A stretch of DNA of 64,000 nucleotides from Thermoanaerobaculia bacterium. GTDB lineage: Bacteria > Acidobacteriota > Thermoanaerobaculia > UBA5066. The translations under genes were made by a program, and so were the position numbers. Shown piece by piece: positions 1 to 64,000 of this stretch. The notes beneath the pieces were generated by a model, which searched no databases, was not told where the DNA came from, and saw only the letters and a list, made by a program, of their open reading frames with translations. Location: positions 1,568,001-1,632,000 of the forward strand of contig CAVRAY010000001.1 of NCBI GenBank assembly GCA_963719225.1, in the 5' to 3' direction. The stretch's first letter is position 1. The number at the start of each line of letters is the position of its first letter.

Positions 1-681
1 GGGCCGTACGCGGTCGTCGGAGACCTTTCCCGCGTCGAGGCGAACGCGATCGTGGGCGCCCACACCGTCATCGGGGAACGATGCCGCGTGGGAGCGGGTT
101 CGTGGCTGCACCCCCACGTCGTCCTCTACGACGACGTCGTTCTCGGCGAGCGCGTCGAGGTCCACAGCGGCGCCGTCCTCGGCGCGGACGGTTTCGGATA
201 CGCGACGACGGAGAAGGGCCTCGTGAAGATCCCTCAGGTCGGAGGCGTCACGATCAGCGACGACGTCGAGATCGGCGCGAACACGTGCGTCGACCGCGCG
301 GCTCTCGAGACGACGTCCATCGGCGCGGGCACGAAGATCGACGACCTCGTCATGGTGGGGCACAACGTGCGCGTCGGCTCGCACGACGTCCTCTGCGCGC
401 AAGTGGGGGTCGCGGGCTCGGCCGTCATCGGCGACGGCGTCATCCTCGGCGGGCAGGTCGGCGTCGCGGGCCACCTCAAGGTCGGCAACGGCGTCAAGGT
501 ACAGGCCCAGAGCGGTATCGGGGCGGACGTGCCGGACGGCGAAGCGCTCCACGGGAGCCCTGCGTTCTCGTATCGCGATTACCAGAAGTCGCACATCGAG
601 TTCCGCCGCCTGCCGGAGACGGCGCGTCTCGTGCGCGGCCTGGCCAGGAAATCTGGTCTCCTCAAGGGGGCAGGGGAATGA
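1..681 (+). CDS. lpxD: UDP-3-O-acyl-glucosamine N-acyltransferase (5' truncated by window edge)
   Basis: Hexapeptide repeats, [33 protein letters not shown]; frame open from base 1; upstream of fabZ-lpxA. Confidence 0.95.
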
Positions 682-1154
682 GCGAGCAGAGCTCGGGGAG
701 GAACATCCTGGAGATCATGCGGCTCCTGCCGCACCGATACCCCTTTCTGCTCGTGGACCGCATCGTCTCGATGTCCGAAGGCCCCGTGGTGGTGGGCTCG
801 AAAGTCACCGGCCTCAAGAACGTCTCGGTCAACGAACCGTTCTTTCAGGGTCACTTTCCCGGGAATCCGGTCATGCCCGGAGTTCTCATCCTCGAGTGCA
901 TGGCTCAGGTCGGCGGCTGCCTCTTCTTCACGGGAGTGGACGAGCCTGAAAAGACGCTCATGTACCTCTCGGGCGTCGACAAGGCGCGCTTCAGGCGGCC
1001 GGTGTTCCCGGGCGACCAGCTGGTCGTCGACGCGGAGATCGTGCAGATCCGCTCCAACATCGTGCGTATGAAGGGGGAGGCCCGCGTGGACGGCGCTCTG
1101 TGCGCGGAGGGCGAGTTCATGAGCAGCCTCGTGACGCTCCCTTCGGGACGCTGA
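678..1154 (+). CDS. fabZ: 3-hydroxyacyl-ACP dehydratase
   Basis: [32 protein letters not shown]; ATG at 678 overlaps the lpxD stop. Confidence 0.95.
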
Positions 1155-1933
1155 TGGCCATCCACGTCACCGCCGTCGTCGACCCGGAGGCTTCCGTGCA
1201 CGAGGCCGCCGAGATCGGCCCCTACGCGATCGTCGGAGCGCGAGTCACGATCGGCGCCCGCACGGTCGTGGGCGCCCACGCCGTGATCGAAGGGCCGACG
1301 ACGCTCGGGGAGGGGAACCGCGTCTCTGCCCTGGCCGCTCTCGGAGGTCCCCCGCAGGACCTCAAGTACAAAGGGGAGCCCACGACCCTCGTGATCGGCA
1401 ACCGCAACACGTTTCGCGAGTTCTGCACGGTCCATCGGGGGACGATGACCGGGCACGGCACCACGATCATCGGGGACGACAACCTGTTCATGGCGTATTC
1501 ACACGTGGCTCACGACTGCGTCGTCGGAAACCGGACCGTCTTCGCGAACGGCGCCTCGCTCGCGGGCCACTGCGCCGTCGGGGACGACGCCGTCCTCGGG
1601 GCTTTCGCGGGCGTCCGGCAGTTCCTGAGGATCGGCCCGCACGCCTTCATCGGGGCGTTCGCCGGCTTGAACCACGACGTCCTGCCGTTTCTCTGGACGT
1701 CCTCGGATCGCGACGTGAGAGCCTGGAAGGTGAACAGCGTCGGACTGGAACGGAAGGGGTTCTCGAAAGAGCGCGTGGCCGCCCTCCAGAAGGCCTACCG
1801 CGTCCTGCACAAGCATCGCCACGACCGCAGCGCCATGATGGCGGCGCTCGAGCCGCTGGCCCGCTCCTCGGACGACGTGAAGGCGCTCCGCGAGTTCATC
1901 GGCAGCTCGGAGCAGGGAATTCACGGGGCGTAA
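1154..1933 (+). CDS. lpxA: Acyl-ACP--UDP-N-acetylglucosamine O-acyltransferase
   Basis: PQDLKYKGE, REFCTVHRGT, MAYSHVAHDC; ATG at 1154 overlaps the fabZ TGA. Confidence 0.95.
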   Translation: MAIHVTAVVDPEASVHEAAEIGPYAIVGARVTIGARTVVGAHAVIEGPTTLGEGNRVSALAALGGPPQDLKYKGEPTTLVIGNRNTFREFCTVHRGTMTGHGTTIIGDDNLFMAYSHVAHDCVVGNRTVFANGASLAGHCAVGDDAVLGAFAGVRQFLRIGPHAFIGAFAGLNHDVLPFLWTSSDRDVRAWKVNSVGLERKGFSKERVAALQKAYRVLHKHRHDRSAMMAALEPLARSSDDVKALREFIGSSEQGIHGA

Positions 1934-2041
1934 GAGAAGAGTTTCTTGGAAAGAGGAAGAGGGCACGGGGGATTATTCTTGGAAGGGTGAGTGAAGCCGC
2001 GGCGGCACGACAGGCTCCGGCGCACTGAGGCGGCGACCCGT

Positions 2042-3367
2042 TCATGACCCTTTCGAAGAAATCTTTATCTTTCTCTTGATGACCTGCGAAAGCCTACGGA
2101 TCCCTTCGTCAATGACGTCCGGCGGCGCGTAGGAGAAGTTGAGCCGCATGGTCTCCTCGCCGCCGCCGCACGGGTAGAAGGCCGCGCCCGGGACGAAGGC
2201 GACGTTTTCCCGGATCGCCTCGTCGAGGAGCGCCGCGGTGTCGAATCCCTTCGGCAGCGTGGCCCACAGGAACAGGCCTCCCTGCGGCCGCGTCCAGCGG
2301 ACGCCGCGCGGAGCGTGACGCGCGAGGGAGGAGAGCATCGCGTCCCGGCGCTCGCCGTAGACCTTCCGGATGCGGCGGACGTGCCGGTCCAGGAATCCCC
2401 CTCTCGCGACCTCGTACGCCACGTACTGGCAGAAGGTCGAGGAATGGAGGTCCGCGCCCTGCTTGATCTGGACGAGCTTCGAGATCACGGCCTCGGGCGC
2501 CACGACCCAAGCCATCCTCAGGCCGGGTGCGAGAGTCTTGGAGAGCGTCGACATGTAGAGCACGTTGCCGGTGAAGGCTTTCTCACCGTTTCCGCAGCCG
2601 TGGAGCTCGGCGTCGAGCTTCACGAGCGACGGAAGGTGCTCGCCCTCGTACCGTAGCTGCCCGTACGGATCGTCCTCGACGATCGGGATGCCGTAGTGCG
2701 CCGCCCTCTCGACGACGTGGCGGCGCCGGGCGAGGCTCAACGTGACGCCGGCGGGATTCTGGAAGTTGGGTAGCACGTACAGGAACTTCGGACCGGCGCG
2801 CAGCTGGGTTTCGAGGACGCCGAGGTCGAGGCCTTCGTCGTCGATCGGCACCGGCAGGTACTCGGCCTGGTACGCGTTGAAGGCCTGGAGGGCCCCGAGG
2901 TACGTCGGCGCCTCGGTGAGCACCTGATCGCCGGGATTGATGAGGAGCTTGCCCACGAGATCGAGAGCCTGCTGCGAGCCGGACGTGATGAGGAGGTTCT
3001 CCGGCCTGACGACGACCCCGTAGCGCGCCATGTGGCGGACGAGGAGCTCGCGGAGGGGCCGGTAGCCTTCGGTCGTCGTGTACTGGAGGGCCGTCGTGCC
3101 GTGCTCGGTCAGGACGCGGTCCGTCGCCGCACGGATCTCCTCGACCGGGAAAACCTCGGGCGCCGGCAGCCCTCCGGCGAAGGAGATGATGTCGGGCTTT
3201 TCGGTGAGCTTCAGGAGCTCGCGGATCATGGAGGCCTTGATGCGCTGCGTGCGCTGCGCGAAACGTTGATTCCACGAGGTTTCCGGGGCGGGAGCGGCCG
3301 GGCGCGCGATGGTCCCGTCCGCGATCAGACTGCCGAGGAGAGGTTCCTCCTCCGAGACGATCGACAT
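2042..3367 (-). CDS. PLP-dependent class I/II aminotransferase (2-aminoadipate transaminase/LysN-like family)
   Basis: ISFAGGLP, PNFQNPAG, EDDPY, STLSKTLAPGLR; start chosen at MSIVSE. Confidence 0.85.
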   Translation of the reverse strand: MSIVSEEEPLLGSLIADGTIARPAAPAPETSWNQRFAQRTQRIKASMIRELLKLTEKPDIISFAGGLPAPEVFPVEEIRAATDRVLTEHGTTALQYTTTEGYRPLRELLVRHMARYGVVVRPENLLITSGSQQALDLVGKLLINPGDQVLTEAPTYLGALQAFNAYQAEYLPVPIDDEGLDLGVLETQLRAGPKFLYVLPNFQNPAGVTLSLARRRHVVERAAHYGIPIVEDDPYGQLRYEGEHLPSLVKLDAELHGCGNGEKAFTGNVLYMSTLSKTLAPGLRMAWVVAPEAVISKLVQIKQGADLHSSTFCQYVAYEVARGGFLDRHVRRIRKVYGERRDAMLSSLARHAPRGVRWTRPQGGLFLWATLPKGFDTAALLDEAIRENVAFVPGAAFYPCGGGEETMRLNFSYAPPDVIDEGIRRLSQVIKRKIKISSKGS

Positions 3368-3477
3368 GGACACACCCCCAAGGCAAGCGTCGGGCCGGAG
3401 GCGTCCGGCCGCCATGATGCGGGCTGATCAGGGCAAAAAACGCTCCGTGGACTCATGGCCGAAGGAAGTCACAAGAA

Positions 3478-3504
3478 GAGTCTGATAGACTCATGGCGAT
3501 GAGT
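3478..3504. promoter_or_regulatory. Putative antitoxin operator palindromes
   Basis: GAGTCT-gat-AGACTC (3478-3492) and ACTCAT-ggcg-ATGAGT (3489-3504) at the antitoxin start; GACTCATGGC also occurs at 3450. Confidence 0.5.
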
Positions 3505-3750
3505 AAGCGCCTTCAGGTCCTTCTCGACGAGCCCGAAATCCGCGAGATCCAGCGCGCCGCGCGCGCGAAGCGCATGACCGTGGCGGAGTGGGTGCGTGGT
3601 GCCCTTCGAGACGCGCGCCGGAAGGAGCCGCTCGGCGATGTTGCGGACAAGCTCGCAGCGATCCGACGGGCGGCCCGCCATCAGGGCCCGACCGCGGACA
3701 TCGGCCAGATGCTCGCTGAGATCGAGAAGGGATACGAATCGGGCGAGTGA
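3493..3750 (+). CDS. Ribbon-helix-helix antitoxin (VapB-like)
   Basis: 85 aa, SKRLQVLL...TVAEWVR RHH-like pattern; overlaps the downstream PIN toxin by 4 nt. Confidence 0.8.
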
Positions 3751-4142
3751 TCTTCGTCGATTCGAACGTCCCGATGTACCTCGTCGGGTCTGCACATCCC
3801 CACAAGGTCGACGCACAGAGGCTGCTCGAGCAGCTCATCTCTGAAAGGCGTCGCCTCGTGACGAACGTGGAGGTCCTGCAGGAGATCCTCCACCGCTACG
3901 TGTCCATCGACAGGCGGGACATGATTCAACTGGCCTTCGATGCCCTCCTGGCTGTCGTCGACGAGGTGTTTTCCGTTCAGGCCTCGACCGTTGGCCTCGC
4001 GAAGGCGATCGTCCTCGCCCGCCGGAAACTGTCGGCGCGTGACGCGCTGCACCTCGCCGTCATGGAAGAGCAGGGCGTGAGCGAGATCCTGACTTTCGAC
4101 GCGGGGTTCGACGGATACCCCGGCGTCACGCGACTTCGCTGA
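3747..4142 (+). CDS. vapC: PIN-domain toxin (VapC family)
   Basis: IFVDSN, VLQE, RDALHLA, TFDAGF acidic PIN motifs, 131 aa. Confidence 0.9.
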
Positions 4143-4374
4143 GCGTCGATACACGCCAAGAAGAACGGGAATTTCTTCGAGGGTGAGCGCGTCCGCCGCC
4201 GTGCTCAAAAGTAGCAACGGGGCGGAGCGGCACGTCGCCCGAGCAACCCCCGAACGTCCGTGCAGGGTACGGCGAGCGCCACGGGCTCGTAGTCACGAAC
4301 CGTCCCCTGCCGCTGTCGTCCGGAGACGGCACAAAAGGCTGCGCGAACAGGAGGACCGCGACTAGGAAGATCGT

Positions 4375-6465
4375 CTACTCCTCGACGACCTCCACCTTGC
4401 GGTGCTTCGCGTGCTCGGCGATGAGCTTTTCCTGGAGGGGGCGCGGGACCTCCTCGTAGTGGTCCATCTCCATGTGGAACGAGCCGCGCCCCTGGGTGAT
4501 CGCGCGCAGGATGGACCCGTACGAGATCATCTCGGCGAGAGGCGCCTCGGCGCGGATGATCGAGTCGTCGCCCTCCTGGTCCATGCCCGCCGGCCGGCCG
4601 CGGCGCGACGTGAGGTCACCCATGAGATCGCCCATGTATTCCTGCGGCGCGCGGATCGCGATCCTCATGATCGGCTCGAGGATGGTCGGCTTCGCCCTCT
4701 CCATGGCGTCCTTGTAAGCCAGCGATCCCGCGATCTTGAACGCCATCTCCGACGAGTCGACGTCGTGGTACTGCCCGTCGTACAGCTCGACCCGGAAGTC
4801 CACCATCGGGAAGCCGGCGAGGAAGCCGCGCTTGCGCACGTCCTGGATGCCTTTTTCGACTGCCGGCACGTAGTTACGCGGGATCGAGCCGCCGTAGAGG
4901 TCGTCCACGAACTCGAAATCCGTGCCGCGGGCGAGCGGCTTGATGCGGATCTTGCAGTCCGCGAACTGGCCGTGCCCGCCCGTCTGCTTCTTGTGCCGGC
5001 CGTGCCCCTCGGCCGGCCGCGTGATCGTCTCGCGGTACGGGACCTTCGGCGGGTGGAGGATGACCTCGACGCCGCTCTTTCTCCTCATGCGCGCGACCGC
5101 GATCTCGACGTGCAGCTGTCCGGCGCCCGCGAGCAGGAACTCGTGCGTGTCGGCGTCCCGCGAGAAGCGGAGGGACGGGTCCTCCTCGATGAGCTTGTGG
5201 AGAGCGACCGAGATCTTGTCCTCGTCCCCCTTCGACTTCGGCTCGATCGCGAAGGCGATCGCGGGCTCCGGAATCGACGCCGGCGGGAAGAGGAACGGCT
5301 TTTCCTTCGTGGAGAGGGAATCGCCCGTGAGGGTCTCCTTGAGCTTGGCGACGCCGCCGACGTCGCCCGCCGGGATCTCTGGGACCGTCTGCATCGCCTT
5401 CCCGAGGGGGGCGAAGACGGGGCCGAAGCGCTCCGCCGTCTCGCGCGTGGCATTCCAGTAGGTGCCGTCGCTCTTGAACGTGCCCGAGACGACCCGGAAG
5501 AGCGTCAGGCGCCCGGCGTACGGATCGGAGATCGTCTTGAAGACGAAGGCCGCCGCGGGGCCGGACGCGTCGGCGGCGAGGGCTTCGCTCTGCCCGGCCT
5601 TGTTCCTGGCGACGGTCTGGAAGGAATCGGCCGTCGGCAGCAGATCCACGATCTCGTCGAGGAGCTTTTCGACCCCGGTCTCGTGTTCGCCGCTGGCGGC
5701 GAAGAGAACCGGAGTGATCTTGCGGTCGCGAATGGCCTTCACGAGGGCGGGCTTCATCTGCTCCTCGGAGAGGTTGCCCTGGGCGAAGAACGTCTCCATG
5801 AGCTTGTCGTCACCCTCGGCGACCATCTCGACGAGCGACTCGTGCAGCGTCGCGGCATCCTTCGCGAACTCTTCGGGGATGGGGCCCGGCGCCGTCTTGC
5901 CCCCGGCGTCGGTCAGGTAGCCCTCCATGGCCACGAGGTCGATGACGCCGCGAAAGGACTTCTCGCGCCCGATCGGGGCTTCGAGGCAGACGCAGGTGCG
6001 GCCGAACTTGCGGGAAAGCTGCTCCATGACGCGGCCGCCGTCCGCGTTCTCGCGGTCCATCCGGTTGACGACCACGAGGCGGGGGAGGCCGAGCTCGTCG
6101 CAAAGCTTCCAGGCTTTCTCCGTCTGGACCTCGACGCCCGCGACGGCGTCCACGACGAGAAGCGCGGCATCCGCGGCTTTGAGGCCGCAGATCATCTCGG
6201 AGACGAAGATCCCGTATCCCGGCGTGTCGATGAGGTTGACCTTCTTCTTCTTCCACTCGAGCGACCCGACCGCGAGCGAGATCGAGATCTTCCGCTCGAC
6301 CTCCTCCGCGTCGAAATCGGTCGGCGCATTGCCGTCCTCGACGCGCCCGAACCTCTGCGTCGCGCCCGCTTCGTGCAGGAGCGCGGAGACGAGCGTCGTC
6401 TTGCCGACGCCATTGTGGCCGACGACGGCGACGTTGTGGACGGCGGAAGCGGGATAAACCTTCAT
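4375..6465 (-). CDS. Elongation factor G paralog (EF-G II / EF-G-like)
   Basis: GHNGVGKT, DTPG, NRMD, GQLHVEI, KKQTGGHGQF, YHDVDSSEMAF; lacks RGITI and is not in an str operon. Confidence 0.9.
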   Translation of the reverse strand: MKVYPASAVHNVAVVGHNGVGKTTLVSALLHEAGATQRFGRVEDGNAPTDFDAEEVERKISISLAVGSLEWKKKKVNLIDTPGYGIFVSEMICGLKAADAALLVVDAVAGVEVQTEKAWKLCDELGLPRLVVVNRMDRENADGGRVMEQLSRKFGRTCVCLEAPIGREKSFRGVIDLVAMEGYLTDAGGKTAPGPIPEEFAKDAATLHESLVEMVAEGDDKLMETFFAQGNLSEEQMKPALVKAIRDRKITPVLFAASGEHETGVEKLLDEIVDLLPTADSFQTVARNKAGQSEALAADASGPAAAFVFKTISDPYAGRLTLFRVVSGTFKSDGTYWNATRETAERFGPVFAPLGKAMQTVPEIPAGDVGGVAKLKETLTGDSLSTKEKPFLFPPASIPEPAIAFAIEPKSKGDEDKISVALHKLIEEDPSLRFSRDADTHEFLLAGAGQLHVEIAVARMRRKSGVEVILHPPKVPYRETITRPAEGHGRHKKQTGGHGQFADCKIRIKPLARGTDFEFVDDLYGGSIPRNYVPAVEKGIQDVRKRGFLAGFPMVDFRVELYDGQYHDVDSSEMAFKIAGSLAYKDAMERAKPTILEPIMRIAIRAPQEYMGDLMGDLTSRRGRPAGMDQEGDDSIIRAEAPLAEMISYGSILRAITQGRGSFHMEMDHYEEVPRPLQEKLIAEHAKHRKVEVVEE

Positions 6466-6635
6466 TCGGAGGTCCTCCGGAGTTTCGTTTCGGGGCGGGG
6501 ATTATAGGCGCGGCTGTTCAGGCGCAGCAGCTTCTTTTCGCCGGCCGGAGACTGCACAGGAAGAGGACACGGCGATTGCGCGGCTCTCCAGGGCCGCTTG
6601 CCGCGCGGCTGTTAGAATTTCGGGGATTCCGGGTC

Positions 6636-9425
6636 ATGCCCCGGATGGCCTGCGTGATCGTACGCAGGTACGGAGGTCGTCTGCCGCCCGAACCGGGACC
6701 GTCCAGTCTGCCCAGGAAATTCGCGCGCTACGAAGTGGAGCGCGAGCTGGGAAAGGGTGCGATGGGCGTCGTCTTTCTCGGGCGCGATCCCGTCATCGGC
6801 CGGCGCGTCGCGCTGAAGACGATCCGGGCGAACGGCGAGGACGATTCGGAAACGCGGGAGTTCACGGAGCGTTTCCTCCGCGAGGCGCAGGCGGCGGGGA
6901 CGCTCTCCCACCCGAATATCGTCACGATCCACGACGTCGGCGAGGAAGTCGAGACCGGGACGTCCTTCATCGCGATGGAGTACGTCGAGGGGAAGAACCT
7001 CAAACAGCTCCTGAAGGACAAGGTCTCTTTTTCGTACGACCGGATCGCCGAGATCGTCATCTCGGTCGCGGACGCGCTCGACTACGCCCACCGTCGCGGG
7101 ATCGTGCACCGTGACGTGAAGCCGGCGAACATCATCCTCACGACCGACGGGACCGTGAAGATCACGGACTTCGGAATCGCGAAGATGGAGAGCTCGAGCC
7201 TCACGGCCACCGGACAGTTTCTTGGAACGCCGAACTACATGTCGCCCGAGCAGGTCACCGGCGAGATCGTGGACGGGCGCAGCGACCTGTTCTCTCTCGG
7301 CGTGGTCCTGTACGAGCTCCTCACGAAGAAGAAGCCGTTCGCCGGGGACAACCTCACGTCGATCTCCTACAAGATCGTGCACGAGGAGTATCCGCCGCCG
7401 CAGACGTACGACGCCACGATCCCGGCCGAGTTCAACCCGATCCTCGCACGCGCGCTCGCGAAGGACCCGGCCGCCCGATTCCAGAGCGGAAGGGACTTCG
7501 TGCGGGCCCTCTCCGAGTTCCGGGCCCGGCACGCCGAGATGGAGATGCTGAAGGACCTGGGCGAGATGGTGGCCCAGGCCGAGCGGCTGGGCTCCGTGTC
7601 GGCCGTCGAGTCCAAGGAAAGCCTCCCGTCGACCCAGGAGACGATCAAGCCCGCGACGGGAGCCATGCCCTCGCGTCCCGGCGGCATTGGGCCTTTCGGC
7701 GGCGGAAACACGACGCTGGAGGATCTCGCCCGCCGCGGCCGAAGCGATCTCGACCCCTCGCTGGCCGCGATTCCGCCGCGTTCGCTCAGCAAGGAAACGT
7801 CGATTCCCGACTGGAGCCTGGACACCGACTCTCTGAAGCGGAATTCGGTGAACGAGCGGGACGAAGCCGCCGGTCCTCACGAGCCTCCGCCGTCCTCCCC
7901 CGGGACGCTCGTCTCCGACGTGAAGCGCGGCGTCAAGCCCGCGACCGAGAAAGACAGCGAAGCGGTCAAGGTCCCGGAGACTCCCCCCGAGGTGCCGCCC
8001 CGTCCGCCGGAACCCGTGCTTCCCGCGAACGATCCTCTCTCACAGGTGACGGAGAGGATTCAGACGATTCGCCCTCCGGCGGTCCCCCCGCCGCCCGCGG
8101 CTCCTCCGAGAGATTCCGCTCGGGAGAGCGCTTCGCTGATGCCGCCTCCCGCGGTCACCGCGGTGCCCCCTCCGCCCGCCAGGAACCCTGCGCCGCTCCG
8201 GACGTTCGCGCCACCCATTGCGCCCGTGACTCCGCCGAGCGGCGTTCCCCGGATCCCCAAAGCGGCGCGGGACATCACGGGGCCGATCCAGCCCATTCGA
8301 CCCGTGGGAAGCACGTCGGCGTCTCCATCCCGGTCGCCCGCCGGCCGTCCCGCCGGCGCTCCCGGACGTCCGCCGGGCCGGGACATCACGGGTCCGATCA
8401 CGGGCCCTGTCCCGACGTTATCGCCGCGCCCCGGAACGCCGGTGGCCGGCGCCCTGAGCCTCGGCGGCCAGCCTCTGTCGGAGCGCGTGCCGGAAGCCCT
8501 CAAGCGCGAGGTGAGTCGGCGATTCGTGTACCTCATCGTCGGTGGCGCCGTGCTGCTGGCGCTCGTCGTCGTCGGGGCGCTCCTCCAGCGGAGCTGCGCG
8601 ATCGCGGGCAAGACTCCCGACCTGACTTCGGAACGCGACACGCTCGCGCGGAAGAGGCTTCTCGAGGACGGCAACCGGGCGCTGGCGCAGGGCCGACCGG
8701 CGGAGGCGCGGACCGCTTTCCTCGAGCTCCTGCGGCAGGCTCCCGATTCCGTTGCTGCGCGCGCGGCGCTCGAGAAAGCGGACGCGGCGCTCGCGAAGAA
8801 GGAGGATCAGGACCGTCGCATCGCGGAAGCCGGCGCGCGCCTCGCGGTCGCCCGGGAGGCCCTCGCCGCGAAGGATTTCGCCCGCGTCGTCGTGGAAGCG
8901 GACACGGTCCTGGCTCTCATCCCCGGCAATGCCGAAGCGCAGGAGCTCAAGGCCGCCGCTCAGGCGGAGGTCGCGAAGCAGGGGCGCTCGGCGCAGAAGA
9001 AATCAGCGGAGCAGCTTCGCGCTCTGAGGTCCGCGTCGAAGCCCACGGTCGCGCCGACGGCTGCTCCCGAGCCGGTCGCGGCAGCGCCGCAGGTCGAGGC
9101 GACGCCGATTCCGAAGCCGACGCCGGCTCGCGCCCGACTGCGCATCGCCGTCACCGTACCGGCCCCGCAGGGCTACGTGATGCTGCGCCGCAACGACGTG
9201 GAGGTCTTCCGACGCTCCTTCGACTTCGGCCGAAAGTCCGGCGGCGGGAGCTTCGACGGCGAGATCGATCTGCCGACCGGACAGGCCGAGTTCAAGGCCT
9301 GGGTCATCGCAACGGATCGCAGCGTCAACCAGTACAAAGTCTTCACGTTCACGCTCTCGGGCGACGGCCGCACCCTCGCGCTCGACGTGGATGCCTCGAA
9401 GAGCCTCATCATCAAGCTGCGATAG
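6636..9425 (+). CDS. Hanks-type Ser/Thr protein kinase with Pro-rich linker, TM helix and helical (TPR-like) C-terminal region
   Basis: LGKGAMGVV, VALK, HRDVKPAN, DFG, GTPNYMSPEQ; TM FVYLIVGGAVLLALVVVGALL; start uncertain. Confidence 0.9.
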   Translation: MPRMACVIVRRYGGRLPPEPGPSSLPRKFARYEVERELGKGAMGVVFLGRDPVIGRRVALKTIRANGEDDSETREFTERFLREAQAAGTLSHPNIVTIHDVGEEVETGTSFIAMEYVEGKNLKQLLKDKVSFSYDRIAEIVISVADALDYAHRRGIVHRDVKPANIILTTDGTVKITDFGIAKMESSSLTATGQFLGTPNYMSPEQVTGEIVDGRSDLFSLGVVLYELLTKKKPFAGDNLTSISYKIVHEEYPPPQTYDATIPAEFNPILARALAKDPAARFQSGRDFVRALSEFRARHAEMEMLKDLGEMVAQAERLGSVSAVESKESLPSTQETIKPATGAMPSRPGGIGPFGGGNTTLEDLARRGRSDLDPSLAAIPPRSLSKETSIPDWSLDTDSLKRNSVNERDEAAGPHEPPPSSPGTLVSDVKRGVKPATEKDSEAVKVPETPPEVPPRPPEPVLPANDPLSQVTERIQTIRPPAVPPPPAAPPRDSARESASLMPPPAVTAVPPPPARNPAPLRTFAPPIAPVTPPSGVPRIPKAARDITGPIQPIRPVGSTSASPSRSPAGRPAGAPGRPPGRDITGPITGPVPTLSPRPGTPVAGALSLGGQPLSERVPEALKREVSRRFVYLIVGGAVLLALVVVGALLQRSCAIAGKTPDLTSERDTLARKRLLEDGNRALAQGRPAEARTAFLELLRQAPDSVAARAALEKADAALAKKEDQDRRIAEAGARLAVAREALAAKDFARVVVEADTVLALIPGNAEAQELKAAAQAEVAKQGRSAQKKSAEQLRALRSASKPTVAPTAAPEPVAAAPQVEATPIPKPTPARARLRIAVTVPAPQGYVMLRRNDVEVFRRSFDFGRKSGGGSFDGEIDLPTGQAEFKAWVIATDRSVNQYKVFTFTLSGDGRTLALDVDASKSLIIKLR

Positions 9426-9427
9426 GC

Positions 9428-11158
9428 ATGCGGCGCATGCGCTCGCGCTTCGCCGCCGGAGCCGTCTCGGCACTTTTCCTCGGACTCGCCGCCCTCCCGG
9501 CGCGGGCCTCCGCACCGTTCGGCGAGGCGACGGCCGCGCGCTCCAAAAAGGGCATGATCTCGGCGGCGACGCGGGAGTCCGTCGATGCGGGCGTCCGTGT
9601 CCTCGCCGCGGGAGGCGACGCCGTGGACGCGGCGATTGCCGCCGCCTTCGTCCTCGCGGTCACGTATCCGCAGGCCGGGAACCTCGCGGGCGGAGGATTC
9701 GCTGTCGTGCGGACGGCCGAGGGCGGCTTCTACGCGCTGGACTTCCGCGAAACCGCTCCGGCGGCGACCTGGCGAAACACGTATCTCGACTCGGGAGGGG
9801 CCTTCCGGCAGATGGCGTCCCGCTACGGCGGTCTCGCGGTGGCGACACCGGGGACGGTCCGTGGCCTCGAGACCCTGCACAGAAAATTCGGCCGCTTGCC
9901 GTGGAGACGGCTTCTCGCACCCGCGATCTCGCTCGCACGGGACGGGTATCGCGTCCCGCCCGGACTCGCCCGCCAGCTCGCCGAAGCGCCCGTCCGGCGC
10001 GTCCTCTCGCGCGATCCCGAAGCCGCGCGCCTCTTCTATCCGGGGGGGGAGCCCGTCGCCCCGGGAACGCTTCTCGTGCAACCGGACCTCGCGAGGACGC
10101 TCGAGGCGATCGCGTCGCGGGGGGCGGACGGATTCCACCGGGGAGAGGTCGCCCGCAGGGTTGCGGAGTTCGTCCGCGCGACCGGCGGAGTCCTGACGGA
10201 GGAGGACCTCGCCGCCTACGCGCCGACGTGGCGAGTGCCGTTCGCGTTCGACGACGGCCGCTTCCGACTCGTGACGATGCCCCCTCCCTCGGCGGGAGGC
10301 TTCCTCCTCGCGTCGATCCTCGGCCAGCTCCGCTTCGTGCGCGGGGACATCTCGTCGCGCGACTCCGTGGAGTCCATCCACCTGATCGCGGAAGCCGAGC
10401 GACGCGGGTTCGCCGACCGGAGCCGGTTTCTCGGGGACCCCGACTGCGTGGACGTGCCGCTCGCACGGCTCCTCGCGCCCGCCCGCCTCGCCGCGCTCGG
10501 CTTCTCGATCGACCCCGCGCGGGCCACGCCGTCCCGGGATGTGGCGGGCGGCGCGTGGCCCGGCGAGCGCGATCAGACGACGCACCTGTCGACCGCAACG
10601 GCGGACGGCGACGCCGTGGCGCTCACGTACACGTTGAACGACGCCTTCGGAAACGGCGCGATCGTGCCGGGTGTCGGAATCCTCCTCAACAACGAGATGG
10701 ACGACTTCGCGGCCGTGCCGGGGACCGCGAACATGTACGGCCTCGTCCAGGGCGAGGCGAACGCCGTGCGCGCGGGCGGGCGGCCCCTGTCCTCCATGAC
10801 GCCGACGATCGTCCTCGAGGACGGCCGGCCGCGCTTCGTCCTGGGCTCGCCGGGAGGCTCCACGATTCCGACGACGGTCCTGCAGGTCTTCCTGAACGCC
10901 GGCCCGCGAGGACAGCCTCTCGAGGAGGCGGTGGCTGCAGGGCGCTTCCATCACCAGCACCTGCCGGACCGTATCGAGGTGGAACGCGGAGAGTTTCCCG
11001 AACGCGTGAAAGCGGCGCTGCGCTCGAAAGGGCACGTGGTTTTCGAGCGCTCGCCGAAGAACCCGCTGGGAAGCGTCCACGCCATCGCCTTCGAAAAGGA
11101 CGGAACCCTCACCGGGGTGGCCGACCCGCGCGGCTACGGGGCCGCAGCCGGACCGTAG
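9428..11158 (+). CDS. ggt: Gamma-glutamyltransferase (secreted)
   Basis: Signal peptide, DFRE, QTTHLS catalytic Thr, [21 protein letters not shown]. Confidence 0.93.
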
Positions 11159-11224
11159 GGGCTTCGGTGTCGAGCACACTCCGTTGGCGGCGTGGGGCGC
11201 CGGGATGGTATCGTCCGCGCTCCT

Positions 11225-11301
<77 letters not shown>

Positions 11302-11315
11302 TCTCCTCACGCCTC

Positions 11316-11343
11316 GGCCCCGCTTCCCGCGCGGGGCCTTTTT
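11316..11343 (+). terminator. Intrinsic terminator after the tRNA
   Basis: GGCCCCGC-ttcccgc-GCGGGGCC followed by TTTTT. Confidence 0.8.
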
Positions 11344-11380
11344 CATTCGGCATCTGTCAGGGCCTAAGATCCCGGGCGCC

Positions 11381-12031
11381 ATGACGCGCAAGGAAATCGC
11401 CGGCACGCGGGGCGGCGCCGCCCGACGCCGGACCCCGTCCGCGCACGTGGCGACGAAGCGCAAGGCCAAACGCGCGCGGATCCTCGAGAGCGCCGTGCGC
11501 AGCTTCGCGGCGAAGGGGTTCTACGGGACTTCGATGGACGACATCGCCGAGGAGCTTCTCCTGACGCGCGGCAGTCTCTATTACTACTTCCGCGACAAGG
11601 AGGAGATCCTCGCGCTGTGCCACGAAACGGCGAACCAGGCGATGCTCGACGTCACTGGGCGCGTGCGTGCTTCCGCCCTGCCGCCCGACCAGGCGCTTCG
11701 CCGGATCGTGGTCGAGCACGCGCGCGTCATGGTGGACAAGTTCCACGGCACCGCGCTCGCGCTCCAGTTCGACGCGCTCGACGCACGGCGGCGCGCCGCC
11801 GTCGTGAGCGTCCGGGACGCGTACGAAGCGAGCCTGCGCGACGTGATCGCCGAAGGTGTGGCGAAGAAGATCTTCCGTCCGGTCGACCCGAAGATCACCG
11901 CGTTCGCGATCCTCGGCGCCCTGAACTGGATGGCGCGCTGGTACCGCGCGGGAGGCGGAGCGTCGGCGGACGAGATCGGAGACGCGTTCGCGTCCCTCTT
12001 CCTCGAAGGGCTGGGCCCTACCGGTCGATGA
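11381..12031 (+). CDS. TetR-family regulator
   Basis: [23 protein letters not shown]...[14 protein letters not shown]; C-terminal LNWMARWYR (KstR2-like). Confidence 0.9.
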
Positions 12032-12848
12032 TCTCGAGGATGCCGACCAGCGTCTCCGGGCGGTCCGGCGCGCCGGGGGTCCTGACGAGGACGGAGTAGG
12101 AGCCTGCGGGCGGCACGCCCGGCGGCAGGCGCACCGAGACGTCGCCCTCGTCGATCCCCTTCGAAGGGAACACCGCGGATTCCCAGGCGACGTCCTTCCC
12201 GGCCGAGAGGACGACCGAGAACGACGTGCTCTCCCGGCCCACGAGCGCGCGTGGAAAGCTCAGGAGGATCGCGCCGCCGGCCGCCCGCTTGAGGCTCGCG
12301 ATCGCCGGACCGACTCCGTGCTCGGTGCCGAGCACGACCGATTGTGCGATGGGAGCCGCGCCCGCCTGCGCGGCCGGACCGGCCGCCGGACCCGGGCTCG
12401 CGGCGAGCTCCAGCCGCGCACGCGAAAGGTCGCTCTTGAGGCGTAGCGCCGAGAGAACCGCCGCGACGAGCAGGAGGGCGAGGAGAGAGAACGCCACGGC
12501 GACACCCGTGCGGCCCGGGAAGAGCCGCGCGTCGGCGGCGGAGGACGTTCCGGGACGCGAAGGAAAAAGGGAGGGCGAGCCCACTTTCAGGCGGAGCCGG
12601 CTCGTGGTCTCGACCCGCTCGCGGTAGTACGGCGTTCCGAGAAGCGACTGTTCGAAGAGGCGCCTCTCGCCGTCGCTCAGGTGTCCGAGGACGTAGTCGG
12701 ACACGAGCGCATCCTCCTCGGCCTCGATTCGGTCCAGCAGCGTGTCGTCGCGAAAATAGGCCTCTTCGAAGCGTCCGCGTGCCGTGTCCGTCATGCGGCG
12801 AAGGAGGTAGTCACGGATCTCCGAGGACCCGGGCGACGAAGCGCTCAC
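12018..12848 (-). CDS. Putative membrane-anchored anti-sigma factor
   Basis: Coupled to the ECF sigma gene; helical N-terminal domain, single TM helix, beta-rich C-terminus. Confidence 0.55.
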   Translation of the reverse strand: MSASSPGSSEIRDYLLRRMTDTARGRFEEAYFRDDTLLDRIEAEEDALVSDYVLGHLSDGERRLFEQSLLGTPYYRERVETTSRLRLKVGSPSLFPSRPGTSSAADARLFPGRTGVAVAFSLLALLLVAAVLSALRLKSDLSRARLELAASPGPAAGPAAQAGAAPIAQSVVLGTEHGVGPAIASLKRAAGGAILLSFPRALVGRESTSFSVVLSAGKDVAWESAVFPSKGIDEGDVSVRLPPGVPPAGSYSVLVRTPGAPDRPETLVGILEIIDR

Positions 12849-13408
12849 GAAGGGAGATCCGGATCCGGCGGGAGAGCTCCGCTCCCCCGCGCCGCCCTTT
12901 CGCTGTCCATGCGCTTCTTCAGCTCGCGCTTCGCCCGATAGACCCGCATGTCGATGGCGTCGGTGGAGATCCCCTCCTCGCGCGCGATCGTGCGCGACGG
13001 CACCTCTTCCACGAACCGCTTGACGAGGAGGCTCTTCATGCGCTCGGGCAGGAGTTCCAGCGCCTTGCGAAAGATGATCGCCTGGCTCGACGCGAGCGCA
13101 TCCGTCAGGGGATCCTCGACGCCGGCCAGGTCCACGGCGCCGGAGAGGCCGTCGTGGGCGTGAGCTTTCGCGACGCGGCGGCAGTACTCGAAGAAGACGT
13201 TCTTCGCGACGCCCAGCGAGAACGCTTCCGGCGAGTCCAGGAGCTCGCCGCGCGAGAGCCGTTGCAGGACGCGCAGCAGCGTCTCCTGCGCGAGGTCCCG
13301 TGCGTCGTCCTCCGTGCGCACGCCGCGCGAAAGGAAGAAGCGCCGCAGCTTCTCCGGCAGACGGCCGATCTCGGCCTCGAACGGATCGAAGACGCGCGAA
13401 GGGCTCAC
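12845..13408 (-). CDS. ECF sigma-70 factor
   Basis: ARDLAQETLLRV region 2; LELLPER...RTIAREEGIS..AIDMRVYRAKREL region 4. Confidence 0.85.
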   Translation of the reverse strand: MSPSRVFDPFEAEIGRLPEKLRRFFLSRGVRTEDDARDLAQETLLRVLQRLSRGELLDSPEAFSLGVAKNVFFEYCRRVAKAHAHDGLSGAVDLAGVEDPLTDALASSQAIIFRKALELLPERMKSLLVKRFVEEVPSRTIAREEGISTDAIDMRVYRAKRELKKRMDSERAARGSGALPPDPDLPS

Positions 13409-13500
13409 GTGGACACCCGTCCGCGAAGTTCGCAGCTCATCGGAGGAATTCTAGCCCTCGAAACGCCGGCGACTCGCGCTTTCGCCTCGAAAGAAAAAGC

Positions 13501-13553
13501 TTGACGCGCGGCGATAATGAATGAATATTCGCACCTGTGAATAGTCATGCGAC
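13501..13553 (+). promoter_or_regulatory. arg operon promoter with tandem ARG boxes
   Basis: TTGACG at 13501; AATGAATGAATATTCGCA (13516-13533) and TGTGAATAGTCATGCGAC (13536-13553), 2 bp apart, resembling the TGAAT-N4-ATTCA consensus. Confidence 0.75.
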
Positions 13554-14037
13554 AACCCTGAAGAGGCGCGACGAGATCCTGAAGGTCATTCGGGACGGCG
13601 CCGTGCACTCGCAGGAGGAGCTCCAGCACCGCCTCCAGCGGCGCGGGATCGACGTGGCGCAGCCAACCCTCTCGAGGGACCTCAAGGACCTCGGGCTCGC
13701 GAAGTCGGCCGCCGGCTACGTCGTGCCCGGGGCGGAGGCGTCGGCCTCCGACGGCGAGGTGAGGGCCCGCCGCGAAGAGCGCCTCGAGCGCGCGCTCCGC
13801 GAGTGGGTCCTCGATGTCGCCGCGGCGGGGAACCTCGTCGTCCTCAAGACACCTCCGGCCGCCGCCCATCCGGTCGCGCGCGCTCTCGACGAGGCTTCCC
13901 TCGAAGGCGCGGTGGGCTCGATCGCCGGCGACGACACGATCTTCCTCGCGGCGGCCTCGGACGCCGTCGCGCAGCGGCTCGCCCGGCGACTCGCCTCCGG
14001 CCTCCTGCCGGGCCGCCCCCGGCGGGCACGCGGGTGA
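13537..14037 (+). CDS. argR: Arginine repressor
   Basis: SQEEL, QPTLSRDLKDLG, VLKTPP, GSIAGDDTIF. Confidence 0.95.
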   Translation: MNSHATTLKRRDEILKVIRDGAVHSQEELQHRLQRRGIDVAQPTLSRDLKDLGLAKSAAGYVVPGAEASASDGEVRARREERLERALREWVLDVAAAGNLVVLKTPPAAAHPVARALDEASLEGAVGSIAGDDTIFLAAASDAVAQRLARRLASGLLPGRPRRARG

Positions 14038-15059
14038 CGCGCGCCGCGGTCGTGGGGGCCACGGGCTACTCGGGGGCGGAGCTGTGCGCGATCCTCGCCC
14101 GCCATCCCCACGCCGAGATCGTCTCCGTGTTCTCCTCGGGCAGGAAGGACTCCCGCCCGATCCCTTTCGGGCGCCTTCATCCGCTGCTCGGGGGAAAGGC
14201 GGGGCCGGATGCCGAGCCGTTCTCCGAGAAGAGCCTCGAAGCGTCGCGGCCGGACGTGGTTTTCCTCGCGACGCCGAACGAGACGTCCGCCGAGCTCGCC
14301 CCGGGGATTCTCGAGCGCGGCGCGAAGGTCGTCGACATTTCGGGAGCGTTCCGCCTGCGCGACGCTTCCGCCTATCCGAAATGGTACGGGTTCGAGCATC
14401 CCGCCCCCGGGCTTCTCGAGGAGGCGGTCTACGGCCTCACGGAGTGGTGCGGCGAGGAGCTCTCCGGCGCGCGCCTCGTCGCGAATCCCGGCTGCTATCC
14501 CACGTCCGTCCTCCTCGCCCTCAAGCCCGTGCTGGAGCTCCTCGCGAAAGGACAGCCCCTCGTCTGCGACAGCGTGAGCGGCGTCTCGGGTGCGGGGAAG
14601 AAGAGCGAAGTCGCCTACTCGTTCTCGGAGCTCGACGGCAACTTCAAGGCGTACGGGGTCGGCGTGCACCGGCACGAACCGGAGATGAGACAGAGCCTGG
14701 GGTTTCCGCCGGACGCGCCCTTCGTCTTCGTGCCTCACCTCCTGCCGGTCGTGCGCGGCCTCCTCTCGACGCTTCACGTCTCCTTCGCGGAGCCTCAGAC
14801 CCCCGCGACCCTCGCCGCCGCCTATGCGAAGGCATACGCGACGACTCCGTTCGTGCGCGTCCGGACGGCGGGCGAGCTGCCCGAGCTGCGCGACGTCGTG
14901 GGGACGCCGCGCGCGGAGATCGGCTTCGCCGTGCTGCCGGGAGGCCGTCGCGGCGTTCTCGTCTCTGCTCTCGATAATCTCCTCAAAGGTGCTGCTTCCT
15001 CGGCGGTCCAGAACATGAACCGGATCTGCGGGCATCCCGAGACGGAGGGCCTCCAGTGA
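14034..15059 (+). CDS. argC: N-acetyl-gamma-glutamyl-phosphate reductase
   Basis: GATGYSG, ANPGCYPT, SGVSGAG, HRHEPE, DNLLKGAA; GTG overlaps the argR stop. Confidence 0.95.
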   Translation: MTRAAVVGATGYSGAELCAILARHPHAEIVSVFSSGRKDSRPIPFGRLHPLLGGKAGPDAEPFSEKSLEASRPDVVFLATPNETSAELAPGILERGAKVVDISGAFRLRDASAYPKWYGFEHPAPGLLEEAVYGLTEWCGEELSGARLVANPGCYPTSVLLALKPVLELLAKGQPLVCDSVSGVSGAGKKSEVAYSFSELDGNFKAYGVGVHRHEPEMRQSLGFPPDAPFVFVPHLLPVVRGLLSTLHVSFAEPQTPATLAAAYAKAYATTPFVRVRTAGELPELRDVVGTPRAEIGFAVLPGGRRGVLVSALDNLLKGAASSAVQNMNRICGHPETEGLQ

Positions 15060-15859
15060 GCGCCACGCACGTCGGGCGTCCGACCGTCGTCAAGCTCGGA
15101 GGGAGCCTTCTGGAGGATCCCGCGCTGCGCGCGCGCGCGCTCGCCGCCATCGCGGCCCGCTGGACCTCGGGCTCGCGCATCGTGGTCGTGCACGGCGGCG
15201 GCAAGCGGATCGACGCGTCGCTTCAGGCGCTCAAGATCCCGAAGAAGACCTATCGCGGCCTGCGCATCACGGATCCCGAGACGCTCGACGTCGTCGTCTC
15301 GATCCTCTCGGGCCTCGTGAACAAGTCGCTCGTGGCCGAGTTCCGGTCGCTCGGGATCACGGCGGCGGGGCTCTCGGGCGCCGACGGCGACACGCTGTGG
15401 GCCGAGTTCCATCCCCGCCTCGACGGCGTGGACTTCGGCTTCGTCGGCCGCGTCACGTTCTCGAACCCGAAGCTGATCACCGCGATTCTCGGCGCCGACC
15501 TGCTGCCCATCGTGGCCTCCGTCGCCCTGGGGCGCGAGGGCACGCTCCTCAACGTGAACGCCGACTCGGCCGCGTCCGCGCTCGCGGCCGGCCTGGGGGC
15601 CGAGAAGCTCGTCTTCCTCACGGACGTCGAAGGCCTGCTCGACGCCGAGGGCAAGCTCGTGCCGCAGCTCGACCCCGACTCGGCCTGGGCGCTCCTCTCC
15701 TCCGGCGCCGTGGCCGGAGGAATGCGCCCGAAGCTCGTCGCCTGCCTCGAAGCCGTGAAGGCGGGCGTCTCGCAGGTCGTCATCGCAGGACCGAACGGCC
15801 ACGCCTCGGCGCTGACCGACGGCATCGGAGGAACCCGCCTTGCAGCAGTCGCAGCCTGA
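15056..15859 (+). CDS. argB: Acetylglutamate kinase
   Basis: VVKLGG, VHGGG, GLRITD, NVNAD, GGMRPKL. Confidence 0.95.
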   Translation: MSATHVGRPTVVKLGGSLLEDPALRARALAAIAARWTSGSRIVVVHGGGKRIDASLQALKIPKKTYRGLRITDPETLDVVVSILSGLVNKSLVAEFRSLGITAAGLSGADGDTLWAEFHPRLDGVDFGFVGRVTFSNPKLITAILGADLLPIVASVALGREGTLLNVNADSAASALAAGLGAEKLVFLTDVEGLLDAEGKLVPQLDPDSAWALLSSGAVAGGMRPKLVACLEAVKAGVSQVVIAGPNGHASALTDGIGGTRLAAVAA

Positions 15860-17054
15860 ATCCCCGTCGCTCGTCGAGAAGCGGGACGCCGAGAACATCC
15901 TCGGCACCTACAAACGCACGTCCTTCCACCCGCGCGCGGGAAAGGGCGCGAAGCTCGTGGATGCGGACGGAAAGGTCTACTGGGACCTCCTCGCCGGCAT
16001 CGCCGTGAACGCGCTCGGCCACCGGCATCCGCGCCTCGTGAAGGCGCTTCGCGAGGAGGCGAACCGCCTTCTCCACGTCTCGAATCTCTTCTACCACCCG
16101 GCGCAGGGCCTCCTCGCCGAGCGCCTCACGCAGCTTTCGGGGATGCCACGCGTCTTCTTCTGCAACAGCGGTACCGAAGCGGTCGAGGCCGCGGTGAAGT
16201 TCACGCGCCTCGCCGCGCCCGGGCGAAGCCGGATGCTCGCCGTCGAGGGCGGCTTCCACGGGCGCACGATGGGAGCGCTCGCGCTCACGGGCAACGAGGC
16301 GTACCGGAAGCCCTTCGAGCCGCTCGTCGGCGAGACGGTCTTCCTTCCCGCGAACGACGTCGCCGCGCTCCAGAACGCGGCCACGCCGGACACGGCCGCC
16401 ATCTTCCTGGAGCCGATCCTGGGCGAAGGGGGCATCGTCCCGCTGACGACGGAGTACGCTCAGGCGGCACGCGCCGCGGCGGACCGCGTGGGCGCGGCGC
16501 TCGTCTTCGACGAGATCCAGTCGGGCCTCGGGCGCACGGGCCACCTCTTCGTCTTCCAGGAGATGGGCGTCAAGCCCGATCTCGTGACGCTCGCGAAGCC
16601 GCTCGGAGGCGGCCTTCCGCTCGGAGCCGTTCTCGTGGGCGAGCGGATCGCCCCTCTCGTCAAGCCTTCCCACCACGGGACCACGTTCGGGGGAAACCCG
16701 ATCGCGTGCCGCCTCGGCCTCGAGACACTCTCCGAGATCGTGGACGGCGGCCTCCTCGAGGGGATCAGGGTGACGGGGGAGTGGTTCGGGAAGAAGCTCC
16801 GGAACGCGAAGAAGCGCAGCAAGGGCGCCATCGTGGACGTCCGCGGCCGCGGCCTCATGTGGGGCGTGGAGCTGGACCGCGACGCGGCCGAAGTTCAGAA
16901 GGCCCTTCTCCAGAGGGGCTTCGTCGTCGGGACGTCGCGGACGAAAGTGCTGCGCCTCCTGCCTCCGTACGTCGTTCCCCGCCCGGCCCTGTCCGGATTC
17001 ATCAAGGCGCTCGAGGAGATCCTCCGCGAGCCGCCGAAGGAGAAGGTCCCGTGA
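15840..17054 (+). CDS. argD: Acetylornithine aminotransferase
   Basis: GIAVNALGH, NSGTEA, FHGRT, DEIQSGLGRTG, AKPLGGG, HGTTFGGNP. Confidence 0.92.
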   Translation: MQQSQPESPSLVEKRDAENILGTYKRTSFHPRAGKGAKLVDADGKVYWDLLAGIAVNALGHRHPRLVKALREEANRLLHVSNLFYHPAQGLLAERLTQLSGMPRVFFCNSGTEAVEAAVKFTRLAAPGRSRMLAVEGGFHGRTMGALALTGNEAYRKPFEPLVGETVFLPANDVAALQNAATPDTAAIFLEPILGEGGIVPLTTEYAQAARAAADRVGAALVFDEIQSGLGRTGHLFVFQEMGVKPDLVTLAKPLGGGLPLGAVLVGERIAPLVKPSHHGTTFGGNPIACRLGLETLSEIVDGGLLEGIRVTGEWFGKKLRNAKKRSKGAIVDVRGRGLMWGVELDRDAAEVQKALLQRGFVVGTSRTKVLRLLPPYVVPRPALSGFIKALEEILREPPKEKVP

Positions 17055-18286
17055 AGCCCAAGGTCAAGAAAGTCGCGCTCGCCTATTCCGGCGGGCTCGA
17101 CACGTCCGTCATCATTCCCTGGCTCAAGGAGAACTACGGCTGCGAGGTCGTGGCCGTCGCCGTCGACGTGGGCCAGGCCGAGGAGACCTCCGGCCTCGCG
17201 GAGAAGGCGAAGAAGACCGGCGCCGCCGAGTTCTTCCTCGTCGATGCGAAGGACGAGTTCGCGAAGGACTACCTGTTCCCGGTTCTCAAGGCGGGCGCCG
17301 CGTACGAGCACGACTATCTGCTCGGCACGGCGACGGCGCGCCCGCTCATCGCGAAGAAGCAGGTCGAGATCGCGCTCGCGACGGGCTGCGACGCCCTCTC
17401 GCACGGCTGCACCGGGAAAGGCAACGATCAGGTCCGGTTCGAGCTCGCGTACATGGCGCTCGCGCCCGAGCTCGCGATCATCGCGCCGTGGCGCGAGTGG
17501 GAGATCACGTCGCGCGAGGATGCGATCGACTATGCCGCGGCCCGGGGCATTCCGGTCTCGGCCACGAAGAAAGACTCCTATTCGCGGGACCGCAACCTCT
17601 GGCATCTCTCGCACGAGGGGGGCCCTCTCGAGGAGCCCGGCTTCGAGCCCGAGCCCTCGATGTTCAAGCTCACGGTCGATCCCGAGATCGCGCCGAACGT
17701 ACCCGAGCGCGTCACGATCTCCTTCGAGGCCGGCCTGCCCGTGGCGGTGAACGGCCAGAGGCTCGCGCCCGTCCCGCTCATCCAGAAGCTCAACGAGATG
17801 GGCGGCCGGCACGGCGTCGGGCGCGTGGACATCGTCGAGAACCGGCTGATCGGCATCAAGTCGCGCGGCGTCTACGAGACGCCGGGCGGCACGCTGCTGG
17901 TCCAGGCCCTCCGGGCGCTCGAAACCCTCACGCTCGACCGCGACAGCGTGCACGAGAAGGAGAAGCTCGCGGCCCGCTACGCCGAGCTCGTGTACTTCGG
18001 GCAATGGTTCTCGCCCCTGAGGGAAGCGCTCGACGCATTCATGAACGCCCTCATGCCGACCGTGACGGGCGACGTCACGCTCAAGCTCTACAAGGGCTCC
18101 TCGTCGGTCGTGGGCCGCACGTCGCCGCACGCGCTCTATTCGGCGCACCTCGCCTCGTTCGACATGCGCGGCTTCACGCCGGCCGACGCCGCCGGCTTCA
18201 TCCGCCTGTTCGGCTTGCCCACGAAGGGGCGACTCCGCCTGAAGGCCGGAACGACGTATCAGGCCGTCGTCTCCGGGGAAGGGTGA
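17051..18286 (+). CDS. argG: Argininosuccinate synthase
   Basis: LAYSGGLDTS, HGCTGKGNDQVRFE, KSRGVYETPGGT; GTG at 17051. Confidence 0.96.
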   Translation: MKPKVKKVALAYSGGLDTSVIIPWLKENYGCEVVAVAVDVGQAEETSGLAEKAKKTGAAEFFLVDAKDEFAKDYLFPVLKAGAAYEHDYLLGTATARPLIAKKQVEIALATGCDALSHGCTGKGNDQVRFELAYMALAPELAIIAPWREWEITSREDAIDYAAARGIPVSATKKDSYSRDRNLWHLSHEGGPLEEPGFEPEPSMFKLTVDPEIAPNVPERVTISFEAGLPVAVNGQRLAPVPLIQKLNEMGGRHGVGRVDIVENRLIGIKSRGVYETPGGTLLVQALRALETLTLDRDSVHEKEKLAARYAELVYFGQWFSPLREALDAFMNALMPTVTGDVTLKLYKGSSSVVGRTSPHALYSAHLASFDMRGFTPADAAGFIRLFGLPTKGRLRLKAGTTYQAVVSGEG

Positions 18287-18290
18287 GGCG

Positions 18291-19664
18291 TTGACGCGGC
18301 GCCAGCTCTGGGGGGGTCGGTTCTCCGAGCCTCCCGCCATGGTCCTCCGGGCCTTCAACGATTCGTTCGGCTTCGATCAGGCGCTCCTCGCGGAGGACGT
18401 CCGCGGCTCGATCGCCTGGGCGGAGGCGCTTGGAAGGGCGGGCGTCCTCTCGCCGGTCGACGTCAAGAAGCTCGTCGCCGGACTCGAGGAGATCGGCGCC
18501 GAGGTGTCTCGGACGGGCGTGCCTTCGGACGCGGACGACGAGGACGTGCATTCCTTCGTGGAGGCGCGCCTCGCGGCGAAGGTCGGCCCGCTCGCGGGAA
18601 AGCTCCACACGGGCCGCTCGCGGAACGACCAGGTCGCGACCGACTTCCGCCTCTACCTGAAGGAGGCCCTCGTCGAGGGAGCGGCGTCCGCGCGCGCCTT
18701 CGCGCTCGCGCTCGCGCGCCGCGCGGAAGCGGAGGCCTCCTCTCCGATGCCGGGCTACACGCACCTGAAGCGCGCCGAGCCCGTCACGTTCGGGCACTGG
18801 TGCCTCGCCTACGTCGAGATGCTGCGGCGCGACGCGAGCCGGTTCGACGCCGCCGCCTCCCGCGCCGACGAATGCCCGCTCGGCTCGGGCGCCCTGTCGG
18901 GCACGCCGCTGCCGATCGACCGCGAGGCTCTCGCGCGGAATCTCGGGTTCCTCAGGCCCACCGCGAACTCGCTCGACGCCGTCTCCGACCGCGATGCCGC
19001 CGCCGAATACCTCTTCGCTTCGGCGCTCCTCCTGGTCCATCTCTCGCGCCTCGGGGAGGACCTCATCGCGTTCACTTCCGACGAGTTCGGCTTCGCGTCG
19101 CTGCCCGACGCCCTCGCCACGGGCTCGTCGCGGATGCCGCAGAAGAAGAACCCCGACGTCCTCGAGCTTGCGCGGGGGCACGCCGGGCGCGCGATCGGCG
19201 ACCTGACCGGCCTGCTCGCGGTGCTCAAGGGGCTGCCGCTCGCGTACGACAAGGACCTCCAGCTCGACAAGGAGCCGGTCTTCCGCGTGCGCGGCGTCCT
19301 CGCGGCCGCCCTGCCGGCGTTGACGGGCGTCGTCGAGGGGCTTCGGCTCGACCGCGAGAGGATGGCCGAGGCGGCTTCGGACGACCGGCTCCTCGCCACG
19401 GAGCTCGCCGACGCGCTCGCGAAGCGGGGGATGCCGTTCCGCGAGGCGCACGAGCTCGTCGGCCGCCGCATCGCGGAGGCCGAGTCGCTCGGCACGACGC
19501 TCGCGGCCCTCGGCCCCTCGAAGGAGATCACGGCCCAGGACCTTCAGGCGCTCGACGTGCGGCGGGCGCTCGCGAAGCGGGACGTCACGGGGGGCACCGC
19601 GCCGAAGCAGGTGGCGCGCGCGGCGAAGGCCGCGGTCCGGCGTCTCGCGGGAGGCGCGGGATGA
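18291..19664 (+). CDS. argH: Argininosuccinate lyase
   Basis: LWGGRF, HTGRSRNDQV, MPGYTHL, GSSRMPQKKNPD. Confidence 0.95.
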   Translation: MTRRQLWGGRFSEPPAMVLRAFNDSFGFDQALLAEDVRGSIAWAEALGRAGVLSPVDVKKLVAGLEEIGAEVSRTGVPSDADDEDVHSFVEARLAAKVGPLAGKLHTGRSRNDQVATDFRLYLKEALVEGAASARAFALALARRAEAEASSPMPGYTHLKRAEPVTFGHWCLAYVEMLRRDASRFDAAASRADECPLGSGALSGTPLPIDREALARNLGFLRPTANSLDAVSDRDAAAEYLFASALLLVHLSRLGEDLIAFTSDEFGFASLPDALATGSSRMPQKKNPDVLELARGHAGRAIGDLTGLLAVLKGLPLAYDKDLQLDKEPVFRVRGVLAAALPALTGVVEGLRLDRERMAEAASDDRLLATELADALAKRGMPFREAHELVGRRIAEAESLGTTLAALGPSKEITAQDLQALDVRRALAKRDVTGGTAPKQVARAAKAAVRRLAGGAG

Positions 19665-20842
19665 GGCTTCCGAAGGGCTTCCTGGCCTCGGGCGTGCGCG
19701 CGGGCATCCGGAAAAAGCGCCCCGACGTCGCGCTCATCGTGGCCGAGAAGGGCGCGAACGCCGCGGCCCTGTTCACGAAGAACCGCTTCCAGGCCGCGCC
19801 CGTGATCCTCGGGAAGAGCGACCTTCGGCGCAGCGGCGGCCGCGTGCGCGCCGTCGTCGTGAACGCGGGCTGCGCGAACGCCGTGACCGGAAAGCCCGGT
19901 CTCGACGCCGCGCGACGCGTGCGCAACGGCGCCGCCGCCCTCCTCGGGTTCCCGAAGGAGGAGGTCCTCGTCTCGTCCACGGGCGTGATCGGGGTCGTCC
20001 TCCCGGACGCGAAGATCCGCGCCGCGCTTCCCGACGCGAAGGACCGCTTGTCACCCTCGGGGCTCGACGCCGCTTCCCACGCGATCCTCACGACGGACGT
20101 GGGGCCCAAGGTCGCCCAGGCCTCGTTCCGCTGGATGGGCCGCCGCGGCCGGGTGGTGGGGTTCGCCAAGGGCGCCGGCATGATCCATCCGAACATGGCG
20201 ACGATGCTCGCGTTCGTCATGACCGACATTCCCGCGACGCCCGCGTTTCTCAAGACGGCACTTCGCCGGGCAGCCGACGAAAGCTTCCACCTCATCTCCG
20301 TGGACGGCGACACCTCCACGAACGACACCGTTCTCCTCATGGCCTCGGGCGCGCTCCCGGGGCCGGAGCTCTCCGCGAGCGGGGACGGCCCGGAGTTCCA
20401 GGAGGCGCTGACCGAGGTCTGCCGCACGCTCGCCTGGATGATGGTCCGCGACGGGGAAGGTGCGACGCGCGTTCTCGATCTCACCGTGACCGGGGCGCGC
20501 ACGGAAGCCGAGGCGAAGGCGGCGGCGCACGCCGTCGCCACGTCTCCTCTCGTGAAAACCGCGCTCCACGGCGGCGACCCGAACTGGGGACGCATCCTCG
20601 CGGCCGTGGGCCGGAGCGGGGCCGGCTTCTCGGAAAAGCGCGTCTCGCTCAAGCTCGGAACCCTCGTTCTCGTGAAGGACGGCGTTCCGGCGCTTTACCG
20701 GGAGAAGGACGCGGTGCGCATCTTCCGCAGGGAGCGCGTGAGGGTCGTCGTGGACCTCGGAGTCGGAAAGGCGACGGCGTCGAAGCTCGCCGCCGATCTG
20801 GGGCACGACTACGTGTCGCTGAACGCGGACTACAGGAGTTAG
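19661..20842 (+). CDS. argJ: Ornithine acetyltransferase
   Basis: NAGCANA, SSTGVIG, KGAGMIHPNMATML, DGDTSTND, DPNWGRI, NADYRS. Confidence 0.95.
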   Translation: MRLPKGFLASGVRAGIRKKRPDVALIVAEKGANAAALFTKNRFQAAPVILGKSDLRRSGGRVRAVVVNAGCANAVTGKPGLDAARRVRNGAAALLGFPKEEVLVSSTGVIGVVLPDAKIRAALPDAKDRLSPSGLDAASHAILTTDVGPKVAQASFRWMGRRGRVVGFAKGAGMIHPNMATMLAFVMTDIPATPAFLKTALRRAADESFHLISVDGDTSTNDTVLLMASGALPGPELSASGDGPEFQEALTEVCRTLAWMMVRDGEGATRVLDLTVTGARTEAEAKAAAHAVATSPLVKTALHGGDPNWGRILAAVGRSGAGFSEKRVSLKLGTLVLVKDGVPALYREKDAVRIFRRERVRVVVDLGVGKATASKLAADLGHDYVSLNADYRS

Positions 20843-20844
20843 GG

Positions 20845-20874
20845 AGAAAGAAAAGCCCGCGGTTTCCCGCGGGC
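20845..20874 (-). terminator. Intrinsic terminator of the lipoprotein gene (possibly bidirectional)
   Basis: GCCCGCGG-tttc-CCGCGGGC with an adjacent A-rich tract (U tract on the minus strand). Confidence 0.65.
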
Positions 20875-20897
20875 CTCGAGACTCCGGGATTCGAGGG

Positions 20898-21536
20898 CTA
20901 CTTCTTGGCCGGCTTCGCCTTGGGAGGAGCGGGCGACGCGGCGGGCGGAGCCTCGGGCGCAGCGCCCGGCGTGAGGCCGAGCGTGGCCATCGCATCCGTG
21001 ACCTTCGTCTTGGCGGTGTTGCCCTTGGCGTTCGCGTCGATCAAATTGCCCGACTTGAAGGCGTCGGAGGCCTCTCCCCACGACTTCTGGATGTCCGCCA
21101 GGCTCGCTTTCGCGGCATCGAGCTTAGCGGCGTCCATGTCCTTCGGGAGCTTCTTCATCGCAGTCAGGGAATCGACCTTCGCCGTGATCTGCGCGACCAT
21201 CGGCGGAACGGACGTGTTCAGCTCGCTCCAGGATTTCGTCAGGGCGTCCTTCTTGGCGGCGACCGCGGCGACGACGTCCTTCGCCTTGGCGGGAATGCCT
21301 TGCGCGATCTCCATCGCGACTTTGTACTCGCCCTTGTTGAAAGCGTCCTGGGCCGATGCGTAGGACGTCAGGACGCCCTTCGTCGGCTCCGGCGCGTACT
21401 TGGCACCCTCGGCCTTGATCTCGTTCACGGATGCTTCGGCGGCCTTGAGAGCGGCTTCTGCGGGGCCCTTCTGGCTGCAGGCGACCAGCGCCACGCAGCA
21501 GAGCGCCACCGCGGTGATTCTGAGAGCGTTCTTCAT
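20898..21536 (-). CDS. Ala/Lys-rich helical lipoprotein, unknown function
   Basis: MKNALRITAVALCCVALVA-C lipobox; two similar helical halves. Confidence 0.75.
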   Translation of the reverse strand: MKNALRITAVALCCVALVACSQKGPAEAALKAAEASVNEIKAEGAKYAPEPTKGVLTSYASAQDAFNKGEYKVAMEIAQGIPAKAKDVVAAVAAKKDALTKSWSELNTSVPPMVAQITAKVDSLTAMKKLPKDMDAAKLDAAKASLADIQKSWGEASDAFKSGNLIDANAKGNTAKTKVTDAMATLGLTPGAAPEAPPAASPAPPKAKPAKK

Positions 21537-21618
21537 TCCCGTCCTCCCTGTCGATCGTTTGTCGTGGTGCGGCCGGATTCTCTCCGCAAACCTCCCGAAC
21601 ATCAAATTCGCTTTGCGC

Positions 21619-22062
21619 TCAGGGAACGTTCTTCCGGCGGGATTCCTGCGCCATTCCGATGAGATGGCGCAGCCGCTCGGCGTCCTTTTTCCAAAGCCCG
21701 TGGATCACGATCGGCGGCGAGCCCCCCGTCGTGTCGATGACGACGTCCGCCAACATCACGCCGGCCTGGATCTTCACGGCTGCGATCTGGTCGGTCGAGA
21801 TGGAATCCTCGGTGTGCCCGAAGAACCGGGGCTTGTAGCGCGCGATCCGGTCCGGAAAAACGGCGACCTGGACGGGGAAGATCTGGTTGGACGTCGTCAG
21901 CCGCGAGGCGCGGATCGCCTCGGGGTTAGTGCTGAACGGCCGGTTGAAGAGATAAAGGACGCCGGCAAAGAGGACGAACGCGACGACGGCGAAGAGAAGA
22001 GCCGCGCGCAGCATGCGCCAGCCGAGGCCTGTGGGTCTTTTCGTGGCGTTCTGTTCGGGCAA
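21619..22062 (-). CDS. Small membrane protein with bacterial PH-like domain
   Basis: N-terminal TM helix, then IFPVQVAVFPDRI...SISTDQIAAVKI...ADVVIDTTGG; TTG start uncertain. Confidence 0.55.
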   Translation of the reverse strand: MPEQNATKRPTGLGWRMLRAALLFAVVAFVLFAGVLYLFNRPFSTNPEAIRASRLTTSNQIFPVQVAVFPDRIARYKPRFFGHTEDSISTDQIAAVKIQAGVMLADVVIDTTGGSPPIVIHGLWKKDAERLRHLIGMAQESRRKNVP

Positions 22063-22192
22063 GGGAGGGAGTCTATGGCGGCAGATCAGAAAATTCTTGA
22101 CGCATGCGCAATTTACGCCTATCTTGCGCTTGGTTGAATTGCTACCGCCCTCGAGGCAGTTTGATGGGGTGAAACTCCTTTCGTTCGAAGAG

Positions 22193-22304
22193 AATTAGGT
22201 GATCTCGATATAGTACCTTATTTTATATGGAAAACCACGCGATATCCCATATCTTACGGGAGCATTCCGAATAAAATTAGGCGATCTATATAGAAGGCCT
22301 TATT
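22193..22304. promoter_or_regulatory. Two palindromic sites upstream of lexA (candidate operators)
   Basis: AATTAGG-N16-CCTTATT at 22193-22222 and at 22275-22304. Confidence 0.6.
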
Positions 22305-22308
22305 TTTT

Positions 22309-22917
22309 ATGGCATTGACGCTTACTCCCAAGCAAAAAGAAATACTGGACTTCATCCGGAGCTATCGGCAGAAGAGGGGTTTTTCGCCCACGCAGCGTGA
22401 GATCTGCGAGGAGTTCGGGTACTCCTCCTTCGGGACGCTTCAAAAGCACATCAAGCTGCTCCTCGAAAAAGGCGTCCTCGTGCGCGACTGGAACAAGAGG
22501 CGCTCCCTCGTCCTGGCCGAGGAGGAGAAACCCGCCGGAGCCGTGGAGATTCCGCTCGCCGGGCGCATCGCCGCGGGCCAGCCCATCGAGCCCGAGCCCG
22601 AAGGGGAGACGGTCGCGGTCCCGGACGTGCTCACGCGAAAAGGTCAGAACTACGTCCTGCGTGTGAACGGCAGCTCGATGATCGACGACGGCATCCACGA
22701 CGGCGACTTCGTCGTCGTGAACAAGCGCGAGAAGGCTTCGAACGGTGAGATGGTGGCCGCCCTCCTGAACGGCGAGGCCACGCTCAAGCGCTTCTATCGC
22801 GAGGCGGACGGCCGCATTCGCCTGCAGCCCGCGAACGAGCGCATGTCGCCGATCTGGGTCTCGGAAGGGGACCTCAAGGTCCAGGGCGTCGTGGTCGGGT
22901 TGATGCGCAAGTACTGA
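22309..22917 (+). CDS. lexA: SOS repressor LexA
   Basis: LTPKQKEIL, PTQREI, IAAG cleavage site, GSSM (Ser), ATLKR (Lys). Confidence 0.96.
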   Translation: MALTLTPKQKEILDFIRSYRQKRGFSPTQREICEEFGYSSFGTLQKHIKLLLEKGVLVRDWNKRRSLVLAEEEKPAGAVEIPLAGRIAAGQPIEPEPEGETVAVPDVLTRKGQNYVLRVNGSSMIDDGIHDGDFVVVNKREKASNGEMVAALLNGEATLKRFYREADGRIRLQPANERMSPIWVSEGDLKVQGVVVGLMRKY

Positions 22918-23005
22918 GAGGAGACCGGGTTTTCTTTCTCGGATTTTTTCTTCCAAGAAATCTCCGAAATCCCTTTCCTATCGATTCTTCACGCACAATG
23001 AATTC

Positions 23006-23830
23006 GTGAAGCTCCGCCGGCTCGCGCTTCCGAACGGGCTCCACGTGGGATGTCTCGAGGCGGGCGCGTCACGCCCTTCCGGCTCGCCGCCGCTCGTTCT
23101 CCTCCACGGCATCGGGGCGGACCATGGGGAGTGGGCGCTCACGCTGCCGCTTTTCGCGCGGAGGCGGCGCGCCGTCGCGCTGGACCTCCTCGGTCACGGC
23201 AGAAGCGACAAGCCGGCCGGCCCGGGCGTCGACTACCGGATTCGCCTGCTAGCGGACGTCGTCGTCGACGCGATCGAGACGCTGCCGAACCGGCCGGAGC
23301 GCGTGGATCTCCTCGGCCACTCGCTCGGAGGAGCCGTGGCTCTCGATCTCGTGCGGCGCTATCCGCGCCTCGTCCGAAAGCTCGTCCTCGTCGACACCGC
23401 GGGGCAGCCGGTCGAAGAGACCATCGACGTCCTCGCGGCCTCGCTGCCTTTCGTTCCGGGCTGCTACGCGGACTCCCGGCGCCTCCTGTCGACGAGCGTG
23501 AACTCCCGCTTTCTCGGGCATCCGCTCGTCGCGCTCGCCGCGACGCTCTACAAGGGACGCCGGAAGAACCGGCCGCAGCTCATGAAGCTCGTCGCGTCGA
23601 TGGCGTCGGGGGAGGATGTGCTGAAGCCCCGGGACCTCGCGAGAATTCCGCACGAGACGCTCGTCGTCTGGGGAGACCGGGACCGTATTTTTCCGCTCGC
23701 CGCCGGCCATCGGCTCATGCGCAGCCTGCCGAACGCGCGTCTCGAGGTCATGCCGCGTTGTGGCCACGTGCCGCCCACCGAGTGCCCGGTGACGTTCGCG
23801 CGGCGCGTGATCGCGTTTCTCGACGCTTAG
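23006..23830 (+). CDS. Alpha/beta-fold hydrolase
   Basis: LLHG, DLLGHGRS, GHSLGG nucleophile elbow, WGDRD, CGH. Confidence 0.9.
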   Translation: MKLRRLALPNGLHVGCLEAGASRPSGSPPLVLLHGIGADHGEWALTLPLFARRRRAVALDLLGHGRSDKPAGPGVDYRIRLLADVVVDAIETLPNRPERVDLLGHSLGGAVALDLVRRYPRLVRKLVLVDTAGQPVEETIDVLAASLPFVPGCYADSRRLLSTSVNSRFLGHPLVALAATLYKGRRKNRPQLMKLVASMASGEDVLKPRDLARIPHETLVVWGDRDRIFPLAAGHRLMRSLPNARLEVMPRCGHVPPTECPVTFARRVIAFLDA

Positions 23831-23850
23831 TTCGTTATTCTCCCGACCAA

Positions 23851-25635
23851 ATGCGCACGACACGCTTCACGGTCGCGATGCCGCGGCCCGAGACGCACCT
23901 TTACGACATCACCATGGAAGTCGACCCGAAGGGCGCGACGACTCTCGACCTCGTGCTCCCGGTGTGGACACCGGGGTCATACCTCGTCCGGGAGTTCTCG
24001 CGACACGTAAGGGATTTTTCTGCGAAAGAAAAGGGCGCCCGCGGGACCATTCCCGCCGAGAAGATCGCCAAGAACGTCTGGCGTCTCTCTTTACTTTCTA
24101 AGAAATCTTCTTCTTCATCCTCTCTTCTCCTCGTCTCCTATCGCGTCTACGCGCACGAACTTTCGGTCCGCACGTCACATCTCGACTCGTCGCACGGGTT
24201 CGGCAACGGCGCGAACCTCTTCTTCTATGTGGAAGGCCGGAAGGAGGAGCCGCAGGAGGTGCGATTCTCGCTGCCGCGCCTCTGGAAGGTCTCTATGGCC
24301 CTCCCCTCGCGCAGCGGCGTCTTTCGCGCGGCCGACTACGACGAGCTCGTGGATTCGCCTTTCGAATGCGGGACGCACCGCACGTTCGCGTTCACCGTGC
24401 GCGGCGTGCCGCATACGCTCGCTCTCTGGGGCGGCGGCAACGAGGACCCCGCGCGCCTCGCGAGGGACCTCAAGCGGCTCGTGCTCGAAGCCGCGGCGCT
24501 CTTCGGCGGCCTGCCGTACGAGCGTTACCTCTTCCTCGTCCACCTCTCCGCAGGCGCGCGCGGAGGGCTCGAGCATCGCTCCTCCCAGTCGGTCGCGCTC
24601 GATCCCCATGCGTTCCGGCCCGAAAAGTCCTACCGCGACGCGCTCCTCCTCTTTTCGCACGAGCTCTTCCACGCCTGGAACGTCAAGCGCATCCGGCCCG
24701 AGGCCTTCGGCCCGTTCGACTACGCCGGCGAGGTCTACACCGCGGACCTCTGGGCTCTCGAGGGGCTCACCTCCTACTACGAAGCGCTGCTCCTCGTTCG
24801 CGCCGGCCTTCTGACCGAGGCGCAGGCCTTCGAGGAGTGGATGCGGCACTGGAAGGCGCATCTCGTGACGCCGGGCCGTCTCGTTCAGAGCGCCGAGTCG
24901 GCCTCTTTCGACACCTGGATCCGCTTCTACCGGCCCGACGAGAACTCGGTGAACGTGGCGGAGAGCTATTACCGGCGCGGCGCGATCCTGGGCCTCGCGC
25001 TCGATCTGGCGCTCCGCCGCGCGACGGCCGGCCGCCGCGGCCTCGACGAGGTCTTTCGACGGCTCTTCAGGACGTACGCCTCGAAGGGCCGGGCATACCC
25101 GCCGGGAGCTTTCGAGGACGTGGCCGCGCGCGTCGCCCTCTCACGCCCCGCGGTGCGGCGCTTTTTCGACCGCTACGTGCGCGGCACCGGGACGCCGGAT
25201 CTCGCGCGCCTCCTCGGCGTCGCGGGCCTGAGGCTGCGCGAGGCGCCGGAAACCGAAGAAGGCGTTACCGACGCGATGGCCCCGCGGACGAGAGCGGACT
25301 TCGGCTGGAAGACGAAGCTCGAGGAGGGGAGGCTCGTCGTGTCGGAGGTGCTGGCGGGGAGGCCGGCGCAAGCCGCGGGGGTGAATGCGGGAGACGTGCT
25401 CGTCGCTCTCGACGGTCTCCGCGCGAGCGAGGAGCTCCTCGCGCGGCTCGAGAAGGAGCGCAAGCCGCAGAGCCCGGTGGACGTCGCGGTGTTCCGACGG
25501 GAGGTCCTGGAGACGCACCGCGTGCGGCTTGGAGGGAAACGTGCGTCCGTCTGGCGGATCGAGCCCGCTCCCGGGGCCGCGGCCGGCGCCCGTCGCCTGA
25601 AGAGGCGCTGGCTGAAGACGCGCGTCAGCGCTTGA
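23851..25635 (+). CDS. M61 glycyl aminopeptidase with PDZ domain
   Basis: PVWTPGSY, GGLEH, HELFHAWNVKRIRP, WALEGLTSYY, C-terminal PDZ-like region. Confidence 0.9.
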   Translation: MRTTRFTVAMPRPETHLYDITMEVDPKGATTLDLVLPVWTPGSYLVREFSRHVRDFSAKEKGARGTIPAEKIAKNVWRLSLLSKKSSSSSSLLLVSYRVYAHELSVRTSHLDSSHGFGNGANLFFYVEGRKEEPQEVRFSLPRLWKVSMALPSRSGVFRAADYDELVDSPFECGTHRTFAFTVRGVPHTLALWGGGNEDPARLARDLKRLVLEAAALFGGLPYERYLFLVHLSAGARGGLEHRSSQSVALDPHAFRPEKSYRDALLLFSHELFHAWNVKRIRPEAFGPFDYAGEVYTADLWALEGLTSYYEALLLVRAGLLTEAQAFEEWMRHWKAHLVTPGRLVQSAESASFDTWIRFYRPDENSVNVAESYYRRGAILGLALDLALRRATAGRRGLDEVFRRLFRTYASKGRAYPPGAFEDVAARVALSRPAVRRFFDRYVRGTGTPDLARLLGVAGLRLREAPETEEGVTDAMAPRTRADFGWKTKLEEGRLVVSEVLAGRPAQAAGVNAGDVLVALDGLRASEELLARLEKERKPQSPVDVAVFRREVLETHRVRLGGKRASVWRIEPAPGAAAGARRLKRRWLKTRVSA

Positions 25636-27082
25636 AGAAGCCCTGGGGCGCTCCGGTCTGCATTGCCGCCGCCGCGCCGCTCGTTCCGAGGAGCTTCTGG
25701 TTCAGGTCGCGGATCCGCTCGTTGAGCTGGGCGACCTTCGCCGCCATCTCCTGGCGCTGCCGCTCTCCGTCCGACCGGACCTTCTGGATCTCGTTCTCGG
25801 CCTCGGCTCCCTGCTGAGCCTTGACCTGGATCATGCGATCGCGCTCCGACAGGTCGGCTTCGAGCGACGAGATGAGCTCGTCCTTCTCGATCAGCCGCTG
25901 GCGCCATTTCTCTTCCTGCTCTTCGTAGAGCTTCTTCACGTCCATGAGCTCGGTGATGGCGGAAAAGTCGTTCGCGGATGGGGCCATGATTCCTCCTCGG
26001 CCACGCTCCTCGATCTTCGGGAAGAGCTTCCGGAGCTTGAGTGAGAGGTCTTCGGGGTCGGACGAGAGCTTCATCGCGGCGTTCACGTCGATCGCGCCGT
26101 TCACGAGGAGCGCGATGAGCGACTGGTTCATGGACTGCATCTTGAAGTACGCGACCGAGGTCTCGATCTCCTCCTGGATCTCCTTCGTCTCGCCGGTCTC
26201 GATCTGCTTGGCGATCTTCGGCGAGTTGATGAGGATCTCGACGACCGGCACGAGGCCCTTGCCGTCCACGCGGTCGATGAGCTGCATGGAGATGATCGAA
26301 CGGAGCACGAGCGCAAGCTGGCGGCGCACCTGGTTCTGCTGCGCCGGCGGGCAGGAGTCCATGATGCGGTCGATCGTCTGCGACGCGTTGTTCGTATGTA
26401 GCGTCGAATAGACGAGATGGCCCGTCTCGGCCGCCGTGATCGCGGTCGACATCGTCTCCCAGTCGCGCATCTCGCCGACCATGATGACGTCGGGGTCCTG
26501 GCGCATCACGTTGCGAAGGGCCTCGGGGAACGAGACCGTGTCGGTCCCCATCTCGCGCTGCGAGACGGAGGCCATGTTGTCCTGGAAGAGGTACTCGATC
26601 GGGTCCTCGATCGTGACGATGTGGACGGGGTGCCGCTCCGTGATGAGCTTGACCATCGCCGCGAGCGTCGTCGACTTGCCGGATCCGGTCGGGCCCGTCA
26701 CGAGGACGAGTCCGGCGGGAAGGTCGGCGAACGTCTCGATCACCTCGGGCAGGTTCAGGGCGGCGACCTGCGGAATCTGGTAGGGAATGCGGCGGAACAC
26801 CGCGGTCCAGGTGCCGCGCTGCAGGTAGATGTTCCCGCGGAACCGCGCGACCCCGGTGATCCCGTAGCCGATGTCGACCGCGTAGTTCTGCTGGAGCTTG
26901 TCCCGCTGGTACGGCGTGAGGATCGGGAGGACCATGTCCTCGATTTCCTTCGGCGCGAGCGGATCCGTCTTGAGGGGGACGAGCCGCCCGTTGACGCGGA
27001 GGAGCGGAGGACGGCCCGGCTTCAGATGGAGATCCGAGGCCTCCTTCTTCGTGACGAACTTCAGAAGCTCGGTCAGGTCCAT
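25625..27082 (-). CDS. PilT/PilU-family ATPase with C-terminal coiled-coil extension
   Basis: ASDLHL, GPTGSGKSTT, TIEDPIE, RQDPDVIMVGEMRD, STLHT. Confidence 0.9.
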   Translation of the reverse strand: MDLTELLKFVTKKEASDLHLKPGRPPLLRVNGRLVPLKTDPLAPKEIEDMVLPILTPYQRDKLQQNYAVDIGYGITGVARFRGNIYLQRGTWTAVFRRIPYQIPQVAALNLPEVIETFADLPAGLVLVTGPTGSGKSTTLAAMVKLITERHPVHIVTIEDPIEYLFQDNMASVSQREMGTDTVSFPEALRNVMRQDPDVIMVGEMRDWETMSTAITAAETGHLVYSTLHTNNASQTIDRIMDSCPPAQQNQVRRQLALVLRSIISMQLIDRVDGKGLVPVVEILINSPKIAKQIETGETKEIQEEIETSVAYFKMQSMNQSLIALLVNGAIDVNAAMKLSSDPEDLSLKLRKLFPKIEERGRGGIMAPSANDFSAITELMDVKKLYEEQEEKWRQRLIEKDELISSLEADLSERDRMIQVKAQQGAEAENEIQKVRSDGERQRQEMAAKVAQLNERIRDLNQKLLGTSGAAAAMQTGAPQGFFKR

Positions 27083-27101
27083 CTGGGTGTGGGCTCTCGG
27101 G

Positions 27102-28406
27102 TCATTTTACTTCAACAGAGGCCGCAGCGGGCCCAAAAGACGGCCGGAGGCGACGAAGCCAGGCGCGGGCCGCGCGCGGACCGCGGATCTCCGAAGACGC
27201 GAGGGCGAGGTCGAAGGCGGCGAGGGCGTCTCCCAGTGTCTTCCCCTCCCCGAGGCCGAGAAGAGAAGAGATTTCTGCGAATGGAAGAGGACGGGTGGGC
27301 TTCAGGATCCGGCGGAGCGCGGTAGGCCTCCTTAGGATCCTTTCGGCGACATCGGCGAGGTCCCGCGCGCGCCTGTCGCCGGCAGCGCGAAGGAAGGCGG
27401 TGGATTCTGCTTCGAAAGGGGAAGAACGGCGCAGGAGCGCGGCGACGTCGCGGCGCGAGGGCGGGCGGGCGGCGCGTGGCCCCGAGAGCGGGAGAGCGTA
27501 GAGCCTGCTCGCGAGCCGCAGCTCTTCCCGGCTGACTTTCCACCTTCTAAGAAGATCTTCGGCTCTCTTCGGACCCATCGGATGAAGGAGGAGCACCCGC
27601 GCAACACGGGCGTCGCGGGAGTCGAGGCCAGAGACGAGAGAGAGACCGCGGCGGCGCTCGCGCGCCGCCGTGCTTAGAAGGAGGATGGAAAGGACGCCCG
27701 TTCGCTCGAGGAACCGCAGGGCGCGCATTCTTCCCTCCGCGGGCGCGCGGAGGAGCTTGTCGAGCTCGACGAGGCGCCGCTCCGCAGCAACCATTCGAAG
27801 CATCTTCGCGGCCTGACGAAGCTCCGGGATGGCGGCTCGCGCGACGTGGAATCCCGGCAGCTCCGCGAGAAACCGCGCGGCCCTCAGGACTCTCAAGGGA
27901 TCTTCCAGAAAGACGCCTGGCCTGGGCGGTTTGAGCCTCCTCGCCTTCAGGTCCGCGAGCGCGCCGGGAGCGCTCGAGAACGTGCCCCGAGGAAGCGAGA
28001 AAGAGAGCGCGTTGACCGTGAAGTCGCGCCGCAGGAGGTCGGCGGCGGGATCGCCCGCTTCTTCCCACACGTCGATCTCGTGCGCGCGAAACGGCACCTT
28101 GAGGATGCGCTTGGGCGCCGAGCCGATCGGCACGACGCGCGATCCGGCTCTCGTCGCGAGCCCGGTCGCGATCCTCTCTGCGCTCTTCGGCGGTGCGACG
28201 AGGTCGAGATCGCCGCCTTCTCTTCCGAGAAACGCGTCCCGCACCGCCCCCCCGACGACGCGGACGCCGTCCTCGGGTCGCGCGAGCGAAGCCGCGGCGG
28301 ACGCGTCGGCGCGCCTCAGGAGGGCGCGGAAGCCGCGCCGGACCGCGAAATCTTCGTTCAGCGGGACGCCTCGTCGCGAGCCGGCCGGGCCGGCCACGTG
28401 ACGCAT
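27102..28406 (-). CDS. Class II tRNA nucleotidyltransferase (probably CC-adding)
   Basis: VGGAVRD, DLDL, RRDFTVNA, EDPLRVLRAARF; start uncertain (possibly CTG at 28361 overlapping the upstream stop). Confidence 0.8.
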   Translation of the reverse strand: MRHVAGPAGSRRGVPLNEDFAVRRGFRALLRRADASAAASLARPEDGVRVVGGAVRDAFLGREGGDLDLVAPPKSAERIATGLATRAGSRVVPIGSAPKRILKVPFRAHEIDVWEEAGDPAADLLRRDFTVNALSFSLPRGTFSSAPGALADLKARRLKPPRPGVFLEDPLRVLRAARFLAELPGFHVARAAIPELRQAAKMLRMVAAERRLVELDKLLRAPAEGRMRALRFLERTGVLSILLLSTAARERRRGLSLVSGLDSRDARVARVLLLHPMGPKRAEDLLRRWKVSREELRLASRLYALPLSGPRAARPPSRRDVAALLRRSSPFEAESTAFLRAAGDRRARDLADVAERILRRPTALRRILKPTRPLPFAEISSLLGLGEGKTLGDALAAFDLALASSEIRGPRAARAWLRRLRPSFGPAAASVEVK

Positions 28407-30358
28407 TTCACGTTCGAGCCGTCCGGATCGGGATAGGCGGCGAGCTCGACTCTCATGGCGTCGGCGAGTCTCCGCGCCACGGAGAGGCCGAATTCGCCGC
28501 CGCTGCGTGCGGACCCGACGTCGTCGAAGAGATGAGCGGTCCTCTCGACGGAGAGCGTGGGGCCGCGATCCACGATCCGGATCACGGTGCGGTCGCCGTC
28601 CCGCGACGCCGAGAGGAGAACCGGCTCGTCCGACCGCGGTGTGGTCCGCAGGGAGTGGTCCACGAGGTTCGTGACGAGCCGCTCGATCTTTTCGCGGTCG
28701 GCGTTCACGCGCGGGAGCCCTTTAGGCACGTCGACGCGGAGTCTCAGGCCGCGCTTGAACGCCGAAGCCGAAAGCGCTCCCGAGAGCCCGCGCAGGACCT
28801 CGCCGAGATCGACCTCCGAGAAATTGACGGTGGCGCGCGCCCGGCCCGTGACGGCGGCGTCCAGGACGTCCGCGATGAGCCTCTCGAGGCGCGCGATGCC
28901 GTCCGCAGCCGTCTTCAGGAGCTGAGTCGGGCGCTCGGGGACCTCGGCGGCGAGGTCGGTCAGGACGACTTCGAGGTAGCTCTGCACGATCGCGAGCGGC
29001 GTCCGCAGCTCGTGCGCGGCCGCCGTCCAGAAGCGCGCGCGCATGGCCTCGGCCTCTCGCACGTTCGCCTGAAGAGCCTCGAGCTGCCGCGACGTCTCGG
29101 CCAGGTCCTTGGCGAGCACCTTCTCCCGTGCCTCGCGCGAGTTCGCTTTCCGCCGGTCGCGCAGAGTCAGAGTCGACCAGCCCGCCTGCCCGGCGGTTTC
29201 GTCCGGCGTCGGCATCGAGATGACCTCGACGGGGATCGTCTCGCCCGATGCCGTGAGAAGGCGCACCCTTTCCCGCGCCAGGTGCGAACCGTCGGGGCGA
29301 ATCGCCTCGTCGAACGTCTCCTCCGGGCCGGGAGGCCGGAGCAGCACGTGGTAGTCGAGCCCGACGAGCTCGGTCTCGACGCGGCCCGTCAGCGCGCAGA
29401 ACGGCGGGTTGACGATCAGGATCTCGCCGGTCGGCCCCACCATGGCCGTGGGATCGGGGATTCCCGTGAGGATGCGCTGGACGGTCCGGAGGCGCTTGCG
29501 GTCGGGATTCTTCTCGAGGGCGTCGCGCGGGCGGCCCGTGTCGCTCGCGGCGCGCAACAGTCGCGCGGCGGCCCCGAGCAGCGCCACGTCCACGAGCCCG
29601 AACGGCACGCGCTCGCGCACCGCGTGGAGGTAGAGGTCGCTTCCCTCCCCGGGGAGCTGACGGCAGAGCAGGGAGCGGATCGGCGCTCCTTCGAGGTAGC
29701 CCTTGGCGTCTCCCATGAGGGGATCGCGGTCGATCTCCTCGACGAGGACGGGCCCGGACCGCGACGCCGCGGCGCGCAGCTCGGGATACCGCGCGATCTC
29801 CACCTCGCGGCCCACGACGCCCGCTCCGAGGCTCGAGCCCTGGAGCGTCGCCACGGCCGAGCCCGCCTTCCACCGGAAGAGGCTCACCCGCGAGGCATCG
29901 AGAGAAAGAGAAAGCGCGCGAAGGGCGTGCTCGATGAAGTCGCGGCCCTCGGCCGCGAACTGCTCCCACAGCTCGAGAAGGGCCGTGAGCTGGACGCGGG
30001 AAAGAAGGATCGCGGGGGCCGGGTCGTCCGAGTCCTCTCCGAGAGCCGTCGTCGCGCGGTTCCAGGGACTGCGCGCGACCGTCTCGAGCGCCAGCGGACG
30101 GCGGGGGGCGCCGTCGTCGGCGAGGACGAATACCGAAGGAGGCGCGACCGCGTGAGGCAGGAGCGAAAGCAGCGTGGCCGCATCGGCCGCGGTGCCGGGC
30201 GGGACGACGAGGAGGACGTCCGGCATCGAGGAGTAGAGGAGCGTTCCGGCTTCCTCGAGCGTGCGCGCGACGAGAACTTCGGTGCCGGCTCTTTCGAGCG
30301 GGCTCCGAATGGCCTCCGGCACGTCGCCGCCCGGACGAAAGAGGAGGAATGGCCTCAT
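28358..30358 (-). CDS. Cytoplasmic GAF/PAS histidine kinase-like protein with degenerate ATPase domain
   Basis: AHELRTPL H-box, PAS-like VNPPFCALTG segment; altered N/G boxes. Confidence 0.8.
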   Translation of the reverse strand: MRPFLLFRPGGDVPEAIRSPLERAGTEVLVARTLEEAGTLLYSSMPDVLLVVPPGTAADAATLLSLLPHAVAPPSVFVLADDGAPRRPLALETVARSPWNRATTALGEDSDDPAPAILLSRVQLTALLELWEQFAAEGRDFIEHALRALSLSLDASRVSLFRWKAGSAVATLQGSSLGAGVVGREVEIARYPELRAAASRSGPVLVEEIDRDPLMGDAKGYLEGAPIRSLLCRQLPGEGSDLYLHAVRERVPFGLVDVALLGAAARLLRAASDTGRPRDALEKNPDRKRLRTVQRILTGIPDPTAMVGPTGEILIVNPPFCALTGRVETELVGLDYHVLLRPPGPEETFDEAIRPDGSHLARERVRLLTASGETIPVEVISMPTPDETAGQAGWSTLTLRDRRKANSREAREKVLAKDLAETSRQLEALQANVREAEAMRARFWTAAAHELRTPLAIVQSYLEVVLTDLAAEVPERPTQLLKTAADGIARLERLIADVLDAAVTGRARATVNFSEVDLGEVLRGLSGALSASAFKRGLRLRVDVPKGLPRVNADREKIERLVTNLVDHSLRTTPRSDEPVLLSASRDGDRTVIRIVDRGPTLSVERTAHLFDDVGSARSGGEFGLSVARRLADAMRVELAAYPDPDGSNVKCVTWPARPARDEASR

Positions 30359-30429
30359 GCTCGCGGGGTCCCGTCAAAGACGGTACGGGCACGTCCGTCG
30401 GGCGTCAAGCGGGCCGCTATACTTTCGCG

Positions 30430-30717
30430 GTGAGGATCGATCCCGCGCTCGTCTCGAGGGTGGCCGCGCTCGCGGCCCTCGAGCTCTCCGACGCCGAGCG
30501 GGAGGCGATGGCGGGACAGCTCACCCGGATCGTCGCGCACTTCGAGGCGCTGAGAGAGCTGCCCGAGTCGATGCTTCCGGAGGATGCCTCGGAACGCCCG
30601 ACGCCGTTCAGGGAGGACGTCGCCCGCGACGGCTCTCCGGGTCCCCTGGTCGAGGCCAACGCGCCCGCTTTCGAGCATGGGCACTTCGTGGTGCCGCGTG
30701 TCGTGACGAGGGACTGA
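30430..30717 (+). CDS. gatC: Asp/Glu-tRNA amidotransferase subunit C
   Basis: VAALAAL...FREDV...NAP...FVVPRV; directly before gatA. Confidence 0.85.
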   Translation: MRIDPALVSRVAALAALELSDAEREAMAGQLTRIVAHFEALRELPESMLPEDASERPTPFREDVARDGSPGPLVEANAPAFEHGHFVVPRVVTRD

Positions 30718-30721
30718 GCGT

Positions 30722-32209
30722 TTGACCGAGCCTTCGCCGGCCGAGCTTCTCGAAGGATCTTTCGTCACGATCGCCGATGCCGTCGGCACCGGGCGCGTCA
30801 CCGCGCGCGCTCTCGTCGAGGAATCCCTCGCGCGCGCGGGAAAGGCACGCGACGCGTTCGGCGCCTTCCTGTCGATCAGCGCCGAGATGTCCCTGGCCGA
30901 AGCGGGAGAGGTCGATCGGCGCGTCGCCGCGGGCGAGCGGCTGCCCCTCGCGGGCGTTCCGCTCGCCGTCAAGGACAACATCAACGTCGCGGGCCGCCCC
31001 TCCACGGCCGGCTCGAGGATCCTTTCCGGTTTCGTGGCGCCCGATCACGCGACGTGCGTCGCGCGGCTCGTCGAGGCCGGAGCCGTCGTCGTCGGCAAGA
31101 CGAATTGCGACGAGTTCGGAATGGGCTCGTCGAACGAGAACTCCGCGTACGGGCCGGTGCGGAATCCCTGGGATCCGTCGCGCGTGCCCGGCGGCTCCTC
31201 CGGAGGATCGGCGGCGTCCGTCGCCGCGCGCGCGGTGCCGCTCGCGATCGGAACGGACACGGGCGGATCGGTGCGGCAGCCGGCCGCTCTCTGCGGGCTC
31301 GTGGGCTGGAAACCGACGTACGGCCGCGTCTCGCGCTACGGCCTCATCGCCTTCGCGTCGTCCTTCGATCAGGCGGGCGCTCTGACGCGGTCGGTGGACG
31401 AGTCGGCGCGTGCGTTCGCCGTGATGGCGGGCGCCGACCCGCGAGACTCGACGGCGCTCGCGACCCCGGTGCCGGACGTCCTGGCGGCGCGCGGACAGGG
31501 CGCCCAGGGAGTGCGGATCGGCCTCCTGGCGGAAGCGTCGTCGGCGGACGGCGGCCTCCATCCGGACGTGAAGGCCTCCTTCGAAGCGGCCGCGGCGGCG
31601 CTCGGCGCCGCGGGCGGCGTCGTGTCGACGGTGTCCGTGCCGCGCGTGACACTCGCCGTTCCGGTCTACTACCTCACGGCCACGGCCGAGGCCTCCTCGA
31701 ATCTCGCGCGTTTCGACGGCGTGCGCTACGGCGCCCGAGCGGGAGAGGTCTCGCTCGCGAGCCTCTACCAGAAGACCCGGTCGGCGGGCTTCGGGCCGGA
31801 AGTGAAGCGGCGCATCCTGCTCGGCACGTTCGCACTTTCCGCCGGCTACCACGACGCCTATTACGGCCGCGCGCAGAGGGTCCGTGTGCTTCTCGCCTCG
31901 GACTTCGCCGAGGCCTTTCGCGGCGTGGACGCGATCCTGTGTCCGACCTCTCCCGAGCCCGCATTCGAGCTCGGCGCGAAGACGGACGATCCGCTCGCGA
32001 TGTACCTGGCCGACGTCTTCACGGTTCCCGCGAGCCTCGCGGGCCTGCCCGCGGTCTCGGTTCCCTCGGGCTTCTCCAGGGACGGACTACCCATCGGGAT
32101 GCAGCTCATCGGGCCGGGCGACTCCGAGCCGCTCCTTTTCGCGCTCGCGCGCGTCCTCGAGGACGCATCCGGCGCCCTCGCGCGGCGCCCACCGGGCGCG
32201 GTGAGTTGA
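30722..32209 (+). CDS. gatA: Asp/Glu-tRNA amidotransferase subunit A
   Basis: KDN, DEFGMGS, GGSSGGS, DTGGSVRQPA, EASSNLARFDGVRYG, FGPEVKRRILLGT. Confidence 0.95.
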   Translation: MTEPSPAELLEGSFVTIADAVGTGRVTARALVEESLARAGKARDAFGAFLSISAEMSLAEAGEVDRRVAAGERLPLAGVPLAVKDNINVAGRPSTAGSRILSGFVAPDHATCVARLVEAGAVVVGKTNCDEFGMGSSNENSAYGPVRNPWDPSRVPGGSSGGSAASVAARAVPLAIGTDTGGSVRQPAALCGLVGWKPTYGRVSRYGLIAFASSFDQAGALTRSVDESARAFAVMAGADPRDSTALATPVPDVLAARGQGAQGVRIGLLAEASSADGGLHPDVKASFEAAAAALGAAGGVVSTVSVPRVTLAVPVYYLTATAEASSNLARFDGVRYGARAGEVSLASLYQKTRSAGFGPEVKRRILLGTFALSAGYHDAYYGRAQRVRVLLASDFAEAFRGVDAILCPTSPEPAFELGAKTDDPLAMYLADVFTVPASLAGLPAVSVPSGFSRDGLPIGMQLIGPGDSEPLLFALARVLEDASGALARRPPGAVS

Positions 32210-34059
32210 GCGGACGGCGCTTTCTCGCCGCCGCGGCCGGCGCCGCGCTTTTCCTGCCGGCCGCCCCGTCGCTTCCCTCTGCTCCGGCCCGCCGGATCGA
32301 GGTGTCGCGGGACTTCGCCGTCCAGCGCGCGGACGGAGCGATCACCGTCGAGGCGCGGCCTCTCGAAGGGGAGACGCCGATCGAGTTCGTCCGCCGCGTC
32401 TCGACGGACGACGCGACGGCGCAGCGGCTGCTCGCCCTGCCGGGAGTCGCGGCGGGCACGCGAAGCGCCGTGCTCTCCTACGCCGCGCTCTCCGACGAAT
32501 CCAAGCGCGCCGCGATCGCGGCGCTCTTTCCGTCCGACGTGCGGGCGACGACGGGCTGGCTCCACATCGCGGTGGAGGAGGAACGTCTCGCCGGGATCGC
32601 CGAATGGTTCACGGGCACGGCCGACAACGCGAAGGCGCTGGCGACGGAGAACGCCCTCGGTCTCGACGTCGTGCCTCCCGGCGCGACCGTCCGGATTCCC
32701 GTGCACCTCCTCCTGCCGCCGTTCCGCGACGCCGAAAGCGTGCCCGACATGGAGCCGCCGAATCTCGTCTACGACCAGGACGAGAGGGGCCGCTACGCGG
32801 TGTACCGCCTGCGAAAAGGAGAGGCGCTCTATTCGGCGGTGGTGGTGCGCTTCACGGGCCGACTCGATGCCGTCGATGTGAACGACCTCGCCATGACCAT
32901 CGCGGCGCGCTCCGCGATCGAGAACGTCCACGCGATCCCGGTCGGTTACCCCGTGAAGATCCCGATGGAGTACCTGACCGAGGAGTTCCTCCCGAAGGGG
33001 GACCCGCGCTCCGTGGAGCGCGCGAAGGAGAAGGCCGAGTCCCAGCAGTTCGCGCGGCCCGAGATCGCCCGGGGCCTGGCGGGCGTGCGCGTGATCCTCG
33101 ACGCGGGTCACGGCGGCCGCGACACGGGGACTCTCCACGGGGACGTATGGGAATCGACGTACGTCTACGACGTCGCCTGCCGGCTGCGGAAGATCCTGGC
33201 CGAGAGAACGCGCGCCGAGGTCATCATGACGACGAAGGACTCGGCGCTGGGGTGGAAGGTGCCGGACCGCGACGGGCTTCGCGGTCGTCGGACCCAGTTC
33301 CTCCTCACCGACCCGGCCTACTCGCTCGCCGATCCCACGGTCGGCGTCAACCTCCGGTGGTACCTCGCGAACAGCCTGATCCGGCGGCCCGGGCCGGACG
33401 GCGAGAAGGTGCCTCCCGAACGGACGATCTTCGTCTCCCTTCACGCCGACTCGCTGCACCCGTCGGTGCGCGGCGCCATGGTCTACGTGCCCGGCGAGCG
33501 CTACCTGCGCGAACGCTACGGCAAGAAAGGTGCGGCGTACGCGGGGTATCGGGAGGTAAAGGAGCAGCCGGTCGTCTCGTTCAACCGCAAGGAGCGCGTC
33601 GCTTCCGAGGGCGCCTCCACGACGCTCGCGAACGCCATCATCGCCGCCATGCGCGAGGCGGGCCTGCCGATTCACAGTTTCTCGCCGGTGCGCACGCACG
33701 TGATCCGCTCGGGCCGCGAGTGGGTGCCGGCGGTCCTGCGCTACAACCGGGTCCCGAACCGGGTGCTCGTCGAGCTCGCGAATCTCGGAAACGAGGAGGA
33801 CCGCGCGCTCATGAAGACGCGCGCCTTCCGCGACTCGCTCGCCGACTCGCTCGCGTCCGCGGTCGTCGCCTTCTTCGGCGGCCCACCGCCCGGGCTCTAC
33901 GGGCCGGTGCCGCAGACCGCGTCCGCCCGGACGCCGAAACCGGTCAAGCCGGCGCCGAAAAGGCCGCGCAAGAGACGCTGGGGGCCACCGCCTCGAACCA
34001 GTTCCGGCGCGAGGCGTCGAGGAGTCCCGCGAGATCCACGAGCGCGACCGCACGGGTGA
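32206..34059 (+). CDS. N-acetylmuramoyl-L-alanine amidase (Amidase_3) with Tat signal
   Basis: TTG start, SGRRFL Tat motif; ILDAGHGG, SLHAD, VLVELAN zinc/catalytic motifs. Confidence 0.85.
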   Translation: MSGRRFLAAAAGAALFLPAAPSLPSAPARRIEVSRDFAVQRADGAITVEARPLEGETPIEFVRRVSTDDATAQRLLALPGVAAGTRSAVLSYAALSDESKRAAIAALFPSDVRATTGWLHIAVEEERLAGIAEWFTGTADNAKALATENALGLDVVPPGATVRIPVHLLLPPFRDAESVPDMEPPNLVYDQDERGRYAVYRLRKGEALYSAVVVRFTGRLDAVDVNDLAMTIAARSAIENVHAIPVGYPVKIPMEYLTEEFLPKGDPRSVERAKEKAESQQFARPEIARGLAGVRVILDAGHGGRDTGTLHGDVWESTYVYDVACRLRKILAERTRAEVIMTTKDSALGWKVPDRDGLRGRRTQFLLTDPAYSLADPTVGVNLRWYLANSLIRRPGPDGEKVPPERTIFVSLHADSLHPSVRGAMVYVPGERYLRERYGKKGAAYAGYREVKEQPVVSFNRKERVASEGASTTLANAIIAAMREAGLPIHSFSPVRTHVIRSGREWVPAVLRYNRVPNRVLVELANLGNEEDRALMKTRAFRDSLADSLASAVVAFFGGPPPGLYGPVPQTASARTPKPVKPAPKRPRKRRWGPPPRTSSGARRRGVPRDPRARPHG

Positions 34060-35452
34060 CGTCGGCGAGGAGCCGGGCGCGGGAAGGCGTGTCCCGCGGC
34101 GAGAGGGCCGCACGGCAGCAGGCGTCGAAGGCCGGCGCGAACTCGCCATGCGAACCGCACAGGAACGTGCCCGCGAGGTCGGGCCTTCCGGCCCGCCGCG
34201 CCGATTCCGAGAAGTGGGCCGCGGCGAAGTAGAGCTTGGACAACTGGACGAAGAGCGGAAAATCGCCGAGAGCCGAATAGAGCGCCGCGACCAGCCGGGC
34301 GGAGCGGTCGGCCTCCTGGAGGGTGAGGGCGCCGAAGGCCGCGAGGCGGGCGTCGAAGCGCGGCGTCCCGAAATCCTGCTCGAGCGCCTCGGCGAGCCGC
34401 TGAATGCCGAGGAGCGCGAGCGGGAAGCCCGTCGAGAGGAGCGGGTCGGCGAACGCCGCGGCCGACGGGAGGAGAGCCCACCCCGGCCCGGCGGCGCGGG
34501 CGCGCCGGAACCCGAGGCGCGGCTCATGGACGAACGGGCGGACGGGACGCGCGTTCGCGAACTGGGCGCCGACGCTCGGGAAGCGGGCGAGCAGACGCTC
34601 CCATGCGGGAGCGCCCTCCTCCAGACGAAGGTCGCGCGCGAGAGGCTTCTCGGCGGCGACGCCCGCGCTCGTGACGCCGTTCGAGAAGCGGAGGACCCAG
34701 ATCCAGCCGCCGGGGAAGACGTGGTGAACCGCCGCGTCGTCGACGGGGTAGGGCGGGGAGTCCGGCGACGCGAAGTCGGGCATCTCGTCGAGGCGGCGAA
34801 CGCCCGTGAAATGGGAGAAGAGGGATTCCGTCGAAGGAAGGCCGGCGGGAGCCGCCTCACCAGCGCCCAGCGCGGCGGCGAGCGCACCGTCGCGGCCCGA
34901 CGCATCCACGAGGAACGCGGCGCGGACGGAGAGCGGGCCATCTTCCCTTTCGAAGGAGATCTCCCATCCCCTTTCCCCGCGAACGACGTCCCGCAGGGCG
35001 GCGCGATCCAGATAACGGGCGCCGGCCGCCTCCGCCTCCTTCAGAAGAAGGAAATCGAATTCTTCCCGGTACCAATGCGTGTCGGCGACCTCGTCGTCCG
35101 GGCTCGCCGCGACGAGGAGCTGGTCCTGCCGATCCGGGGCGTTCGCGAACGGGCGACCCTCCGCGTGATGGAAGAAGCTGAAGCCGCGTTTCAGGCCGCA
35201 GCTCACCTCGGGGTACGCGCGCCTCCACGAGCCCCACTTCGCGAACGGCCGGATCCGGGGGAGGTCGTAGCGCCCGGCGATCTCCTCGAGCAGGAGATTC
35301 GCAAGCGGCGACGTGGACTCGCCGATCGCGAAACGCGGATGGGACCCTCTTTCGAGGAGCACGACGGAGAGTCCGAGCCGCCGCGACACGAGAGCGAGAA
35401 GCGTGCCCGCGAAGCCGGACCCCACGATCGCGACGTCGAACGCGCCTTGCAT
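33944..35452 (-). CDS. Flavin-dependent halogenase-family protein
   Basis: GSGFAG, PRFAIGES, GLKRGF (putative catalytic Lys), GWIWVL, AFADPLLSTG. Confidence 0.8.
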   Translation of the reverse strand: MQGAFDVAIVGSGFAGTLLALVSRRLGLSVVLLERGSHPRFAIGESTSPLANLLLEEIAGRYDLPRIRPFAKWGSWRRAYPEVSCGLKRGFSFFHHAEGRPFANAPDRQDQLLVAASPDDEVADTHWYREEFDFLLLKEAEAAGARYLDRAALRDVVRGERGWEISFEREDGPLSVRAAFLVDASGRDGALAAALGAGEAAPAGLPSTESLFSHFTGVRRLDEMPDFASPDSPPYPVDDAAVHHVFPGGWIWVLRFSNGVTSAGVAAEKPLARDLRLEEGAPAWERLLARFPSVGAQFANARPVRPFVHEPRLGFRRARAAGPGWALLPSAAAFADPLLSTGFPLALLGIQRLAEALEQDFGTPRFDARLAAFGALTLQEADRSARLVAALYSALGDFPLFVQLSKLYFAAAHFSESARRAGRPDLAGTFLCGSHGEFAPAFDACCRAALSPRDTPSRARLLADVTRAVALVDLAGLLDASRRNWFEAVAPSVSCAAFSAPA

Positions 35453-35455
35453 GCG

Positions 35456-36517
35456 TTACGCCCCAGTGCGCGAGCGACCCAGGCACGAGGGACATTGAGG
35501 AGGAAGAGGAAGATTTCGTTGAATGAGGTTCATTTCGCGGAGCCTGTGCACGCGAGCCGCGGCGCAGCAGGCCGGGGCGCTGAGAGCGTCCGCATTCCAG
35601 AGATCCGCAAGAACGAGACCCGCCGCGCGGTGTCGTCCTTCTTCACCTTCTAGGAAATCCCCCGGCGCTTTCCCCTCTTCCCCTTCTAAGAAATCTTCTC
35701 TTCGTTCTTCTTCCAGGGAATCTCCCAGCGCCATCTCCAGATCCTCGAGCGTCGGGGGAATGAACAGACCCTGCCTCTGCAGCTCTTCCATCGCGCCGTT
35801 GCCGAGGCGCGTCGGGATGAGAGAGACGACCTCCGCGCCCGCCCGAAAGGACGTCGCGACGCTCCTGCGCGTTGCGTCCGCCCACTCCTCTCTCCGCAGA
35901 AACGGGAGCCCGACGAGGACGAAGCTGCGGACGCCGATCGCGTGAGACGAGAGGAATCGACAGGCGTTCTCGAAATCTTCGACCGTCATCCCCTTGTCCA
36001 GTCTTCTCAGGATCTCCTCGTTGGCGGTCTCGAGCCCGAGAGCGATCTGGAGGCGCGGGCCCCCGAGGAGATCGCGAAACCGCAGGCTCGATTCGCCGAC
36101 GAGCGCGGGGTGGCATTCCACGACCACGCTCTCGAAACCGCGCGCGAGCGAGGCGATTTCCTCGTGGTCCCCCCGCGGAATCGACGCGCGGTCGAAGAAG
36201 CTGCCCGCGTTGTAGAGCTTCAGGACGTTCGCGGCGGGCAGCCTCTCGAGCGCGTAGCGGAGCTGCGCCGGAATCGCGCCCCTCGGCGTCGGCGCCTCGA
36301 GCGTGTTCTTCCAGAGATCGCACATGAGGCAGTGCCAGGGGCACTCCCGGTTCGTCAGGAAGACCGTGGCGACCCGGTCCGTTCCGCCGTCCACGCGGGG
36401 CTCCTCCTCGACGAAGACGCCGTACGGGCGGAACGGATCCACCGCGTTGCGGTCGGGCCGCAGGCCGAGGATCGCCTCCTCGCGCGCCTCGCGGTCGATG
36501 GAAGAGAAATCGATCAC
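35456..36517 (-). CDS. Radical SAM protein (Elp3/RaSEA-like)
   Basis: CPWHCLMC, KLYNAGSFFD, VECHP, GLETA; GTG at 36517 overlaps the upstream TGA. Confidence 0.85.
   Translation of the reverse strand: MIDFSSIDREAREEAILGLRPDRNAVDPFRPYGVFVEEEPRVDGGTDRVATVFLTNRECPWHCLMCDLWKNTLEAPTPRGAIPAQLRYALERLPAANVLKLYNAGSFFDRASIPRGDHEEIASLARGFESVVVECHPALVGESSLRFRDLLGGPRLQIALGLETANEEILRRLDKGMTVEDFENACRFLSSHAIGVRSFVLVGLPFLRREEWADATRRSVATSFRAGAEVVSLIPTRLGNGAMEELQRQGLFIPPTLEDLEMALGDSLEEERREDFLEGEEGKAPGDFLEGEEGRHRAAGLVLADLWNADALSAPACCAAARVHRLREMNLIQRNLPLPPQCPSCLGRSRTGA
35682..35696 (+). repeat. Dispersed motif CCTTCTAAGAAATCT, perfect copy
   Basis: Identical 15-mers at 63076-63090 (+) and 62053-62067 (-); near copy at 35646. 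Confidence 0.7.
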
Positions 36518-37856
36518 GCGGCGCCGAGGTATCGCGACAGGAACGCGGCGCGATACTGCGCCTCGGAGAAGGGAAAGCGCCGCGCGTAGACGTCCTGTCC
36601 GCCGGCGCCGTGCTGGAACCTCCGTTTCGGGTAGACGGGCATCCTCCGGCCGGTGATCGCTTCGACCCCGCGCGAGACGATCCCGCCCTTCAGCGCGTAG
36701 AGCTTCTGGACGTCTCCCTCGGTGAGCGCGTCGAACGGGATTCCCTCGGCCACGGCAATGACGCGGGACGCGTGAACGGGCTGAAGCCGGAGAAGCCGCA
36801 GGCGCGAAGGGGTGCGTACGTGCGCGCGTACGAGCGGCTCTGGCCTCCGGAGTACGTGTCCGAGTGCTTGAGCGAGCCGACGCCCCAGCCTTCCTGGTAG
36901 AGCATGGGGTTCGTGACGACGCTCCGGATCGTGAGCTCGGGTTTTCGTCGATGGGGTAGTCCTTCAGGTTCTCGTCGCCGCCGTCGCCGTCCAGGAGGAA
37001 CCGCCACCGGGGATGGCGGGCGCGGATCCCGCGGAGGAGCGCGAGCGCCATCGTCGCGGACTCCACGTCGCGCGGCTTGTAATCCTCGATGATCCGCACG
37101 GCCTCCACCGGGTCGCAGCGAAGCCGGGTCGACCTCGACGTTCTCGAGGAAGAAACCGAGGTCGAGAGCCTCGAGGAAGGCCCTCGCCTGCGCGAGATCC
37201 GGGCCTTCGAAGGTCGGCCCGCTGCCGAGGGAGAGCGTGAAGGCCTTGAGGCGCGACGGGCTCATGCCCAGGCGGCGGAGGACATGGTGCGTCACGAGGA
37301 AAACGGCACCGCTGTCGATGCCGCCCGAGAAGCAGACGCCGACGGGCTCGTTCGGGGGAACCGTACGGAGCCACTTCGCGATCTCGTTCGCGAGCGCGCC
37401 CACGTAGAGGCGGCCGATCTCGCCGAGGTCGGAAGGAAGGACGTTCCGCGCGGGCGTGAACGTCCGCACGTAGCTCGGGGCGGGGTCCGGGCAGCCGACG
37501 AGCCGCAGCGTGACGACGTGGTGCGCAGGCACCATGCGCGTATAGCTCGGGTGGAACTGGTCGGCGTGAGAGTGCTCGGCGAGCCAGCTCTCGATCGCGT
37601 CGATCCGGTCCGCGACGACGAGAACGGGGCCGTCCTTTTCCTTCGCGAGGAAATACCTCAGGGGGCGGTCGAGAGAGCGCGCGAGCCGCACGGTGATCCC
37701 GTCCACCCCGACGAGCGCGTACGAGCCGTCGAGGGCGGCGACGGCTTCCGCGTCCCCGGACGCCACGCGCGCGCGGGCGACCTCGAGGGAGCGGCCGTGG
37801 AGAACGTTGAGGGCCGGATCGGTGAGATCGACGACGCGGGCGACGGAACGGTACAT
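36514..37856 (-). pseudogene. Asparagine-synthase-like ATP pyrophosphatase, three frameshifts (assembly error or pseudogene)
   Basis: CFSGGIDS PP-loop, DGDGGDE, KRRFQHG spread across frames; shifts near 37115, 36940 and 36764. Confidence 0.75.
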
Positions 37857-37997
37857 CGGCCTCGAGCCTCCGGGGGCGATGCTAACGCGGCCGACGGCCT
37901 TCCTCCGCGCGGGCCTGCTATATTCCGACGGCTTCTGCGCCCGCCGGCGGCCTCGCGGCATCCGGTCGAGGCCCGACGCGGAGGTCACCGAAAAGAG

Positions 37998-38999
37998 ATG
38001 CTCGAAGCGCACGGACTCTCAAAGTCGTTTTACGGAACACCGGCGGTCACGGACGTGAGCTTCCGGGTCGAGAGCGGCGAGATCCTCGGCTTTCTCGGCC
38101 CCAACGGAGCCGGCAAGACGACCACGATGCGGATGATCACGGGCTTCCTCGAGCCGACCGCCGGCCGCGTGACGCTCGCGGACGTGGACGTCATGGAAAA
38201 GCCCCTTCTCGCCAAGCGCTCGCTCGGATACCTGCCCGAGACGCTCGCGCTCTACCCGGAGATGCGGGTCCGGGAATACGTCGCCTTCCGCGCCGAGCTC
38301 TGCGGAGTCCCGGGTCGCGAGGTGAAGGCGTTCGTCGACGAGGCGCTCCGGAAGTGCTTCGTGGACGACGTCGCGTCGAATCCGATCGGCAACCTCTCGA
38401 AGGGATACCGCCAGCGCGTCGGCCTCGCGGGAGCGCTCGTCCACAAGCCGAAGGTGCTCGTGCTCGACGAGCCCACGGTCGGGCTGGACCCGCGCCAGAT
38501 CGTGAAGGTGCGCGAGCTTATCCGGGACCTCAGAAAGGACCACACGATCCTGCTGTCGACGCACATCCTTCCCGAAGCCGAGCTCGTCTGCGACCGGATC
38601 CTCATCATCGACAAGGGTCGCATCGTGGCTTCCGGGACGCCCGAGACGCTTCGCCACCAGATGTCGCAGATGCCCAGCGTGACCGTCACCCTGAAGGGCG
38701 AGGTGCCCGAGGCCGATGCCGTCTTCCGCCAGCTGGCCGGCGTCTCGCGCGCCTCGCGCATCGGGGCAGGCGGCGAGACGCGCGTCACGCTCGACGGCGA
38801 GGCGGGCACGGACCTGCGCGAATCCGTCTTCAAGGAGACCGTCACGCGCGGCTGGACCCTGCTCGAGCTCACGCCCCGCCAGGCTTCGCTCGAGGACGTG
38901 TTCGTGCGCCTCGTCTCCCGCGACGCCGCCGTCGAGGTCGACACGAAGCCGGGCGTCGACCCGAGCCTCGAGGCGACCGCCACGGGGGTTCCGAAGTGA
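37998..38999 (+). CDS. ABC transporter ATP-binding subunit (GldA-like)
   Basis: GPNGAGKTT, LSKGYRQRV, LDEPT, STH. Confidence 0.92.
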   Translation: MLEAHGLSKSFYGTPAVTDVSFRVESGEILGFLGPNGAGKTTTMRMITGFLEPTAGRVTLADVDVMEKPLLAKRSLGYLPETLALYPEMRVREYVAFRAELCGVPGREVKAFVDEALRKCFVDDVASNPIGNLSKGYRQRVGLAGALVHKPKVLVLDEPTVGLDPRQIVKVRELIRDLRKDHTILLSTHILPEAELVCDRILIIDKGRIVASGTPETLRHQMSQMPSVTVTLKGEVPEADAVFRQLAGVSRASRIGAGGETRVTLDGEAGTDLRESVFKETVTRGWTLLELTPRQASLEDVFVRLVSRDAAVEVDTKPGVDPSLEATATGVPK

Positions 39000-39733
39000 A
39001 GGCCTTCGTCGCGATCGTCAAGCGCGAGTTCTTCTCGTACTTCGTCTCACCGCTCGGCTACCTCGTGCTGACGTCGTTCCTGCTCGTGAGCGGGTGGGTC
39101 TTCATGGTGCTCGTCGGAGCGCTCAATTCGCCGGATACGCCCCGGATGGCGCTCATGTCCACGTTCTTCACGAACGTGTTTCAGTGGATCTTCCTGATGC
39201 TCGTCTCGGCGATCATCGCGATGCGGCTCCTCACGGAAGAGCGCAAGTCGGGCTCCATCGAGACGCTGCTGACCGCGCCCGTGTCCGAGGCGACCGTCGT
39301 GGCGGCGAAGTTCACGGGAGCCTGGTGCTTCTTCCTTTTCCTGTTCGTTCCGACGGTGACCTATCCGCTCCTGCTCTCGCGCTTCGGAGGATTCGACCTC
39401 GGGCCGGTCCTCGCGGGCTACCTCGGAATCGCGCTCATCGGCGCGCTCTTCATCTCCGCCGGCACGTTCGCGTCCGCGCTCACGAAGAACCAGATCGTCG
39501 CCGCCATCCTCGCGTTCGTTCTCATCCTCGGCAGCTTCATCATCGGGATCGCGCGAGACTTCCTGCCCTTCCCCTCGGCGCGCGAGGCGCTGAGCTACCT
39601 GAACATCCTCGAGCACATGGATGACTTCGCCCGGGGCATCGTGGACACGCGCCGAATTCTCTACGTCGTCTCGACTGTGGTCTTCTTCCTCTTCCTCTCG
39701 ACGCGCGCCCTCGAGGCGAACAAGGCCCGCTGA
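38996..39733 (+). CDS. ABC-2 permease (GldF-like)
   Basis: YFVSPLGY, MRLLTEERKSGSIETLLTAP, LTKNQIVAA; multiple TM helices. Confidence 0.88.
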   Translation: MKAFVAIVKREFFSYFVSPLGYLVLTSFLLVSGWVFMVLVGALNSPDTPRMALMSTFFTNVFQWIFLMLVSAIIAMRLLTEERKSGSIETLLTAPVSEATVVAAKFTGAWCFFLFLFVPTVTYPLLLSRFGGFDLGPVLAGYLGIALIGALFISAGTFASALTKNQIVAAILAFVLILGSFIIGIARDFLPFPSAREALSYLNILEHMDDFARGIVDTRRILYVVSTVVFFLFLSTRALEANKAR

Positions 39734-39734
39734 G

Positions 39735-41252
39735 ATGGACGACACGCGGAAAGACACACCCTCGCGCTCCGCCTATCGCGCGACGCTCGCGCTCTCGGTC
39801 GTCCTCGGGCTCGGGATCCTGATCCTCGTGAACTTCATCGGCTCGCGGCGCTACGCGCGCTTCGACTGGACGACCGCGGGTCGCTACTCCCTCTCCGAGA
39901 AGACGGTCAACGTCCTCAAGGACCTCAAGACGCCGGTCCAGATCACCGTCTTCATGACGGCGGGAACGCCGCTCTATCCGGAGGTCGACGAGCTCCTCAA
40001 GCGTTACAAGGCGAAGAGCCCGATGCTGACCGTCGAGACGCTCGATCCGACGCGCAACCCGGTCCGGGCGAAGACGTTCGTCGAGGAGACGGGCCTGAGG
40101 AACCTCGCCGTCGTCTTCCGCGCCGGAGACAAGAAGAAGATCGTGACGGAAGACCGCATCGTCGAATACGACTACTCGAGGGCCCGCATGGGCGGCGAGC
40201 CCTCGGTGAAGAGCTTCCGCGGCGAGCAGGAGTTCACTTCCGCGATCCTCAGCGTCACGCAGGCCCGGGCGCCGAAGGTCCTCTTCACGTCGGGGCACGG
40301 AGAACGCAGGTTCGACGCGGCCCGGAGCCGCGAGGGATTCTCGGAGGTCGCGGAGTCCCTCAAGGCCGACAACTGCACCGTCGAGGAATGGGCGACGCTC
40401 GGCGCGAAGTCCGCGCCCGAGGACGCCGATCTCGTCGTCGTCGCGGGGCCGCGGACGCCCTTCACGGAGAGTGAGCGCGACGTGCTGAAGAAGTACCTCG
40501 ACGGCGGGGGCCGCGTTCTGTTCTTTCTGGACGTCGAGTTTCCGCCGGGAGCGCCGGCCGCGCTGTCCGATTTCGGGCTGGGACCCCTGCTCACGTCCCT
40601 CGGTCTGACTCTCGACGGCGACGTCGTGGTGGACCCGAAGAACACGCTTCCCATGATGGGAGCCGAGACGGTCTTCGCGAAGAGCTTCCGGAGCCATCCC
40701 GTCACGAAGCTGCTCGCCGGAATGCCCGTCGTCTTCCCGCTGGCGCGCTCGGTGAGCGTGGCACAGACGGGTGCCCCGGGATGGAAAGCCACGCCGCTCG
40801 TCGAGACTTCTTCCGACGGCTGGGGCGAAACGAGCCTGAAGGACCTCGAGAAGACGGGTTTGCCGAAGAAGGACGACAAGGACGTCAAGGGTCCCGTGTG
40901 CCTGGCGGCCGCCGTGGAGGCGGACGAGGGTTCCAAGCCCGTGGTCGTCGAGGCGCCGAAAGCGGGCGAGGCTGCTCCGAAGAAGAAAGCCCGCGTCGTC
41001 GTTTTCGGGGATGCGGACTGGGCGTCGAACGCGGGGATCGCGAACGCCGCGAACCGGCTTCTCCTGTCTTCCGCGGTGAACTGGGCGCTCGAGCGCGAGT
41101 CGCTCGTGGCGATCCCCCCGAAGAGCGCGGATCAGGTCGCCGTCACGCTCACGCGCCGCGACGTCGGCCAGGTCGCGTTCGTGGTTCTCCTTCTCCTGCC
41201 GCTCGCGGCTGTCGCGATGGGAGTCGCGATCTGGGTCCGCCGCCGCAAGTAG
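39735..41252 (+). CDS. GldG-like ABC auxiliary component
   Basis: FDWT...YSLSEKT, GEQEFTSAI, FTSGHGE, VVFGDAD; N- and C-terminal TM helices. Confidence 0.85.
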   Translation: MDDTRKDTPSRSAYRATLALSVVLGLGILILVNFIGSRRYARFDWTTAGRYSLSEKTVNVLKDLKTPVQITVFMTAGTPLYPEVDELLKRYKAKSPMLTVETLDPTRNPVRAKTFVEETGLRNLAVVFRAGDKKKIVTEDRIVEYDYSRARMGGEPSVKSFRGEQEFTSAILSVTQARAPKVLFTSGHGERRFDAARSREGFSEVAESLKADNCTVEEWATLGAKSAPEDADLVVVAGPRTPFTESERDVLKKYLDGGGRVLFFLDVEFPPGAPAALSDFGLGPLLTSLGLTLDGDVVVDPKNTLPMMGAETVFAKSFRSHPVTKLLAGMPVVFPLARSVSVAQTGAPGWKATPLVETSSDGWGETSLKDLEKTGLPKKDDKDVKGPVCLAAAVEADEGSKPVVVEAPKAGEAAPKKKARVVVFGDADWASNAGIANAANRLLLSSAVNWALERESLVAIPPKSADQVAVTLTRRDVGQVAFVVLLLLPLAAVAMGVAIWVRRRK

Positions 41253-41256
41253 AGCC

Positions 41257-42699
41257 ATGCCGACGAAGAAGCTCCTGATCCTGTCCGGCGTCTTTCTCGC
41301 CCTTCTGGCGTTCGTGATCCTGTTCGAGCGCAAGCAGCCGACCTCCGAGGAGCGCGCGAAATCGGCGAAGAGGCTCGCGGACGTGAACGTCGAGGAAGTC
41401 GTCTCGCTCCTTCTCGAGCGGCCCGGCCAGCCGAAGGTGGATCTGGTTCGGCGCGAAAAGAACCGATGGGTGCTCAAAGGCGAGCCGGACGGCCCGGCGG
41501 ACGGGTTCGCGGCAGAAAACCTCGTCGGTGACCTCGGACGGCTCGACGTCGTCGGGGAGGTGCGCACCGACGTGGACCCGAAGGAGTTCGGCCTCGACCC
41601 GCCGAAGGCGAAGGTCACCGTCACCTTCAAGGACAAATCCGTGAAGACGTTCGCCTTCGGGGAGTCCATCCCGGGGACGGACGCCACGGCGGCCTCCGAA
41701 GGGGGACGGTTCGCGGCCGTCCGGGCGGCGCCGGTCGCGGCCCTGACGAAGCCGCTGGACGATTACCGGAGCCGTTCGATTTTCGAGACGCCGGCCGCCG
41801 AGATCACGCGCGTCACCGTGACGAAGGGACCGTACGCCGTCGTCGTCGCGCGCGGATCCAAGCCGGACCGCGGCTCCGGCGGCTGGAGAATGGAAAAGCC
41901 CGTCGCGGACCTGGCGTCGGGCACGTTCGTCGACCGCCTGCTCGGCGACCTCGCGAGCGAGCGGATTTCCGAGTTCCCGGCCGTTCCTCCGTCCGAGCTG
42001 CAGCGCGTCGGTCTGTCCCCGTCCTGGGCCACCGTGAAGCTCGAAAAAGGGGAGGAGGTCGTCGTCACGATCTCGTTCGGCTCCGCCAAGGCGGACGCCG
42101 GAGGCAAGCTCTACGCGAAGATCGGAAACGTCGTCGCCGTGATGGACGACCGCGTGCGCGAGGACCTCGATGCGGAGATGTCCGCATGGCGGGAGAGTCA
42201 CGTTCTCCCCGTCGACCTGGCCGCTCTCCGGCGCGTCTCGTTCGCCGCGGACGAGCTCCGCGCCGGTGCCGAGAAAGTGGAAGGATCCTGGCGTTCGACC
42301 GGCCGCGAGATCCCGGCGGAAACCGCCGAGGCTCCGGCCACCGTCGTCGCGCGCGCCGAAGTGAGGTCGTTCCTGCCGAAGCGAAGCGGGAAATCCGCGA
42401 AGGAAAAGCCCGTCGCGACGCTCGAGCTCCTGTTCGAGGGAGAGTCGACCGAGAGGGTCGTTTCGTTCTTCGAAGCGCCGGCCGGCGCCGCCGGAGCGCT
42501 GGCGGAGGTCACGGGACGGCCTGAGCCGATGCTCGTCGAGAAGGCGGTCCTCGACGATCTGCGCGGCGCGGCGGCCGCGCTGCGCGACGCGGCGAGCGGC
42601 AAGCCGAAGGAGCCCGGCAAGCCGAAGGCGGGCGCGAAAGCGAAACCCACGCCCGGACCGGGCGCCGCCGCGACCCTCCCGCCCCCGAAAAAGAAGTAG
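41257..42699 (+). CDS. DUF4340-like membrane-anchored protein
   Basis: N-terminal TM helix, repeated FGLDPP/VGLSPS modules; typical position after gldG-like genes. Confidence 0.7.
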   Translation: MPTKKLLILSGVFLALLAFVILFERKQPTSEERAKSAKRLADVNVEEVVSLLLERPGQPKVDLVRREKNRWVLKGEPDGPADGFAAENLVGDLGRLDVVGEVRTDVDPKEFGLDPPKAKVTVTFKDKSVKTFAFGESIPGTDATAASEGGRFAAVRAAPVAALTKPLDDYRSRSIFETPAAEITRVTVTKGPYAVVVARGSKPDRGSGGWRMEKPVADLASGTFVDRLLGDLASERISEFPAVPPSELQRVGLSPSWATVKLEKGEEVVVTISFGSAKADAGGKLYAKIGNVVAVMDDRVREDLDAEMSAWRESHVLPVDLAALRRVSFAADELRAGAEKVEGSWRSTGREIPAETAEAPATVVARAEVRSFLPKRSGKSAKEKPVATLELLFEGESTERVVSFFEAPAGAAGALAEVTGRPEPMLVEKAVLDDLRGAAAALRDAASGKPKEPGKPKAGAKAKPTPGPGAAATLPPPKKK

Positions 42700-42702
42700 C
42701 GC

Positions 42703-44199
42703 TCAGCTCCTCTTCGGGGTCTCCGGCGACGATCGGGTCGGCTCGTTGGACGGCTCGGCGTCGCGCCGGACGCCCATCGCCCGCGCGCGTTCGTCCGCGG
42801 TCCGCTCGAGCTGCGCGAGGCGCGAAAGGCGCTCGGCCTCCTTGTCCCGCTCGATTTGCTCGGTCTTCTTCTTCGCCGAGCCCAGGAGCGAGCTCGCGGC
42901 CAGAACGAGCTTCAGATGAAACTGGCCCGTGAACTTCGTGTTCTCGCCGAAGGCGCCCACGAACGAGGCGCCGCTCAAGCGGGCCTCCGAGAAATCCGCG
43001 CCGCCGATGTTCGCCTGCTTGAAGGAGGCGCCCTCGAGCTTCGCGCCGACGAGCTGGGCGAAGCGCACGTCACTGCCCGAGAAATCGGCGTCGTCGGCTT
43101 CGATCCCGAAGAGGTTGGCGCCGGACAGGTTCCCTCCCACCGCGATCGCGCTCGAGAGCCGCGAGCGCTTGAGGTTTGCGCGCCTCAGGTTCGTCCGCGC
43201 GAGCTTGACCTTGGCCATGATGCAGCCTTCGAGATTCGCCTCTGAGAGATCGGCCCCCGAGAGATCGGCTTCCGTGAAGTTCGAGCCGCGCAGGTTCGCG
43301 CGAGAGCCGTTGGCCTCCAGAAGACGTGCGGCCGTGAAGTTGGCCATCCGCATGCGGGGCGTCCTCAGGTCGATCTTGTCGAGCATGGCCCCCGTGAAGT
43401 CGGTCTCCTCGAGCTGCGCCCCGGTGAAGGTGCTGCCCCTCAGGTCCGCCCGATGGGCGCTCGTCTTGCGCATGACGGCTTCGGAGAAGTTCGCGGCCTG
43501 GGCCACGACGCGCTCGAAATCGGCCTCGGAGAGATCGGCTCCCGTGAAATCGGCGCCGTTCGCCTCGGCGCCGCGGAAGACGGCGCGCTGAAGCTTCGCG
43601 CCCTTGAAAGACGTTCCCGTGAGCTTGGCGTCGCGGAAGAACGCGAGGGTCAGGTTCGCCTTGTCGAATCGGCCCTTCCGGTAGGTGACTCCGTCGAAGA
43701 CCGCCTGCGTGAGATCGGTGCCCTCGAAAACGCATCGCTCGAGCTGGGCGCCCCGGAAGTTCGCGTAGAGGAGGCGCCCGAAGGAGAAATCGGTGGCCGT
43801 GAAATCGGTTCCGTCGAGCTTCGCACCCGTCATGTCGACGGCGGTCATGCTGCATTCGCGCACGGTGGCGCTCCTCAGGGTCGAGTTGCGGAAGATCGCG
43901 CCGACGAAGGAGACCCTGTCGAGGACGAGATAGTCGAGGTTCGTGTCGGAGAGATCGACCCGGTCGAGCTTCGAGCCGTTGAACGAAGCCCCCGTGAAGT
44001 GGGCCCGAGCCAGCGACGCGCCCGAGAGGTTGCAGCCCTCGACCTTCGCGCGCGAAAAGTCGGCTCCGGAAAGGTTCTTTCCCGAGAAATCGAGCGCGTG
44101 AAGGCGTGCGTCCGTGAAGTCCGGCGTCAGGGACGGCCGTTCGGCTCGCCAGTCGTTCCAGTCGGGTGCCTGAACGTGTTCGAGGTGTTCTGGGTTCAC
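42703..44199 (-). CDS. Pentapeptide repeat protein
   Basis: About 400 aa of A(D/N)(L/F)xx repeats; WNDWR N-terminus; charged C-terminal tail. Confidence 0.92.
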   Translation of the reverse strand: MNPEHLEHVQAPDWNDWRAERPSLTPDFTDARLHALDFSGKNLSGADFSRAKVEGCNLSGASLARAHFTGASFNGSKLDRVDLSDTNLDYLVLDRVSFVGAIFRNSTLRSATVRECSMTAVDMTGAKLDGTDFTATDFSFGRLLYANFRGAQLERCVFEGTDLTQAVFDGVTYRKGRFDKANLTLAFFRDAKLTGTSFKGAKLQRAVFRGAEANGADFTGADLSEADFERVVAQAANFSEAVMRKTSAHRADLRGSTFTGAQLEETDFTGAMLDKIDLRTPRMRMANFTAARLLEANGSRANLRGSNFTEADLSGADLSEANLEGCIMAKVKLARTNLRRANLKRSRLSSAIAVGGNLSGANLFGIEADDADFSGSDVRFAQLVGAKLEGASFKQANIGGADFSEARLSGASFVGAFGENTKFTGQFHLKLVLAASSLLGSAKKKTEQIERDKEAERLSRLAQLERTADERARAMGVRRDAEPSNEPTRSSPETPKRS

Positions 44200-44237
44200 G
44201 TCCGTCTAGTGTATCGAAGCCTGTAACATTCGTGGGA

Positions 44238-45722
44238 ATGGCCGATGCCGTCCGGGGACCGGAGCGGATACGCCGAGCGCTGCTCGGAGGCTACCCCCTC
44301 CTTTACATCGTGTCCTGGGAGGAAGGACGCGTGGAGCGGGCGATCGCGGCGCTCGCCCAGAAGTTTTACGAGAAACCCGTCCCGTTCTCGATGTGGAGCT
44401 GCGTGGACGGCATCGTCACCGGGTCGGAGAGGGTCCCCGACACGGCTGATCCCCTCAAGGCGCTGGACGCAATCCTCGCGACGACAGGGCCCGCCTTCTT
44501 CCTCATGAAGGACCTCACGGCCTTCCTCGGCAAGCCCGAGGTCGTCCGGCGGCTCCGGGACGCCTATCGGGCCCTCAAGGGCAAGGGGCGGTTCCTCGTC
44601 CTCATGTCCCCGCGCCTCGTCATCCCCGACGATCTCAAGAAAGAGATCTACATCCTCGACTACGACCTTCCGGACGAGAGCGAGATCCTGTTCCTCCTCG
44701 GCCACCTCGGAAAGCGCTACTTCGCGGGGAAGGGCCTCTCCGAAGCGGATGCGAAGAAGCTCGCCATGGCGCTGAAGGGCCTCACGCAGGACGAGACGGA
44801 GCACGTCATCTCGCGGGTCTTCTCGCGCCGGCCCGTCTTCGACGAAGAGGCCTATTTCGAGGTCCTCGCCGAGAAGCAGCAGGCGACCCGCAAGGACGGC
44901 GTTCTCGAGTTCGTGCCGCCGCGGTTCTCCCTCGCGGACGTGGGAGGCCTCGAGAATCTCAAGGAATGGCTCGTGAAGCGCCAGAACCTCTTCACGAAGG
45001 AGGCGCAGGATGCCGGCGTGTCCGTGCCGAAGGGCATCCTGCTCATGGGGGTCTCAGGCTGCGGAAAGTCGCTCTCCGTCAAGGCCATCTCCGCGCTCTG
45101 GAACCTGCCGCTCTTCCGCCTGGACATGAACCTCGTCTTCGGCACGGACAACCCGGAACAGACGTTCCACCGCGCGCTCCAGAGCGTGGAGTCGCTCTCG
45201 CCCGCGCTCCTCTGGATCGACGAGATCGAGATGGCGATCACGGGCGGACGCGACGCCGGGGGCGGCGACCCGTCGCTCGGGCGCATCTTCTCGGCGTTTC
45301 TCACCTGGATGCAGGAGAAGCAGGGTCTCGTCTTCGTGGCGGCGACCGCGAACCGCATCCACCTCCTGCCCGCCGAGATCATCCGCAAGGGCCGATTCGA
45401 CCAGGTGTTCTTCCTCGACCTGCCGAACGAGAACGAGCGCAAGGCCATCTTCAACGTCCATCTCAGGAAAGTGGGGTCGGACGTCACGCTCTTCGACGTC
45501 GTGTTCCTGTCGAAGGCGACGAAGGGCTTCGTCGGTTCGGAGATCGAGGCAGCCGTTCAGGCCGCGGCCGTCGAGGCCTTCAACCAGGGGCGAAAGCTCA
45601 CCGAGGACGACATGTCGAAGATGCTGACCGCCACCGTGCCCCTCTCGCGCACGATGGACGAGCAGATCAAGGCCATCAAGAGCTGGGCGCACGATCGCGC
45701 CATGCCCGCCTCGAAGGCCTGA
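44238..45722 (+). CDS. AAA+ ATPase (Ycf46-like)
   Basis: DVGGLENLKEWL, GVSGCGKS, WIDEIE, ATAN, RKGRFD, TVPLSRTM. Confidence 0.88.
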   Translation: MADAVRGPERIRRALLGGYPLLYIVSWEEGRVERAIAALAQKFYEKPVPFSMWSCVDGIVTGSERVPDTADPLKALDAILATTGPAFFLMKDLTAFLGKPEVVRRLRDAYRALKGKGRFLVLMSPRLVIPDDLKKEIYILDYDLPDESEILFLLGHLGKRYFAGKGLSEADAKKLAMALKGLTQDETEHVISRVFSRRPVFDEEAYFEVLAEKQQATRKDGVLEFVPPRFSLADVGGLENLKEWLVKRQNLFTKEAQDAGVSVPKGILLMGVSGCGKSLSVKAISALWNLPLFRLDMNLVFGTDNPEQTFHRALQSVESLSPALLWIDEIEMAITGGRDAGGGDPSLGRIFSAFLTWMQEKQGLVFVAATANRIHLLPAEIIRKGRFDQVFFLDLPNENERKAIFNVHLRKVGSDVTLFDVVFLSKATKGFVGSEIEAAVQAAAVEAFNQGRKLTEDDMSKMLTATVPLSRTMDEQIKAIKSWAHDRAMPASKA

Positions 45723-45728
45723 ACCGGC

Positions 45729-46088
45729 TCAGCGCAGCGGCGGGGGAGGCGGCGTGGCGCCCTCGGGGGCCACGATCACGGCCGTCCCGTAGCAGAGAAC
45801 CTCGGTGACGCCGTCCATCACCTCCGTCGCGTCGTAGCGAACGCCGACCACCGCATTCGCACCGATGTCGCGCGCGTGGGTCAGCATCATGTCGAAGGCC
45901 TCGGTCCGCGTCTTCTCGCACAGCTCGGTGAAGAGCGTGATGTTCCCGCCGACGAGCGTCTGCAGCGACCCGCCGATCGTCCCGAAGATCGAGCGCGAGC
46001 GCACCGTGATGCCACGCACGACGCCGAGGTTTCGCGTCACGCGGTAGCCGTCGAGGGTGAACGTGGTCGTCGTCATCGGATGCGTCAT
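45729..46088 (-). CDS. YbjQ/UPF0145 family protein
   Basis: [26 protein letters not shown]. Confidence 0.9.
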
Positions 46089-46101
46089 GGAGGCATTCTC
46101 C

Positions 46102-46785
46102 TCAGTTGCTGCGCGGATCGATTCCGGACCGCCGGTACGGACCGAGGAAATCGAGCCGCCTCTGCACGTCCGCGATGTGCTCGATCGCCCACGCATAACG
46201 CTCTTCGAGGCGGTCCATGACGAGGAGCCGGTAGCCGTCCTCGGCATCCAGCCCGAGCCGCGTGAGCGCCTCGTTCACGAAGCCTTCGTCGGAGAGCTGC
46301 GACGGCAGAGAGCGCGCCTGCGAGCGGCCGACGGAGTCGGCGAGCCGTTCCACGCTCTTGGCGAGGAGCCGGCGGAGGTCGCGCCGGGTCCGGCCTCCGG
46401 TCGACGTCGCCGGAAGCGGACGAACGGCGAGCGGATCGACCTCGGCCACGCGATAGGGGGCGGGCGTTTCGCGCTCGCCCGCGATCCGGTATCGGAAGGT
46501 TCCCCTGAGAAGGATGTTCGAGCGCCCGTCCTCGAGCGGCTCGTGCCGCACGATCTCGCCGGCGCAGCCGACCTCGAAGACGGCGGGCCGTCCGGCGCCG
46601 TCGGGGGGAGCGGCCGGGTTCAGGAGCTGGATGCCGATGACCCGGTCGCCCGCGAGCGCGTCCGCGAGCATCGTCCGGTATCGGGGCTCGAAGACGTGAA
46701 GCGGGAGCGTCGTCTCCGGCAGCAGCAGCACGTTCGGGAGCGGGAACAGAGGGAGGAGGATCCGTTCGTTCATGCGCGCGACCAT
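46102..46785 (-). CDS. Lon N-terminal substrate-binding domain protein (stand-alone)
   Basis: [29 protein letters not shown]. Confidence 0.85.
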
Positions 46786-46836
46786 GATGCAACCAGATGA
46801 GTGCGCCCCGAATCGGGCATGTTATCTTTCCTCGGG

Positions 46837-47067
46837 ATGGCCAATAAGGACGACCGCTACGCCGAGAACGCTCCCGGGAAATTCTACGTCGATACGCAGT
46901 GCATCGACTGCGACGTCTGCCGCGTCACGGCGCCGGCGAATTTCACCCGCCAGGAAGACAAGGGCTTCTCGTACGTGATGAAGCAGGCCGAGACGCCCGA
47001 GGAAGAGGCCCAGTGCCAGGAAGCCATGGACTCCTGCCCGGTCGAAGCCATCGGGAACGACGGCTAG
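46837..47067 (+). CDS. Ferredoxin (single cluster)
   Basis: CIDCDVC...CPVEAIG. Confidence 0.9.
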
Positions 47068-47990
47068 AGCGCCCTTCTCGCGTGGTAGCTCGACCTGACG
47101 AGCGGTCCTGATTCGACGAGAGAAAACCCCATCTCCTCCCCCTCTGTTCGAATCTCCTCGAACTCCGCCGGCGTGTAGTACCGCTCGATCGGGAGGCGGC
47201 GCGCGTGGGGCTGGAGGTACTGGCCCACCGTGACGACGTCCGCGCCGCAGGACCGGATGTCGCGTAGCGTCGCCCGAAGCTCCTCGCGCGTCTCGCCGAG
47301 CCCCACCATGACCCCGCTCTTCACTTTCAAAGAAATCTTCTCCTCGTCTCTCCTCTTGGCGGCCCTCCGGAGGAGCTCCAGCGATCGGGCGTAGATCGCG
47401 TCCGGCCGCACGCGCCGGTAGAGGCGCTCGACGGTCTCCGTGTTGTGGTTGAGCACCTCCGGCCACGCGTCGAGGACGGTCCCGAGGGCGGCCTCGCTGC
47501 CGAGAAAGTCCGGGATGAGAACCTCGATCGTGACGCCGGTCGCGAGGGAGCGAATCTCCCGGATCGTCGCCGCGAAGTGAGCGGCGCCGCCGCCCGGGAG
47601 CTCGTCGCGGTTCACGGACGTTATGACGGCGTGTGCGACGCCGAGCGTCTTCACCGCCTCGGCCACGTGGCGCGGCTCTTCGGGGTCGAGAGGCTTCCCG
47701 GCACCCTGCGCCACCGCGCAGAAGCCGCAATGCCGCGTGCACACGTCGCCCATGAGCATGAACGTCGCCGTCTTCTCGACGCCCCAGCATTCGAAGATGT
47801 TCGGGCAGCGCGCCTCCTGGCACACGGTGTTGAGGTGCTTGTCCTCCAAGAGTTTCGCGATGCCGCGCGAGGTCTCGTTGTCGTGGACCCGCACCTTGAG
47901 CCACTCGGGCCGGGGGGTGATGCCGTAAAGAGGCCGCGCGGCGCTCACGCTTTTCAGTCTAGCGCGTGTGACTGCGTTGCGATCGGCCAT
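47064..47990 (-). CDS. lipA: Lipoyl synthase
   Basis: [35 protein letters not shown]. Confidence 0.96.
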
Positions 47991-48034
47991 ACCGGCTCCG
48001 GATATGCTCCTGTGGAACAAGGAGGAGATCTTTC

Positions 48035-48598
48035 ATGGTGTCCATCCCGTCCCTCTGGCTGCCCATCCTGCTCTCCGCCGTCGCCGTGTTCATTGCGAGC
48101 TCGATCATTCACATGGTCCTCGGGTACCACGCCGCGGATTACAAGAAGCTTCCCGCAGAGGACGACGTGATGGCCGCCCTGCGGAAGTTCGACATTCCGC
48201 CCGGCGACTATCTGGTGCCGTGCGCCGGCAGCGCGAAGGCCATGAAGGATCCCGCTTTCATGGAGAAGTTCAAGGCCGGGCCGAGAATCATGATGACCGT
48301 CATGGGGAGCGGCGGCGAGATGAGCATGGCGCCGCAGTTCATCCAGTGGTTCCTGTACTGCGTCGTCATCGGCATCACGTCCGCGTACATTTCCGGCCGC
48401 GCCCTCGCGCCCGGAGCGCACTACCTCCAGGTCTTCCGGTTCGCGGGCGCGACGGCGTTCTTCGGCTACAGCCTCGCGCTCTGGCAGTCGTCGATCTGGT
48501 ACCGGAGGTCCTGGGGGACGACCTTCCGGCTCACGATCGACGGCCTGATCTTCGGGCTCCTGACGGGCGGCTTCTTCGGGTGGCTCTGGCCCCGGTAG
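48035..48598 (+). CDS. Hypothetical integral membrane protein
   Basis: GGAG RBS, about four hydrophobic segments, typical codon usage. Confidence 0.7.
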   Translation: MVSIPSLWLPILLSAVAVFIASSIIHMVLGYHAADYKKLPAEDDVMAALRKFDIPPGDYLVPCAGSAKAMKDPAFMEKFKAGPRIMMTVMGSGGEMSMAPQFIQWFLYCVVIGITSAYISGRALAPGAHYLQVFRFAGATAFFGYSLALWQSSIWYRRSWGTTFRLTIDGLIFGLLTGGFFGWLWPR

Positions 48599-48628
48599 CC
48601 AGGAAGAATCAGTCGACGCGAAAGAAAT

Positions 48629-49285
48629 TCAACCCCGCCCGCGGATTCCCTCGCGCGCGGCCCACTGCCAGACGGGATCCCACGCGTGATACAGGCAGCG
48701 GACGCCTTCGACGTCCTCTTCCTCGAGCGGCGCGGGGAAACGCATGTCGGCCGTCCGCTCGACGGCCGCACGCGCGGCCTCGCGTACGACGAGCCATTCG
48801 CGGGCGTCCTCCTCGCGTCCCTCGTGATAAGGGTCCACGCCGAGCGTAAGTAGCGTAGGGAGGTTCTTCGGACTGCGTTCGACGTCCAGGATGCGGACGG
48901 CCTGCAGGCGATTGCGGCCGTTCGGATCCGTCAGGAACTCGCGCACGGCCACCTGGAGATCGTCGGGGTCGAAGTAGGCGAACGCCATGAGCGCGTCGCA
49001 GCGTACGGCCGGCTCGGCATCGAGAAGGAGGTCGCGCACCTGGCCCGCGAGCGGCCGGAAGGGCTCGAGCCGTTCGGCCGAGTCGTCCTGGAGGCCAGCG
49101 AAGATGAAAAGGCCGGCCCGGCGGGTGTCGGCGTCGGGATCGACGAGCGCCTGCGCGACGAGGCCCACGGTCTCGTCGTCCACGGGGGCGTGCACGATCT
49201 GGTCGAACCGCAGCGTCTCCCCCTCGCCGGCGTACGGCGCGATGCGCCCCGTGAGGAGCTCGTAGATCCCACCCCGCTCCGTCAT
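48629..49285 (-). CDS. HEAT-repeat-like hypothetical protein
   Basis: LVDPDADTRR, LLDAEPAVR, LTDPNGRNR repeats; ATG overlaps the lipB stop. Confidence 0.65.
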   Translation of the reverse strand: MTERGGIYELLTGRIAPYAGEGETLRFDQIVHAPVDDETVGLVAQALVDPDADTRRAGLFIFAGLQDDSAERLEPFRPLAGQVRDLLLDAEPAVRCDALMAFAYFDPDDLQVAVREFLTDPNGRNRLQAVRILDVERSPKNLPTLLTLGVDPYHEGREEDAREWLVVREAARAAVERTADMRFPAPLEEEDVEGVRCLYHAWDPVWQWAAREGIRGRG

Positions 49286-49959
49286 GGCGTTTCTCCCTTC
49301 TCCCGATCGAAGACTCTCAGGAAATGACTTACGAAGCTCTCCGCGACCTCCTGCAGCGCCGGCGGCGGCCTGTCCGGCGTCTCCCGCGAAAGGGACGTCA
49401 CGCCGCCGTCTGCGATCCCGCACGGGATGAAAAGCGAAAACCTTGCCAGGTCGGTCGAGACGTTCAGTGCGGCGCCGTGCGTCGTGACCCAGCGGGACAG
49501 ATGGACTCCGATCGCCGCCAATTTGTCGTTTCCGACCCAGATCGAGGCCTTCCTTTCCGGAACGGAGCTTCGAGCCGCCGACACTCCGAAGTCGCTGGCG
49601 GTACGAATAAGTGTCTCCTCGAGGTCGCAAACGTAACGCCGCACGTCGCGCCTGCCGGCCGCGAGATCGAGGACGGGGTACACGACGAGCTGTCCGGGTC
49701 CGTGAAACGTGAGCTTTCCACCCCGATCTGTGACGCGTACCACAACGCCACGCTGGAGCAGGAAGTCCTCCGACACGAGAAGCTCCCCGAGCCCGGCGTT
49801 CCGTCCCACGGTGATGACGTCCGTGTGCTCGAGAAGGAAGAGCGTGTCGTGCCCGCCGGCCTTCACGCGCGCCTCGGCTTCCTGCTGAAGCGCGAAGGCC
49901 GCGTCCCACGAGACGCGGCCCTTCGGAAGGAGGTTGACGACGTCGAGCGACCGGGGCAT
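49282..49959 (-). CDS. lipB: Octanoyltransferase
   Basis: LLEH, RGGKLTFHGPGQLVVYP, KLAAIG, HGAALNV, PCG. Confidence 0.93.
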   Translation of the reverse strand: MPRSLDVVNLLPKGRVSWDAAFALQQEAEARVKAGGHDTLFLLEHTDVITVGRNAGLGELLVSEDFLLQRGVVVRVTDRGGKLTFHGPGQLVVYPVLDLAAGRRDVRRYVCDLEETLIRTASDFGVSAARSSVPERKASIWVGNDKLAAIGVHLSRWVTTHGAALNVSTDLARFSLFIPCGIADGGVTSLSRETPDRPPPALQEVAESFVSHFLRVFDREKGETP

Positions 49960-49967
49960 GGAGAATT

Positions 49968-51640
49968 CTACTCGATCGCCTCCAGCTCGCTCCACGCGCC
50001 CTTCTCGAGCGTCGCCTTGACGACGTTCACGAACGCATCTCCCTCGGCCCCGTCGATGAGCCGGTGGTCGAACGTGAGCGCGATGTAGCCCATCGTCTTG
50101 ATGGCGAGCGAATCGGAGCCGTCCGGCATCTCGACGACCTTCGCCCTCTTCTCGATCGCGCCGACGCCCATGATGGCGACCTGCGGCTGGTTGATGACGG
50201 GCGTCGCGAAGAGCGACCCGAACGAGCCGTGATTCGTCACGGTGAACGTGCCCCCCGCCACCTCGTCCGGCACGAGCTTCTTCGCGCGCGCCCGCGTGGC
50301 GAGGTCGTTCGCCGCGCGCGCCAGGCCCACGAGGGAGAGGTCGTCCGCGCGGCGGATGACGGGCACGATGAGACCCCAGTCGAGCGCGACGGCGATACCC
50401 AGGTTCACCTCGCGGTGATAGACCACGTCGTCGCCGACGATGGAGGCGTTCACGAGCGGGCGTGCCTTGAGAGCCGCGACCGCCGCGCGCAGAAGGAAGG
50501 GCAGGTACGACAGCTTCGTGCCGTACTGCTGCTCGAAGCGGGCCTTCACGCGGTTCCTCAGCTTCGCGATGCCCGAGTAGTCGACTTCGAACACGGTCGT
50601 CACGTGAGCCGACGTCTGCTTCGACTCGACCATCCGCTGCGCGATCTTCCGTCGCATCGCGCTCATGGGCTCGACGGTGACGCTGCTTCCGGACGGGAAC
50701 GCGAGCGCCGTGGGCGACGGCGCGGGCGCGCGGGGGGGACCGGAGCTTCCGCGGGTCGCGCGGCGAGGACCGCGGGAGCCGGCTCGGGAGCTGCGGGAGA
50801 GGGAGCCGGAGGTTCGGAGATTTTCTGAGAAGGCGCGGGAGCGGGCGCTGCAGCCTGTGTTGCCGGTGCCGCGGCGGCAGCCGGCTGTACACCCTTCGAA
50901 GAATCTTCTCTCCCGGTCCCCGGCGCGGCCGAAGGCCGCGCTCCTCCCGCCAGGTATCCCTCGATGTCCTGCTTCGTCACCCGGCCCGAGATGCCCGTGC
51001 CCGGGATCTGCGAGATGTCGACGCCCTTCTCCTCCGCGATCGCGCGGACGACGGGCGACGAGCGCCGCCGAAGGAGCTCTTCCTGTGATTCGCCGGGTTG
51101 AGCGGGAACGGAAGAAGGAATTGAAGATTGCTTGGAAGGCGCGGGAACGGCTGCCGCAGATGGTGTCGCCGGAGCCGCGGCGGGGGCCGGCTGCCCACCC
51201 TTCGAAGAAACCGGCGCCGCCGGAGGCGGCGCTCCTGTCCCCGGTCTCTCTTTAGCCTTCGAAGAATCTTCCGCCGGCGGAGCCGGCGGTGGCGCCGCGG
51301 CGGCCTGAGCCGCCATTCCCGCCGCGGTCGAGCTTTTCACCTCGTCCGACGAAGCCTGTTCTTCCGCAGCCGGCGGCGCAGGCGCCGCAGCGGCTTTCTC
51401 TCCCGCCTCTCCGAGGCGCGCGACGACGGTGTTGATGGGCACTGTCTGCCCTTCTGGGACGAGGATTTCGAGGAGGGTACCGCTGCCCGGAGAGGGGATT
51501 TCGGCGTCCACCTTGTCGGTGGAAATCTCGAAGAGAGGTTCGTCGCGCTTCACCGCGTCGCCGGGCTTCTTGAGCCATTTCGTGAGCGTGCCTTCGGCGA
51601 TCGACTCGCCCATCTGCGGCATGATGACGTTCGTCGGCAT
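49968..51640 (-). CDS. 2-oxoacid dehydrogenase E2 (dihydrolipoamide acyltransferase), one apparent frameshift near 50735
   Basis: STDKVD lipoyl domain and GTGISGRVTKQD E3-binding domain in one frame; DHRLIDG catalytic domain in another; switch near the G7 run at 50732-50738. Confidence 0.85.
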
Positions 51641-51658
51641 GGTCTTTATCTCCGGTGG

Positions 51659-52696
51659 CTAATACCGCACGAGCTTGCGCACGGCGGCCAGCAGCGTCTT
51701 CACGTTCGGGAGGAACGCCTCCTCCAGGGGTGGAGAGTACGGCACCGGAGTGTCGGGCGCCGTCACGCGCAGGATCGGGCCGTCCAGCCATTCGAACGCT
51801 TTCTCGGAAAGCGTGGCGGCGATCTCGGCTCCGAGCCCGCCCGTGCGCGTGTCCTCGTGGAGAACGAGGCACTTTCCGGTGCGCTTGACGGACTCGAGGA
51901 TCGCTTCCTCGTCCAGGGGCAGGAGCGTCCTGAGGTCGAGCACCTCGGCCGAGACGCCGTCTTTCTCGAGAATCGCGGCGGCTTCGAGGGCCATCCAGAG
52001 CATCGCGCCGTAGGTGACGATCGTGAGGTCCCGTCCGGCCCGGCGCACGGCGGCCTTTCCGATCGGGACGACGTAGTCCTCCTCGGGCACGCGGTCTTTC
52101 ACCCTTCTGTAGAGGAACTTGTGCTCCAGGAAGATGACCGGATCGTCGTCGCGGATCGCGGCCTTCAGGAGCCCTTTCGCGTCGTAAGCGGTCGCGGGCG
52201 CCACGACCTTGAGGCCCGGCGTCTTGACGAAGTACATCTCGGGGCTCTGCGAGTGATACGGCCCTCCGTGGACTCCGGCGCCCGACGGACCGCGCACGAC
52301 CATCGGGACGCCGACGCCGGTCCGGTACCGGTTCTTGGCCGCGAAGTTCGTGAGGAGGTCGAAGGCGCGCGAGATGAAGTCGATGAACTGCATCTCCGCT
52401 ACGGGACGCATGCCTCGCATCGCCGCCCCGATCGCGCCGCCGACGATGCCCTCCTCGGCGAGCGGCGTGTCGAGGACGCGTGCCTTGCCGAATCTCTCCT
52501 GCAGCCCCTCCGTCGCCTTGAAAGCGCCGCCGTAGACGCCTACGTCCTGGCCGAGGACGAAGACCCGTTCGTCGCGCTCCATCTCCTCGAAGAGCGCCTG
52601 TCGGATGGCCTCGAGGTAGAAGATCTCGACGCCGGCGGTCGCGTCGGCCGTCAGGGTCAGCGCCGCACCGCTTCGGGCGACTCGCGGGTCTGCCAT
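51659..52696 (-). CDS. 2-oxoacid dehydrogenase E1 beta subunit
   Basis: DVGVYGGAF, DTPLAE, EMQFIDF, HSQSPE, DPVIFLEHK. Confidence 0.92.
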   Translation of the reverse strand: MADPRVARSGAALTLTADATAGVEIFYLEAIRQALFEEMERDERVFVLGQDVGVYGGAFKATEGLQERFGKARVLDTPLAEEGIVGGAIGAAMRGMRPVAEMQFIDFISRAFDLLTNFAAKNRYRTGVGVPMVVRGPSGAGVHGGPYHSQSPEMYFVKTPGLKVVAPATAYDAKGLLKAAIRDDDPVIFLEHKFLYRRVKDRVPEEDYVVPIGKAAVRRAGRDLTIVTYGAMLWMALEAAAILEKDGVSAEVLDLRTLLPLDEEAILESVKRTGKCLVLHEDTRTGGLGAEIAATLSEKAFEWLDGPILRVTAPDTPVPYSPPLEEAFLPNVKTLLAAVRKLVRY

Positions 52697-53712
52697 CAGA
52701 GGCCCCCCGTGAAAACACCGGCGCGGCTGCGCGCGAGGATGCTCTCGTCGGCGTAGACGCCGCGGAAGGCGAGGGCCGGGTCGGGGAACGGCGAGGCCTC
52801 GGCGAACGCCACGTCCGCGTCGAGCTGCCTCTCCACCTCTTCGTGGATCCTGTGCCGCTCGGCGGCCGGCATCGCGCCGGAGGACTCGAGTGCGGATTCG
52901 AAGCGGGCAATCGGGTCCCGGGCGCGCCAGGCGGTCAGCTCTTTCGGATCGACGTACGCCTGCGCGTCGTGCTCGGCGTGACCCTTCATGCGGTAGGTCT
53001 TGCACTCGAGAAGAGTGGGACCGCCGCCCAGACGCGCTCGACTCACCGCCGTGCGGGCGGCCTCGTACACGGCGAGCGCGTCGTTTCCGTCGACGACCTC
53101 GCCGGGAATCCCGTAGCCGGGGGCCTTGTCGGCGAGTGTCCGGGCCGCACACTGCTTTTCGTAGGGCGTCGAGTACGCCCACCCGTTGAACTCCACGACG
53201 AGGACGAGCGGAAGCCTCTGCACGGCGGCGAAGTTCAGGCCTTCGTGGAACGCTCCCACGGACGTCCCGCCGTCTCCGAGGTACGTCATGCCGACCGTGC
53301 TCTTGCCCTGCATGCGATCGGCGAGGAGCATTCCCGCCACGACCGGGACGAGCGTCCCGAGCATCGCGATCGGCGAATAGACGCCCTTCTCCGGGACGGA
53401 GAAGTGGAGGTTCGCGTCCTTGCCGCCGGAGGGGGCGGTCGCGCGCGCCATGTATTGCGTGAGGATGTCGCGCGGCGAAATGCCGCGCGCGAGAACGGAG
53501 CCGAGGTTCCGGATGAGCGGCGCGAGGAGGTCTCCCTCGTCGAGCGCGAACGCGCTCGCCACGGAGGTCGCTTCCTGCCCGAGCGAGCGGTAGAGGCCGC
53601 CCACGACCTTCCCCTGGCGGTACAGGTTCACGAGCCGCTCCTCGAGCAGCCGATTCAACAGCATGCAGCGATAGAGGTCGGCGAGGCGTTGCGGCGGCAG
53701 AGACGTCGTCAT
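52696..53712 (-). CDS. 2-oxoacid dehydrogenase E1 alpha subunit
   Basis: GQEA, GDGG...N ThDP motif, VDGND, TYRMKGHAEHD. Confidence 0.92.
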   Translation of the reverse strand: MTTSLPPQRLADLYRCMLLNRLLEERLVNLYRQGKVVGGLYRSLGQEATSVASAFALDEGDLLAPLIRNLGSVLARGISPRDILTQYMARATAPSGGKDANLHFSVPEKGVYSPIAMLGTLVPVVAGMLLADRMQGKSTVGMTYLGDGGTSVGAFHEGLNFAAVQRLPLVLVVEFNGWAYSTPYEKQCAARTLADKAPGYGIPGEVVDGNDALAVYEAARTAVSRARLGGGPTLLECKTYRMKGHAEHDAQAYVDPKELTAWRARDPIARFESALESSGAMPAAERHRIHEEVERQLDADVAFAEASPFPDPALAFRGVYADESILARSRAGVFTGGL

Positions 53713-53839
53713 CTTCGGGAGCTCGTCCGGATTGCGGAGCGAGCCGCGATTATCAAGGTCCGCTCCGGCGAGGGCAAACGAGCCGGCGAAGCGCCTTGCC
53801 CCGTCCATCCGGGGCGTGTAACGTCATTCCGTCGGACGA

Positions 53840-55597
53840 GTGATGGACACGAGCGGATACGAGTTTCCCGCCCGGCGGAACCTGCAAGTCTTCGCGTTCG
53901 ACCCGATGCGGGGCCGGACCGCCGGGAACCGCCTGACTCTGGGCGTCCCCTACGAACGCCTCGCTCCCGGGCCGCTCGGCCAGAGAGTGCAGGTGATCGA
54001 CTTCGACGGGACGAATCGCGTGTTCTACGTGCCCGTGGACCTCGAAGATCCCGCCGTCCTCATGAACGACGGCCTGCAGCCGTCCGAGTCGGACCCGCGC
54101 TTTCACCAGCAGATGGTCTACGCGGTGACGATGTCGGTCGTCGAGACGTTCGAGTCGGCCCTCGGGCGGAAGCTCGCTTTCCGCAGACAGAAGGCGCTGA
54201 GGCTCTTCCCGCATGCGTTCGAGGGAGAGAACGCCTTCTACGACCGGGAGCTCTCGGCCGTGCTCTTCGGGTTCTTCAAGGCCGACGAAAAGGATCCCGG
54301 CCCGAACCTCCCGGGCCAGACCGTCTTCACGTGTCTCTCGCACGACATCATCGCCCACGAGGTGACGCACGCGCTCGTCGATCGACTGAAGCCGTTTCTC
54401 ATCGAGGCCAGCAATCCCGACGTGTACGCGTTCCACGAGGGCTTTGCGGATCTCGTCGCCATCTTTCAGCACTTCACCTTGAAGGAGGTGCTGACCGATA
54501 CGATCCAGAAGACGCGGGGAGACCTCCGGTCGCCCGGGCCTCTCGCGGACCTCGCACAACAATTCGGTTACACGACGGGCCGCCGCGGAGCTCTCCGGAC
54601 GGCGATCGACAAGCCCGACCCGTCCCTGTATCGCACCTCGACGGAGCCGCACGAGAGGGGCTCGATCCTCGTCGCGGCGGTCTTCGACGCGTTCTTCGCC
54701 GTCTACCAGCGCCGCATCGAGGATCTGATCCGCATCGCCACGGGCGGAACCGGCCGGCTCCCCGAGGGCTACCTGCACCCCGATCTCGTGAACCGGATCG
54801 CGACCGAGGCCGCCAAGACCGCCCGGAATGTCCTGACGATGTGCGTGCGGGCCTTCGAATACCTGCCTCCGGTGGACGTGACCTACAGCGACTTCCTGCG
54901 TGCCGTCGTGACGGCCGACTTCGAGACCGTTCCCGCGGACGAGCGAGGCTTGCGCGCTTCGCTGATCGAGGCGTTCCGGCTCCGCGGGGTCTATCCGGAG
55001 GGGCAGGGGGTCGTTTCGCTCGCGGAGGAATCGCTCCTGTGGAGGCCTCCCGAGGGGCCCCTCAAGCTGCCTTTCGATCCTTCGCGGGAGGCCCTCGTCG
55101 TCAGCGCCCAGGCTTTCGACCGCGGACCGAGGCGGGGGGAGCCTTCGGCTCCCGGAGCGGACGAGCGAAGTGCTCTCGACCAATGGGCGGGCCTCCTCGG
55201 GGTCTTCGCGAGCGAGCATCGCCGCGAGCTGGGCCTCGACCCGGACGTCAAGCCCCGCCTCGAAGGCTTCCACACCGTCTTTCGCTTTTCGCCGGAGGGC
55301 CGCCTCGTCGTGGAGCTGGTCGCCCAGTTCGTCCAGGAAGACCACGAAGCCGAAAAGGACCCGGCCTACGGCGGCGTCAAGGTCCTGGGCGGCACGACGG
55401 TGATCGCGTCGGTCAACGGCGACATCCGTTACGTGATCGCCAAGCCCCTTACGAAAGAGCGGCGCGAGGTCCAGCTCGAATTCGCGGCGGCGAGTGACCG
55501 GGAGGATCCGATGCTCGCGTGCGGGCGGGAAGGCTACGAGGCGCATCGGCTGAGATTCCGGAACTTCGCGCGTTTGCACGCGTCGAGGCCGCGTTGA
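53840..55597 (+). CDS. Cytoplasmic gluzincin metallopeptidase (M4/thermolysin-like)
   Basis: ENAFY, DIIAHEVTH, FHEGFAD, EPHERG; no signal peptide. Confidence 0.8.
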   Translation: MMDTSGYEFPARRNLQVFAFDPMRGRTAGNRLTLGVPYERLAPGPLGQRVQVIDFDGTNRVFYVPVDLEDPAVLMNDGLQPSESDPRFHQQMVYAVTMSVVETFESALGRKLAFRRQKALRLFPHAFEGENAFYDRELSAVLFGFFKADEKDPGPNLPGQTVFTCLSHDIIAHEVTHALVDRLKPFLIEASNPDVYAFHEGFADLVAIFQHFTLKEVLTDTIQKTRGDLRSPGPLADLAQQFGYTTGRRGALRTAIDKPDPSLYRTSTEPHERGSILVAAVFDAFFAVYQRRIEDLIRIATGGTGRLPEGYLHPDLVNRIATEAAKTARNVLTMCVRAFEYLPPVDVTYSDFLRAVVTADFETVPADERGLRASLIEAFRLRGVYPEGQGVVSLAEESLLWRPPEGPLKLPFDPSREALVVSAQAFDRGPRRGEPSAPGADERSALDQWAGLLGVFASEHRRELGLDPDVKPRLEGFHTVFRFSPEGRLVVELVAQFVQEDHEAEKDPAYGGVKVLGGTTVIASVNGDIRYVIAKPLTKERREVQLEFAAASDREDPMLACGREGYEAHRLRFRNFARLHASRPR

Positions 55598-55604
55598 GGC
55601 GCCC

Positions 55605-56915
55605 ATGAGCGCGTCCCTTTCGGTCCGCATGTACGACGTGGGCTTCGGAGACTCCTTCCTGTTCACGTTCCCCGCCAAGGGCGGCCGGCGTCCGAAAGTC
55701 CTCGTGGACTGCGGAGTCCATCAGGGTGGACCGGGGCCGGTGCCGATGAAGAAGATCGTGGAAGCGATCGTCGAGGACGTGACGGAAAAGGGCCAGCCGC
55801 GCATCGACCTCGTCATCGCCACGCATCGGCACCGCGATCACGTCTCGGGCTTCGAGCAGGCCGCGTGGAAGGACGTGCGCGTGGACGAGGTCTGGATGCC
55901 GTGGACCGAGCATCCGACCGATCCGGAGGCGCGGGCGATCCGCGAAGCCCAGGCGAAGAAAGCGCAGAAACTGGCGCTGGCGTTCGCCCGCCTCGATCTG
56001 CCGGCCGATCAGAAGCAGTCCCTCCAGGCCGTGGCCGGGAACAACCTGACGAACGCGAAGGCGATGGAGACCCTCCACGAGGGGTTCAAGGGCGCGCCGG
56101 CCCGCCGTTTCCTGCCCGAGAAGGCCGGAGCACGCTCGTGGAAGGAGGACCGGCTGCCCGGCACGACCGTGCATCTCCTGGGGCCCTCCCGAAGCCGGGA
56201 CACCATCCGCGACATGAATCCGCCTCCTGACGAGAGCTTCCTTCGGGCAGCGGCCCTGGAAGCGGCTGGAAAGCTCCTTTCCCCGTTCGAATCGCGCTGG
56301 TACTTCTCCGCCGCCGGAAAGGACTTCGAGGCCTGGTGGTCGAGGCTCGCGCGCTCCCGTCATGAGAAACCGGACGAAGATCAGGACGCGAACCTCCGGC
56401 CCGATGATTCCCTCTTCGCGGCGCGGTGGCTCGACTTCGTGGGGCTCCGCCGCGCCGACCTGAAAGCTGTCGAGGAGAAGGGCAAGGACGATCCCTTCGC
56501 CGCGGCGGTCGCCCTCGAACAGGCGGTGAACGGCACGAGCCTGATGCTGATGCTCGAGATCGGCAAGGCGTTTCTCCTCCTTCCCGGCGACGCGCAATGG
56601 GGGACGTGGCACGAGGCGCTCGACGATGCCGACTCGGCCGAGCTCCTGAAGAAGACGACCTTCTACAAGGTGGGCCACCACGGCAGCCACAACGCCACGC
56701 CCGTCGACTTCGTGAAGCTGCTCAAGGGAGAGGGTCTCACCGCGATGGTCTCGACGGAGACGAAGCCGTTCGACACCATTCCCCGCCTGCCCCTCCTCGA
56801 AGCGCTGAAGGCGAAGTCGAAACGCATCGTGCGCAGCGACGACGCAAAGGCGGACGTGAAGCCGCCGTTCAAGCGCGTCGACGCGATCCGGACCGACCTC
56901 GAGCTCGCGGTCTAG
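55605..56915 (+). CDS. MBL-fold metallo-hydrolase (ComEC/Rec2-like) with large insertions
   Basis: DVGFGD, VDCG, THRHRDH, NGTS, PGDAQ, KVGHHGSHN. Confidence 0.85.
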   Translation: MSASLSVRMYDVGFGDSFLFTFPAKGGRRPKVLVDCGVHQGGPGPVPMKKIVEAIVEDVTEKGQPRIDLVIATHRHRDHVSGFEQAAWKDVRVDEVWMPWTEHPTDPEARAIREAQAKKAQKLALAFARLDLPADQKQSLQAVAGNNLTNAKAMETLHEGFKGAPARRFLPEKAGARSWKEDRLPGTTVHLLGPSRSRDTIRDMNPPPDESFLRAAALEAAGKLLSPFESRWYFSAAGKDFEAWWSRLARSRHEKPDEDQDANLRPDDSLFAARWLDFVGLRRADLKAVEEKGKDDPFAAAVALEQAVNGTSLMLMLEIGKAFLLLPGDAQWGTWHEALDDADSAELLKKTTFYKVGHHGSHNATPVDFVKLLKGEGLTAMVSTETKPFDTIPRLPLLEALKAKSKRIVRSDDAKADVKPPFKRVDAIRTDLELAV

Positions 56916-56934
56916 GTCCGCTCGTCACCGGCTC

Positions 56935-56963
56935 TTGACAGGTCCGTCTCCCGCGCCTAGGCT
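56935..56963 (+). promoter_or_regulatory. Sigma-70 promoter of the lysine operon
   Basis: TTGACA (56935-56940), 17 bp spacer, TAGGCT (56958-56963). Confidence 0.75.
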
Positions 56964-56973
56964 GCACGCCACG

Positions 56974-57051
56974 ATGAGCGCCCCCTGCGCCCGAAAGCGC
57001 AAGACCGCGAAGAAGACTACGCCGCAAGGCGGGCGATGGAGCGTTCTCTAA
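56974..57051 (+). CDS. Putative Lys/Thr-rich leader peptide MSAPCARKRKTAKKTTPQGGRWSVL
   Basis: 25-codon ORF right after the promoter; 4 Lys and 3 Thr within 9 codons; precedes the attenuator hairpin. Confidence 0.7.
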   Translation: MSAPCARKRKTAKKTTPQGGRWSVL

Positions 57052-57091
57052 GATCGACGTCTTTCGACGATCACCACGGAGACACACCAGG

Positions 57092-57122
57092 GGCCCGCCG
57101 GAAACGGCGGGCCTTTTCGTTT
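57092..57122 (+). terminator. Attenuator terminator before asd
   Basis: GGCCCGCCG-GAAA-CGGCGGGCC followed by TTTTCGTTT, ending 15 nt before the asd ATG. Confidence 0.85.
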
Positions 57123-57137
57123 CGAGAAGGAGAACCC

Positions 57138-58217
57138 ATGGCGACCCCGAACGATTTCCGGATTCCGGTGGCGGTCCTCGGCGCGACGGGCGCCGTGGGA
57201 CAGCGCCTCGTCTCCCTGCTGGAGGGTCACCCGCGGTTCGTCCTCGCGGAGGTCGCGGCCTCGGAGAGATCGGCGGGGAAGCGCTACGCCGACGCGACGC
57301 GCTGGTTCCTGCCGGGCGACGTCCCGGCCGCCGCGCGCGACCTCGTCGTCACCTCCGTCGAAGACGAGCTGTCGTCGCCGCTCTGCCTGTCCGCGCTCGA
57401 TGCGGCCGTCGCGGACACCGTCGAGCCGCTCCAGGCCTCACGCGGGAAGCTCGTCGTCTCGAACACGAAGTCGTTCCGGATGAAGCCGGACGTCCCTCTC
57501 GTCATCCCGGAAGTGAACCCGGACCATCTCGCTCTTCTCGACGTGCAGTCGTGGCACGCCGCGGGCGGCGGCATCGTGACGAACCCGAACTGCTCCGTCG
57601 TGGGCCTCGCCATGGCGCTCGCGCCGCTCGAGCGCGCCTTCGGCGTCGGGCGCGTTTCGGTCACGACGATGCAGGCGCTCTCGGGAGCCGGCTATCCCGG
57701 AGTGGCATCGCTGGACGCGCAGGGCAACGTGATTCCGTTCATCGACGGCGAGGAGGAGAAGATCGAGAGGGAGCCGCGAAAGATCCTGGGTCGCCTCGTG
57801 AACGGGCGCGTCGTGGACGCGGACTTCCCGATCTCGGTTTCCGTGAACCGCGTGCCGGTGCGAGACGGCCACACGGAATCGGTCTTCGTCGATCTCAGGA
57901 ACAAGGCGTCTCTGGACGAGGTGCGCGGCGTGCTCGACGCTTTCACGGGAGAGCCGCAGCGGCTGAAGCTGCCCTCTGCTCCGGCGCGGCCGATCGTCGT
58001 CCGCGACGAGCGGGACCGGCCCCAGCCCGCGCGCGACGTCGACGCGGGAAACGGCATGACGGTGACGATCGGGCGCCTGCGGCCCGATCCCGCGTTCGAC
58101 TTCAAGTTCACCGTTCTCGTCCACAACACGGTACGCGGGGCGGCCGGAGCGGCCCTGCTCAACGCCGAGCTGCTCCTGGCGCAGGGGCGCGTCGTCTCGC
58201 GAGCTCCCGTGCGATGA
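57138..58217 (+). CDS. asd: Aspartate-semialdehyde dehydrogenase (archaeal/fungal-type clade)
   Basis: GATGAVGQR, SERSAGKRY, PEVN, NPNC, SGAGYPGV, HNTVRGAAG. Confidence 0.95.
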   Translation: MATPNDFRIPVAVLGATGAVGQRLVSLLEGHPRFVLAEVAASERSAGKRYADATRWFLPGDVPAAARDLVVTSVEDELSSPLCLSALDAAVADTVEPLQASRGKLVVSNTKSFRMKPDVPLVIPEVNPDHLALLDVQSWHAAGGGIVTNPNCSVVGLAMALAPLERAFGVGRVSVTTMQALSGAGYPGVASLDAQGNVIPFIDGEEEKIEREPRKILGRLVNGRVVDADFPISVSVNRVPVRDGHTESVFVDLRNKASLDEVRGVLDAFTGEPQRLKLPSAPARPIVVRDERDRPQPARDVDAGNGMTVTIGRLRPDPAFDFKFTVLVHNTVRGAAGAALLNAELLLAQGRVVSRAPVR

Positions 58218-59578
58218 CCGACGTCCTCAAGTTCGGCGGGACGTCGGTGGGATCGGCCGAGCGGATCCGGGACGTCGCGCGCCTCGTCGAAACGCGCGGG
58301 GGAGAGCCGGGCCTCGTCGTCGTCTCGGCGATGGCCGGGGTGACGGACCTTCTGGTCGGATTGAAGAATTCTTCGAAAGAGAAGGAGCGGGCCGCTGCCG
58401 AGTCCGCGCTCGACGAGCTGGAAGGTCGCCACCGCGCGGCGCTCGATGGCCTTTCCCTTCCCGAAAGCGAGAAGCGGATCTGCGCCGTCGCGATCGACGA
58501 GGAGATGCGGCGATGCCGGGAGCTGTCTCTCGGGATCTCCCTACTCGAAGAAATCTCTCCTCGAACCTCGGATGCGCTCCTGGCGATCGGAGAATTGATC
58601 TGCTCGCGCCTCGTCGCCGCCGCGCTCCGCGCGAGCGGCGCGGAGGCCGTGTGGATCGATCCGCGCGACGTCCTCGCGACGGACCGCTCGTACGGCGCGG
58701 CGCTGGCGGACGAGAAGGAGACCGCGATCCGCGTGGCCAGGCACGTCGCGCCTCACCTCGCGGCGAGCCGGATCGTCGTCACGGGGGGCTTCGTCGGCGC
58801 CGCGCCGGACGGCTCGACGACGACCCTCGGCCGGGGAGGGTCGGACTACTCGGCCGCGCTCTTCGGCGCCGCGCTCCACGACATCGGGCGGTCCGTGGGC
58901 CGGATCGAGATCTGGACGGACGTGGACGGAATCCTGACCGCCGATCCACGCGTGGTTTCCGCGGCGCGGCTCGTGCCGGAGGTGAGCTATCCCGAGGCGG
59001 CCGAGCTGGCGTTCTTCGGAGCGAAGGTCCTCCATCCGGCCACGATCCGCCCGGCCGTGGCGCGCGGGATCCCGGTCGCCGTCAAGAACACGTTCCGCCC
59101 CGAATGCCCTGGAACCGTCGTGCGCCAGGACGTGCCCGGGAACGGCGTCCGGGCCGTCGCCATGCGCGGGGGGGTGACGGCGCTCTTCGTGGGCAGCCCG
59201 CGCATGCTGCTCGCCCACGGCTACGCGGCGAAGGTCTTCTCCGTCTTCGAGAAGCACGGCGTGCCGGTGGACGTCATCGCGACGAGCGAGGTCTCGATTT
59301 CCATCACGGTGAGCGAAAAGGCGCCCCTCGAAGGCGTCGTGCGCGACCTTTCCGAGTTCGCCGAGGTCTCGCTCCTCAAGCATCTCGCGGTCGTGTCCGT
59401 CGTCGGAAAGGGTCTGCGCTCGACGGCCGGGGTCGCCTTCCGGATCTTCGGCGCGGTCGGCGACGTGAACGTCGTCCTCATCTCGCAGGGCGCATCCGAC
59501 ACGAACGTGACTTTCGTGGTCGACGGAAACGACGCACCAGAAGCGCTGCGAAGGCTCCACAGGGAGTTCTTCGAATGA
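58214..59578 (+). CDS. lysC: Aspartate kinase
   Basis: KFGGTSV, LGRGGSDYSA, WTDVDG, GAKVLHP, two ACT domains. Confidence 0.93.
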   Translation: MTDVLKFGGTSVGSAERIRDVARLVETRGGEPGLVVVSAMAGVTDLLVGLKNSSKEKERAAAESALDELEGRHRAALDGLSLPESEKRICAVAIDEEMRRCRELSLGISLLEEISPRTSDALLAIGELICSRLVAAALRASGAEAVWIDPRDVLATDRSYGAALADEKETAIRVARHVAPHLAASRIVVTGGFVGAAPDGSTTTLGRGGSDYSAALFGAALHDIGRSVGRIEIWTDVDGILTADPRVVSAARLVPEVSYPEAAELAFFGAKVLHPATIRPAVARGIPVAVKNTFRPECPGTVVRQDVPGNGVRAVAMRGGVTALFVGSPRMLLAHGYAAKVFSVFEKHGVPVDVIATSEVSISITVSEKAPLEGVVRDLSEFAEVSLLKHLAVVSVVGKGLRSTAGVAFRIFGAVGDVNVVLISQGASDTNVTFVVDGNDAPEALRRLHREFFE

Positions 59579-60267
59579 AAGCCCTTCTGGTCGGATACGG
59601 GAAGATGGGGAAAGCCATCGAGATGGCGCTGATCCACAGCGGGCACGAAGTCGCCGGACGGTTGGGGCGCAAAGAGATTTCGGACTTTCCGATCTGCGAA
59701 GTCGCCTTTGAGTTCACCACGCCCGCCTCCGCTCCTCTGGTGGTCCCCCTTCTCCTTTCTCAGAAAATCCCGGTCGTCTCCGGGACGACCGGCTGGGACA
59801 CGACTTCGGCCGCGCACCTCGCACGGGAACAAAAGACTCTTTTTCTTCACTCCTCGAATTTTTCCCTAGGCGTCGCCGCGCTCAGGCGCGCGGTCGCCGC
59901 CGCTGCCGCCGCTCTCGCGCCGTTCTCCGAGTTCGAGCCGGGAATCGTGGAGCGGCATCACGCGGCCAAGAAAGACTCCCCCTCGGGAACCGCACGCACC
60001 CTCGCGCTCGACATCACGCGCGAGCCTCTCTCGAAGAGGTCCATCCCGATCGTCTCCCTCAGGCAGGGCGGCCAGCCGGGAGAGCATTCGGTCTACTTCG
60101 AGGGCACGGACGAGACGCTGGAGCTCGTGCACCGCGCCCGCTCGCGTTCGATCTTTGCGCTTGGCGCCGTGCGCGCCGCGGAATGGATGATCGACTCGGG
60201 CCGCTCGGGCCCGGTGACCTTCGACGAATTCTTCGACGATCTGTCGCTCAAGGGAGGCACTTCATGA
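59575..60267 (+). CDS. dapB: 4-hydroxy-tetrahydrodipicolinate reductase
   Basis: GYGKMG, SGTTGW, NFSLGV, ERHHAAKKDSPSGTA. Confidence 0.92.
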   Translation: MKALLVGYGKMGKAIEMALIHSGHEVAGRLGRKEISDFPICEVAFEFTTPASAPLVVPLLLSQKIPVVSGTTGWDTTSAAHLAREQKTLFLHSSNFSLGVAALRRAVAAAAAALAPFSEFEPGIVERHHAAKKDSPSGTARTLALDITREPLSKRSIPIVSLRQGGQPGEHSVYFEGTDETLELVHRARSRSIFALGAVRAAEWMIDSGRSGPVTFDEFFDDLSLKGGTS

Positions 60268-61232
60268 TTACGTCAGCACCCGGGCAGAACTCTTCATCCT
60301 CCAGGAATCTCCCTCTCTCCGGGGTCTTCACCGCGATCGTCACGCCGTTTCGCGACGACGGGTCCGTCGACGAAGCGGGCCTCCGCCGGCTCGCGAAACG
60401 CCAGATCGAGGGCGGCGTCGCGGGTCTCGTCCCGTGCGGGACGACGGGCGAAGCCGTCACGCTGGACGCCGAGGAGCACGAGCGTGTCGTCGCCATCGTC
60501 GCCGAGGAGGCGCGGACGTCGTCGCGGCGCGTCACGGTGATCGCGGGCTGCGGCTCGAACGACACGCGGAAGTCACAGGCTCTCGCCGAACGGTGCCGTC
60601 GGGCGGGCGCCGACGCGCTTCTCGTCGTCACGCCTTACTACAACAAGCCCACGCCGAGAGGCCTGGTCGCGCACTTCCTGGCCGTCGCCGACGCGGGACG
60701 CCTGCCGCTCGTTCTTTACAACGTGCCGGGACGCACCGGACTGAACATGCAGCCGGACACCATTCTCGAGCTCGCGAAGGACCCGCGCATCGTCGCCGTG
60801 AAGGAAGCTTCGGGCAGCCTCGACCAGGCCTGCGAGATCCTCCGCGCCCGTCCGGCCGGATTCACCGTCCTCTCCGGCGAGGACTCGCTGGCGATCCCGA
60901 TGATCTCCTGCGGCGCCGAGGGCGTGATCGCGGTCGTCTCGAACGAGGCCCCCGGTCTTTACGCGGAGGCGATTGCCGCGGCCCTCGCCGGGAATCGCGC
61001 GCGCGCGTCGGAGCTCCAGGCAAAGATCTTCCCGCTCATGAAAGCGAATTTCCGCGAATCGAATCCGATCCCGGTCAAGTGGGCTCTCGAGCGGCTCGGC
61101 CTGATCGGGGGCGCGCTGCGTCTCCCGCTCGTTCCGCTCTCGCCGCAGCACCAAGCCCCGGTCGAGGAGGCGCTCAGGACCGCCGGTCTCCTCGATGCCG
61201 CGGGCAAGCCGGTCGAGATGGCGGCCGCGTGA
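60264..61232 (+). CDS. dapA: 4-hydroxy-tetrahydrodipicolinate synthase
   Basis: GTTGE, PYYNKP, YNVPGRTG, VKEASG, SNPIPVK. Confidence 0.95.
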   Translation: MITSAPGQNSSSSRNLPLSGVFTAIVTPFRDDGSVDEAGLRRLAKRQIEGGVAGLVPCGTTGEAVTLDAEEHERVVAIVAEEARTSSRRVTVIAGCGSNDTRKSQALAERCRRAGADALLVVTPYYNKPTPRGLVAHFLAVADAGRLPLVLYNVPGRTGLNMQPDTILELAKDPRIVAVKEASGSLDQACEILRARPAGFTVLSGEDSLAIPMISCGAEGVIAVVSNEAPGLYAEAIAAALAGNRARASELQAKIFPLMKANFRESNPIPVKWALERLGLIGGALRLPLVPLSPQHQAPVEEALRTAGLLDAAGKPVEMAAA

Positions 61233-61996
61233 CGCGCGAGGAGGTCGTGGCTCTTCTCGAGGCGCTCGAGCGCGGCGAGGTCCGCGCGGCTTCTTCTGAC
61301 GCCGAGGGAAACTGGGTTGCCAACGCGGGCGTCAAGGAGGGCATCCTCGAGGCCTTCCGGCTCGGCGTCGAAGAGCCGAGCGAGGCCGGCCCGCTGCTCT
61401 TCCGGGACCGCGACACGCTGCCACCCCGCCGGCCTCTTCCCGAAGGCGTGCGCGTCGTCCCGGGCGGGACGGCGCTTCGCCGCGGCGCGTTTCTCGCGAG
61501 GGGCGTCGTCGTGATGCCGCCCGCCTACGTGAACGTGGGCGCGTACGTCGACGAGGGATCGATGATCGACAGCCATGCGCTCGTGGGCTCCTGCGCGCAG
61601 ATCGGGAAGAAGGTCCACCTCTCGGCGGCCGCGCAGGTGGGCGGCGTCCTCGAGCCCGTGGGCGCGGTCCCCGTCGTCATCGAGGACGAAGTCTTCGTGG
61701 GCGGCGGTGCCGGGATCTACGAAGGCGTCCGCGTGAGGAAGCGAGCCGTCCTCGCGGCGGGCGTCATCCTGACGGCCTCGAGCGTCGTGTTCGATCCCGT
61801 GAACGAGCGGGAGCTGCGCTCGGCGCCGGGCCGCCCGCTCGTCATCCCCGAGGGCGCCGTCGTCGTCCCGGGCTCGAGGCGGGCCTCGGGCGCCTGGGCG
61901 GAGGCCCGGGGGCTTTCGCTCTCGGCTCCGATCATCGTGAAGTATCGCGACGCGAAGACGGACGCGAGGACGGTGCTCGAGAGCGCGCTGCGGTGA
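61229..61996 (+). CDS. dapD: Tetrahydrodipicolinate N-succinyltransferase
   Basis: RVVPGG, YVNVGAYVD, VGSCAQIG, GGVLEP, KYRDAKT. Confidence 0.92.
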   Translation: MTREEVVALLEALERGEVRAASSDAEGNWVANAGVKEGILEAFRLGVEEPSEAGPLLFRDRDTLPPRRPLPEGVRVVPGGTALRRGAFLARGVVVMPPAYVNVGAYVDEGSMIDSHALVGSCAQIGKKVHLSAAAQVGGVLEPVGAVPVVIEDEVFVGGGAGIYEGVRVRKRAVLAAGVILTASSVVFDPVNERELRSAPGRPLVIPEGAVVVPGSRRASGAWAEARGLSLSAPIIVKYRDAKTDARTVLESALR

Positions 61997-62052
61997 AGCG
62001 AAGAGAAGAGATTTGCACGCGGCCTTCGGCCGCGCGACCGGGGAGTCGGAGA

Positions 62053-62067
62053 AGATTTCTTAGAAGG
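62053..62067 (-). repeat. Dispersed motif CCTTCTAAGAAATCT, perfect copy (reverse)
   Basis: AGATTTCTTAGAAGG in the dapD-lysA spacer. Confidence 0.7.
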
Positions 62068-62076
62068 GAATAGGGA

Positions 62077-63339
62077 TTGCCGGACTCCGTTTTGCGTCGT
62101 GCCGCGAGTCTCTTCGGAACGCCGCTGTATCTGTACGACTTCGATGTGATCGAACGCCAGGTGTTGCGCCTCAGGCACGCCCTCGGCCCCCGCTTCGAGC
62201 TCGCGTATGCGGTCAAGGCCAACCCCTCGCTCGGAATTCTTTCCTTTCTAAGAAAATTCGGTCTCTCCTCGGACGTCGCGTCCCGGGGCGAGCTGCTCGC
62301 GGTGCGCCTGGCCGGATGTCCACCTTCCAAGATCCTCTCGACCGGCCCCGCGAAAACCGACGCCGACCTCGAAGCGCTCGTGCGCGCTCGAGTGTCGATT
62401 GTCCATGCGGAGGGTGAATGGGAGCTCGAACGCCTCGAGGAACTGGCAAGACGCCTGAGAAGGCAAGTTCCCGTGGGCCTTCGCCTGAACCCGCCCTGGG
62501 GCATTGCCGAAAAGCGCGTCATCATCGGTGGCCCCGGCGCGAAGAAGTTCGGATTCGACTTGAAGAGCGCGAGAGACGTTCTTCGAACGACGAAGAAATT
62601 CCCGCATCTCGACGTCTGCGGCTTTCAGGTGTTCAACGCCTCGAACGTCCTCGACGCGCGGCTCCTCGTCGAGAACACGCGTCGCGTGCTCGACCTCGCT
62701 CTTTCACTTTCGAAGAAATACGGCGTTCCGCTCCGCTCCGTGGATTTCGGTGGCGGCTTCGGCGTGCCATACGCCGGAAGAGAAAGACCACTGGATCTAG
62801 GAGTTCTTGGAAAGGGGCTGAGGGAGGTCGCGAAGGAGGCGCGCTCGAGCGGCCTGCCCGACTCGACTCGCCTCGTGTTCGAGCCCGGGCGCTTTCTCGT
62901 GGCCGAAAGCGGAACGTACCTCGTGAAGGTTCTGGGGACGAAACGGAGCCGCGGCGTCGACTACGTCCTCATGGATGGCGGTGTCCACCACTTCCTCCGC
63001 CCGGTCCTCCTCGGAACTCCCCACCGCGTCAGGCTCGTCAAAGGAACGGCGGGCGCTCGCGGCGGCCGGTCTTCACCTTCTAAGAAATCTCTGGTTCTTT
63101 CCGGTCCCCTCTGTACGTCTCTCGACATCCTCCATCCGGCCGCGCACCTCCCGCTCCCCGCCCGTGGCGACCTCCTCGCCTTCGAGAAAGCGGGCGCCTA
63201 CGGCTTCACCGAGTCGATGCCGCTCTTCCTCTCGCACGCGTGGCCGGCCGAGGTCGCCGTGTGGAAAGGTCGAATCACTCTCCTGAGGAGGCCGCCGACG
63301 GTGGAATCGCTCCTTCGTGCGCAGAGGCGGCAGGTGTGA
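62077..63339 (+). CDS. lysA: Fold-type III PLP decarboxylase, probable diaminopimelate decarboxylase
   Basis: YAVKAN, KFG, DFGGG, EPGR, GPLC, GAYG; last gene of the dap operon. Confidence 0.75.
   Translation: MPDSVLRRAASLFGTPLYLYDFDVIERQVLRLRHALGPRFELAYAVKANPSLGILSFLRKFGLSSDVASRGELLAVRLAGCPPSKILSTGPAKTDADLEALVRARVSIVHAEGEWELERLEELARRLRRQVPVGLRLNPPWGIAEKRVIIGGPGAKKFGFDLKSARDVLRTTKKFPHLDVCGFQVFNASNVLDARLLVENTRRVLDLALSLSKKYGVPLRSVDFGGGFGVPYAGRERPLDLGVLGKGLREVAKEARSSGLPDSTRLVFEPGRFLVAESGTYLVKVLGTKRSRGVDYVLMDGGVHHFLRPVLLGTPHRVRLVKGTAGARGGRSSPSKKSLVLSGPLCTSLDILHPAAHLPLPARGDLLAFEKAGAYGFTESMPLFLSHAWPAEVAVWKGRITLLRRPPTVESLLRAQRRQV
63076..63090 (+). repeat. Dispersed motif CCTTCTAAGAAATCT, perfect copy
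   Basis: Inside lysA, encodes PSKKS. Confidence 0.7.
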
Positions 63340-64000
63340 AGCTTCAGCGCACCCTCGTTCGCTACGGCGCGGCCGTCGCCGCGGCGGCCGTCGCATGCGG
63401 TCTCCGGCTCGCGCTCGCGCCGTTTCTGGGTTCCCGACTCGCGTTCGTGATGTTCATCGCGGCGTCGCTCTTCGCCGCGTGGTACGGCGGAATCGGCCCC
63501 GGCGTCCTCGCGTCGGTCATCGGTGGCGCGCTCGCGGTCTGGCTCTTCCAGCACCCGACGAAACCGAATCCGGATCTCGCCTTCACGCTCGGCGGTTATG
63601 CGTTCGTCTGTCTCGTCTGCATCGGCTTCGTCGAATGGAGTCGCCGCAACCACGAGCGGTTCGCGCGAAGCGAAGCGCTGAGCCGGATGTCGCTGGAAAT
63701 CTCCCTCGCGGAGCGGAAGGAGCTCGAGGAGGCGCTTCGGACCCGGCTCGACGAGCTCGGCATCGTGAATCGCCGGAAGAGCGAGTTCCTCGCGGCCCTC
63801 GCACACGAGCTCCGCAACCCGCTCGCCCCCGTGAGCAACGCGATCGAGGTCCTGGAACGCGATCCGGACGAGCCCACGCGCGCGCGGATGCTCGCGGTCC
63901 TCAGGCATCAGGCGGCGCGTCTCGCGCATGTCGTGGACGACCTCATCGACGTGTCGCGGATCGAGCAGGGAAGAGTCGACCTCAAGATGGAGGCCGTGGA
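63336..64000 (+). CDS. Membrane sensor histidine kinase (DUF4118-like N-terminus), 3' truncated
   Basis: GTG overlaps the lysA stop; hydrophobic AAWYGGIGPG segment; KSEFLAALAHELRNPLAP H-box; frame open to the window end. Confidence 0.88.
   Translation, partial: MKLQRTLVRYGAAVAAAAVACGLRLALAPFLGSRLAFVMFIAASLFAAWYGGIGPGVLASVIGGALAVWLFQHPTKPNPDLAFTLGGYAFVCLVCIGFVEWSRRNHERFARSEALSRMSLEISLAERKELEEALRTRLDELGIVNRRKSEFLAALAHELRNPLAPVSNAIEVLERDPDEPTRARMLAVLRHQAARLAHVVDDLIDVSRIEQGRVDLKMEAV

Follow-up and report, generated by a model that had tools for sequence, protein, structure and literature searches.

The window, a 64,000-nucleotide stretch of a Thermoanaerobaculia genome from a group of soil Acidobacteria that are uncultured, carries an AT-rich word that recurs in and beside genes such as lpxA, lexA, lipA, dapB, dapA and lysA (Table 1). 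Sites were called genome-wide with a PWM trained on the genome. With this PWM we recovered all the variants listed in a preliminary description of the window, and the three perfect 15-mers reported there lie where they were placed; the site given at 51199 is detected, but it is weak (score 11). The sites that had been missed are mostly partner arms.

Table 1. Motif sites in the window. Core starts are given with strand; "new" marks sites found with the PWM and missed in the preliminary description.
Feature	Extent	Core starts	Spacing (bp)	PWM score	Remark
Cluster, two purine arms and one pyrimidine arm	1931..2072	1943-, 1976-, 2052+		34.6, 23.1, 31.9	lpxA on one side, aminotransferase gene 3' end on the other
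Single arm directly past vapC-like gene	4161..4193	4173-		21.9	
Single arm directly past lexA	22939..22971	22951+		23.4	
Pair in M61 peptidase gene (Pfam)	24006..24116	24018- (new), 24096+	78	26.8, 43.1	
Three arms in tRNA nucleotidyltransferase-like gene	27261..27565	27273- (new), 27408- (new), 27545+		30.3, 21.5, 29.5	
Single arm in FAD-oxidoreductase gene (Pfam)	34937..34969	34949+ (new)		27.9	gene 33944-35452, - strand
Arms in radical SAM gene	35503..35731	35515- (new, weak), 35648+, 35684+, 35711+ (weak)			+ arms in tandem; perfect 15-mer at 35682 (+)
Arm in lipA	47314..47346	47326+		36	
Pair in linker of 2-oxoacid dehydrogenase E2 gene	50811..50915	50823-, 50895+	72		
Pair in E2 lipoyl-to-E3-binding linker	51117..51278	51129- (new), 51258+	129		
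Pair in aspartate kinase gene	58357..58564	58369- (new), 58544+	175		
Arm in dapB	59745..59777	59757+			encodes LSQK
Weak arm at dapA start	60287..60319	+		13.7	
Pair across lysA start	62045..62266	62057-, 62246+	189		perfect 15-mer at 62053 (-)
Arm in lysA	62697..62729	62709+			encodes LSKK
Pair in lysA	62792..63098	62804- (new), 63078+	274		perfect 15-mer at 63076 (+)

The word is about 33 bp long and asymmetric, TTCNAAGAA flanked by pyrimidines, and occurs at 826 strong sites (~830) in the 4.75-Mb genome, where the perfect 15-mer is found 28 times and TTCTAAGAA 273 times. In the window, against a dinucleotide-shuffle control, nine matches to the 15-mer with at most two mismatches were observed where 0.03 were expected. 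Within called genes, TTCTAAGAA occurs 157 times compared with 1-4 times in five within-gene synonymous shuffles, and sites with a PWM score of at least 24 number 388 compared with 16-21 after such shuffling, so that the word stands far above codon-preserving controls genome-wide. Genic sites make up 541 of 848 and show no coding-strand preference (270 vs 271); nor is there an orientation preference by replichore, + and - counts being similar on both (100-kb bins, by inspection). The sites replace ancestral residues in place, with motif peptides standing where outgroups have other residues, and in the sister genome G049 the homologous sites have decayed to remnants. Together, the synonymous shuffles, strand balance, replaced outgroup residues and decay support the earlier proposal that the signal acts at the DNA level and is maintained in spite of codon preference. 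The accompanying statement that copies fall in linkers, termini or insertions is only partly right, as positions along genes are approximately uniform and many sites are length-neutral substitutions inside conserved enzymes. Site positions are conserved across the genus, and sites are retained even where two ribosomal proteins, which we take from sequence to be L29 and L30, are extended.

Copies had also been described as clustering locally. Local grouping is indeed present, but its actual form is oriented pairing: a purine arm (-), then 65-200 bp of ordinary gene sequence, then a pyrimidine arm (+). Adjacent sites 20-300 bp apart are arranged '-+' in 259 cases and '+-' in nine, and at up to 200 bp apart the counts are 276 and two. 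An inward partner is present for 615 of the 826 strong sites, and 177 of 305 pairs lie wholly within a single gene. Pair spacing has a sharp floor at about 65-68 bp and is not phased with the 10.5-bp helical repeat (Z 1.2). Weaker same-sense half-sites lie ~30 and 65-70 bp outward of the arms; on held-out sites they were found in 52 of 400 cases, whereas windows farther out gave 8 and 3 of 400. Arms that have lost their partner remain strong, as in dapB, where the partner is deleted in this genome and found in most congeners, and at the lysA start; pairing is thus not obligatory. Two further partners vary among relatives: that of the 62709+ arm in lysA, near 62579, is weak in this genome and strong in congeners, and the arm at the dapA start is stronger in several congeners, where it has a - partner.

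The inverted arms, with a spacer of ~70-140 bp, do resemble REP doublets, and REPIN/RAYT systems share with the motif the inverted doublet and a spacer of roughly 70-110 bp (available text of PMC3116915). However, that the pairs are relics of mobile doublets (REPIN or MITE ends) lodged in genes is a reading we consider largely refuted and the least probable of all. Across 235 pairs, the match of an arm to its own partner is no better than to a shuffled partner (z -0.1 on the inside, 0.3 on the outside and 2.2 in the core), arm duplex energies are -13.2 and -13.9 kcal/mol for own and shuffled partners, and spacers show no more folding than controls. A hairpin or duplication origin of the pairs was rejected on the same absence of partner-specific similarity. 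The spacers are mutually unrelated, except in paralogous kinase genes, and gap-free relative to motif-free orthologues; in aspartate kinase, for example, the pair keeps its position genus-wide and its spacer aligns to motif-free outgroups without gaps. Because the arms lack partner-specific complementarity and the spacers are native, the pairs are not hairpins, REPINs or MITEs, and the relic micro-element suggested in the preliminary description is not supported; unlike MITEs or insertion relics, they have no shared interior and are not inserted relative to orthologues, and unlike REPINs they are mostly intragenic, sit at fixed ancestral positions and have no RAYT. At E<=1e-8, no Y1/RAYT transposase is present in this genome and 2 of 15 genomes in the genus have one, yet 16 of 16 other genomes do, most of them motif-free. 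An anti-correlation between motif and Y1 transposase was considered and rejected: it fails inside the sister genus, whose densest genome has four. That arms are not matched to their own partners and spacers fold like controls points instead to each arm being fitted to a consensus, as protein sites are.

A signal read in RNA, with the purine arm as a Shine-Dalgarno-like element, the pyrimidine arm as a Rho-site- or terminator-like element, or the two as an mRNA stem, is very unlikely. In its favour, a GAAGGTGA stretch lies within the purine arm, the word is similar to the junction between the 16S 3' end and the ITS in this genome, and some intergenic pairs start immediately past stop codons. 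Against this, sites show no peak at ribosome-binding distance from gene starts and no preference for either coding strand or for convergent intergenic spacers, partner-specific pairing is absent, and Rfam matches in the window amount to one tRNA.

It is also conceivable, although we think it improbable, that the arms are polar sites at which a DNA-tracking enzyme of repair or replication loads or stops (a helicase, a nuclease, or a ring loader brought to the spacer from both flanks) and not sites of a structural protein. The fixed orientation, the sharp spacing floor and the lack of helical phasing would suit tracking or two ring footprints; in this the pairs may resemble inverted origin-loading boxes. 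Spacer synonymous sites are also shifted toward A/T, CG to TG most of all (172 vs 65 expected), and spacer GC3 is 0.80 vs 0.886. However, four-fold-site divergence is scarcely raised (0.437 in spacers vs 0.420 for the genes that contain them, with spacers higher in 8 of 13), an excess so slight and inconsistent that we rejected a raised mutation rate in spacers. Moreover, replication runs from one origin and already has its own, separate polar KOPS-like octamers, unlike KOPS, Chi and Ter the motif does not follow replication direction, and there is no candidate enzyme.

Sites occur all round the chromosome, at a density of 59.5 loci/Mb up to 1 Mb from oriC and 138/Mb beyond (p 6e-17), a 2.3-fold origin-distal rise past ~1 Mb that holds in genes and spacers alike. 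G019 is likewise site-poor in the windows that correspond by orthology to the origin-proximal arm, though most of these can be aligned. The gradient is weak in G052, where 41 of 62 sites lie within 1 Mb of a dif placed by synteny (p 0.04, or 0.14 once a kinase array is left out). A special role at dif was rejected, as the flanking sites are missing in G017, G004 and G024. The preliminary description had overlooked this enrichment along with the oriented pairs and outer half-sites.

Reiterated, terminus-biased sites are able to organize chromosomes, as the available texts on matS (PMC11564523) and XDS (PMC11840125) describe. We give about an even chance to the motif being the site of a putative lineage-specific chromosome-organizing DNA-binding protein. 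Such a protein would read the word on double-stranded DNA, occupy two sites at once so as to bridge or bracket the intervening 65-200 bp, and spread outward from pairs over the weaker half-sites; the ~65-bp minimum spacing may be the footprint of two complexes, and the role may be nucleoid organization by compaction, cohesion or control of SMC/translocase traffic. More tentatively, we speculate that the motif is a chromatin-positioning code, in which several hundred oriented pairs nucleate protein arrays (in ~30- and ~70-bp steps), bracket short segments and organize mainly the origin-distal chromosome, and which was strong enough to rewrite conserved enzymes, arose a single time and is now disappearing from sister lineages. 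The matS sites share a bias away from the origin, but in the available text number 35-43 per chromosome within ~0.6 Mb (PMC11564523), compared with ~830 chromosome-wide and a 2.3-fold bias here; the motif is also asymmetric and paired, and MatP (PF06303) was found in none of five genomes, the E. coli control being positive. As for parS, another of the analogues named earlier, the single canonical copy sits at oriC and its word differs, and in contrast to parS/ParB and Noc/NBS no cognate ParB was found that is restricted to the motif clade or has an altered recognition helix. XDS/XerD and archaeal TrmBL2 roadblocks of Smc-ScpAB are AT-rich protein-bound sites (available text of PMC11840125), and the motif, likewise AT-rich, could act on SMC traffic. 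It is far more numerous, however, its paired geometry is not among the features reported in that text, and ScpA and XerC/D, although ScpA is present here, also occur in motif-free relatives.

Another model, which we consider rather unlikely, is an uptake-sequence-like signal, in which transformation or recombination machinery prefers word-bearing DNA, maybe gripping the loop between inverted copies, and molecular drive spreads the word. Like the USS/DUS of Pasteurellaceae and Neisseriaceae (available text of PMC2817400), the motif has hundreds of copies in both orientations, is lineage-specific, arises by mutation in place with an imprint on the proteome, and is a ~30-bp site with a short core (9 bp). 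Site density differs widely among relatives, large gaps without sites fall on accessory-looking regions, ComEC is present in the genome and a PilT ATPase gene lies in the window. But USS/DUS, in the same text, are spaced more evenly than random and pair as close dyads at intergenic terminators, whereas the motif loci are clumped (gap CV 1.2), denser away from the origin and mostly paired inside genes, 65-200 bp apart. Drive would not predict the origin-distal enrichment, and ComEC, present in 9 of the 10 genomes examined for it, among them motif-free ones and decayed G049, does not track the motif as a candidate reader.

Other candidate readers were rejected on similar grounds. The second ParB, that of the terminus, is present across all three families and is not confined to the motif-bearing clade, and motif-free relatives have a ParB whose helix-turn-helix is similar. 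ScpA, in 52 of 53 genomes, does not track the motif, no extra core tyrosine recombinase was found, and the extra HU/IHF-type (HU) paralogue is shared with G049, where the motif has decayed, and with G058, which is motif-free. A subtractive comparison with G049, covering 1.54 of ~4.2 Mb (37%), left 142 soluble candidates missing from the part covered, which were viewed by eye and included no obvious reader. The literature searches, with subscription papers outside their coverage, found the motif described nowhere; it may resemble eukaryotic STAT sites and a Firmicute dif arm.

Only a handful of bacterial systems are known to have reiterated signals that override coding (uptake sequences, Chi/KOPS and matS), and no system we compared has oriented pairs inside genes with arrays of half-sites running outward from them. 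The motif arose in an ancestor shared by this genus and the sister genus. Paired-pattern counts among congeners range from 15 to 184, a spread that, with the fall to 16 sites/Mb in G049, suits a balance of drive and decay or a dispensable function; in the window, the lipA arm is kept in the sister genome G048 and decayed in G047 and G049. This sharply bounded clade, with dense, sparse and decayed genomes, offers a natural gain-and-loss series in which to hunt for the reader, and to measure how far DNA-level selection or drive reaches into the proteome. Where these genomes show odd peptides (SKKS, FLE) or low codon scores, caution is in order, as such features are DNA-driven. A narrow test with one strict paired pattern gave no matches in viral contigs, and no other dialect was seen near the terminus in other families (200 kb each in G028 and G033). 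The terminus region of G033 carries heptamer repeats unrelated to the motif.

The motif noticed in the window is confirmed: the three perfect 15-mers and the variants listed for them in the preliminary description lie where they were placed, and the window holds 9 matches to the 15-mer with at most two mismatches, where 0.03 are expected. Perfect copies number 28 across the source genome, G000, an uncultured Acidobacteriota of 4.75 Mb and 68% GC in two contigs (C1 and C2). A 33-bp weight matrix, in which pyrimidine tracts flank TTC-[T/G]-AAGAA and the A that follows it, yields 848 strong matches, or 826 once 1-bp duplicates are removed. The suggestion that a DNA-level signal overrides coding preference is borne out by codon-preserving shuffling: TTCTAAGAA occurs 157 times in called genes and 1-4 times in five synonymous shuffles, with gene borders approximate because the genes come from a purpose-built, self-trained caller. 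Genes contain 541 of the 848 sites, distributed all along their length and divided almost equally between the coding strand (270) and the opposite strand (271). Our literature searches returned no description of the motif. We conclude that this paired DNA signal is real and clade-restricted, and that it is apparently undescribed.

The basic unit of the signal is a pair in fixed orientation: a purine arm on the minus strand, then a pyrimidine arm on the plus strand. Neighbours no more than 200 bp apart stand minus-then-plus 276 times and in reverse order twice (848-site set), and for adjacent sites 20-300 bp apart the counts are 259 and 9 (826-site set); an inward partner is present for 615 of the 826 strong sites. 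Pair spacing has a sharp onset near 65-68 bp, a maximum at 70-95 bp and a tail to about 200 bp, with no 10.5-bp phasing seen. Among 235 pairs the arms show no likeness beyond that to a random partner, chimeric duplexes are equally stable, and the 120 spacers tested fold no differently from matched controls. A signal read at the level of RNA fails direct tests, and we consider it highly improbable. Apart from those in paralogous Ser/Thr kinase genes, the spacers are mutually unrelated. Codon usage is altered over the spacer and to about 100 bp beyond it (GC3 0.80 vs 0.886). Polar sites for a DNA-tracking enzyme would suit the unphased spacing and the shift of spacers toward A/T, but spacer divergence is barely raised, and we regard this explanation as unlikely.

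Outside the pair, weaker same-sense half-sites retain only the downstream half of the motif word; their distances from the core are roughly 30 and 65-70 bp. When a model trained on one half of the sites was scored on the held-out sites, these appeared at 52/400 sites, compared with 8/400 and 3/400 in farther windows and 11/400 on the inner side of the pair. The independent fit of the arms, their indifference to the direction of transcription and replication, the fixed orientation and the minimum spacing together point to a protein that would act on duplex DNA at two sites simultaneously, each fitted to one consensus, in fixed orientation.

Sites are unevenly placed along the chromosome. With the kinase array removed (454 loci), locus density rises from 59.5/Mb at distances up to 1 Mb from the origin to 138/Mb farther out (p 6e-17), a step visible in both genes and intergenic spacers; long site-free stretches match accessory-looking regions. 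This analysis excluded C2 beyond about 550-600 kb; the excluded part (~600000-802000) repeats C2 6-223 kb in inverted orientation at ~75% identity, has a higher GC3 and carries a second tmRNA, and probably represents chimeric sequence contributed by a related species. A comparison genome, G019, has few sites in windows that correspond by orthology to the origin-proximal arm and many in those corresponding to the terminus region. This pattern tracks ancestral position and is not a test of present distance, because the G019 assembly puts these site-rich windows close to dnaA. The bias is weak in G052 (the same genome as G041, its dif located by synteny), where 41/62 exact sites fall no more than 1 Mb from dif (p 0.04; p 0.14 without the kinase array). 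A GGGGGAG-type polar octamer is also skewed between the G000 replichores, and is likely the local KOPS.

Two features, the enrichment far from the origin and the half-site arrays extending outward, speak for a role in chromosome organisation through a putative DNA-binding protein, as the preliminary description had proposed among other options; against it stand the persistence of lone arms, the more than tenfold difference in density between congeners and the failure to find a protein that recognises the motif. We put this role at about even odds, and there is a fair chance that the motif is a new kind of chromosome-organising code. It resembles matS (PMC11564523) in positional bias but differs from it in a defining feature; PMC11840125 offers comparison with XDS/XerD and Smc-ScpAB roadblocks. 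Molecular drive of the uptake type is possible, if doubtful: it accounts for the in-place proteome imprint, the variable density and the scarcity of sites in accessory DNA, but leaves the intragenic oriented pairs, the clumping and the gradient unexplained (PMC2817400). The motif is like uptake sequences in its manner of writing into the genome but differs from them in a defining feature.

How the motif entered genes can be read from aspK, dapB and lysA, where motif peptides stand in place of outgroup residues, mostly length-neutrally, and the spacer aligns gap-free to motif-free orthologues; the idea that motif segments are insertions holds only for some arms, which lie within short ones. A REPIN or MITE relic, the micro-element option raised earlier, fails direct tests and is scarcely credible; the motif is like REPINs (PMC3116915) in outline but differs from them in a defining feature. 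Within the family, Y1/RAYT-type transposases (E<=1e-8) were found in 2/15 genomes of the motif-bearing genus and in 16/16 others searched.

Eight pair positions (window 50.8-63.1 kb) recur among the 18 orthologous loci compared, their arms differing in strength, and single arms there frequently remain strong after partner loss. A motif 11-mer is abundant in all 24 genus genomes (a tally that includes the unpublished G025) and has one copy in total across 16 genomes of two other families. The paired pattern occurs in 24/24 genus genomes and 5/6 of one sister genus, where sites fall in the same genes, and in none of 22 genomes from eight other genera of the family. G048, of the sister genus, retains homologous sites (5/5 score at least 10) and G047 is intermediate; none of these sites was seen in G067 or G056. 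In another sister-genus genome, G049, the 1.54 Mb analysed contain 24 strong sites, and the median score at 128 homologous positions is -14, compared with -19 for the same peptides with codons resampled and -29 for controls; 93 of them exceed codon expectation. The simplest reading of the genus labels is that the motif was gained once, in the common ancestor of both genera, and then decayed in some lineages.

Several candidates for the recognising protein were considered. MatP is absent from all five genomes searched. The second parA-parB directly adjoining dif, present also in G028, G033, G048, G049, G066 and G067, was rejected because motif-free relatives share the locus, with a similar recognition helix. 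The locus spans three families of the order and, in closed genomes, is separated from the origin parB by roughly half the chromosome; a literature search on terminus-linked ParAB found nothing. Tyrosine recombinases are XerC/XerD-like or mobile, and the distribution of ScpA, ComEC and HU/IHF paralogues does not follow the motif. Subtraction against 37% of G049 left 142 soluble genes, by inspection mostly toxin-antitoxin, IS and surface proteins.

Coordinates of features in the window, the source genome (G000) and one genome of another family (G033)
Feature	Location	Strand	Remark
tRNA-Pro gene	window 11225-11298	+	
2-oxoacid dehydrogenase E2 gene	window 49968-51640	-	two overlapping frames, split near 50.7 kb
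dnaA, parB, one canonical parS	G000:C2 326-335 kb		
dif	G000:C1 2,037,568		
second parA-parB (L004)	G000:C1:2037568-2039524		adjoins dif
Ser/Thr kinase paralogue array	G000:C1:2293000-2320000		these and scattered paralogues each with a 93-bp pair in the same place, also present in the sister genus
tyrosine recombinase	G000:C1:1115037-1115990		next to several IS copies; presumably integron-integrase-like
16S rRNA 3' end and spacer start	G000:C1:905529-905555		resemble motif core, under site threshold; probably coincidence
two ribosomal protein genes	G000:C1:2690773-2695693		terminal extensions contain motif sites; taken to be L30-like and L29-like
tandem TGAAACC-type heptamer repeats (L135-L144)	G033:C1:870001-1070000		abundant

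The E2 gene is a single open frame in 17 of 18 orthologues, and its split in the window probably reflects an indel in the assembly or a frameshift that arose recently.

Follow-up and report, generated by a model that had tools for sequence, protein, structure and literature searches.

A co-inherited gluzincin peptidase and ComEC-like MBL hydrolase form a candidate protease-gated anti-phage module in a Thermoanaerobaculia bacterium

The window analyzed here is a 64,000-nucleotide stretch of contig CAVRAY010000001.1 from a Thermoanaerobaculia bacterium. Two open reading frames, encoding a gluzincin peptidase (53840..55597, + strand) and an MBL-fold hydrolase (55605..56915, + strand), are separated by 7 nt and lie between a divergent pyruvate-dehydrogenase-type operon (- strand) and asd (+ strand), the flanking genes being named from a reading of their translations. 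This is the arrangement described by an earlier sequence-only reading, which had placed two genes 7 bp apart between housekeeping operons. The peptidase begins with GTG-ATG, in which the GTG at 53840 is an alternative start to the ATG at 53843. A GAGG upstream of the MBL gene overlaps the peptidase stop codon, suggesting that the two genes are translationally coupled. A promoter scan returned only the divergent promoter of the neighboring operon, and terminators at the locus were at chance level only. The features of the locus are as follows.

53785..56925, no strand: approximate extent of the 3.1-kb insert, which occupies a variable slot flanked by two divergent promoters (pdhA-type and asd)
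53843..55597, + strand: cytoplasmic gluzincin peptidase, 584 aa from the ATG, with an M36/M4 catalytic fold at about residues 7-397
54230..54241, + strand: NAFY 130-133; N130 in 111/112 paired peptidases
54356..54451, + strand: HEVTH 172-176 zinc motif and third ligand E199 (EGFAD 199-203); residue conservation from 112 paired peptidases
54593..54652, + strand: L251-R252 and E268-x-H270; L251, R252, and H270 in 112/112 paired peptidases
55040..55594, + strand: extra C-terminal domain 400-584 with weak FTP propeptide (M4/M36) likeness; candidate autoinhibitory/regulatory domain
55565..55579, + strand: terminal FARLH 575-579; family motif [FLM]xx[LIVM]H
55605..56915, + strand: ComEC/Pce-type MBL-fold hydrolase, 436 aa; predicted pro-nuclease
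55824..55841, + strand: HRHRDH metal motif 74-79; H74, H76, D78, and H79 in 112/112
55902..56066, + strand: insertion 1 (about 100-150), ending in conserved N146-x-L148-T-N150-A-x-A-M; mean identity 68% over 145-161
56187..56528, + strand: insertion 2 (about 195-308), holding loop 203-213 and acidic stretch 253-268
56529..56687, + strand: NGTS 309-312, GD 328-329, and HHGS 358-361; N309, S312, D329, H358, and H359 in 112/112

The pdhA-asd slot is variable within the genus: among 28 genomes, it is empty in 15, holds other cargo in 8 (the other occupants being secreted proteins and a transposase), holds the module in 1, and is unresolved in 4. The module is present in 2 of these 28 genomes, in one of them at a different site next to a tRNA. 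No defense genes were found at the window's own site.

The peptidase has the HExxH motif, the downstream glutamate, and the thermolysin fold of M4/M36 gluzincins. H172, E173, and H176 are conserved in 111 of the 112 paired peptidases, and E199 and D203 in all 112. We take NAFY to be the equivalent of the NAFW-type edge strand of thermolysin, and L251-R252 and E268-x-H270 to be the equivalents of its substrate-binding arginine and oxyanion histidine. The AF2 model (pLDDT 90.8) aligns with the M36 structure 7qp3 over 307 residues (VIA Z 18.1, rmsd 3.4; model 12-397, chain 1-390) and also resembles LasB (Z 16.5) and thermolysin (Z 15.8). Fold (Z 15.6-18.1) and catalytic residues are thus shared with thermolysin and fungalysin. 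Typical M4 enzymes are secreted. In contrast, this peptidase lacks both a signal peptide and an N-terminal FTP/PepSY propeptide, its N terminus coincides with the start of the mature enzymes, and it has an additional 185-aa C-terminal domain. A hydrophobic N terminus occurs in 0 of 138 aligned peptidases. The intact motifs and the missing signal peptide noted from the sequence are both borne out. The peptidase matches no family in Pfam (M4 and M36 included), NCBIfam, or PADLOC, and a PDB sequence search with the single protein gave no match; a search with its profile reached aureolysin at an E value of 0.4 to 0.5. The family is large, with 7,508 peptidase matches among 7,997 scored candidates.

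The C-terminal domain matches no Pfam family (FTP appears at an E value of 0.1 in 1 of 67) and had no match in a PDB sequence search; the best ESM Atlas value is 0.78. HHalign comparisons with 29 FTP propeptides showed a weak likeness (E values of 0.002 to 0.05, probability 1 to 15%). One alignment of the domain (E value 0.0018, score 26.1) exceeded all 75 shuffles, whereas for two others (E values 0.011 and 0.052) single shuffles matched the observed score. An FTP HMM scored a median of 0.2 bits on these domains, barely over controls, and comparison with the PepSY half of the propeptides showed no resemblance (E value 0.5). The [FLM]xx[LIVM]H motif occurs at the C terminus of 72 of 86 nonredundant sequences, compared with a mean of 4.4 (maximum 10) in shuffles. 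The weak propeptide likeness together with this conserved FxxLH end suggests that the protease may be a tail-inhibited zymogen, and the 185-aa domain is a candidate regulator.

The MBL protein carries the full ComEC/Rec2-type motif set reported earlier (DxGxGD 11-16, HRHRDH 74-79, NGTS 309-312, GD 328-329, and HHGS 358-361), with catalytic residues present in 112/112 sequences. Its AF2 model (pLDDT 87.7) has a ComEC-like MBL fold with an intact metal site and matches ComEC 9ic4 (VIA Z 20.8) and the phosphorylcholine esterase Pce 1wra (Z 19.4), with 256 of 436 residues aligned. The membrane competence domain of ComEC is absent from this stand-alone, 436-aa protein. Family profiles score well below their cut-offs: 33 bits on TIGR00361 (ComEC; cut-off 190), 32 on NF058524 (6A-MBL; cut-off 220), and 43 on NF041809 (Avs1a family; cut-off 420), and the protein lies outside the Avs1a family by the last score and by its separate clade.

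Relative to ComEC, the protein has two insertions, and 180 residues are unaligned to 9ic4. The span from the first histidine to HHGS has a median of 264 aa in this family (n = 111), compared with 124 in 23 ComEC-like proteins and 166 to 237 in five Avs1a-profile matches. The large gap between HxHxDH and NxxS had been put at roughly 220 aa and measures 230 aa. Insertion 1 is an ordered helical hairpin in the AF2 model, unlike the gating loops of known systems, which are disordered according to Tuck et al. (PMC12799240). By eye, this insertion corresponds in position to the first cut site of HamM/VcMBL. Insertion 2 includes the loop DMNPPPDESFL at 203-213 (56211-56243; M204 95%, P206 96%, L213 91%), and model confidence falls below pLDDT 50 at 205-224. 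The two insertions occupy the places of the cut loops of HamM, Avs1a, and CanC, which supports the original proposal of a gating insertion, and residues 146-154 and 203-213 are conserved candidate gates. The acidic loop first singled out is real (HEKPDEDQDANLRPDD at 253-268, positions 56361-56408, within insertion 2) but lineage specific: 71% of the 138 aligned rows have a gap there, and mean identity is 9%, against 47% for the whole MBL protein. As it is not conserved, we rejected it as a gate.

The two genes are consistently paired, with the peptidase always first. An MBL gene accompanies the peptidase at 72 of 79 peptidase-first loci; in the seven misses, the contig breaks off no more than 265 nt from the peptidase match. 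A peptidase accompanies the MBL gene at 59 of the 61 MBL-first loci with room upstream. Three phylum-wide genome samples gave pairs at 10/10, 5/5, and 3/3 loci (18/18 in total; G760 and G847, which supplied two of the last three, are unpublished genomes). Among plasmid records, the 35 with an MBL match all have a peptidase match as well, within 1 kb in 29. In trees of 112 pairs, 42 of 49 strongly supported peptidase splits recur in the MBL tree with no strong conflict, and the patristic correlation is 0.89 (at most 0.18 in 999 shuffles), a congruence for which linkage alone would suffice. The pair occurs across many bacterial phyla, and strong matches were found in 9/301, 6/401, and 4/401 sampled genomes (centers included). 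The conserved pairing and patchy distribution expected of a conflict module are therefore both seen. No viral copies were found in IMG/VR with six peptide patterns.

Named defense systems adjoin 5 of the 10 plasmid loci viewed, a set without a matched control. The neighbors are CBASS with Hachiman and DarTG at one locus; CBASS, WYL, and MoxR at another; and, at one locus each, restriction and methylase genes, a Hachiman-type DUF1837 gene with an N6 methylase, and two SIR2 genes. The other five adjoin looser conflict-type genes (ThiF/JAB, caspase, and CHAT). Septu adjoins loci L052 and L054. Of ten unbiased phylum loci, just two have clear PADLOC defense neighbors. On plasmids, the module thus often lies in defense islands. 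No third gene or sensor gene is conserved across loci, a patatin gene being the commonest extra. In one subclade, an S8 subtilase is fused N-terminally to the gluzincin (15/79 loci; 3/10 phylum-sample loci). S8 is absent from the window pair and from 64/79 and 80/80 loci, and we rejected it as the true activating protease for the window. The description "sensor-less" stands only in that there is no separate conserved sensor gene; the protease has its candidate C-terminal regulator, and one subclade has the fused S8.

In 2025, MBL nucleases gated by serine and cysteine proteases were established as a class (PMC12799240, PMC12642450). Trypsin-protease/MBL pro-nuclease modules include HamMAB, Avs1a/Avs1b, VcMBL-Avs2, and AtMBL-Avs4 (PMC12799240, PMC12642450). 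Like these, the present pair has a ComEC-like MBL whose two insertions lie at matching positions, a coevolving protease in the neighboring gene, and copies in defense islands. It differs in that the protease is a zinc gluzincin encoded upstream without sensor fusion, and in that the MBL has HxHxDH rather than HxDxDH and lacks the late H-P motif of HamM, VcMBL, and AtMBL. In a tree with only two trypsin-linked rows, its clade is separate from that of the trypsin-, caspase-, and S8-linked MBLs (SH-aLRT 98 and 99), and gating may thus not have been inherited from them. In the caspase-nuclease system Canu (CanABC; PMC12799240), the protease is likewise encoded upstream of the nuclease, there is no NTPase sensor, and the accessory genes vary; the gene order fits, but the protease class is gluzincin rather than caspase, and a CanB-like third gene is not conserved. 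Evans et al. list a subtilisin-associated MBL clade 3 (PMC12642450, Fig. 1B legend), which was not tested in that paper. One gluzincin subclade bears a fused S8, but the window has none, and the partner that stays constant is the gluzincin; S8-only/MBL pairs form a clade of their own (nine rows), which is the likelier match to clade 3. Literature searches turned up no account of a gluzincin-MBL pair. In PMC12799240 and its preprint, the main text uses none of the words "metalloprotease," "thermolysin," and "peptidase"; in PMC12642450, "metalloprotease," "thermolysin," and "zincin" do not occur. The different protease class first proposed is thus one that the text of neither paper names. Tuck et al. 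do refer to nucleases adjacent to protease families that they call "other diverse" (PMC12799240, Fig. 4A and fig. S2), and the gluzincin-linked clade may be drawn there.

We give somewhat better than even credence to the two genes being a mobile, co-inherited anti-phage module with a protease-switched latent DNase; the original proposal of a protease-unlocked MBL is partly supported. The two insertions would hold the hydrolase, whose probable substrate is DNA, in a closed state until the zinc protease, which lacks a signal peptide, cut them and released an active DNase as a suicide switch. Thermolysin-type enzymes cut before hydrophobic residues, so that the likeliest cut sites would lie around N146-L148 and within the loop at 203-213. 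The protease would be held off by its own C-terminal domain, with the FxxLH tail lying in the cleft like the end of an M4 propeptide; infection would free it by binding or through a second protease, of which the S8 fusion in one subclade is an example. Counting against a gated nuclease are the lack of a sensor gene and of defense genes at the window site, the separate MBL clade, the ordered insertion 1, the missing H-P motif, the near tie with Pce, and the weak propeptide likeness (15% at best).

Several of these points also bear on other explanations. It is unlikely that the MBL, while protease gated, cleaves a non-DNA phosphoester (a membrane lipid head group, a phosphocholine-type ester, or a nucleotide signal) and acts with flanking phospholipases. 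Pce almost equals ComEC structurally, the late histidine is lost (I/V/M-P replaces H-P, with HP in 4/111), and W100/E102, W335, and K355 are invariant and family specific; patatin-like genes occur in 22 of 172 loci, and DUF2235 and PLD-like genes adjoin several plasmid copies. However, the same patatin family is also found beside MBLs from the Avs1a-like and S8-only clades (L243, L244, and L262), the H-P motif is also missing from 10 of 23 ComEC-like proteins, and the top sequence matches are ComEC. Slightly less probable still is a defense or addiction module with the opposite logic, in which the MBL is toxic as made, the protease continuously degrades or binds it, and inhibition of the protease by a phage protease inhibitor or translation shut-off frees the toxin. 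Antitoxin genes usually come first and are translationally coupled, as the protease gene appears to be; no sensor would be required, pairing is near obligate from the MBL side, and extra tandem peptidases without their own MBL occur at L009, L011, and L056. The two insertions, however, fit a pro-nuclease architecture, the gene order is also that of Canu, and the conservation of the C-terminal domain suggests that the protease is regulated and not constitutive.

Least probable of the three is a mobile cassette that serves housekeeping or stress through peptide turnover and a metallo-hydrolase, with no role in phage defense. Many chromosomal copies, including the window's, do lie among ordinary genes, and Mesorhizobium copies adjoin a cyclase/P450-peroxidase cluster, but incidence is low and scattered, plasmid sites among CBASS, Hachiman, and restriction genes recur, and no metabolic neighbors are shared across loci.

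If the protease-switched DNase is correct, a zinc metalloprotease would be a third catalytic class for such gating, and its occurrence on a separate MBL lineage would point to convergent gating. A function would also be assigned to a common, unannotated protein family. It is doubtful, although conceivable, that the pair represents a fourth independent class of protease-gated nuclease immunity, a two-gene sensor-protease-DNase in at least eight phyla in which a propeptide at the C terminus plugs the zinc site via FxxLH and doubles as phage sensor. Were the C-terminal domain a relocated propeptide, a secreted digestive enzyme would have been rewired into an intracellular switch.

The gluzincin-MBL pair is real and conserved. 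The two-gene arrangement claimed in the sequence-only reading was recovered with 7 nt between the genes, and all the motifs listed there were found in both proteins. The pair and two other features of the window are as follows:

53843 (or GTG at 53840) to 55597, + strand: 584-aa thermolysin-like zinc peptidase (gluzincin)
55605 to 56915, + strand: 436-aa ComEC-type MBL hydrolase
52696 to 53808, - strand: ORF whose predicted start is probably too early; homologues start MTTSL, at ~53712, with a promoter-like site ahead of it at 53777 to 53749
42703 to 44199, - strand: 498-aa protein with pentapeptide repeats, transcribed away from an AAA ATPase gene (by eye)

A GAGG before the hydrolase gene overlaps the peptidase stop codon, the GC content of the pair is in line with that of its flanks, and the closest named relatives are from Thermoanaerobaculia, Acidobacteriota.

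Conserved pairing, also claimed, was borne out from both directions. The peptidase has at least 577 relatives in GTDB; in the top 79 (seven named phyla), the MBL gene lies directly downstream in 72, and in the other 7 the contig ends within 265 nt of the peptidase match. Starting from the MBL, 80 metagenome loci were collected and 78 scored; a peptidase precedes the MBL in 59 of the 61 with at least 600 nt upstream. In the window's phylum, MBL-profile searches of 300 genomes found 10 loci, spread over 8 genomes; two other phyla, sampled at 400 genomes each, gave 5 and 3 loci, respectively. A gluzincin is upstream in 18/18 of these, one apparently broken (L223), or in 16/16 when two of the three loci in the last sample, from unpublished genomes (G760 and G847), are excluded. 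On plasmids, 35 records had an MBL hit; every one of them had a peptidase hit too, and in 29 the two were within 1 kb (by best place). Trees of the two proteins from 112 pairs have 57 of 109 splits in common; of the 49 strong splits, 42 are shared, and strong conflicts are absent. This agreement shows joint inheritance of peptidase and MBL, not binding. At locus L011 (13779 to 21035), two different versions of the pair stand face to face, and SIR2 and nSTAND1 genes come after the second; at L274 (genome G1086), a divergent pair is preceded by another MBL gene and followed by genes for two zinc peptidases resembling astacin/matrixin (by eye).

The peptidase has no family in Pfam, NCBIfam, or PADLOC. 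Its AlphaFold2 model (pLDDT 90.8) matches M36 7qp3 (Z 18.1, rmsd 3.4, 307 residues) and the M4 enzymes LasB (Z 16.5) and thermolysin (Z 15.8), and Foldseek concurs. These alignments place model residue 7 to 12 on residue 1 to 2 of the mature enzymes and end at ~384 to 397; the peptidase thus lacks an N-terminal propeptide and carries an additional domain at 400 to 584. The proposed absence of a signal peptide held, with a hydrophobic N-terminus in 0 of 138 aligned sequences and a fold that begins at the mature-enzyme start. N130, D168, H172, E173, H176, E199, D203, L251, R252, and H270, which we take to be the equivalents of thermolysin's catalytic set, are conserved in 111 to 112 of 112 paired peptidases.

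Near the C terminus, 72 of 86 nonredundant peptidases carry [FLM]xx[LIVM]H (shuffle mean, 4.4; median distance to the stop, 5 residues). A similar terminal motif, such as WNTLH before the presumed mature start, occurs in 7 of a comparison set of 23 ordinary M4/M36 propeptides, 4 of the 7 being close kin. Gao et al. in 2010 reportedly found that the terminal His of the propeptide ligates zinc in autoprocessed vibriolysin. Profile alignment of the domain with 29 M4/M36 propeptides gave 66 to 67 collinear columns spanning the helix and FTP hairpins. In one alignment the match (E 0.0018, probability 15%, the strongest obtained) exceeded 75 of 75 shuffles, and in two further alignments (E 0.011 and 0.052) the top shuffle equalled or beat the score. 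FTP domains are described as stopping premature activation of M4/M36 proteases (PMC5078317). Tentatively, the C-terminal domain could be a relocated inhibitory propeptide, a lead rather than a result. Second gluzincin copies directly upstream of the usual pair (L009, 8189 to 9973; L011, 8158 to 9990; L056, 8025 to 9992) lack the terminal FxxLH, with zinc motifs kept (seen in L009), and therefore may be constitutive or otherwise regulated partners.

For the hydrolase model (pLDDT 87.7), structural comparison aligns 256 of 436 residues, scoring Z 20.8 against the ComEC MBL domain and Z 19.4 against Pce; the metal ligands are invariant (112/112). The distance from the first His to HHGS is 284 residues (family median, 264; n = 111), compared with 124 in 23 ComEC-like proteins and 166 to 237 in five distinct Avs1a-profile hits. 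The extra length falls at two sites, one after the EVWMPW strand (residues ~100 to 150) and one after LGPS (residues ~195 to 308), which by eye are equivalent to the two cut insertions after EVYFNG and LIGPS in HamM, a protease-activated MBL nuclease. The acidic loop (253 to 268) once proposed as the gate fared poorly: 71% of the 138 aligned rows have a gap there, and identity is 9%; segments 145 to 161 (68%) and 203 to 213 (60%; the low-confidence part of the model) are conserved and are better candidates.

Tuck et al. (PMC12799240) and Evans et al. (PMC12642450) show that trypsin- and caspase-adjacent MBLs are pro-DNases that proteolysis opens; for the trypsin-linked MBLs, two cuts have been mapped. 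The latter authors name three clades, whose partner proteases are trypsin, caspase, and S8. In a 68-row, ComEC-rooted tree (quick LG+G4 search; thin sampling outside the gluzincin-linked family), 39 gluzincin-linked MBLs form a single clade (SH-aLRT 98), and a separate clade (SH-aLRT 99) holds 2 trypsin-linked, 9 S8-only-linked, and 4 other MBLs, including one caspase-linked and two patatin-linked (neighbors read by eye). The gluzincin is the constant partner and S8 is not, because an S8 domain is fused ahead of it in 15/79, 0/80, and 3/10 loci, confined to one subclade that includes S8-less members. S8 subtilase-MBL pairs without gluzincin form their own clade, common in Acidobacteriota (L246/L268, L257, L258, L260-L262, and L264-L267), probably clade 3 of Evans et al. 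One patatin family repeatedly adjoins long-insertion MBLs of several clades (L243/L269, L244/L270, and L262), with no protease evident beside the patatin-MBL pair at L269 and L270. No literature description of the gluzincin-MBL pair was found, including in the available parts of PMC7159879 and PMC13069673; Fig. 4A/S2 of Tuck et al. and the supplement of Evans et al. may show it.

The expected patchy distribution was seen: 2 of 28 genus genomes carry an orthologue (90 to 91% identity), one at the window's site and the other ending 68 nt ahead of tRNA-Ser, and one genome has a 33% relative. The slot between the pdhA-type operon and asd is empty in 15 of the 28, holds other cargo in 8 and the pair in 1, and could not be resolved in the remaining 4. 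The other cargo comprises secreted proteins and a transposase, with no defense genes among it. At six loci from other genomes of the genus (L170-L173, L175, and L176) the slot carries one to four tandem small-protein genes with signal-peptide-like N termini and, presumably, an Hcp-like motif; secretion of an Hcp-like family would be unexpected. The suggested defense-island setting stood on plasmids, with named systems at 5 of 10 loci, but clear PADLOC neighbors were present at only 2 of 10 unbiased chromosomal loci. The plasmid loci were 10 of 35 records, chosen for taxonomic spread without a matched control; the pair lies with type III CBASS on one side and Hachiman on the other, DarTG being close by; after CBASS and a WYL gene, ahead of a MoxR-trypsin cluster; amid restriction and methylase genes; near DUF1837 and an N6 methylase; or beside two SIR2 genes, and the other five have looser conflict-type neighbors. 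The PADLOC test covered 68 neighbor genes from the chromosomal loci plus a hand-picked set of 30 from elsewhere; Septu, at L052 and L054, belongs to the latter set. Defense is a likely, though not a universal, theme of the surroundings.

HamM, VcMBL, and AtMBL have a late H-P motif, whereas the gluzincin-linked family has I/V/M-P (HP in 4/111); the motif is also missing in 10 of 23 ComEC-like proteins. That the MBL acts on a non-DNA substrate is unlikely, antitoxin logic within the pair is slightly less probable still, and a non-defense cassette ranks last of the three. The tests run place the pair outside Avs1a/HamM, Canu, 6A-MBL, and ComEC. We lean toward the prediction that the pair functions as a gated MBL nuclease module does.

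Follow-up and report, generated by a model that had tools for sequence, protein, structure and literature searches.

The window, i.e., the whole stretch of 64,000 nucleotides that was analyzed, carries on its forward strand a six-gene operon comprising asd (aspartate-semialdehyde dehydrogenase; 57138..58217), lysC (aspartokinase; 58214..59578), a dapB-like gene (59575..60267), dapA (60264..61232), dapD (61229..61996), and a lysA-like gene (62077..63339). The matches of three of these genes fall slightly under the curated cut-offs: lysC, with the lysine-sensitive aspartokinase III as its best match (451 bits; cut-off 455), dapB (104.8 bits; cut-off 122) and lysA (279.5 bits; cut-off 297.9). The asd gene is the only copy found in the genome, the second Pfam match for it being argC, so that it is taken as single-copy. 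Further, the genome carries a second aspartokinase encoded with thrB-thrC, before which no obvious leader was seen by eye, and a separate hom. The first-pass annotation had taken asd and lysC together as feeding both the lysine and the threonine pathways; in view of the second aspartokinase with thrB-thrC, the shared enzyme that accounts for the link is the single-copy asd. Just before the promoter described below, at 53840-56915, lie two genes that may be an inserted defence-like pair: a protease-like ORF of 585 aa, unmatched in NCBIfam, and an MBL-fold hydrolase of 436 aa with weak matches, far below cut-off, to the anti-phage Avs1a and 6A-MBL models. Among relatives, L003 shares this upstream sequence, and many others have a divergent pdhA in its place.

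Directly upstream of asd lies a compact leader, all elements of which are on the forward strand. It opens with a −35 box, TTGACA (56935..56940), followed after 17 nt by a −10-like box, TAGGCT (56958..56963), which matches the consensus at three of six positions. Among the leaders collected from relatives, the −35 box stands 36–40 nt before the start of the leader-peptide ORF (uORF) in 52 of 54, and all 52 that have it show a YAnnnT hexamer at a spacer of 16–18. Transcription is predicted to start merely 2–4 bases before the uORF ATG, which would make the message near-leaderless. The uORF itself, 25 codons encoding MSAPCARKRKTAKKTTPQGGRWSVL, spans 56974..57051, from the ATG at 56974 to a TAA at 57049-57051. 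Within it, the dicodon CGA AAG (Arg-Lys; 56992..56997), identical in all 53 aligned rows, marks the start of a control-codon cluster (56995..57021), composed in the window of four Lys codons, all AAG, and three Thr codons (ACC, ACT and ACG), and in relatives of Lys, Thr, Met and Ile codons. There follow a short protector hairpin (1:2), CGCC-GCAA-GGCG (57020..57031; −7.4 kcal/mol), and segment 2, GGCGGGC (57028..57034), the antiterminator strand, complementary to the GCCCGCC of segment 3 (57093-57099). A further hairpin is predicted directly after the uORF stop codon (57052..57072), within the loop of the 2:3 pairing; its sequence varies by genus and it is predicted in most leaders (z below −2 in 26 of 54), with no counterpart in the sister family f3, and it is possibly a pause or loop-shortening element. 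The leader closes with the 3:4 terminator hairpin of 9 bp and a GAAA loop (57092..57113), which is also the consensus fold of the aligned leaders, a weak, interrupted U tract visible in both sequence and alignment (TTTTCGTTT; 57114..57122), and the Shine-Dalgarno-like AAGGAG of asd (57127..57132).

On re-reading the sequence, the promoter, the ORF, the codon cluster, the short hairpin and the GGCGGGC complementarity were all found where the first-pass annotation had placed them. Its terminator was confirmed as well, with a 9-bp stem and a U tract that is interrupted. A simple consensus scan of the leader called neither a promoter nor a terminator, because the −10 box matches at just half of its positions and the U tract is broken. 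The leader in the window folds better than 200 of 200 shuffled versions (z −3.2), and each of its elements recurs in relatives. TTGACA coupled to a near-leaderless short ORF occurs at only eight sites in the 4.75-Mb genome, and only that before asd has a Lys/Thr cluster.

The distribution of the element was traced in the family of Thermoanaerobaculia to which the window belongs; the named sequences nearest to its asd are likewise from Thermoanaerobaculia, in the phylum Acidobacteriota. With asd found in 56 of its 63 genomes, 55 loci were obtained (G007, at a contig edge, was left out), and two without upstream DNA leave 53 informative loci, the window included. The uORF and the terminator are present in 52 of these 53, which bears out the expectation of a K/T-rich uORF kept upstream of asd in relatives. 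The element is missing in L048 (genome G042), and one of the 52, L032 (genome G045; L032:616-797), keeps the promoter and terminator with its control codons largely lost; both may represent decay of the attenuator. The genomes of L032 and L048 both have hom. Beyond the family, the element also precedes asd in three of three loci of the sister family f3. Immediately upstream of asd, no such leader was seen in any of the 13 loci of family f2, in seven of seven loci of family f5 (one of them, L070, from the unpublished genome G219), among the readable ones of seven loci of other families, or in 62 distant asd loci, where the 600 nt before asd were read and operons led by another gene would be missed. 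A pattern scan of metagenomes for the promoter, CGAAAG and segment 2 gave at least 120 matches. Of the 120 listed, 111 had nothing further and five had just the in-frame ATG, including one leader truncated at the end of its contig; all four among the matches listed that combined an in-frame ATG with a terminator had asd downstream.

When the first ATG 34–43 bases after TTGACA is taken as the uORF start, this promoter-anchored ATG shares its reading frame with CGA AAG in every one of 51 loci, and one further locus starts with GTG. The spacings from ATG to CGA AAG are of six kinds (18, 21, 24, 27, 30 and 39 bases), and the weight of this frame keeping rests on these six, because close kin are not independent. 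Of the 468 codons in the nine positions after CGA, 348 encode Lys (136), Thr (162), Met (42) or Ile (8). Among those starting with A, 348 of 349 are from this set, with a single AGG as the sole exception and no Asn or Ser codon, against a genome background of 76% (A-starting codons of 1091 long ORFs); the other two reading frames across the cluster yield less than 2% of such codons. Selection is hence on the amino acids encoded by the cluster, since the need for an A-rich RNA loop would give no reason to avoid AAC, AGC and AGG. Counted by leader, all 52 have Lys, 51 have Thr, 39 have Met and eight have Ile. Thus, the earlier proposal of Lys/Thr sensing describes the copy in the window, which has only these two, and is too narrow for the family, where the set extends to Met and in some cases Ile. 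Outside the cluster, the N-terminal part and the length (25–38 aa) vary, five of 51 leaders shift frame after the cluster, and the peptide tails differ. The frame changes and divergent tails fit a sensor rather than a functional peptide. CGA accounts for 5.6% of the Arg codons in this genome, yet the CGA AAG dicodon is invariant; our guess would be a pause or timing element. A C-GAAA-G tetraloop was considered as a general reason for the invariant CGAAAG and rejected, the closing pair being probable in only 11 of 54 leaders.

The pathway offers a rationale for this codon set. Asd catalyzes the one step common to Lys, Thr, Met and Ile synthesis, and the single asd would explain why the leaders mix these codons. 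The sister family f3 provides a contrast: its leaders, in three of three cases, read RKSKKQLKRKP, i.e., five Lys with no Thr, Met or Ile. In parallel, hom was found in none of the seven f3 genomes searched versus 54 of 62 from the window's family, thrB scored above cut-off in none of three f3 genomes, and each of three has a single aspartokinase. The Lys-only leaders and the undetected threonine branch together suggest that codon content follows pathway content, as one natural contrast stemming from one evolutionary event. Against this link, genome G135 has a thrC-like gene above cut-off, and G060 (96% complete) shows no hom match, yet keeps both a K/T/M leader and thrB.

At the level of RNA, an alignment of 53 leaders yields the terminator as its consensus fold, with nine consensus pairs and a variable loop. 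Its two outer pairs show compensatory changes in 8 and 10 of the 53 rows. Each pair of the 7-bp core of the 2:3 helix is possible in 50–53 of the 53 rows, with covariation not above that of shuffles. Covarying hairpins, as sought by the first-pass annotation, were hence found for the outer part of the terminator, but the antiterminator core is conserved without covariation. In f3, the 2:3 helix is lengthened to about 16 bp with a sequence of its own. Folding predicts, for 51 of 54 leaders, a local hairpin that takes up at least three bases of segment 2, and the last control codon starts 9–12 nt before segment 2 in 48 of 54. We folded transcripts ending ahead of segment 4 while masking the bases that a ribosome would cover. 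With the A site in or before the cluster, the mean probability of 2:3 is 0.80–0.98; it falls to 0.30 two codons past the cluster and to 0.08 or less beyond. The same step appeared with all six mask sizes tried on the window, the drop being partly built in by the length of the mask. Once the ribosome stands at the stop codon, the probability of 2:3 has a mean of 0.33 and a median of 0.07. At equilibrium without a ribosome, 2:3 also wins (mean 0.85), so the switch would depend on kinetics. A cognate-versus-swapped duplex comparison did not separate from the control either 2:3 with its extension or a long 1:2 helix (cognate best in 2, 3 and 2 of nine groups); this long helix, of the 5′ part of the ORF with segment 2, stands as a prediction only. 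RNA data were available from 11 runs (shares 0.04–0.07), of which contigs from four were examined, all of them of relatives (distant strains). Two 187-base contigs cover the leader; they extend upstream through the promoter, and so show neither the start, the end nor the level of a transcript.

Based on these observations, we regard it as highly probable that the asd leader is a classical ribosome-sensed transcription attenuator, and we infer its translation, the termination and the response to amino acids from comparative sequence evidence. The attenuator prediction is supported by an in-frame, codon-selected uORF and by antiterminator and terminator strands that have been kept across relatives, with no known riboswitch model fitting the region; comparison thus backs the leader-peptide reading given by the first-pass annotation. 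Briefly, we advance the following plausible mechanism. On the near-leaderless message, the uORF would be translated from a transcript beginning 2–4 bases upstream of its ATG. When charged tRNA for Lys or Thr (or Met and Ile in relatives) is scarce, the ribosome would stall in the cluster, block the protector pairings and leave segment 2 free. Segments 2 and 3 could then pair before segment 4 is made, and the polymerase would read on into asd. When the amino acids are plentiful, the ribosome would instead run over segment 2 to the stop codon, allowing 3:4 to form and transcription to end near 57120.

The same ribosome-sensed leader might, alternatively, exert its main effect on asd translation, by making the ribosome-binding site of asd inaccessible or accessible; the weak terminator would then play a secondary part. 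A fold of 57034-57148 that pairs the end of the uORF with the Shine-Dalgarno region of asd would suit such a role, as would the broken U tract and the failure of the consensus scan to call the terminator. However, the distance from the hairpin to the asd start differs by tens of bases among genera, while the hairpin and its U-rich tail stay fixed, and an operon of six genes would arguably be better served by transcriptional control; we consider this version unlikely. It is less likely still that the ORF encodes a small basic peptide with a function of its own, or marks a small RNA, with the hairpin as a constitutive leaky terminator. The peptide is indeed rich in Lys and Arg, and two further short ORFs elsewhere in the genome are also Lys-rich and have terminators. 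Nevertheless, Lys is freely swapped with the neutral Thr, Met and Ile and never with Asn or Ser, a basic peptide would have to tolerate the variable ends, lengths and post-cluster frame shifts noted above, and the element was found only before asd, both in the family loci and among the metagenome matches listed.

The possibility of a riboswitch centers on a full-length match to the Moco (molybdenum cofactor) model RF01055 of Rfam at 57034-57148 (25.2 bits, E 0.004), which would make the region a molybdenum-related riboswitch or a variant with a changed ligand. In the accessible part of its description (PMC2408646), the Moco riboswitch shares with the asd leader a GC-rich stem, a GAAA loop and CAGGG-like bases before it. 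Yet, the score is below the 36-bit cut-off and is the maximum for an asd leader over 63 family genomes, in which the matches mostly cover model positions 76–112, that is, the hairpin; a weak match recurs in one of 12 relatives' loci, and the GAAA loop and junction bases vary among relatives. True copies, at 38–70 bits, lie elsewhere in 14 genomes, and the genes downstream of the leader are asd-lysC-dap-lysA rather than those of molybdenum-cofactor synthesis. We therefore rejected this identity as a chance match, sub-threshold, not kept in relatives and before the wrong genes; it is very improbable and largely refuted. The lysine riboswitch (RF00168) gave no match in the source genome or in 150 genomes of the order, with the positive controls working, and Thr_leader (RF00506) matched neither the window, at an E limit of 10, nor the loci of 12 relatives, at an E limit of 0.5. 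Hence, the first-pass annotation's own counter-case, a match to a known riboswitch model, turned up nothing for RF00168 and only the sub-cut-off hit for RF01055.

Several other loci were recorded in the course of this survey. A gene resembling the glutamate synthase large subunit (named by eye) is preceded by another candidate near-leaderless attenuator, at G000:C1 about 805740-805950 (L196:440-650). The ORF of this attenuator, of 33–39 aa, is rich in Ile, Leu, Val and Thr, with a conserved end, LVL.KR...GRGD, and a GCGGGC strand is complementary to a terminator with a U tract. Among 17 close orthologue loci of genus g1, 16 have this leader, one of them starting with GTG, and L205 is without it; in 13 more distant loci it was not seen. 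Likewise, at G000:C1 about 2676670-2676490 on the minus strand (L076), genes resembling a his operon are preceded by a near-leaderless leader rich in His, MIFVVRHWHVHHS, which has a TTGACA box 39 bases before it and is equipped with a terminator; this leader has the same design as the asd leader, in the same genome. A Lys-rich ORF of 20 aa, MPAKKKAAKKSTKKGKKGKK, occurs twice, at G000:C2 about 178250 (+) and 640150 (−), with a terminator and a strong ribosome-binding site. Moco riboswitches above cut-off were located at G042:C34:27687-27810 and in 13 genomes of genus g10, with none found in genus g1. Finally, at L075:5300-9250, hom and an S10-type peptidase-like gene stand back to back, with an IS481-like transposase beside hom (names by eye).

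These considerations lead to a broader proposal: (i) integration of all four aspartate-family amino acids (Lys, Thr, Met and Ile) by one near-leaderless attenuator; (ii) a codon set tuned to metabolism, down to Lys alone where the homoserine branch is gone; (iii) a CGA-AAG pause or timing element for the ribosome that couples leaderless translation to the polymerase; (iv) a wide use of such leaders in the lineage, including the branched-chain-rich one before glutamate synthase. Taken jointly, we offer this only tentatively, as a combination that may well fail in one or more of its parts. The asd leader nonetheless suggests that an abundant group of uncultured soil Acidobacteriota uses a leader peptide for its lysine genes, reading up to four amino acids; it adds a family of unannotated small ORFs and a compact, testable genetic sensor for Lys, Thr and Met starvation. 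The sister family f3 serves as a natural test of whether codon content follows pathway content.

Among the closest known systems is thrL, the attenuator of the E. coli thr operon, a short leader ORF with clustered codons for several products of the pathway. Both have the protector, antiterminator and terminator arrangement and a target in the aspartate pathway; the asd leader differs in having no match to the Rfam model RF00506, in adding Lys and Met codons, in being near-leaderless and in preceding asd-lysC-dap-lysA, and the two are probably of independent origin. In Thermus thermophilus, a leader peptide with Lys codons reportedly controls lysine synthesis from the aminoadipate gene cluster; that leader serves a different route and a single amino acid, whereas the asd leader is multivalent and belongs to the diaminopimelate route. 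The thrA leader of Pasteurellales is said to be predicted to read Thr, Ile and Met. It resembles the asd leader in having an extra codon type where one enzyme serves several amino acids, and differs in the absence of Lys, in the gene and in the lineage. For lysine genes of the diaminopimelate route, control by riboswitches or repressors is the usual description. The mechanism proposed here is a textbook one; what appears to be new is the four-amino-acid codon set, its Lys-only form where no homoserine branch was found, and the rare codon that never varies.

The literature searched, with subscription journals mostly outside its reach, held no description of the asd element, and in the accessible part of PMC2965389 almost no predicted attenuators of Acidobacteria have an assigned function. 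A precedent before asd is a putative leaderless leader peptide of Deinococcus deserti, Deide_15739, for which attenuation was proposed and which is listed for Met/Thr/Lys/Ile biosynthesis in supplementary Table S9 (PMC4007540, in the portion available). As given there, that peptide is of 10 aa with Thr and Ile and no Lys codon, comes from a different phylum, has a putative function and shows no resemblance in sequence to the asd leader. Within the acidobacteria, a lysine riboswitch is listed before asd-lysC of Ca. Solibacter usitatus (PMC5584792, in its available portion). That riboswitch (RF00168) senses free lysine, whereas the attenuator proposed here would sense the charging of tRNA.
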